A DNA stretch of 37,490 bases. It comes from Candidatus Scatovivens sp. (GTDB taxonomy: Bacteria; Bacillota; Clostridia; TANB77; CAG-508). How positions within the stretch are numbered: position 1 is the stretch's first letter; the number at the start of each line of letters is the position of its first letter. The position numbers and the translations under genes were made by a program. Positions 1 through 37,490 of the stretch are shown piece after piece. The notes beneath the pieces are model-generated. The model did not search any database. It was not told the DNA's origin and was given only the letters and a program-made list of their open reading frames with translations. Location: positions 1 to 37,490 of the forward strand of contig JAZROJ010000044.1 in NCBI GenBank assembly GCA_045648625.1, given 5' to 3'.

Positions 1-2
1 TA

Positions 3-1421
3 TCAGGACTTAGTGCTACAGACGCAAAGATAAAAGTAGAAAATTATTTAAATATAGAATTGGCTAAAGAACTAAATATCAAATATGAGGAATATGAAAA
101 CTTTTTAGAAAGTAATCAAATAGAGTTTAAATATAAAATAAAAGAAGCAGTAGAAGAAGCTTGTGAAATAGGAAGAACAGGAAATATATTGTTTGATAAT
201 TATACTTTGATTTTTGTGAATTTTTTTGGTAAAAATATAGACGTGGAATATTCATATAATGAAGAATTTTTAGAAGAGTTTATTATAAGTGCTGAGTCTA
301 ATTTGCCTGGAAAAGTTATACAACCAACTTATTATATAGAAGAGGAACAATTAATAGTAAACAAAGGGATAGATGGAATAATTATTAATAGAGAGCAATT
401 TAAATCTAAAATTATAGAAAATATAAAAAATAGAAATGCTCAGAATATAATTAATAATAATGAAGAAGAGAACATACAAATTCCTATTACATTTAAAGAA
501 GCAGATCCTATTAATATGGATAAGATTTATGAAGAGGTTTATACAGAGCCAAAAGATGCATATTATGAATTAGAACCTTTGAATATTTATCCAGAAATAA
601 ATGGTATAGATTTTAATTTAGAAGAAGCTAAAAATCAAATTAAATCAGAAGATAAAGAAGAATATAAATTTGATTTAGTAATAACATATCCGAAAGTAAC
701 AGTAAAAACTTTTGGATTGGAAGCTTTTCCAAACCTTGTATCATCATTTTCTACCAAATATGTTGCTGGAAATATTAACAGAAGTAAAAATTTAGAAATA
801 GCTGCCGGAAAAATAAATGGTGTGGTATTAATGCCAGGTGAAGTATTTTCTTTTAATCAAGTTGTTGGTAAAAGAACTGTAGAAGAAGGGTATAAGGATG
901 CTGCTATATTTCAAGATGGAGCAGTAGTTGATGGTTTAGCAGGAGGGATATGCCAAATATCTTCTACTCTATATAATGCGGTAGTACTTGCAAATCTAGA
1001 AATAGTAGAAAGAAGGAATCATTCTTTTAAGACATCATATCTTCCAGCCGGTAGAGATGCAACTGTGGTATATGGAAAAACAGACTTTCAATTTAAAAAT
1101 ACAAGATCTTATCCTATAAAAATTGAGGCAAATGTAAAATCAGGTTTAGCTACTTTTAAGATACATGCAGTTGCTTTTGAAGATGTGGAATACGAAATAA
1201 AAATAATACCAGTAATTACACAAACAATACCATATGTTACAGAATATATACAAGATTTTAATTTACCAAATGGAGTGCAAGAAGTTGTTCAAGCTGGGCA
1301 ACCAGGATATAAAGTAACGACTTATAAAGAAACACTTAAAGATGGAGTAAGTATTTCAAAAGATGTAATTTCAAAAGATACTTATAAACCAATGAGAAAT
1401 ATTATAAAAACAGGTCCATAA
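3..1421 (+). CDS. VanW-family protein with C-terminal G5-like domain; 5' end cut by window edge
   Basis: The frame is open from nt 3, with no stop before the TTG at 60 used by the ORF track, so the gene most likely starts upstream of the window. VanW-type core motifs are present (PGEVFSFNQVVGKRT, GGICQISSTLYNAV, RRNHSF). A G5-like tail follows (VQEVVQAGQPGYKVTTYKE...KPMRNIIKTG). The stop TAA at 1419-1421 runs into a hairpin terminator. Confidence 0.8.
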   Translation, partial: SGLSATDAKIKVENYLNIELAKELNIKYEEYENFLESNQIEFKYKIKEAVEEACEIGRTGNILFDNYTLIFVNFFGKNIDVEYSYNEEFLEEFIISAESNLPGKVIQPTYYIEEEQLIVNKGIDGIIINREQFKSKIIENIKNRNAQNIINNNEEENIQIPITFKEADPINMDKIYEEVYTEPKDAYYELEPLNIYPEINGIDFNLEEAKNQIKSEDKEEYKFDLVITYPKVTVKTFGLEAFPNLVSSFSTKYVAGNINRSKNLEIAAGKINGVVLMPGEVFSFNQVVGKRTVEEGYKDAAIFQDGAVVDGLAGGICQISSTLYNAVVLANLEIVERRNHSFKTSYLPAGRDATVVYGKTDFQFKNTRSYPIKIEANVKSGLATFKIHAVAFEDVEYEIKIIPVITQTIPYVTEYIQDFNLPNGVQEVVQAGQPGYKVTTYKETLKDGVSISKDVISKDTYKPMRNIIKTGP

Positions 1422-1451
1422 AAAAACAGTTTCCTAAGGAAACTGTTTTTT
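1421..1451. terminator. Bidirectional rho-independent terminator (perfect 14-bp stem, 3-nt loop)
   Basis: aaaaaacagtttcc (1421-1434), loop taa, ggaaactgtttttt (1438-1451) form an exact inverted repeat. An A-run on one side and a T-run on the other let it terminate both the + strand VanW gene and the - strand tRNA. Confidence 0.8.
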
Positions 1452-1527
1452 TGGTGGGTCATCGGGGGGTCGAACCCCGGACCTTCAGATTAAGAGTCTG
1501 CTGCTCTACCAACTGAGCTAATAACCC
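1452..1527 (-). tRNA. tRNA-Lys (anticodon CTT), CCA encoded
   Basis: The reverse complement reads GGGTTATTAGCTCAGTTGGTAGAGCAGCAGACTCTTAATCTGAAGGTCCGGGGTTCGACCCCCCGATGACCCACCA (76 nt). It has a 7-bp acceptor stem (GGGTTAT/ATGACCC with G-U), a D-loop AGCTCAGTTGGTAGAGC, an anticodon loop CT-CTT-AA and a T-arm CCGGGGTTCGACCCCCCGG-like sequence. Confidence 0.9.
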
Positions 1528-1738
1528 ATATATAAAATTAAATAGTTGTTTTAGCACTGTGCGCTATACTTATTATTTTAAATACTTACTTATTATAGTC
1601 TTTTTTTTTTATAATGTCAATAGGCTATAAATGTGATTATAGTTTGAAAAATTGGCATAAAAATTGTAATTTTTGAATAAAAAAATTTTTTATAGAAATA
1701 ATAACTAAAAGAATTAGAAAAAGGAAGGAAGATTAAAT

Positions 1739-1924
1739 ATGAGTTCATTAAATCAAATTGAATTACAACATTTACGTCATTTTATAGAAACACAAGAAAC
1801 TACCTATAGTAAATTAATTCATTATGCAGATAATGCTGTCGATCCGCAAATAAAACAAGTTTTTAATAAAGCAGCACAAGAAGCTTTAAATTCTAAACAA
1901 AAATTAATTTCATTTTTAGGTTAG
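1739..1924 (+). CDS. Small helical protein, CotF-related / putative spore-coat-associated (61 aa)
   Basis: SD aaggaagga lies upstream of the ATG. The gene sits 9 nt before a clear Coat_F-type gene. The pattern E..LR..I....Y.K...YA....DP..K..F...A.EA...K..L..FL resembles half of a Coat-F/ferritin-like helical bundle. The family call is from memory only. Confidence 0.45.
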   Translation: MSSLNQIELQHLRHFIETQETTYSKLIHYADNAVDPQIKQVFNKAAQEALNSKQKLISFLG

Positions 1925-1933
1925 GAGGAAATA

Positions 1934-2182
1934 ATGGAAGAGAAAGTAATGGTAAATGACATATTAGAAAGTACAAAATATAGTTTGAAAGAATTTCAAG
2001 GAGCTATTTTAGAAACGGCTAATCTTGAATTAAGACAAACTTTTCAAAACTTAAGAAATTCGTTTGAGAGTTTTGAGTATGAACTTTTTAAATTAGCGGA
2101 ATCAAAAGGATACTATATTCCTTCTCAAAACGCAACTCAAGATCAAGTTGGAAAAGTAAAATCAGAAGTAACAAATTTATAA
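1934..2182 (+). CDS. cotF: Spore coat protein F (Coat_F domain) family protein (82 aa)
   Basis: SD GGAGG lies 5 nt before the ATG. The motif NDILESTKYSLKEFQGAILETANLELRQTFQNL....E.F......KGYY matches the remembered CotF signature (ND.D.L.D.L...K.....Y..A..E..N..LR..F). Confidence 0.7.
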   Translation: MEEKVMVNDILESTKYSLKEFQGAILETANLELRQTFQNLRNSFESFEYELFKLAESKGYYIPSQNATQDQVGKVKSEVTNL

Positions 2183-2304
2183 TAAAAAATAAAGGAAATT
2201 ATTGTGTCCGCAATAAAAAAATAAAAGATAGAGAAAAAACGAAATAAAGAGAGAAAAAGTTAGATTAGGTTAAAAAACACCCCGAAAAATAGCGAAGATT
2301 AAAA

Positions 2305-2333
2305 TTGATAATAAACTTTAAAATATATAAAAT
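2305..2333 (+). promoter_or_regulatory. Candidate sigma-A promoter TTGATA-17-TAAAAT upstream of the M23 peptidase gene
   Basis: ttgata (2305-2310), a 17-nt spacer, then taaaat (2328-2333). Such matches arise by chance fairly often in AT-rich DNA. Confidence 0.4.
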
Positions 2334-2423
2334 GTAATCGATAAAATTAAAAGGGGGTGCACTATCATAACTAGCGTTTTTAAAAATATTGTAATATATT
2401 TAAGATTATGGATAAAGATAAGT

Positions 2424-3344
2424 ATGTTACTCGCTGTGGCATTCGCTATTATAGGATTTTTAGTTTTTGTAGTGTATCAACCAATGTATGCAGTAACATT
2501 AGATGGAGAATCTATTGGATATACTGAAAATAAAAAGCAATTACAAGATAAAATTGATGAATATATAACAAGTGGAGATAATGGAAAAGTTGCATTTGTT
2601 GAAGTAGATTATTTACCAGAATATGAAATGTGTCTTATAAAAAAAGATCTTGAAGCAAATGATGCAGAAATCTTTGAAAAAGTTATTTCCTCAGGAACAT
2701 CTTATTATAAATATTATGCGATATTAGAAAATAGCCAAGAAAAATATTATGTAGAAACTTATGAAGAAGCAGAGAAAATAATTAATTCTTTAAAAGAACA
2801 AAACAGTGAGAATAAAGATGATGTTTCATATGTGTTAAAATATGAAAAAGAATTAAAAGAATTTACTGGAATAGAAGCAACTGTTGCAGGTTTGTATAAA
2901 GAAGAAAAAGTAGTAAAAAAGAAAAATAAAGTTAATACAACAAAAAATATGGATTATACAGAAACAGCATTAGGAATATCACTAATTCAACCAGTTACTG
3001 GAACAATAACTTCAAGATTTGGTAGAAGAAGTGGCGGAAGGCACACAGGATTAGATATAGCTAATTCTACAGGAACTCCAATAAGAGCTGTAGCAGATGG
3101 AACAGTAACATATTCTGCATATAAAGGTAATTATGGAAGAATGATAGTTATTCAACATACAAATTCTGTTGAAACATATTATGCACATTGTAGTAAATTA
3201 TATGTAAGTGAAGGACAAAAGGTAAAACAAGGAGATATAATAGGAGCAGTTGGCTCTACTGGAAATTCAACAGGACCTCATTTGCACTTAGAAATTAGAG
3301 TAAATGGAGTGGCAAAAAATCCACAATATTATTTATATAAATAA
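2424..3344 (+). CDS. M23/LytM-family metallopeptidase with N-terminal membrane anchor
   Basis: The C-terminal domain has the M23 signature HTGLDIA..GTPI.AVADG.V...........G..V.I.H.....T.YAH.S...V..GQ.V..GD.IG.VGSTG.STGPHLHLE. The N-terminus is a TM helix. The start is uncertain: 2424 is the first canonical start, but it has no SD and the frame is open back to 2331 (see finding). Confidence 0.85.
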   Translation: MLLAVAFAIIGFLVFVVYQPMYAVTLDGESIGYTENKKQLQDKIDEYITSGDNGKVAFVEVDYLPEYEMCLIKKDLEANDAEIFEKVISSGTSYYKYYAILENSQEKYYVETYEEAEKIINSLKEQNSENKDDVSYVLKYEKELKEFTGIEATVAGLYKEEKVVKKKNKVNTTKNMDYTETALGISLIQPVTGTITSRFGRRSGGRHTGLDIANSTGTPIRAVADGTVTYSAYKGNYGRMIVIQHTNSVETYYAHCSKLYVSEGQKVKQGDIIGAVGSTGNSTGPHLHLEIRVNGVAKNPQYYLYK

Positions 3345-3354
3345 AAATAGAAAT

Positions 3355-3389
3355 AAAAAAATAGTAATTATAAATTACTATTTTTTTTT
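3355..3389. terminator. Bidirectional rho-independent terminator between convergent M23 and mecA genes
   Basis: aaaaaaatagtaatt (3355-3369), loop ata, aattactattttttt (3373-3387) form a perfect 15-bp AT-rich stem flanked by A and T runs. It overlaps the last codons of mecA. Confidence 0.6.
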
Positions 3390-3994
3390 GCGCAAGAATA
3401 TATAGCATTTTTTTCAATTAAAATTTTTCCAAATTCTTTTAATCTTATAAATGAATTTTCTGAAACAAAAACATATTCACTATATTCAGAAAAAAGAGAA
3501 GTTATTTTAAATAGTATTTTTTTGTCTAAAAATAATTTATCAATTGCTAAAAAGTAACAATTATTATATTCATATAATGAATTTTTTTCATTTAAAAGTA
3601 AAAATAATTCAGGATTTTTTTTGAAAAGAAATTCAGCAAAAGCAAAAAAAATCTCTAAATTTTCAAATTTATATAAGGAAATATTATTTTGTAAAGAAGA
3701 AAATTTTCTCTGAGTGCGTATTCTAGAGTTTAATTTCTTTTTGCTTTTTTCCAGAAATCTAGAAATAATCAAAGTAAAACAATCTTTATTTTGAGTTAAC
3801 GCTTCAACTACAATTTTATAATCTTCTGTAATAAATCCTACTTCTTTTTCTGCAGCATCTAATATGGTTAAAAACAAAGCTTGACTTTCTATAGAATTTG
3901 ACATAAAAGAATGAATCGAAATTTGATTATCTTGTAAATAATGATTATCAAAAGTAATTTTTATTCTGTTTTCATTAAGTTTTTCTATTTTCAT
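3368..3994 (-). CDS. mecA: Adaptor protein MecA (ClpC adaptor / negative regulator of competence family)
   Basis: SD GGAGGA lies upstream of the ATG. The N-terminus MKIEKLNENRIKITF resembles B. subtilis MecA MEIERINEHTVKFYM. The C-terminal half (LYKFENLEIFF...SLYEYNNCYFLAID...LFSEYSEYV...RLKEFGKILIEKNAI) parallels MecA (FGDFEDVI..TLYSFENRYYLYVDF..LLEYATES..LEEYGKLIISEHAL). Confidence 0.7.
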   Translation of the reverse strand: MKIEKLNENRIKITFDNHYLQDNQISIHSFMSNSIESQALFLTILDAAEKEVGFITEDYKIVVEALTQNKDCFTLIISRFLEKSKKKLNSRIRTQRKFSSLQNNISLYKFENLEIFFAFAEFLFKKNPELFLLLNEKNSLYEYNNCYFLAIDKLFLDKKILFKITSLFSEYSEYVFVSENSFIRLKEFGKILIEKNAIYSCAKKNSNL

Positions 3995-4159
3995 ATAAAA
4001 TCCTCCGAAAGACTATAAATTTATTATACAATAATAATTTTAAAAGTAAATGTAAATAAATGTTAGAATTGATATAATGAACAAGTTTCATAACATAATA
4101 TATATGCTAAACTTTTATTATTATTATGAAATATTATAAAAAAATGTGTATAAAATTAC

Positions 4160-4188
4160 TTGAAAAAAAAGTAGTATCAATATATAAT
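4160..4188 (+). promoter_or_regulatory. Consensus-like sigma-A promoter TTGAAA-17-TATAAT for the DUF4321-radC-mreCD-PBP2-minC operon
   Basis: ttgaaa (4160-4165), a 17-nt spacer, then tataat (4183-4188), about 48 nt upstream of the ATG at 4237. Confidence 0.6.
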
Positions 4189-4236
4189 ATAAAAGTAAAA
4201 AAATGGATATTTCCGTAGGGAAAAATGGAGGTAGAA

Positions 4237-4494
4237 ATGGCAACAAAAGAAAAAAATATTTGGATATTATTAATATTTTTATTAGCAGGATTAGTACTAG
4301 GAGGTTTATTAGGAGAGCTTGCAAAAAGCGTAGATTGGTTGTGGTGGCTATATTATGGACAAACATTTGGACTAGCAGATCCTGTAACATTAGATTTAAA
4401 TGTAATAAAATTTTCTTTTTCTCTAATGGTAAAATTTAATATGGCAAGTATAATAGGTATAGCAATAGCTATTTGGGTATATAGAAAAGTGTAG
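4237..4494 (+). CDS. DUF4321-family small membrane protein
   Basis: GGAGG (4227-4231) lies 5 nt before the ATG at 4237, so the track start at 4225 is less likely. There are two TM segments. The pattern LGG.LGE.......L......FGL..P..LDL.VI.F.F.L....N.ASIIGI..AI..YRK matches remembered DUF4321 proteins, which typically precede maf/radC/mre genes in Clostridia. Confidence 0.75.
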   Translation: MATKEKNIWILLIFLLAGLVLGGLLGELAKSVDWLWWLYYGQTFGLADPVTLDLNVIKFSFSLMVKFNMASIIGIAIAIWVYRKV

Positions 4495-4522
4495 GGCGCG
4501 GAATAAACAGAAAGGATTTATT

Positions 4523-5206
4523 TTGTCAAACATAAAAAATATCCCTATATATGATAGGCCTTATGAAAAAATGGTATTATATGGGGAAGAAGCTCTTTCG
4601 GAGAGTGAATTATTATCAATTATTATAAAAACAGGAACAAAAAGATTAAGTGCAATAGAAATTGCACAAAATATTATTTTAAAAAATGCAGTAAATTATA
4701 GTGATTTTCGTTTTTTACAACAGCTTTCTATTAATGAATTGATGCAATTTGAGGGGATTGGGAAAGTGAAAGCGATAGAACTAAAAGCTATTGGAGAAAT
4801 ATCAAGAAGAATAGAAAAACCAATTAGCGAAAAAAAGTTGTATATACAATCAAGGAAAGATGTTGTAGATTTATTTATGGAACAATTAAGATATGAAAAA
4901 ATAGAAATTATAAAATTGGTTATGTTAAACAATAAGAATAAAATAGAAAAGATTAAAACAATAGCTATAGGAAATTCTGCAGGTATAACTTTTGATATAA
5001 AACAAGTTTTATCAGACCCCATTAAATTGCAAATTCCAAAGATTATTATTATACATAATCATCCAAGTGGAAATCCAGAACCGAGTAATACAGATATAGA
5101 ATTTACAAAACAATTAGATAAAGCTTGTATATTAATGGGGATACAACTTTTAGACCATATTATAATTGGAGATGGAATTTTTCAAAACGTAATTTGGAAA
5201 GGATAA
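4523..5206 (+). CDS. radC: RadC-like JAB-domain protein (UPF0758)
   Basis: TTG start. An HhH-like N-terminus (LSESELLSIIIKTGTK, IGKVKAIELKAI) is followed by the JAMM motif IIIHNHPSGNPEPSNTDIEFTKQL. Confidence 0.9.
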   Translation: MSNIKNIPIYDRPYEKMVLYGEEALSESELLSIIIKTGTKRLSAIEIAQNIILKNAVNYSDFRFLQQLSINELMQFEGIGKVKAIELKAIGEISRRIEKPISEKKLYIQSRKDVVDLFMEQLRYEKIEIIKLVMLNNKNKIEKIKTIAIGNSAGITFDIKQVLSDPIKLQIPKIIIIHNHPSGNPEPSNTDIEFTKQLDKACILMGIQLLDHIIIGDGIFQNVIWKG

Positions 5207-5212
5207 ATATAA

Positions 5213-6028
5213 ATGAATAGAAATAAGCAAACAGAACTTTTAGGAGGAATTATAACAGGTGTAATATTAGTTTTACTAATATTTCTTTCAAATGTAGAAA
5301 CTAATAAATTGTCATACCTAGAAAGTGCAGCAAGCACAATAATAAATCCAATTCAAAGAATTATAACAGATTTTAAAAATAAAGTTCAAGGAAATAAAAA
5401 TTATTTTGCAAATTTAGAAACTATTCAAGCAGAAAATGAAGAACTAAGGAAAAAAAATAGTGAATTAGAAACAAAGTTAAGAGAACTTGAAATAATTAAA
5501 GCAGAAAATGTTACATTACAAAATTATATGAATCTAACTCAAAAATACGCAAATTATAACACAATACCAGCTTATGTTATTAACAAAGATGTAAGTAATT
5601 ATAGCAGTACATTAGTATTAAATGTTGGAACAGAAGATGGTGTTAAAGAAAAAATGACAGTTATAGCAGACAAAGGGTTAGTAGGATATGTAACATCTGT
5701 AACAGAAAAAACAGCTAAAGTACAAGTTATTATAGATGCTGCAAGTACAGTAAGTTGTACTATTAGTACAACTCAAGAAAATATTATTTGCAAAGGAACT
5801 CTTGAAAAAAATCAAATACTTAGAGCAACTTATATTCCTACAAGAGCAGAACTAATAAAAGGTGATACAGTATATACTTCTGGTGTTGGAGGAATATATC
5901 AAAAAGGAATTATTATAGGAACAATAAAAGAAATAGTTACAACAAGTAATATTACAGATAGATATGCAATTATAGAACCAGCAGTAGATTTTTCAAAAAT
6001 AGATACAGTGTTAATTATAAAAGATTAA
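5213..6028 (+). CDS. mreC: Rod shape-determining protein MreC
   Basis: It has an N-terminal TM helix, a coiled coil (AENEELRKKNSELETKLRELE), then GLVGYVTSV..KTAKVQ.IID and TSGVGGIYQKGIIIGTI motifs. Position between radC and mreD fits. Confidence 0.9.
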   Translation: MNRNKQTELLGGIITGVILVLLIFLSNVETNKLSYLESAASTIINPIQRIITDFKNKVQGNKNYFANLETIQAENEELRKKNSELETKLRELEIIKAENVTLQNYMNLTQKYANYNTIPAYVINKDVSNYSSTLVLNVGTEDGVKEKMTVIADKGLVGYVTSVTEKTAKVQVIIDAASTVSCTISTTQENIICKGTLEKNQILRATYIPTRAELIKGDTVYTSGVGGIYQKGIIIGTIKEIVTTSNITDRYAIIEPAVDFSKIDTVLIIKD

Positions 6029-6048
6029 AAATTCGAAAGGGAAAATGC

Positions 6049-6582
6049 ATGAGAAAATTTGGAATTATAATAGGTTTTATTATAACTTTTTTTATTATTT
6101 ATTTTCTACAAGTAAATATTCTTTCAAATTTTACAATTAATGGAATTAAGCCAAATTTATTTATTATATTTATATTATTTATAGGTCTATTTACTAATCA
6201 AATATTAGGAATTTCTTTTGGGATTATCATAGGAGGAATTTTAGATTTATTATACGGAAAAACAATTGGAATTACAGCTGTAATGTTATGTATTATAGGT
6301 TATCTAGGAGCCTATTTTGATAAAAATTTTTCAAAAGAAAATAAATTTACAATTATTTTTATGGTTTTAGGTTCTACTATAATCTTTGAATTTGGAAGCT
6401 ATTTTATAAATTCCATAATAATAGGATCTGAAAGGGAATATTGGCCATTTTTTAAGATTTTAGTAATTGAATGTTTATATAATGTTTTGTTAACTATTAT
6501 TTTATATCCTTTAATACAAAAAATTGGTTATATGATAGATAGGAATTTTAAAAGAAGCAATATTTTAACAAGATATTTCTAA
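6049..6582 (+). CDS. mreD: Rod shape-determining protein MreD
   Basis: A 177-aa polytopic membrane protein immediately after mreC, with the expected size and position. Confidence 0.8.
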   Translation: MRKFGIIIGFIITFFIIYFLQVNILSNFTINGIKPNLFIIFILFIGLFTNQILGISFGIIIGGILDLLYGKTIGITAVMLCIIGYLGAYFDKNFSKENKFTIIFMVLGSTIIFEFGSYFINSIIIGSEREYWPFFKILVIECLYNVLLTIILYPLIQKIGYMIDRNFKRSNILTRYF

Positions 6583-6615
6583 GATATAAAATATGTAGAT
6601 TTTATAGAAAAGAAG

Positions 6616-8754
6616 GTGAAGCCACTGAGACAAAAAACAGAGTTAGAAAAATCGAATTTTAGATATAATCTTTTAACAACAATTATATATTTAGTTGGAA
6701 TTGCTATTATAATTCAACTATTTAATCTTCAGATTGTAAATGGTGCAGAATATAGGGATACATCAAACACAAAACTTACAAGAGAAGCAAAGATAGAAGC
6801 TGCCAGAGGTAGTATATTAGATAGAACGGGAAATGTTTTAGTTAGTACAGAAATGGATTTTTCTATAGAAATGTACAAGACTAAAGTAGAAGATGAACAA
6901 CTGAATAATTCCATATTAGTAATGACTAATATATTAAAAAACAATGGAGATACTTATGTAGATCCATTCCCAATTAGTATAGAACCTTTCGAGTTTCATT
7001 TTAATACAGAAGAAGAATTAGAAGAATGGAAAACAAAATATAAAATACCAAAGACTGCATCAGCAGAAGAAGCTTTTTATTTATTTAGAGATAAATATAA
7101 AATTAATAGTGAAAACATAGTTGAAATTAGACAAATATTAGCTGTAAGATATGCAATATCAACAATAGGATATTCAACAACTAGATCAATACAAATATCT
7201 AATAGAATTTCAAGAAACAGTGCTGTCCAATTACAAGAAAACTCTCAAAATTTGACTGGAGTAAATATTGTTGTAGAACCAACAAGAGTTTATCATACAG
7301 GTAATTTAGCATCACATATTATAGGTTATACTAGCAGAATTAGTCAAAAAAATATAGAAGAATTTGAAAAAAAAGGTGATGACTATAAATATGAAGTAGA
7401 TGACAAAGTAGGGCAAACCGGAATTGAAAAAACATTCGAAGAATATTTAAGAGGAGAAGATGGTATAAAACAGATAGATATGTCTGTTGATGGAACTGTA
7501 ACAGGAGAGTACACAGCAAAAGAAGCTATAGGAGGAGCAAATATTGTTCTTACAATTGATGCAAATTTACAAAGAATAGCAGAGCAATCTTTAGCAGGTA
7601 ATATACAAAAAATAAGAGATGGCGGTTTTGGAACACAGATTGGAGCAGAAGGAGGTACGGTTGTTGTAGTTAATGTTAAAACAGGAGAAATATTAGCTAT
7701 GGCAAGTAATCCAGACTACGAGCCTAGTTTATTTTATAATGGAATCTCTACCGAAAAATATAATGAATATAATACAAATCCATATCATCCTTTATATAAT
7801 AAAGCAATTCAGAGTGCATATGAACCTGGTTCAACATATAAAATGGTTACAGCAATAGCCGCATTAGAAACTGGAGTTACAAATACTACAGAAAAAATAA
7901 ATGATGTTGGACAATATTTTGGAATAACTAGTGAAGGTACAAAAACACCAGCTTGTTGGTATTGGAATGATTATGGAAGAGGACATGGCCCATTAAATAT
8001 AGTAGAAGCTATACAAAAATCTTGTAATTATTTCTTTTATGAAGTTAGTACTAGAATGGGAATTGATAAATTAAATAAATATGCAAAATATTTTGGATTT
8101 GGAACAAAAACAGGTGTAGAAATTGTTGGTGAAAAGAGTGGAACTTTAGCAAGTAGAGATTCAGCAGAAAAGACAGGAAATATTTGGTCAGCTGCTCAAA
8201 CAGCATATGCTGCTATAGGTCAAGGTCTAAATAGTTTTACACCACTTCAAATGGCAAAATATATTGCTATGGTTGCTAATGGAGGAAATAAGCTAGATAT
8301 ATCAGTTGTAAAAAGTGTAAATTTGTCTAATGGAACACAAGTTGCAAAGTCTGAAATAGATGAATTTGTTAATCAAAAATTAGGATTACAAGAAGAAGTA
8401 GTAGAAGACGTACAAATAAGTCAAGAAACCATTAATGCAGTTTTAGAAGGAATGAGATCTGTTACAGAAGTGGTAGGAGGAACAGCATATTCTGTATTTA
8501 AAGATTTTGATATTTCCGTAGGTGGTAAAACAGGTTCTGCACAAGCTTCAAACAATAAAGTAAATGCATGGTTTGCAGGATTTGCTCCATTTGAAGATCC
8601 AGAAATAGCTGTTGTTGTAATGGTAGAAAATGGAAAACATGGATATTATACAGCAGAAGTTGTAAAAGAAATTATATATGAATATTTTGGAATGAATGTT
8701 CAAAGCATTGTAGAAGATATGTCAGCAGATTATGAAACAGAATCTTTTAGATAA
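6616..8754 (+). CDS. mrdA: Penicillin-binding protein 2 (class B transpeptidase)
   Basis: GTG start after SD agaagg. It has an N-terminal TM helix, a PBP dimerisation region (RG.I.DR.G..L) and the transpeptidase motifs STYK (EPGSTYKMVTA), SCN (KSCNYFF) and KTGS (GGKTGSAQ). Confidence 0.9.
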   Translation: MKPLRQKTELEKSNFRYNLLTTIIYLVGIAIIIQLFNLQIVNGAEYRDTSNTKLTREAKIEAARGSILDRTGNVLVSTEMDFSIEMYKTKVEDEQLNNSILVMTNILKNNGDTYVDPFPISIEPFEFHFNTEEELEEWKTKYKIPKTASAEEAFYLFRDKYKINSENIVEIRQILAVRYAISTIGYSTTRSIQISNRISRNSAVQLQENSQNLTGVNIVVEPTRVYHTGNLASHIIGYTSRISQKNIEEFEKKGDDYKYEVDDKVGQTGIEKTFEEYLRGEDGIKQIDMSVDGTVTGEYTAKEAIGGANIVLTIDANLQRIAEQSLAGNIQKIRDGGFGTQIGAEGGTVVVVNVKTGEILAMASNPDYEPSLFYNGISTEKYNEYNTNPYHPLYNKAIQSAYEPGSTYKMVTAIAALETGVTNTTEKINDVGQYFGITSEGTKTPACWYWNDYGRGHGPLNIVEAIQKSCNYFFYEVSTRMGIDKLNKYAKYFGFGTKTGVEIVGEKSGTLASRDSAEKTGNIWSAAQTAYAAIGQGLNSFTPLQMAKYIAMVANGGNKLDISVVKSVNLSNGTQVAKSEIDEFVNQKLGLQEEVVEDVQISQETINAVLEGMRSVTEVVGGTAYSVFKDFDISVGGKTGSAQASNNKVNAWFAGFAPFEDPEIAVVVMVENGKHGYYTAEVVKEIIYEYFGMNVQSIVEDMSADYETESFR

Positions 8755-8787
8755 AAAAGTAAGTTTACTTACAGAAAGGAATTTTAA

Positions 8788-9393
8788 ATGCAAAACAATA
8801 TCAAAATTAGTCAAACCACAAAAGAAATTATATTAAATGTAAATGTAATAGCAGAAATACAAGAGATTTTAGATGAATTACAAACAAAATTACCAAAACT
8901 TAGAGATTTTTATCAATCTTCTAAAATACCAATGAGGGTAACAGGAAGACTGTTTACAGATACAGAAATAGAAGTGGTAAAAAATATAATTAATAATGAA
9001 ATTGATGTGGAAGTAAAATTTGATGATGTTTCAGATTTGCTAGGGCTACATGCAATTAAAAGGACATTTGAAACTCAAACAGATATATCAGAAACAAAAT
9101 TTATTCAAAATTCTATAAGATCTGGACAAAGGGAAGAATATCCAGGAAGCTTAGTTATTTGTGGAGATGTAAATGCAGGAGCAGAAGTCGTGGCAGGAGG
9201 AAATATAATGGTATTAGGAGCTCTAAGAGGAGTGGCTCATGCAGGTGCAAATGGTAATACAATGGCTATGATATCTGCTAATTATATTGATGTTACACAA
9301 GTGCGAATTGCAAATATGGTAAGAGAAGTTCCGGAGAAGACAGAAAAATGTCCTATTTGTAAAGTAGAGAGAAATGAAATTATAATAGTTTAA
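8788..9393 (+). CDS. minC: Septum site-determining protein MinC
   Basis: The C-terminal beta-helix signature is present: GSLVICGDVNAGAEVVAGGNIMVLGALRGVAHAGANGN..A.I.A......Q.RIA. No minD or minE follows. Confidence 0.85.
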   Translation: MQNNIKISQTTKEIILNVNVIAEIQEILDELQTKLPKLRDFYQSSKIPMRVTGRLFTDTEIEVVKNIINNEIDVEVKFDDVSDLLGLHAIKRTFETQTDISETKFIQNSIRSGQREEYPGSLVICGDVNAGAEVVAGGNIMVLGALRGVAHAGANGNTMAMISANYIDVTQVRIANMVREVPEKTEKCPICKVERNEIIIV

Positions 9394-9845
9394 AATAATA
9401 AAAGGAAAAGTGTTAAAATTAAAACAAAATCATAATTGCTTTCAGAAAATTTAGGTTTAATATTAGAATCAAAATTTTCTATAACAGAAAGAAGATTTGC
9501 AATTTTGATATATTGTTCTAGCTTTTCCTTTTTATCATTTTCTAAATATGGTTTTAAAGCCATAAGAAGAGTGTTCCTAGGGCTATGATTATTTTTATTA
9601 ATAGAAGATAAGATGCTTTTAATTTTTAAAATTGTATCTATATCTAAATTAAAGTCACTGGAACTTTCTGAATTATCAAAGTTATTATCGTGTTCATAAT
9701 TCTGATTGTTATCACATCCAGTATTATTATGCATATTTGAATTAGTAGGTGGCTGGTTTCCACCTACTATTTTATTTAAATCAATATCTTTTTCTTTTAA
9801 TATACTAGAAAATTTATTTAGAATATTTGAAAAATCCTCACTCAT
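9390..9845 (-). CDS. Hypothetical 151-aa protein: N-terminal helix, N/D/S-rich middle, conserved-looking LLMALKPYL helix, hydrophobic C-terminal tail
   Basis: SD GAGGGA is followed by an ATG. It converges on minC with a 4-nt overlap (TTAA). The C-terminus FVLILTLFLLLF looks like a tail anchor. No family recognised. Confidence 0.6.
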   Translation of the reverse strand: MSEDFSNILNKFSSILKEKDIDLNKIVGGNQPPTNSNMHNNTGCDNNQNYEHDNNFDNSESSSDFNLDIDTILKIKSILSSINKNNHSPRNTLLMALKPYLENDKKEKLEQYIKIANLLSVIENFDSNIKPKFSESNYDFVLILTLFLLLF

Positions 9846-9871
9846 AATTCCCTCATAAAATTGAAATATTT

Positions 9872-10012
9872 TTAGTTATCTTTTTTATTAAAATCTTGTT
9901 TAATATTAGAACTTTCTAATATTTTTTGAGCTTTGTATAAGTTTTTTTCAATTTCTTCTTTATCCATTTTTGATAGAGCTGAAAGAAGTTTGTTTATATC
10001 CATGTTATCCAA
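9872..10012 (-). CDS. Unannotated small ORF (46 aa from TTG 10012; 43 aa if ATG 10003): MDNMDINKLLSALSKMDKEEIEKNLYKAQKILESSNIKQDFNKKDN
   Basis: It is below the ORF-track size cutoff. A strong SD AAGGAGGG (revcomp of 10019-10026) lies 7 nt before the in-frame TTG. The stop is 26 nt upstream of the next minus-strand gene, so the two probably form an operon. Confidence 0.5.
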   Translation of the reverse strand: MDNMDINKLLSALSKMDKEEIEKNLYKAQKILESSNIKQDFNKKDN

Positions 10013-10337
10013 AAAAATCCCTCCTTAATGGTTATTGTTTTGTATATTATATGAAAAATAATTTTATAAAATGATTAAAAAAGCAAAAGTTTTCCACAAA
10101 AACAAAACAAAAAGTGGAAAAACTCCAATATTTTTAAAAATGTAATGAAAACTTAATATTGAAATAAAACGTCTCAAAAGCATATTTTCCGTAAAAATAA
10201 ATTTTTGAAGTGCTTGTAATACTTGAAAAATAAGGAAAAAGCCTATGTACAAATAAAAAAATATATTGTAGTATAAATATATATTTTTATAATTAATGGG
10301 AGCATTGCGCCCAAAACAAAAGAAAGAGGAATTTGGT

Positions 10338-13300
10338 ATGAAACAAGCAATAATTAAAAAGCTAATTATAGCACTGATATTATTTGTAATACTGTTTTCA
10401 AATTTTGGATATACGCTTATTGTAATAGCTTCAAGTGATGAATTTGAAGTTATTAAACACGGTTTTTTTGAAAAAGAAGAAATACAGTTTGAAGCATATT
10501 TTGGAGATGAAGAAGAAAAATCTTATGACAAAATAGTTGAAGTAAATAAAACTGTTGAACTAAATTTAAAGTTAACTCCAAAAATTGAAGGGTATTTAAA
10601 AAATGCAGTAATAAAAGCAGTATCTGAAAACGGAGAATTACCAAATTTTAGAATAAAAAATATAAAATCAAATTCTGAAGAGTTAGAGATAAAAACAGAT
10701 AATGATAATATTGGTTCTGAAAAAACTGAAGAAATATTAGAAAATGTAGTTGTAGAAAATGAAATTGCGGAAGAAGAAAATGTTTCTGCAAGTGAAGAGA
10801 CTGAAAATATAGTAGACAATCAATTTGTTATTGAAGAAAATAACAATATAAAAGATAAAATAGGAACTACAAATGATGTAAATACAACAAATGAAATTGT
10901 AGAAAACGAAGAACAAGAAATATTAGAAAATGAAGAAGAACAAATACAAGAAAATACAGAAAAAAAACAAGAAGAATCAAAAGATGAACAAGAAAAAGAT
11001 AACAATGAAAAACAAGAAGAAATCTTAATTGATGAAGAACAAGTAATAGAAGAAAAAACAAATGAAAGTGAAGAAGAAATAGATTTAATATCTGATGTAA
11101 AATTAATATCAGATAATGAAATTAGCATAAGCAATGTAATTGAAGAAAATGTATATGTTTTAGAATTAGAATATGTACAAGAAGAGAATTTTAAAGTTGA
11201 AGATTTATATAAAAATATTAAATTACAACTTTCAGGAACTTATATTAATAGTGACTTAGCAGAAGTAAAAATAGCGAAAGAAAAAAATATTAAAATTGGC
11301 TGGGAATTTACAAAAGACGTAAATTTAGAAAATGAATATACAAAATTTTCACCATTTAAAGTAGGAGAAACAGTAGGAACAATAGTAGAAAGTACAATTA
11401 TAGTAGAAAGAGAAATATTAGAAGGAAAATATTTACCACTTAAAACAACAAGAATTGTAACTAAAGCCCCAAGATTAAATGGAAAGACACCAATAGAAGT
11501 AAGTGTAATTGCAGAAAAATTATTAGCTACAAGAGGAGAAGATATAGGAGAAGTAAATTTCTATAAAGAGAATTGGAATTATAACGAGCAAAGTGGAGAA
11601 ATAACTATCTTAGTAAATAATGGGCAAGAAGGAATAATAAAAAATGCTAGTGGTATTGATGAATACACACTAATATACAGATATGAAGATTATATAGAAG
11701 ATGATTTGTCTAAATTAACTAGAGATGTGGCTTTAGAGGCAGAACAATATAATGGTAAAGAAAATAAAATAATTAAAAAAGAAATTAGAGACGAACAAAA
11801 AGTAGAAGTAAATGTTGGAGAATTAGTAACATATAGCATAAATTCCACAGAAGAAAAGATAGAAAAATCAAAAATTTATGCAAATTATAATTCAGAAGAA
11901 GCATTACATGAAACAGAATATACAAGCTATATAACTTTAAATATATTAACAAGTGATATGCTTGATAATGTAAAAATTGATTGTTCAAAAGAAGTATATA
12001 AAGATGTAAATGGTTTTGAATTTGAAGCACAAGAAATATATTATAAAAATATTAAATTTAATTATAGTGAAATAAAAAATATATTAGAAAATAGCGGAAA
12101 AATTGAAATTTATAATTTAAATGGAGCGCTTTTATATACATTAGATAGTTCTACAATTCAAAACAATGAGAATTGTATAGTTAACACAAATTATGCAAGT
12201 GGAATTATCATATATGTAAAACATGTTGATACAAATGGGACAATTAATTTCGAATTAACAAAAGTTATAAAAAAATGTAATTATGAAAAATCTGCATTTA
12301 AAAATTTTGTAGAATTAGAAAGTAGAATAAAAGCAGAAGTAAAATATTTAGATTTAGAAGAAACATTAAGTTTAGAAGAAGTAAAAACCACAAAAAAATT
12401 TAATGAAAGTTATACAAGAGCTAATATTTATATTAATAAAGAAGATTTAACAACAATAGAACAAAATGAAAATATAGAAATAAGAGTTGAATTAAATAAT
12501 GATAAACAAGATAGTGATTTATACATAAATCCAAGTTTTGAATTTATATTTCCAAAACATGTAAAACAAGTAACAGTAGAAAATATAAATTTGTTATATG
12601 AAAATGGATTAAGAATAAGTGATTTTCACACATATACAGAAGCAGATGTTGTAAAAATGAGAATAGAGCTTTCTGGAGTGCAAAAAACTTTTAGTGAAAA
12701 TACAATAACAAATGGAACTAATATAATTATAAATGTAAAAATAAAAGTAGATGAATATACACCTGTAAAACAAGATCAAATTAAAATGTATTACTGCAAT
12801 GAAGGTGTAAGTAATTATGAATCTCAAACAAAATGGACTGTTAGCAAACAAATACCAAATGGAATATTAAAAACAACAAATGGATTTGACGTAGCATTAA
12901 TAAAATATAATGCACCGCGAGGATTGATTGCTATTAATAGTATTGTAAATTATGATGGTAATTTAAGTGAAATTAAATCTGTAAAAGAAGGAGAAAAAAG
13001 TGCTCAAATAGCAATTAATTCTTCTTCAAAAATAGCAACAATGGAATTACTTGCATTAAACAATACAGGTAATGAATGTTCAGATATAGTAATGATAGGA
13101 AGAATTCCTTTTAAAGGAAATAAAGATGTAATTAGCAACAAAGACTTAGGAATAACTACAACTGCTGTTATGCAAGAATTTATAAAAGAAAATATTCAAA
13201 ACTTTAATATGACAACTATTTATTATTCAACTAATGAAAATGCAACTAAAGATTTAGAAAATGAAGAAAATGGTTGGATATTAGCAGAACAAATTGCAAA

Positions 13301-16085
13301 TGTTACAGAAGTTAAATCTTTTATGATTATGGTAAAAGGTAATATGGCACCAGGAGCTGTTTTAAGATATACATACCAATTTGAAATACCAGAAAAATTA
13401 CCTTATGAAGCAAATATTTCTGGAAGTTTTGGAATTTATTATAACAACAATACAGATGTAGCAATAATATATGAGAGTGTTTTAGCAGATAAAGTCTCTT
13501 TAAAAACAGAAGCAGGACCAAAAGTAGAAGCTTTATTAAGTGTTGATGTAGGAGATGGAACTGAAGTTGGAGAAGCAAGATTCTTAAATTACACTTTAAA
13601 AGTAAAAAACGTGGGTAGTGTTGTTGCAGAAAATATAACAATAAAAAATCCTGTACCACAATATACAGTATTATATGAATATATGGAAGAGGCATTTGTA
13701 GGTAATGATAATTATGTTTCAAGTAGCAAAACCATTTTAGATTGGACTATAGAGAAATTAGATATAGGGGAAGAAAAAACATATAAATATATGGTAAAAA
13801 CTAGAGAAATACCACCTTTTGAATCATATTGTTATATAAATGGATTTATTCAAGATGAGAGCGGTTATTATTATGAAGAAACCGATGAAAATGGAAATAT
13901 AAATAAAAAATATGTGGATGAAAGTTTTAAAGTTTTTATAGAAAATAAAGCGACAATATCTATAGGGAATTTGGCAATAAATATAGATAGTAATATTGTC
14001 AAAAATCAAATTGTAGATTCAATTTTTGACTTGAATTTTAGTAGATCTTGTTCTGAAAATGTTCCTATAGGAAATGATGTGTCATTTTCTATAAGTGCAA
14101 AAAATATTTCTGGAAAAGTTTTAAATAATATAAAACTAGAAGTGGCTTTACCATCAAATCTAAAATATAAAAACACATTGGTAAAGTCTGCAGTAGAAGA
14201 TATAAAAGCAACTGTAAATTACAATGAGGAAGAACAAGTATTGCAAATTACATTTGAGGAAATTATAAGAGAAGATTTAATTACGATTTATATAGATTCA
14301 GAAGTAATATCAGGGGATTTAATAGAGAAAGATATACAAGCTCATTTTTATACAGGAGATGGAAAAAAAGAAAGTTCTACACCAATATATTTAACTTTTT
14401 TAGGACCTAAGTTAGAAATTGAACAAACTACAAATTTAATAGAAAATCATGTAAAAGAGCAAGAGTATATAGAATTTTTAATAACAGTAAAAAATACAGG
14501 AAATTGGATAGCAAAAGATTTAAAAATAAGTAATGTAATATCAGAGAATTTAAAAAATGTTACAGCTGAAGTTACTGGAGATATTAGCACTCAATTAAAA
14601 GTAGAAAATAATAAAATAAATACAATCTTATATGGATTAGAGTCAAACAAAAAAATGGTACTAAAAATATCAGGAAATGCAACAGAAATAGAAGACTTAA
14701 ATAAAAGAAATGATATTATAAATAAAGCAATTATATCAGCCAATTATGCACCAGAACAAGAGACAGAAGAAATAAGATTGAATATATACTATAATCCAGA
14801 AAAGGTAAAAAGTGAAGAAGAAATTTTAATGGATAACTTGATAGAATATGAAGAAATAAATATAAATTCTAATCAGGAAATAGAAGAAAATAAAGAAATA
14901 AATCATGATTCAAATGTTGTATTGGAAGAAGATGAAGAAAAAGAAAATGATAATTTAGCAGAGAATAATTCTATTGAAAATAACTATATAGAAGATCAAG
15001 AGTCAGAAGAAAACAAAACAGAAGAAAAAGTTGAGGAAATAAAAACTAATAACCAAATTAGTAATGAATCTCTAAATGAAGACATAGTTAAACCAAATAT
15101 AGAAGAGCAAAAATATACTATTTCAGGAAGTATTTGGTTAGATACAAATAAAAATGGTATTAAAGATGATAATGAAGAAAATATTTCAGCAACAAAAGTA
15201 CAATTATTAAAATCAGATACTATGATAAAAGCAACAACAACAGATGGAAATGGAAAATATGAATTTTCTGGTTTATCTAAAGGTACTTATAAAGTTATAT
15301 TTATTTATGATGGAATTAGGTATATGGCTACAACTTATAAAGTGGCAGACACTCAAGAAGAGATAAATTCTGTAGCTATAGAAAGTAATCAAGGAACTTC
15401 TGTAACAAATAATATAGAAATAAATGATTCAAATATTATTAATATCAATTTTGGATTAGTAAGAAAAAAAGTGTTTAACATGAGTATTAATAAATATATA
15501 ACTAAAGCTATTTTAAAAACAAAAGAAAAAGAAGAAGTACATAATTATGAAAATTTAAAATTAGGCAAGTTAGAAATAAATCCAAAAGAAATAAATGAAG
15601 CAGAAGTTACATTAGAATACTCTATTATAGTAAAAAATGATGGTGAAGTAGTAGGAAATGTTGCAAAAATAATGGATATTATACCAAAAGACATGATTTT
15701 TGATATATATCAAAATGAGAATTGGTATTTAGGTGATGATGGAAATGTTTATAATGATTCATTAAAAGATATTACTTTAAACCCTGGAGAGTCGAAAGAG
15801 TTAAAATTGATTTTAACTAAGAAAATGACTGAAAATAATACTGGGGTTATAAGTAACAAAGTTGCAATTTTAGGAACAGAAAATGCAGAAGGTAGGATAG
15901 AATTATCAGATGATAATGTAGACACCCAGGAAATGTTAATATTAGTAAGTACAGGAAAAACTTTGATTAGCCTAATTATAACAATATTAAGTTTTATTGT
16001 AATTGCTCTTGTTATATGGAGCATAAAATCAAAAACTGTATTAGAGAAATTAAAGATAATGAGAAATGGTAAAATTTATAAGTAA
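10338..16085 (+). CDS. Giant surface protein A1 (1915 aa): signal peptide, acidic low-complexity inserts, DUF11-like repeats, one SdrD-B-like domain, C-terminal xVxTG/TM/basic tail
   Basis: The start is moved to ATG 10338 (SD agaaagagga; MKQAIIKKLIIALILFVILFSNFGYTLIVIASS is a signal peptide). It is paralogous and colinear with A2. Shared blocks include FEAYFG.EEEK, GYLKN, KAP.L..KTP, NGTNI..N..IK, Y.AP.GL.A.NSI.NYD, GRIPFKG.KD.IS..DLG, IYYSTN..ATK.L...ENGW. DUF11/CARDB-like strands are present (Y.L.VKNVG...A.NI.I.N). Confidence 0.9.
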   Translation: MKQAIIKKLIIALILFVILFSNFGYTLIVIASSDEFEVIKHGFFEKEEIQFEAYFGDEEEKSYDKIVEVNKTVELNLKLTPKIEGYLKNAVIKAVSENGELPNFRIKNIKSNSEELEIKTDNDNIGSEKTEEILENVVVENEIAEEENVSASEETENIVDNQFVIEENNNIKDKIGTTNDVNTTNEIVENEEQEILENEEEQIQENTEKKQEESKDEQEKDNNEKQEEILIDEEQVIEEKTNESEEEIDLISDVKLISDNEISISNVIEENVYVLELEYVQEENFKVEDLYKNIKLQLSGTYINSDLAEVKIAKEKNIKIGWEFTKDVNLENEYTKFSPFKVGETVGTIVESTIIVEREILEGKYLPLKTTRIVTKAPRLNGKTPIEVSVIAEKLLATRGEDIGEVNFYKENWNYNEQSGEITILVNNGQEGIIKNASGIDEYTLIYRYEDYIEDDLSKLTRDVALEAEQYNGKENKIIKKEIRDEQKVEVNVGELVTYSINSTEEKIEKSKIYANYNSEEALHETEYTSYITLNILTSDMLDNVKIDCSKEVYKDVNGFEFEAQEIYYKNIKFNYSEIKNILENSGKIEIYNLNGALLYTLDSSTIQNNENCIVNTNYASGIIIYVKHVDTNGTINFELTKVIKKCNYEKSAFKNFVELESRIKAEVKYLDLEETLSLEEVKTTKKFNESYTRANIYINKEDLTTIEQNENIEIRVELNNDKQDSDLYINPSFEFIFPKHVKQVTVENINLLYENGLRISDFHTYTEADVVKMRIELSGVQKTFSENTITNGTNIIINVKIKVDEYTPVKQDQIKMYYCNEGVSNYESQTKWTVSKQIPNGILKTTNGFDVALIKYNAPRGLIAINSIVNYDGNLSEIKSVKEGEKSAQIAINSSSKIATMELLALNNTGNECSDIVMIGRIPFKGNKDVISNKDLGITTTAVMQEFIKENIQNFNMTTIYYSTNENATKDLENEENGWILAEQIANVTEVKSFMIMVKGNMAPGAVLRYTYQFEIPEKLPYEANISGSFGIYYNNNTDVAIIYESVLADKVSLKTEAGPKVEALLSVDVGDGTEVGEARFLNYTLKVKNVGSVVAENITIKNPVPQYTVLYEYMEEAFVGNDNYVSSSKTILDWTIEKLDIGEEKTYKYMVKTREIPPFESYCYINGFIQDESGYYYEETDENGNINKKYVDESFKVFIENKATISIGNLAINIDSNIVKNQIVDSIFDLNFSRSCSENVPIGNDVSFSISAKNISGKVLNNIKLEVALPSNLKYKNTLVKSAVEDIKATVNYNEEEQVLQITFEEIIREDLITIYIDSEVISGDLIEKDIQAHFYTGDGKKESSTPIYLTFLGPKLEIEQTTNLIENHVKEQEYIEFLITVKNTGNWIAKDLKISNVISENLKNVTAEVTGDISTQLKVENNKINTILYGLESNKKMVLKISGNATEIEDLNKRNDIINKAIISANYAPEQETEEIRLNIYYNPEKVKSEEEILMDNLIEYEEININSNQEIEENKEINHDSNVVLEEDEEKENDNLAENNSIENNYIEDQESEENKTEEKVEEIKTNNQISNESLNEDIVKPNIEEQKYTISGSIWLDTNKNGIKDDNEENISATKVQLLKSDTMIKATTTDGNGKYEFSGLSKGTYKVIFIYDGIRYMATTYKVADTQEEINSVAIESNQGTSVTNNIEINDSNIININFGLVRKKVFNMSINKYITKAILKTKEKEEVHNYENLKLGKLEINPKEINEAEVTLEYSIIVKNDGEVVGNVAKIMDIIPKDMIFDIYQNENWYLGDDGNVYNDSLKDITLNPGESKELKLILTKKMTENNTGVISNKVAILGTENAEGRIELSDDNVDTQEMLILVSTGKTLISLIITILSFIVIALVIWSIKSKTVLEKLKIMRNGKIYK
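10674..11090 (+). repeat. E/N/Q-rich acidic low-complexity insert in A1 (absent from paralog A2)
   Basis: SEELEIKTDNDN...ENEEQEILENEEEQIQENTEKKQEESKDEQEKDNNEKQEEILIDEEQVIEEKTNESEEEIDL is purine-rich GAA/AAT-type codon reiteration. A2 passes straight from the GYLKN block to the next conserved block without it. Confidence 0.8.
15114..15461 (+). other. SdrD B-like (Ca-binding, prealbumin-like fold) domain in A1
   Basis: YTISGSIWLDTNKNGIKDDNEENISATKVQLL....TTTDGNGKYEFSGLSKGTYKVIFIYDG..Y..TTY matches the G.VW.D.N.NG..D..E.G...V.L....T.T...G.Y.F..L..G.Y.V.F signature. Confidence 0.7.
15942..16082 (+). other. C-terminal sorting-signal-like tail of A1: LVSTG + 21-aa hydrophobic segment + Lys-rich tail
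   Basis: MLILVSTGKTLISLIITILSFIVIALVIWSIKSKTVLEKLKIMRNGKIYK. Confidence 0.5.
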
Positions 16086-16097
16086 GGAGGTGAAATT

Positions 16098-24769: not shown

Positions 24770-24835
24770 GGTACTTAGTAAAATAAGATGCTATTACTAT
24801 GTCAAAAGTTTATAATCGTAGGAGGAATTAAGATT

Positions 24836-27800
24836 ATGTGCAAAAACAAAATTCTAGAAAAATTGTTAGCAATAATCCTAATATTTACATTGACCTTTGC
24901 AAATTTTGCATTTGCAACAGAAAGTATAGCTATGAGTATAGCCAAAACACTATTTGGTAAAAAAGCTGATACTGGTCATAAAAATGTAGAATTTGAGGCT
25001 TATTTTGGAACCGAAGAAGAAAAAGAGACTTCGGTTATTTCTGATGTAAATAATCAAGAATTATGTATTAATCTAGATTTAGGAATTAAAAGTTCTGGTT
25101 ATTTAAAAAACGGAAAAATTGAAATTTTAGAATTCCAAGAGGGGGAAAATTTAAATTTTAAAGTAAAAGAAGATATTTATTTGTCAGAAAATATACAAGA
25201 TTTTGAAAATAATGTTATATATTTGAATCAAATAGATTTTTCAGATGAAAAAAACAATATCTCATTACCAATAATGTATGAAAATGAAGATTATGTAAGT
25301 GAAGAAAAACTTTCAAAAGATGCTAGAATTAAATTTTCTGGAATATATGTAGATGAAGATGGTGAAGAAGTAGAGGTATCTAGAGAAATTACTTTAAATA
25401 TTTCTTGGAAAGATGAGAGAGAAGTTAGAATTGAAAGTGATATAACAAAATATATTGATTTTGAAGACAGAGTAATATTACAAACTTCTGTAAAAATAGA
25501 TAATTCTACAGATAAAAATACATTACCAATAAAAAAATCAAAAGTTGAAATTAAAGCACCAGTATTAGATGAAAAAACTCCAACAAAAGTTACTGTAGTG
25601 GCAAATTCTACAGAAGGAACAAATGGAAAAAAAGCAGGAGATGTAATATTTAATGAGGAAAATTGGTATTATAACCAAGAAAGTGGTTTATTAACTATTA
25701 CTGTAGAAAATGAAAAACAACTTGTTGAAATTAATAAAAATGCCGAACAATATTTAAAAGAAGCAGATGAGGAAATAGAACAAGAAGAAAGATATTATAG
25801 CAAATCTGGAATAGATGAATATTTTATAACTTATACTTTTGAAAATGGTATTATGAATGAAACTACAATTTTAACATCAGAAATATTAGCAGAAACAACT
25901 TTATTAAGTGGTGTCGAAAATGATGATTTTATAAATGTAATAACCTCTGAAAACGATGTAGAATACTCTTTTGAAGGAAAAACTGGAGATATAGTATCCT
26001 TAAATATAGAAAATGAAACAAAAGAAATTTCAAAAGCTTATATGTATTCAAATTATAATCATAACAGTAAATATCAAATTGAACATAATACTAAAACAAT
26101 TTTAAATATAGCGTATAAAGAATTTATAGAAGAAATATACATAGAAGATGTGAAAGAATTTTATGAAGATGAACAACAAAATAATGTTGTTACTGAAGAT
26201 TTTTATTATAAGCAACTTAGTATTTCAAAAGAAAATTTTGATAAAATACTAGGAGAAACTGGTAGATTAGATGTTTGTGATTTAAATCAAAATATTATAG
26301 CAACAATTGACAATGAATCAGAAATAGATGAGAATGGTAATTTTATAATAAATTTTGAAAATAAAATTGATAAAGTAATAATAAAAATTAGTGCTCCTGT
26401 AGAAGAAGGAAATTTTGTAATAAATAAAACAAGAGAAATTGCAAATGTAAGTATAGACAAAGAAACATTAAAAAGCATGAAAGCTATAGGAATAGAAGAA
26501 AAAATTAAAGTAAAACATTTTAATATAGATAATGTGCAAGATATTCAAAAACAAAGTATTTACACTAATTTACTAGATACAACTACTAAAGCAAATTTAG
26601 TTATTGATAGAAATAGTTTATCTACTTTGGCAATGAATGAAAATGTAGAGTTAAGAATAGAGTTAAACAATGCTACAGACAAATCAGATTTATATGGTCA
26701 TTCAGTATTTGAAATAGAATTACCTTCAGACTTAGAATCAGTAGAAATAATAAATTCTAAATTAGTTTATGGAGAAGGTTTAGAAATTACAAAAGTAGAA
26801 GTAATTGATAGAATTATAAGAATTACATTAGATGGAGTTCAAGAAGGTATCAATTCTGGAATATTAACAAATGGAACTAATATTACATTAAACGCAAATA
26901 TAAAATTAAATTTATATTCACCAGCAAAGACAGAAAAAATAAAATTGCGTTATACAAATGATGAAGCTACAAATTATGAAACAAATGGTTATGAAGAACT
27001 AGAAGTTGAGTATTCTGCTCCAACTGGATTGGTTGCAGTAAACAGTATATCAAATTATGATTCAAAAGGATCTACAGTAACATCAGTAAGACAAGGATAT
27101 AAAGAAGATATAATAGATGTTTATGCAGAAGCCAAAACATCTACAATGGAAATTATTTTAATGAATAATAACAATAATGAAATATCTGATTTAAGTATAT
27201 TAGGGAGAATCCCATTTAAAGGTGTAAAAGATATTATATCTGGAAATGATTTAGGAGCTACTGTAGATACAAAATTAATTTCGAATATTATTTCTGATGA
27301 GCATAATAATGTTGGATTTGATATTTATTATTCAACAAATGGAGAAGCAACAAAAAGCTTAGATGATTTGGAAAACGGGTGGACTAGAGTACCAGAAAAT
27401 TTAGAAACTATTAAATCATATTTAATAGTTCCAGCAGATAAAACTTATGAAATGGAAGAAACAGAAATTTTAAAATTTACATATCAATATGAAATTCCAG
27501 AAAATTTATCTCATAATGAAAATATTTTTGGAACTTTTATAGCTTATTATATAAATCATTCAGAAGTTGCCACAACAGAAGAAACTTCAGTACCAGATTT
27601 AGTTGGATTGACTACAGGAAAAGGTCCAGAATTAGATATTAGTATTAAAGTAAATAAAGAAGTTGTAAAAGAATTAGAGGAAATAGAAACTACAATTACC
27701 GTAAAAAATATTGGTAAACAAGTAGCTCAAGATATTATTTTAAATATTCCAACACCACAGTATACAAAATATAAGAGAGTAAAATCAGAAAAAGAAAATT

Positions 27801-29893
27801 TGACTATAGAAAATACGGACCAAAATGTAAAAATATTATTAGGCGAAATAAAAGAAAATGAAGAAGTAGATATAAAAGTATTTTTTAATGTAGAAAAAAT
27901 ACAAAATATTGAAGAAGAAATTATAATAAATGCTTATGTAACAGCAAAAGATTTAGGGAAAGATTTAGTTTCAAACACAGAGAATGTTAAAATAACAAAA
28001 GCGGATTATTCATTATATTTATATGCTTCAGATACAAAAGCAACAGACGGAATTCAAGAAGTAGGAACAGAATTAGAGATAATGATACAAATCAAAAATT
28101 TAACTTCTAACGAAAAGAATAATGTTGTTGTAACTCAAGAAATACCACTGGGCTTTGACTTTGTAAATGCCAATGTTTGTTCAGAGAATTTTGTAAGACT
28201 GGAAAAAACAGCTAATTATAATGAAGAGACAAGAGTAATTACATGGAATATTGATAATATTAAAGCTAATTATTCAAGATGTGTAGCTTATAAAATAAAA
28301 ATAGCAGAATTACCAGAAGGTATAACAAAACAAGAGATTCGTTCTGTGGCTAAAATTACAGAAAATGGAGAAGTTTATAATTCTAATACTTTACTAATTA
28401 CTTCTGGAAAAGCGGTGCTTACAATTCATCAAATAGCAGATGTGGAAAATACATACATAAAAGAGGGTACTTGTATTAATTATATATATACAATTAAAAA
28501 TGAAGGCACTGTAGCTGCAAGAAGTGTTAAATTGGTAAATGAAACACCAGATGGATTAATTATAAGAAATATAAAATTAAATTCAAATGGATTTGAAACA
28601 AATCAACAATTATCTTCTAAAACACAATCAATAATAAGTTTAACTATTATGCCAAAAGAAGAGGCTAAAGTAACAATAAAAGCTTATGCAAGTAATTTAA
28701 AAGGTGTACAAGAAAAAACAGTAACAAATCTTGGAGTATTAAAATTATCTAATTCAGAGGAAATTAAATCAAATTCTATAACTCATATTATAGAAGCAAC
28801 TGAGAAAAACGTAGTTAATAAGGGTGATGAAGATTCTTTTGTAGGAAATGGTTCAACATCGAATGATATTGTAAAAACATACAAAATCACAGGTGTTGCT
28901 TGGTTAGATTCTAACGAAAATGGTATGAGAGATGCTAGAGAACAATTAATGCCTGGAATATCAGCAAAGTTAATTAATAATGAAACAGGTGTAATTACTA
29001 AATCAGTAACGACAGATAATAAAGGTACATATATTTTTGAAGGTGTACAAAATGGAAAATATTTAATTATATTTGATTATGATACAGCTAAATATACTGT
29101 TACAACATATCAAAAAACAGATATAGCTACAAATGTAAATTCAGATGCTATTACTGCTCAAATTGAGCAAAATGGAACAATAAGAAATGGAGCAGTAACA
29201 GATGTTATTGAGATAAAAAATGGTAGTATATCAAATATAGATATAGGTTTTATATATGCAGACATGTTTGATTTACAATTAGAAAAAACAATTACTAAAG
29301 TTACAGTTCAAACCTCTAAAGGAACAACAAATTCAATATATGATAAAGCTACTTTAGCAAAAGCCGAAATACATTCAAAATATGTATCTGGTTCTACAGT
29401 ATATGTTGAATATACTATTACAGTAAGAAATGTTGGAGAAATAGCAGGATATGCTAAAAAGATAGTAGATTATATTCCAGAAGGAATGATATTTAATTCA
29501 AGTTTAGAAGCAAATAAAAATTGGTACACAGGAACAGATCAAAAATTATATACAACAGCTTTATCTAATATTGAATTAGCAGCTGGTCAATCAATGGATA
29601 TAAAATTAGTTTTAATTAAAAACATGACATCAGAAAATACAGGACCAGTAAGTAACTTAGCAGAAATATATGAAGCTTATAATATTTATGGTGTAACAGA
29701 TGAAAATTCTATTCCAGCTAATAAAGCTCAGGGAGAAAATGATTTAGGAAAAGCAGATGTAATTATAACAGTAAAAACAGGAGAAGTATTTATAAACATT
29801 TCTTTAATAATTACAAGTATTTTATTAGGAAGTGTTGCAGTGTTTATTATTTATAATTCACTGATGTTAAGAAAAAGAAAAGGAGGTGCTTAA
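24836..29893 (+). CDS. Giant surface protein A2 (1685 aa), paralog of A1: signal peptide, DUF11-like repeats, one SdrD-B-like domain, C-terminal xVxTG/TM/basic tail
   Basis: The start is moved to ATG 24836 (SD AGGAGG; MCKNKILEKLLAIILIFTLTFANFAFA is a signal peptide). It is colinear with A1 (see A1 evidence) but lacks the two acidic inserts. Confidence 0.9.
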   Translation: MCKNKILEKLLAIILIFTLTFANFAFATESIAMSIAKTLFGKKADTGHKNVEFEAYFGTEEEKETSVISDVNNQELCINLDLGIKSSGYLKNGKIEILEFQEGENLNFKVKEDIYLSENIQDFENNVIYLNQIDFSDEKNNISLPIMYENEDYVSEEKLSKDARIKFSGIYVDEDGEEVEVSREITLNISWKDEREVRIESDITKYIDFEDRVILQTSVKIDNSTDKNTLPIKKSKVEIKAPVLDEKTPTKVTVVANSTEGTNGKKAGDVIFNEENWYYNQESGLLTITVENEKQLVEINKNAEQYLKEADEEIEQEERYYSKSGIDEYFITYTFENGIMNETTILTSEILAETTLLSGVENDDFINVITSENDVEYSFEGKTGDIVSLNIENETKEISKAYMYSNYNHNSKYQIEHNTKTILNIAYKEFIEEIYIEDVKEFYEDEQQNNVVTEDFYYKQLSISKENFDKILGETGRLDVCDLNQNIIATIDNESEIDENGNFIINFENKIDKVIIKISAPVEEGNFVINKTREIANVSIDKETLKSMKAIGIEEKIKVKHFNIDNVQDIQKQSIYTNLLDTTTKANLVIDRNSLSTLAMNENVELRIELNNATDKSDLYGHSVFEIELPSDLESVEIINSKLVYGEGLEITKVEVIDRIIRITLDGVQEGINSGILTNGTNITLNANIKLNLYSPAKTEKIKLRYTNDEATNYETNGYEELEVEYSAPTGLVAVNSISNYDSKGSTVTSVRQGYKEDIIDVYAEAKTSTMEIILMNNNNNEISDLSILGRIPFKGVKDIISGNDLGATVDTKLISNIISDEHNNVGFDIYYSTNGEATKSLDDLENGWTRVPENLETIKSYLIVPADKTYEMEETEILKFTYQYEIPENLSHNENIFGTFIAYYINHSEVATTEETSVPDLVGLTTGKGPELDISIKVNKEVVKELEEIETTITVKNIGKQVAQDIILNIPTPQYTKYKRVKSEKENLTIENTDQNVKILLGEIKENEEVDIKVFFNVEKIQNIEEEIIINAYVTAKDLGKDLVSNTENVKITKADYSLYLYASDTKATDGIQEVGTELEIMIQIKNLTSNEKNNVVVTQEIPLGFDFVNANVCSENFVRLEKTANYNEETRVITWNIDNIKANYSRCVAYKIKIAELPEGITKQEIRSVAKITENGEVYNSNTLLITSGKAVLTIHQIADVENTYIKEGTCINYIYTIKNEGTVAARSVKLVNETPDGLIIRNIKLNSNGFETNQQLSSKTQSIISLTIMPKEEAKVTIKAYASNLKGVQEKTVTNLGVLKLSNSEEIKSNSITHIIEATEKNVVNKGDEDSFVGNGSTSNDIVKTYKITGVAWLDSNENGMRDAREQLMPGISAKLINNETGVITKSVTTDNKGTYIFEGVQNGKYLIIFDYDTAKYTVTTYQKTDIATNVNSDAITAQIEQNGTIRNGAVTDVIEIKNGSISNIDIGFIYADMFDLQLEKTITKVTVQTSKGTTNSIYDKATLAKAEIHSKYVSGSTVYVEYTITVRNVGEIAGYAKKIVDYIPEGMIFNSSLEANKNWYTGTDQKLYTTALSNIELAAGQSMDIKLVLIKNMTSENTGPVSNLAEIYEAYNIYGVTDENSIPANKAQGENDLGKADVIITVKTGEVFINISLIITSILLGSVAVFIIYNSLMLRKRKGGA
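28880..29254 (+). other. SdrD B-like domain in A2
   Basis: YKITGVAWLDSNENGMRDAREQLMPGISAKLINNETGVITKSVTTDNKGTYIFEGVQNGKYLIIFDYDTAKYTVTTY. Confidence 0.7.
29768..29890 (+). other. C-terminal sorting-signal-like tail of A2: TVKTG + hydrophobic segment + RKRKGGA
   Basis: ADVIITVKTGEVFINISLIITSILLGSVAVFIIYNSLMLRKRKGGA. Confidence 0.5.
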
Positions 29894-29894
29894 T

Positions 29895-32800
29895 ATGAAT
29901 AGAAAGTTTGAAAAAATGAATAAAAAATTAATGTTTTCTGTGTTGACTATTATTGCAGTATTAAGTGCCTTATTAATATGTTCAATATATGCAGCGAGTA
30001 TAACACCAGAGATGAGCTCTAAAGGTTCTGGGTTGGGAAATGGTCAAAAGGGTGCAACAGGTTCTTTATATCGTGAAGATTTAATAGAAAGATATGATAT
30101 ATTGTGTGCATCACAAGGAACTAATGTACCGTTTTCATACGCAGGTCAAGAGACAAAATATGAAGTAGTTGATGTAAAAACAGCATCTCCTAAAGAAGCA
30201 TATATTTTAGCTGAGATGGTTAATGATTTAGAGGAACTTTCTCGAAATGAAATCTCTTTTTTAACTGATGCAAATGGTAATTATTTAGAATATAAAGATG
30301 TTAATAATTTGAAAAATTCACAGACTATTACATCTGGTGATAGAACCATGTATATTATTAATAATCAAAATGTTGAAGATGCAGATGGAAACCAAACAAA
30401 TCAAGAAATGGGAGCTGGTAGTGAAAAAATAGTTATGCAAGGAGAAGATGGCAAATATTACTATGTTGCAACATCTTCGAATTCAGGATATAACTCTTAT
30501 GGAAATATATATTCTTATGTACAAAGAGCTTGGTGGAATACAAGCGCTGGTGGAGGAGGAATACCTGTACCACCAAATGAATTATTTATGGAAGCAGAGC
30601 AATTTGAAGCTTATATAAATCAGTTAGGACCAAGCGGAGAATATAAACCAAGTTGGGGAAATACTAATCCTACTGTATCTTATGATATGGAAGGACAATA
30701 TTTCTTAATGGGACCTTTTTCAATAGATTATGTTGAAGCTTATTCTAGTTCAACAGGAAGACCAGAGGTTATGTTTGCTGGGATTACAGGAGTAGAAGTA
30801 AGTACAAATGGAGCAAGCGGACCTTTAGAACTAGGTAACGGATGGGAATTTTATTGGCAAGATAGAGATAGTTCAGAGGATTCTGAATATCCTCGTCCAG
30901 GAGAATCTTTTTATATAAAATTAGATTATCAAGAAGATGCTTCTATAGTTAGTAATATAAAATTTAAATTTAAATATATGAAGGCAGAAGGACGTTATGA
31001 ACAATTAGAAGGGAAATATTATATAGTAACAGAAGATGGAACATATGAAAAAACAGCACAATCTTTAACTGGTGGTTTAAGTGGAGAAAGATGGTATGAA
31101 GAAGTAGAATTAGACTGGACTGGTGATTATGAAGCTGAAGAACCACCGATAGAAGAAGATGACGACGACGATGATGATGATGATGATGACGATGATGATG
31201 ACGATGATGACGATGATGATGACCCACCAACTCCACCAGAGCCAACTGTATATTTTGGAAATTTAAGAATTGTAAAAAAATTAACAGAACCAGCAAAAAT
31301 GAATCAAAGTTTTTCTATTATCGTAAAAATTACAAGTGATGGAAAAACTTCAGAAATACCATTGGTGTTAAACATTACTGAAGGCCAAACAGAGGCATAT
31401 ACAGAACTTAGTGGATTTAGCTGGACTGAAGGAAATGCACCAACATATACAGTTGAAGAAGATACTACTTTTAATAGTGATTACGAATTACAATCAATTA
31501 CTCCTAGAAGTGGAACAATAAAAAGTGGTGAAGTAACTACAGTAACAGTAACAAATAAACCAATAAAAGAAAAAGTAAAACTAAAAATTGTTAAAACTCT
31601 AGAGAATGCAGATTTGTATACTAATGAATATATAGAATCTTTGGTATTCAAATTTAAAATTAATGTAGACGAATATGGTACAAATATAATCGAATTAAAA
31701 CCTATAAGGGAAAATAAAAGATATATATGGTATTATGAATCAGATTATTATTATTTAGAAAAAAATCAATTATTAAATTATTCAATAGAAGAATTTGATT
31801 TGCCAGAAGGAACAAGCTTTGTTAGTGCAAATTGTTCTGATAATGCAATAACGGTAAGCGGAACAACTGTAAAAGGTGTTTTATCTGATATAAATGGAGA
31901 CCTAACAGTAACTAATAACATTATTAACAAAATAGAAGCTCCTAGAAAAGGTAATTTAAAAATAACTAAAATCATAAATTCAGATACATTAGCAGCAAAA
32001 GATTATAAATTTGTGCTAAAAGTTTCAGGAACATTTACTTATCAAGGAAATACCTTTGTAAATGACACTATGGAAATTCCAGTAACAATAAATGTTCCAG
32101 CAGGTACAACATCTGCAGAGACAGTATTAACAGATTTTATATGGAATGGAAATGAGCCTACATATTTATTAGAAGAAAACTTAAATGGTTTAGATGGAAT
32201 TCAAGCAACTATAAATCCAAAACAAGGAAATTTAAAAAATAGTGAAACAATAAATATTATTGCAGAAAACAGAACAAAAACTAGTAAAAAAGGTTCTTTA
32301 CATATTATAAAAGTATTAGAAAATGCTAATAATTTCTCAAATGAATATATTAAATCTTTAATTTTTAAATTTAATATTAAAGTTGGAGAAAAAGATTATG
32401 GAATTGTTTCTTTAAAACCAGAACTTGTAAATAATAAATATATTTGGGAATATAGGGCTGATTATACTTGGTCTGAAGATGAAGCAAATCCAACATATGT
32501 AATAAAAGAAGTAGAACTTCCAGAAGGAACATATTTAGGTGGAATAAATGCAGATAGAGATGCTACAGTTAATCTTAGTGAAAAAACTGTAACAGGAAAA
32601 CTAAGACCAGATAGTGAAGACGATTTTGTAGTAAAAAATGAATTTATAAATAAAATAAATAAAACATCTGGATATTTGAAAATAGAGAAAAAAGTAATAG
32701 ATAAAGCATTAAAAGGTATTGCATTTAAATTTAAAGTACAAATAAAAGGTACTTTCAAATATAATGGAACTGAATATAACAATACAACAATGTTATTAAC

Positions 32801-35800
32801 AGATATTAATGTTTCTAGTGAAAACATGTGGACCTCTAATGTAATTGAATGGTATGGTGAAAATGCACCAACTTATATAGTTGAAGAGCAAGATTCAAGT
32901 ATTTCTAAGTTGATGTCTGTTATTAATAGTAGTGGTAAATTAGTAGAAGGAGGAGTAGCGAATGCTCAAGTTGCAACTTTTACTAATGGTTCTAAAAAAA
33001 TAGGTGGCCAAATTCAAATTACAAAAAAATTAGAAAATGGCGGTACTAGTGAGGATACATTTTATTTTAGAATAACAGTAGAAGGGTATGAGCCATACAT
33101 TGTAGGTATAAAAGCAGGAGAAACATATCGTTCTGAAAAATTTATATGGAGTGGAGATATTGCTCCTACATATACAGTAGAAGAGATTGATTCAGGAAGA
33201 GCTACTCTTGTAAGTATATCTAATGCTACTGGAAGATTAGATAAAGATGGAATTATAAATGTGGTTTGTGTTAACAGACTAGAATCTCAAGGAGCTAAGA
33301 TAAGAGTAACAAAAGAGATTATTACTGATGAGAAAATGCAAGCAGATGCTCTTGACGGAGTATTTACTATCAGTGTAGCGATTACAGGTTCATTTACATT
33401 AAATGGAGAACATTTTGTAAATTCTACTAAAGTTATTACTGATACATTAAGAGCTGGCGAAAGTTTTGAAACACCAATAATTGAGTGGTCTGGAGAAACA
33501 GCTCCTACATATACAGTTTCAGAAGTAGGAATGCCTAAAGGATGGAAATTACAAAGCATTACTAATGAAAGAGGAACTCTACAAGAAAATAAAACTATAG
33601 ATTGTATAGTAACAAACAAATTAAGTACTAGAGTAGAATTAAATTTAACAATAGGATTATCTGGTTTTGTTTGGGAAGATACTAAAGTAGAAAATAAAGA
33701 GTCAGAACAAATTCAAAATTATGGAACACAAGGTATTTATGATCAAGGTGAAATAGGCCTTGATGGTGTAGAAGTTTACATTTATAAAGTTATTTATAGT
33801 GGAAATACAGAAATATCAAGAGAATTAGCAAGAGGAGCTAGTTATCCAATATACACAGAAGGTGGATACTGGAGTGCACCTAAACTAAATGTACCAGCAG
33901 TATCAAAAGAGCAAAAAGAGAGTGGATGTAGAGCTACATATGATGTTGAGTTTATATATGATGGTCAAACTTATGAACCTACAACATTCTTAAAAACATC
34001 AGGAGGTAGTGCAGAATCTTTTAAATCAGCTACTACAACACAAAGAGATGGCTGGATTAAAGATTCTATGGCATTAGATTATAATCGTGAAGAAGTAAAT
34101 AATAGAATAGCACAAGTTTCTGGTGGAAGCCCAATAGATATTGATGGAAATACAGTAGGTCAAGTAAGTGGTTCTGGAAATTATTCTGTATATTATAAGG
34201 CAACAGATTATTCAGAAGGTTTTGATACTTCAAGAAAAGTTTCTAAATTACAAACAAAAGATAGCAGAGGAAAAATTTATGAAGTATTTAAAACTACAGC
34301 AAGAACTTCAGAAGGTGGATTAACATATCCTTTTGATAATAAATGTCACTTAGAAAATGTAGATAAAGATATAGATGATTTAGGTATGGTGGAAACATAT
34401 ACATATTCATCAACTTATGGTTATACTACAAATATTAACTTAGGTTTAATTAGAAGAGAAGAGGCAGATATAGGAGTAACAAAAGATTTATATTCTGCTA
34501 AAGTAGTTGTTAATGGAAAAGTAATTAATTATAGATTTAATTCATTAGCAGATTTGACAGGAAGCTCAATATCAAGACAATTAGATGCAGATAATATGAA
34601 TATTAACTATAAATTAGGTCTTTATAATACAGATTATTATTATAGAGCAGAATTGTATCAGACAAAAGGTACTATGTATGATGCTGTAGAAGAATTTTAT
34701 AAATCAGTATTATTAAAAGATGTAAGCTCAACAGAATTGGATGTATATCTAACATATAAAATTAATGTTTATAATGAATCACCAACATATGTTGTTGGAA
34801 TAAATAGTATTGATGATTATTTTGATAGCAGTTTTGGATCACCAATAATGGAACCAGAAACAAAATATATTCAAACAATAGATGGAAAACCAGTAGAAAA
34901 AGTTACAGAAATAGCAAATGCTTCAACTGTAAATGGTTCAAAAGTAAACTGGGTAGTAACAGATAAGAATTTATTAGGATCTGATAATTTAACTTATAAT
35001 AAAATGACTGCTAACTTAGGAAATTTAAGATTGGCAAGTGGAGATAAAGCCGAAATTATAGTAACTTTTAAAGTACAAAAAGAAAATTATGAAGGTGTAA
35101 AAAATGCAATTATATTAGGGCAAAAAGCTAATATAGTAGAAATTTCTAATTATTCAACATATTATAGTAATGGAAGCGTAGCTGGTAAAATTGATAGAGA
35201 TTCAGCTCCAGGAAACATCAATATAAATGAATATAATGAAAGATCTTGGTATGAAGATGATACAGATTCAGCTCCAATACTTAACTTAACTATTGTTGAA
35301 GAAGAAAGAAATATAAAAGGTACAGCTTGGGAAGATAGAGCTGATGTGTCAAATATTGGAAATGGTAAGTATGATGATGGAGAAGCTCTAATAGGAGGTT
35401 TAACTACTCAACTTATCGAAAAAGTATTAGTTAAAAATCCAGGTGCATCAACAGAGTATACCGAATATGATTTCTTATGGCCTACAAATAGACAGTTAGA
35501 CATATTAGGAGGTAGAACTCTAGAATCTTTAACAGGATTTGATAGTACTACAGAAACTTCAAGAACAAATTCAATAGATGGACTAAAACCAGGAGAATAT
35601 TTATTTGAAAATATTCCAGCAGGTAACTATGTTGTAAGATTCTTATATGGAAATGATAAAACAGAATTGGAAGATTCTGAAAATATTACAGGAGCACCTG
35701 TTGCATTAAAATTAGATGCTTCTGGAAATGTAACTCCATATTCTGGAAATGAAAAAATATTAATAGCAAATTATGATGGAGATGCACTTCAAAAAACCAC

Positions 35801-37490: not shown

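What the first reader, a model, noticed from the sequence alone, without database searches (positions are those of the whole stretch)
10338..37490. 27-kb locus of five giant ORFs: a tandemly duplicated two-gene (A+B) surface-fibre/adhesin module
All coding capacity from 10.3 kb to the window end is five same-strand ORFs totalling about 8,900 codons. By eye they resolve into two colinear modules.
- A1 and A2 share many ordered sequence blocks, listed in the feature evidence.
- B1 (both ORFs joined) and B2 share a different ordered set.
- In both modules the A stop codon lies within or next to the AGGAGGTG SD of B.
- Module 1 ends in a strong terminator (24425-24457), and module 2 has its own promoter region.
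- A-type and B-type proteins keep distinct C-terminal sorting motifs in both copies.
- Only B-type proteins carry thioester-domain-like motifs.

SdrD-B, DUF11 and CnaB-like domains, a TED-like tip and sortase-like tails are the parts list of Gram-positive covalent adhesins and pili. However, a conserved pairing of two roughly 1,700-2,800-aa proteins is not an arrangement I recognise. There is no pilin motif, no sortase and no canonical LPXTG in the locus. My hypothesis is a two-component surface structure, with A as the stalk or base and B as the thioester-tipped adhesin, present in two antigenically diverged copies.
Basis: partly seen in the sequence, partly recalled or inferred. Interest (0 to 1): 0.85.

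Follow-up and report, generated by a model that had tools for sequence, protein, structure and literature searches.

The report
Paired giant adhesin genes, tandemly duplicated
An uncultured gut Clostridium carries two tandem copies of a conserved gene pair for giant cell-surface fibre proteins, a headless stalk protein and a partner whose tip probably binds targets covalently; this is an unusual arrangement of known adhesin parts, not a new kind of system.

Summary
From 10.3 kb to the window end there are only same-strand giant ORFs, forming two colinear A+B modules. A1/A2 align at E=3e-119, B1C/B2 at E=1e-63, and the B1/B2 heads at hhalign E=2e-17.

B1 is one gene split by a single extra C (CCCC, 20226-20229). 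Orthologues are intact ORFs of 2,600-3,000 aa.

A is an all-beta stalk of Ig-like, CLIPPER/DUF11 and SdrD_B domains with no recognisable head. B has an N-terminal head with the thioester-domain (TED) motif set. Its only Foldseek hit at E<=0.001 is a class II TED, but no TED HMM matches.

Each class keeps its own sortase-type tail: A has [IV][KR]TGE, B has xPPTG (like Cpa's VPPTG).

The pair is strongly conserved. In 76 loci from uncultured gut Clostridia, 88 of 91 A genes are followed by B. B's Shine-Dalgarno sequence lies within or just after A's last codons. In 21 loci type 1 precedes type 2. No sortase lies within 10 kb.

Verdict: a new variant of TIE/fibrillar adhesins. Joint A+B function is well supported by genomics. 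Covalent A-B assembly is unproven.

The parts
10338..16085 (+). A1: type-1 stalk-only giant surface protein (ORF opens at 10296; the likely start is the ATG at 10338, ahead of a signal peptide)
   Evidence: ORF. SdrD_B (E=2e-17) and DUF11/CLIPPER (E=1e-10). Homologous to A2 at E=3e-119. Signal-peptide-like N-terminus MKQAIIKKLIIALILFVILF.
15942..16085 (+). A1 C-terminal sorting-type signal: LVSTG, a hydrophobic segment and a basic tail ending KIYK
   Evidence: The type-1 tail KK[IV]YK recurs in orthologues.
16083..16100 (+). A1 stop / B1 SD / B1 start junction (TAA-GGAGGTG-N5-ATG)
   Evidence: The same type-1 junction (stop, GGAGG, ATG about 12-14 nt downstream) is seen in orthologues.
16098..24420 (+). 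B1: type-1 head-bearing giant adhesin gene, split into two ORFs (16098-20261 and 20239-24420) by a frameshift
   Evidence: Removing one C gives a single 2,773-aa ORF whose junction aligns with intact orthologues of 2,600-3,000 aa. B1C vs B2 gives E=1e-63.
20226..20229 (+). CCCC run holding the 1-nt insertion that splits B1
   Evidence: With CCC the sequence reads ...GGEYTVMKPGEYMEYTIKLNV, matching the orthologue consensus ...ETILNPGEYIIYYVT.
16365..18197 (+). B1 head domain (TED-like): FC131VE, GQ292RALW, SQ677PML, with a Cys-rich insert of about 165 aa
   Evidence: Head homology to B2-type heads by hhalign is E=1.9e-17.
24256..24420 (+). B1 C-terminal sorting-type signal: IPPTG, a polar spacer, a hydrophobic segment and KKYRKRTIK
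24424..24465 (+). Intrinsic terminator ending module 1
   Evidence: 14-bp stem plus T-run, -16.9 kcal/mol, z=-5.2, 0 of 200 shuffles as stable.
24569..24597 (+). Promoter-like site for module 2 (TTGAAA-17-TATAAT, 11 of 12 matches); a second site lies at 24742-24769
   Evidence: This is a consensus match only.
24836..29893 (+). A2: type-2 stalk-only giant surface protein (ORF opens at 24788; homologues start at the ATG at 24836)
   Evidence: AF2 model of residues 1-970 has pLDDT 84.8 and is all-beta. Its best Foldseek hit is the PrgB Ig-like stalk at E=1.9e-16. SdrD_B lies at 28889-29164 and CLIPPER at 28049-28366.
29768..29893 (+). A2 C-terminal sorting-type signal: TVKTGE, a hydrophobic segment and RKRKGGA
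   Evidence: The family consensus is [IV][KR]TGE ... KRKGGV, with T and G invariant.
29881..29897 (+). A2 stop / B2 SD overlap: AGGAGGTG encodes A2's last residues (K-G-G-A), then TAA, one base, and ATG
   Evidence: The junction AAAGGAGGTGTTTAATATG is nearly invariant in type-2 pairs.
29895..37490 (+). B2: type-2 head-bearing giant adhesin (2,531 aa counted from the ATG)
   Evidence: No Pfam or NCBIfam family matches and no PDB sequence matches. Five to six CnaB-style GxLxIxK...YxVxE...VxN modules lie at residues 458 to about 1160.
30000..31142 (+). B2 head domain (TED-like). ATG numbering: Cys71 (30105-30107), Q210-R-A-W-W (30522-30536), Gln389 (31059-31061)
   Evidence: C, QxAxW and Q are invariant in 28 homologues. 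C is kept in 84/91 and Q in 81/91 across loci. AF2 pLDDT is 79.7. The only Foldseek hit at E<=0.001 is the class II TED 6fwy.
31158..31222 (+). Poly-Asp linker, about 22 GAT/GAC codons, between the B2 head and stalk
37365..37490 (+). B2 C-terminal sorting-type signal: TPPTG, a polar spacer, a hydrophobic segment and KKKVIKK
   Evidence: The family consensus is T(L/F)TPPTG[LI] ... KKKVLK.

Best explanation
The locus holds two tandem, anciently diverged copies of a conserved, translationally coupled two-gene cassette for giant Sec-exported cell-surface fibre proteins. The host is an uncultured, spore-forming gut Clostridium.

A (about 1,700-1,900 aa) is a headless rod. It starts with a string of Ig-like beta-sandwich domains, followed by CLIPPER/DUF11 and SdrD_B domains. 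Those two families are the ones known or predicted to carry stabilising intramolecular isopeptide bonds.

B (about 2,500-2,800 aa) carries an N-terminal head that is most likely a divergent class-II-like thioester domain. Cys71 and Gln389 would form an internal thioester that attacks a nucleophile on a host or microbial ligand, giving covalent adhesion. The head sits on a long stalk of CnaB-like, Ig-like and SdrD_B-like domains.

Both proteins end in a tripartite sortase-type signal whose motif is class specific: [IV][KR]TG(E) in A and xPPTG in B. These are presumably processed by a sortase encoded elsewhere in the genome.

A and B are almost never separated and were duplicated as a unit. B's ribosome-binding site lies within or right after A's last codons. 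I therefore infer that they act together as one adhesive surface structure, most plausibly with A as the wall-proximal base or spacer and B as the distal adhesin.

Shown: homology, domain content, motifs, synteny and coupling.
Inferred: the thioester chemistry, sortase processing and physical A-B cooperation.

In this assembly B1 is inactivated, or mis-assembled, by a 1-nt frameshift.
For: - Paralogy of the modules.
- A domain content: SdrD_B and CLIPPER. The N-terminal 970 aa is confidently all-beta and matches the PrgB Ig-like stalk, integrin legs and MG domains, with no separate head.
- CLIPPER and SdrD_B are described as isopeptide stalk domains of fibrillar adhesins (bioRxiv 10.1101/2025.04.25.650565).
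- B head: the few columns conserved at 80% or more across 91 heads include Cys (84/91) and Q-x-A-x-W (81, 75 and 82 of 91), the rest being a few Gly/Pro/aromatic positions. C71, Q210 and Q389 are invariant in 28 homologues, and no invariant His, Asp or Asn appears.
- These fit the published TED motifs [YFL]C-Phi-zeta, TQXX-Phi-W and Phi-Q-zeta-Phi-Phi (PMC6194298).
- In the AF2 model the Cys is on a short strand and QxxPhiW on a helix, followed by a beta-sandwich and a very long twisted hairpin bearing Q389. That is the order described for class II TEDs.
- The only Foldseek hit at E<=0.001 among 350,542 chains is the E. faecium TIE86 class II TED.
- Sorting-type tails are conserved and class specific. 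VPPTG is the motif of the TED-bearing pilus tip adhesin Cpa and is cleaved by a class B sortase (PMC3019223). (S/P)PXTG is cleaved by C. difficile SrtB (PMC4155245).
- Coupling: 88 of 91 A genes are followed by B within 400 nt, and the SD/stop junction is conserved. B relatives at 25-33% identity are still preceded by A.
- Arrays seen in the 25-kb loci: AB 37, BAB 16, ABAB 16. Type 1 precedes type 2 in 21 loci.
Against: - No TED HMM from Pfam or NCBIfam matches any of 10 diverse heads even at E<=10, nor 6 remote relatives.
- Profile searches against PDB sequences find no TED.
- The Foldseek TED hit has poor TM-scores (0.12-0.14) and a probability of 0.25.
- The Cys-Gln distance in the model could not be measured.
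- No sortase gene lies in the window or within +/-10 kb in 76 related loci.
- No curated sorting-signal model matches the tails.
- There is no pilin motif or E-box.
- NVQTG, the closest known analogue of A's xVxTG, was not cleaved by C. difficile SrtB in vitro.
- There are no expression or localisation data; every homologue comes from a MAG.
- One remote head-related protein (P0157, with a VWA domain) is not directly preceded by A.
Confidence: 0.6

Rival explanations
1. A and B are two independent wall-anchored adhesins that merely share an operon. There is no physical or functional A-B complex, and A binds its own ligand through its N-terminal Ig-like domains.
For: No sortase, pilin motif or E-box is present in the cluster. 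Stalk-only fibrillar-adhesin-like proteins are common, and stalk domains may themselves bind ligands (PMC9210967). Each protein has a complete signal peptide and its own anchor signal.
Against: Adjacency is near-absolute (88/91) and persists down to 25-30% identity. The pair is duplicated only as a unit. The SD-in-stop coupling is conserved. Independent adhesins would be expected to shuffle or be lost separately.
Confidence: 0.3
2. The B head is not a thioester domain. It would be a non-covalent binding module or another Cys-dependent fold, and the Cys, QxxPhiW and Q motifs are coincidental or purely structural.
For: No TED HMM or PDB sequence match was found. The Foldseek TM-scores are only 0.12-0.14. 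The family is small and isolated, with 209 representative clusters among 1.84 billion proteins.
Against: All three TED motifs occur in the correct order and on the correct secondary-structure elements. A TED is the top-ranked structure out of 350,542 chains, and this was predicted before the search was run. No invariant His, Asp or Asn is present, which a Cys protease or transglutaminase would need. The head sits at the N-terminus of an isopeptide-type stalk with an xPPTG tail, as in Cpa.
Confidence: 0.3
3. Neither protein is processed by a sortase. Both stay tethered in the membrane by their C-terminal TM helix, and the conserved TG motifs serve another role.
For: No sortase lies within +/-10 kb in 76 loci. 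The tails match no LPXTG or sorting-signal HMM. B has an unusually long polar spacer of 10-16 residues between PPTG and the TM segment.
Against: The motif, hydrophobic segment and basic tail form the classic tripartite layout. T-G is invariant in A. PPTG is conserved in most B tails. Both motif types have precedents as sortase B-class substrates. Housekeeping sortases are usually unlinked to their substrates (general knowledge).
Confidence: 0.12
4. The locus is decaying or non-functional in this organism, because B1 is a pseudogene.
For: B1 is interrupted by a frameshift.
Against: The other three giant ORFs (5.1-7.6 kb) are intact in an AT-rich genome, where random stop codons are frequent. 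The lesion is a single base in a homopolymer on a MAG contig seen only once, so an assembly error is equally likely. Orthologues are intact.
Confidence: 0.05

Closest known systems
TIE proteins (thioester-isopeptide-ester domain adhesins), especially class II TED proteins such as E. faecium TIE86, BaTIE and SaTIE (PMC6194298; PMC4450167)
   Same: An N-terminal head with a [YFL]C-Phi-zeta Cys, an xQxx-Phi-W helix and a downstream conserved Gln. A beta-sandwich and long hairpin follow the helical lobe. The stalk is made of CnaB/CnaA-type domains. The C-terminus has a sortase-type signal. The best structural match is 6fwy.
   Different: B is 4-5 times longer, at about 2,500-2,800 aa compared with 557 residues for the BaTIE ORF and an 86-kDa EfmTIE86. 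The head matches no TED HMM and has large insertions (Cys to Gln spacing of 318 aa, versus about 170-200). The anchor motif is xPPTG rather than LPXTG. The gene is obligatorily paired with a headless partner gene.
S. pyogenes FCT pilus: Cpa (TED tip adhesin, VPPTG), Spy0128 (shaft, EVPTG) and Spy0130 (base), assembled by the class B sortase Spy0129 (PMC3019223)
   Same: A thioester-type tip protein with an xPPTG motif is encoded beside a stalk-type protein that has a different xxxTG motif. The subunits have class-specific sorting motifs.
   Different: No sortase or SipA-like gene lies in or near the cluster. No pilin-motif lysine is recognisable. The subunits are 5-8 times larger. There is no evidence of polymerisation. 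The gene order is A (stalk) before B (tip), with translational coupling.
Fibrillar adhesins with CLIPPER/DUF11 and SdrD_B stalks (bioRxiv 10.1101/2025.04.25.650565; PMC9210967)
   Same: A has CLIPPER and SdrD_B domains, a signal peptide and a C-terminal anchor signal. 'Stalk-only' predicted fibrillar adhesins are a recognised category.
   Different: A's domains are all mutually diverged, with no internal repeats by BLAST, whereas typical stalks are tandem repeats. Its conserved coupling to a head-bearing partner did not come up in the passages of these papers that I read.
C. difficile SrtB substrates, (S/P)PXTG; CbpA with NVQTG (PMC4155245)
   Same: Clostridial precedent for PPxTG-like and xVxTG-like sorting motifs used in place of LPXTG.
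   Different: B has [TI]PPTG, so position 1 is not S or P. NVQTG was not cleaved in vitro. The sortase of these MAGs is unknown.

Membership tests
Thioester domain (TED) / TIE adhesins | Bond-forming Cys in a [YFL]C-Phi-zeta motif near the start of the domain | tested here: met
   B2 has LC74AS and B1 has FC131VE. The family shows FCCQ, LCCQ, YCMQ and FCAQ. Cys is conserved in 84/91 heads and is invariant in 28 homologues.
Thioester domain (TED) / TIE adhesins | TQXX-Phi-W motif on helix alpha2 | tested here: met
   B2 has VQRAWW, B1 has GQRALW, and the family has xQxA[WILV]W. Q is kept in 81/91 and W in 82/91, and the motif lies on a predicted helix at 208-214. The leading T is not conserved.
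Thioester domain (TED) / TIE adhesins | Conserved bond-forming Gln (Phi-Q-zeta-Phi-Phi) C-terminal to the helical lobe, placed next to the Cys | tested here: inconclusive
   Q389 (AQSLT) is invariant in 28 homologues. An [ST]Qx[LIVM] motif, mostly SQxLA, was found by regex in only 48 of 91 heads.
Thioester domain (TED) / TIE adhesins | TED fold (beta-barrel plus three-helix bundle; class II adds a beta-sandwich and a slipknot hairpin) | tested here: inconclusive
   The top and only Foldseek hit at E<=0.001 is 6fwy (EfmTIE86 TED), at E=7.9e-4, with TM 0.12-0.14 and probability 0.25. The secondary-structure order agrees with the class II description.
Thioester domain (TED) / TIE adhesins | Match to curated TED models (Pfam or NCBIfam TED/TQXA families) | tested here: not met
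   No TED family was listed by the full Pfam-A and NCBIfam scans: whole proteins, 10 isolated heads at E<=10 and 6 remote relatives. Profile searches against PDB sequences found no TED.
Thioester domain (TED) / TIE adhesins | A physical Cys-Gln thioester (-17 Da; covalent adducts) | not testable with these tools
   This needs mass spectrometry or crystallography of the recombinant head.
Sortase-assembled Gram-positive pilus | Dedicated pilus sortase gene inside the cluster | tested here: not met
   None in the window. None among the recurrent flank genes within +/-10 kb of 76 loci.
Sortase-assembled Gram-positive pilus | Pilin motif (YPKN-type Lys) and E-box in the shaft subunit | tested here: not met
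   The regex search found no conserved pilin motif or E-box in A1, A2, B1 or B2. A does have 12 invariant lysines whose roles are unknown.
Sortase-assembled Gram-positive pilus | Each subunit carries an LPXTG-like cell-wall sorting signal, with subunit-specific motifs | tested here: met
   A has [IV][KR]TGE and B has xPPTG, each followed by a TM segment and a basic tail, conserved across 94 A and 109 B ORFs. VPPTG and EVPTG are the precedents.
Sortase-assembled Gram-positive pilus | Covalent polymer or heteromer (SDS-resistant ladder) | not testable with these tools
   This needs immunoblotting or MS on cultured or enriched cells.
Canonical LPXTG cell-wall-anchored proteins | LPXTG motif and a match to curated anchor models | tested here: not met
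   No LPXTG is present. No anchor or sorting-signal family was listed for the isolated tails, even at E<=10. The tripartite layout itself is present by inspection.
Fibrillar adhesin (stalk + adhesive domain + anchor) | Stalk built from known stalk domains | tested here: met
   A has CLIPPER/DUF11 and SdrD_B above the Pfam cut-offs plus Ig-like domains. B has CnaB-style K/E/N modules, with only sub-threshold DUF7601, DUF5979 and SdrD_B hits.
Fibrillar adhesin (stalk + adhesive domain + anchor) | A distinct adhesive head domain in the same polypeptide | tested here: inconclusive
   B has a distinct head of about 380 aa. In A, no head was found in residues 1-970.

The most novel reading that the evidence does not exclude
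A and B are covalently joined. An unlinked sortase would ligate the Thr of B's xPPTG to a lysine of A, and A's [IV]KTG would be ligated to peptidoglycan. The result would be a defined two-subunit fibre of about 4,200-4,700 residues with a thioester tip. That would be a minimal, non-polymerising 'pilus' built without a dedicated sortase gene, pilin motif or E-box, and kept as two paralogous systems in a clade of uncultured gut Clostridia.
Probability: 0.2. Interest if true: 0.75.

Novelty: new variant of a known kind. Interest (0 to 1): 0.55.

Why it matters
If the reading is right, a whole clade of uncultured animal- and human-gut Clostridia (Candidatus Scatovivens and relatives) devotes about 13-27 kb of chromosome to a conserved pair of giant surface proteins. 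One of them probably binds its target covalently.

- **Thioester domains:** it would extend them to a divergent subfamily that current HMMs miss, with 209 representative clusters worldwide.
- **Stalk-only adhesins:** it would give these puzzling predicted proteins a concrete, testable role as obligate partners of head-bearing adhesins.
- **Colonisation:** it would supply candidate colonisation factors for organisms known only from metagenomes.
- **Assembly:** the strict A-B coupling without a linked sortase poses a clear question about how such fibres are put together.
- **Tools:** the isolated head is a candidate for new covalent protein-ligation tools.

Tried and rejected
- **TED HMM and sequence searches.** Pfam and NCBIfam scans of whole proteins, isolated heads and remote relatives gave nothing for TED. 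phmmer and profile searches against PDB sequences gave no TED, only spurious nanobody hits.
- **Sorting-signal models.** Scans of the isolated C-terminal tails gave only noise.
- **Sortase search.** All ORFs of the window, and clustered recurrent flank ORFs of 76 loci, gave only housekeeping genes: MreB/C/D, PBP2, MinC, KsgA, SpoIIE and a transposase.
- **The 151-aa reverse ORF upstream.** It is conserved but has no family match and is not a sortase.
- **Internal repeats.** None were found in A or B by BLAST, so these are not classic tandem-repeat stalks.
- **Rfam scan for regulatory RNAs.** It found only a tRNA.
- **Cluster look-up to validate the frameshift.** All window proteins are singletons, so this is undecidable.
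- **Cys-protease or transglutaminase reading of the head.** Rejected because no His, Asp or Asn is invariant.
- **Model coordinates.** They are not exposed to the sandbox, so the Cys-Gln distance could not be measured.
- **First profile-search submission.** It was rebuilt as alignment A5.
- **Horizontal-transfer island.** No compositional contrast with the flanks was seen (GC 0.23-0.32 throughout), and the insertion site between minC and spoIIE is syntenic across species.
Full report
**1. What is in the sequence**

The window is AT-rich (GC 0.23-0.32). It is a complete 37,490-bp contig, and its proteins are seen nowhere else in a collection of 15 billion proteins.

Positions 1-9,400 encode ordinary chromosomal genes: a VanW/G5 protein, an M23 peptidase, MecA, RadC, MreC, MreD, a PBP2-type transpeptidase and MinC. 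There is also a CotF-domain ORF and a tRNA-Lys.

From 10,296 to the last base there are only five same-strand giant ORFs.
- A1 and A2 are clearly homologous: 33% identity over 885 aa at E=3e-119, plus 27% over 687 aa.
- B1C aligns with the C-terminal 1,000 residues of B2: 27% over 1,179 aa, E about 1e-63.
- B1N and the B2 N-terminus are only marginally similar pairwise (E=0.002).
- A profile built solely from B2-type heads finds B1N at the colinear position. It scores 12.8 bits, and none of 200 shuffles exceeds 4.3 bits.
- A profile-profile comparison of B1-type against B2-type heads gives 98.9% probability and E=1.9e-17.

The two-module A+B description is therefore correct and far beyond chance.

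**2. B1 is one gene with a one-base lesion**

In related genomes the B1 orthologue is a single ORF of 2,600-3,000 aa. The end of B1N and the start of B1C abut colinearly on those orthologues. Deleting one C from the CCCC run at 20226-20229 restores a 2,773-aa ORF. Its junction (...GGEYTVMKPGEYMEYTIKLNV...) matches the orthologue consensus (...ETILNPGEYIIYYVT...). I could not decide whether this is a real pseudogenising mutation or a homopolymer assembly error, because the contig is unique.

**3. Signals around the genes**

- The A1 stop (16083-16085) is followed at once by GGAGGTG, and the B1 ATG is at 16098.
- The A2 stop (29891-29893) lies just after AGGAGGTG, with the B2 ATG one base later at 29895.
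- Module 1 ends in a strong intrinsic terminator at 24424-24455: a 14-bp stem plus T-run, z=-5.2.
- A near-consensus sigma-70-type site, TTGAAA-17-TATAAT, lies at 24569-24597 ahead of A2.
- No Rfam element lies in the leaders.

**4. What A is**

Pfam finds SdrD_B and DUF11 above their cut-offs in both A proteins, and NCBIfam finds only the DUF11-type repeat. DUF11 has been renamed CLIPPER. It was shown crystallographically to be a CnaA-like domain with an intramolecular isopeptide bond, typical of fibrillar-adhesin stalks. SdrD_B was also flagged as a probable isopeptide domain (10.1101/2025.04.25.650565).

The unannotated N-terminal 970 residues of A2 fold confidently (pLDDT 84.8) into a chain of beta-sandwiches. 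The best structural matches are the Ig-like stalk of the enterococcal adhesin PrgB (E=1.9e-16), integrin leg domains and alpha2-macroglobulin MG domains. No separate head or enzymatic fold appears. A is thus a stalk-only rod. Its domains are mutually diverged, with no internal BLAST repeats.

**5. What B is**

B matches almost nothing in curated libraries. No Pfam or NCBIfam family reaches threshold, and there are only sub-threshold hints of CnaB-like stalk families. No PDB sequence matches, even with a family profile. B2 has five to six CnaB-style GxLxIxK...YxVxE...VxN modules between residues 458 and about 1160. B1 has none with that signature, which explains why the middles do not align.

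The N-terminal head of about 380 residues is the informative part.
- Across 91 B heads only ten columns are conserved at 80% or more. They include a Cys (84/91) and Q-x-A-x-W (81, 75 and 82 of 91); the others are a few Gly, Pro and aromatic positions.
- In 28 database homologues C71, Q210, A212, W213/214 and a second Gln (Q389) are invariant, and no His, Asp or Asn is.
- These correspond to the three published TED motifs: [YFL]C-Phi-zeta with the bond-forming Cys, TQXX-Phi-W on helix alpha2, and Phi-Q-zeta-Phi-Phi with the bond-forming Gln (PMC6194298).
- The AF2 model (pLDDT 79.7, pTM 0.71) puts the Cys on a short strand and QxxPhiW on a helix. Next come a long helix, a beta-sandwich, and a very long twisted hairpin bearing Q389. 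This is the order described for class II TEDs.
- Foldseek against 350,542 PDB chains returns one hit at E<=0.001, the class II TED of E. faecium TIE86 (6fwy, E=7.9e-4). Its TM-scores are poor, at 0.12-0.14.

Against the assignment:
- No TED HMM matches 10 diverse heads even at E<=10.
- None matches six remote relatives.
- A head-only profile finds no TED among PDB sequences.

An exhaustive profile search finds only 209 representative clusters among 1.84 billion proteins, so this is a small, isolated head family. I put the chance of a true thioester domain at roughly 0.7.

**6. Anchoring signals**

All four proteins begin with signal-peptide-like N-termini. They end with a motif, a hydrophobic segment and a basic tail.

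The motifs are class specific and conserved over 94 A-type and 109 B-type ORFs. A has [IV][KR]TGE directly before the TM segment. B has T(L/F)TPPTG[LI], followed by a polar spacer of 10-16 residues and then the TM segment. T and G are invariant in A.

Neither tail matches any curated sorting-signal model. There is no LPXTG, pilin motif or E-box.

Precedents exist. VPPTG is the sorting motif of Cpa, the thioester-bearing pilus tip adhesin of S. pyogenes. The class B sortase Spy0129 uses it and also accepts EVPTG of the shaft pilin (PMC3019223). [quoted passage not shown]

**7. Comparative genomics**

- A scan of one genome per species (185,579 species) with an A-type alignment found 234 relatives. 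The 76 loci retrieved all come from uncultured gut Clostridia MAGs: Candidatus Scatovivens, and rabbit, mouse, sheep, deer, chicken and human samples.
- 88 of 91 A genes with at least 1.5 kb of downstream sequence are followed within 400 nt by a B-type ORF.
- In type-2 pairs the junction AAAGGAGGTGTTTAATATG is nearly invariant. A's last residues (K-G-G-V) are encoded by B's Shine-Dalgarno sequence, and one base separates the stop from the start. Type-1 pairs have stop-GGAGG-ATG within about 13 nt.
- From the B side, relatives at 31-34% identity (P0150, P0151, P0152), and even 25% (P0153), are directly preceded by an A gene.
- Architectures seen in 25-kb views are AB (37), BAB (16), ABAB (16) and ABA (4). 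AAB occurs only once.
- Type-1 genes (A1/B1-like, tails KK[IV]YK and K[KR]RYK) lie upstream of type-2 genes (A2/B2-like, tails RKGGV and KKVLK) in 21 loci. Only one locus hints at the reverse order.
- Some genomes carry two type-2 modules instead.
- The insertion site is syntenic, lying after mreCD, the PBP2 gene, minC and a small reverse ORF, and before spoIIE.
- No sortase recurs within +/-10 kb.

**8. Interpretation**

The parts are those of Gram-positive covalent adhesins, the TIE proteins and fibrillar adhesins. The arrangement is what is unusual: a headless stalk protein and a head-bearing adhesin, each giant and each with its own sorting motif. They are locked together by translational coupling, duplicated only as a pair, and conserved down to about 25-30% identity.

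I conclude that A and B function together as one adhesive surface structure. B provides a probably covalent binding tip, and both are anchored through an unlinked sortase.

Covalent joining of B to A, which would make a two-subunit mini-pilus, is the most interesting reading. It is only inferred, and the lack of a linked sortase and pilin motif weakens it. I put it at about 0.2.

The rivals cannot be excluded with these tools. They are independent co-expressed adhesins, a non-thioester head, and membrane-retained proteins.

**9. Verdict**

Its interpretation is partly supported, with three changes: the modules are ancient paralogues rather than recent antigenic variants, B1 is frameshifted, and the TED assignment is probable but not proven.

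Novelty: a new variant of a known kind. Interest is moderate, at about 0.55.

Noticed in passing
window 31158-31222: The B2 head and stalk are joined by a run of about 22 Asp codons (GAT/GAC), followed by PPTPPEP. This is an in-frame trinucleotide tract that could vary in length between strains. The homologues inspected lack it.
   Followed up: partly
window ~17580-18080 (B1 residues ~495-660): The B1 head carries a Cys-rich insert of about 165 aa with 12 Cys, including CGC, CMC and CxC. It lies between the beta-sandwich and the SQxxL hairpin. Many homologues (for example P0128, P0145, P0146, P0152) have a shorter Cys/His-rich insert (C..C..CSHG..H) at the same spot, and B2 has none. It may be a metal-binding or disulfide knuckle beside the putative thioester site.
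   Followed up: no
window 9390-9845 (-): A 151-aa ORF with an Asn/Asp-rich middle and a hydrophobic C-terminal tail. It has no Pfam match, but it is conserved at the same position, between minC and the first A gene, in 22 related loci.
   Followed up: partly
window 10893-11057: A1 contains a Glu/Lys-rich low-complexity tract encoded by imperfect 24- and 45-nt repeats. A2 lacks it, and this accounts for part of the A1/A2 length difference.
   Followed up: no
window 1452-1527 (-), 1739-2182 (+): A tRNA-Lys(CTT) gene. Next to it are a CotF-domain ORF (1934-2182, E=2e-17) and a small 61-aa ORF. Together with SpoIIE downstream of the cassette in relatives, this points to a spore-forming host.
   Followed up: partly
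window 37488-37490 (contig end): The contig, which equals the window, ends exactly on the B2 stop codon. All encoded proteins are singleton clusters seen only on this contig, so the downstream context is unknown here. In relatives the downstream gene is SpoIIE.
   Followed up: partly
P0225, P0243, P0267, P0157 (L085:8001-15890): The C-terminal beta-sandwich half of the B head (profile positions ~255-460) also occurs at internal positions in other giant surface proteins. One is a VWA-domain protein that is not directly preceded by an A gene, although an A-type gene lies about 5 kb downstream.
   Followed up: partly
L084:1-4525: In one metagenomic locus an A-B pair is preceded by a different giant ORF carrying SdrD_B and MucBP domains. 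This suggests that other head types can occupy the array.
   Followed up: no
L071:13608-14576 (-), L050:8441-8833 (+): A PD-(D/E)XK-family transposase ORF in L071 and a T4SS-pilin/TrbC-like ORF in L050 each belong to an ORF cluster found in four of the related loci. This hints at occasional mobile-element activity around the arrays.
   Followed up: no
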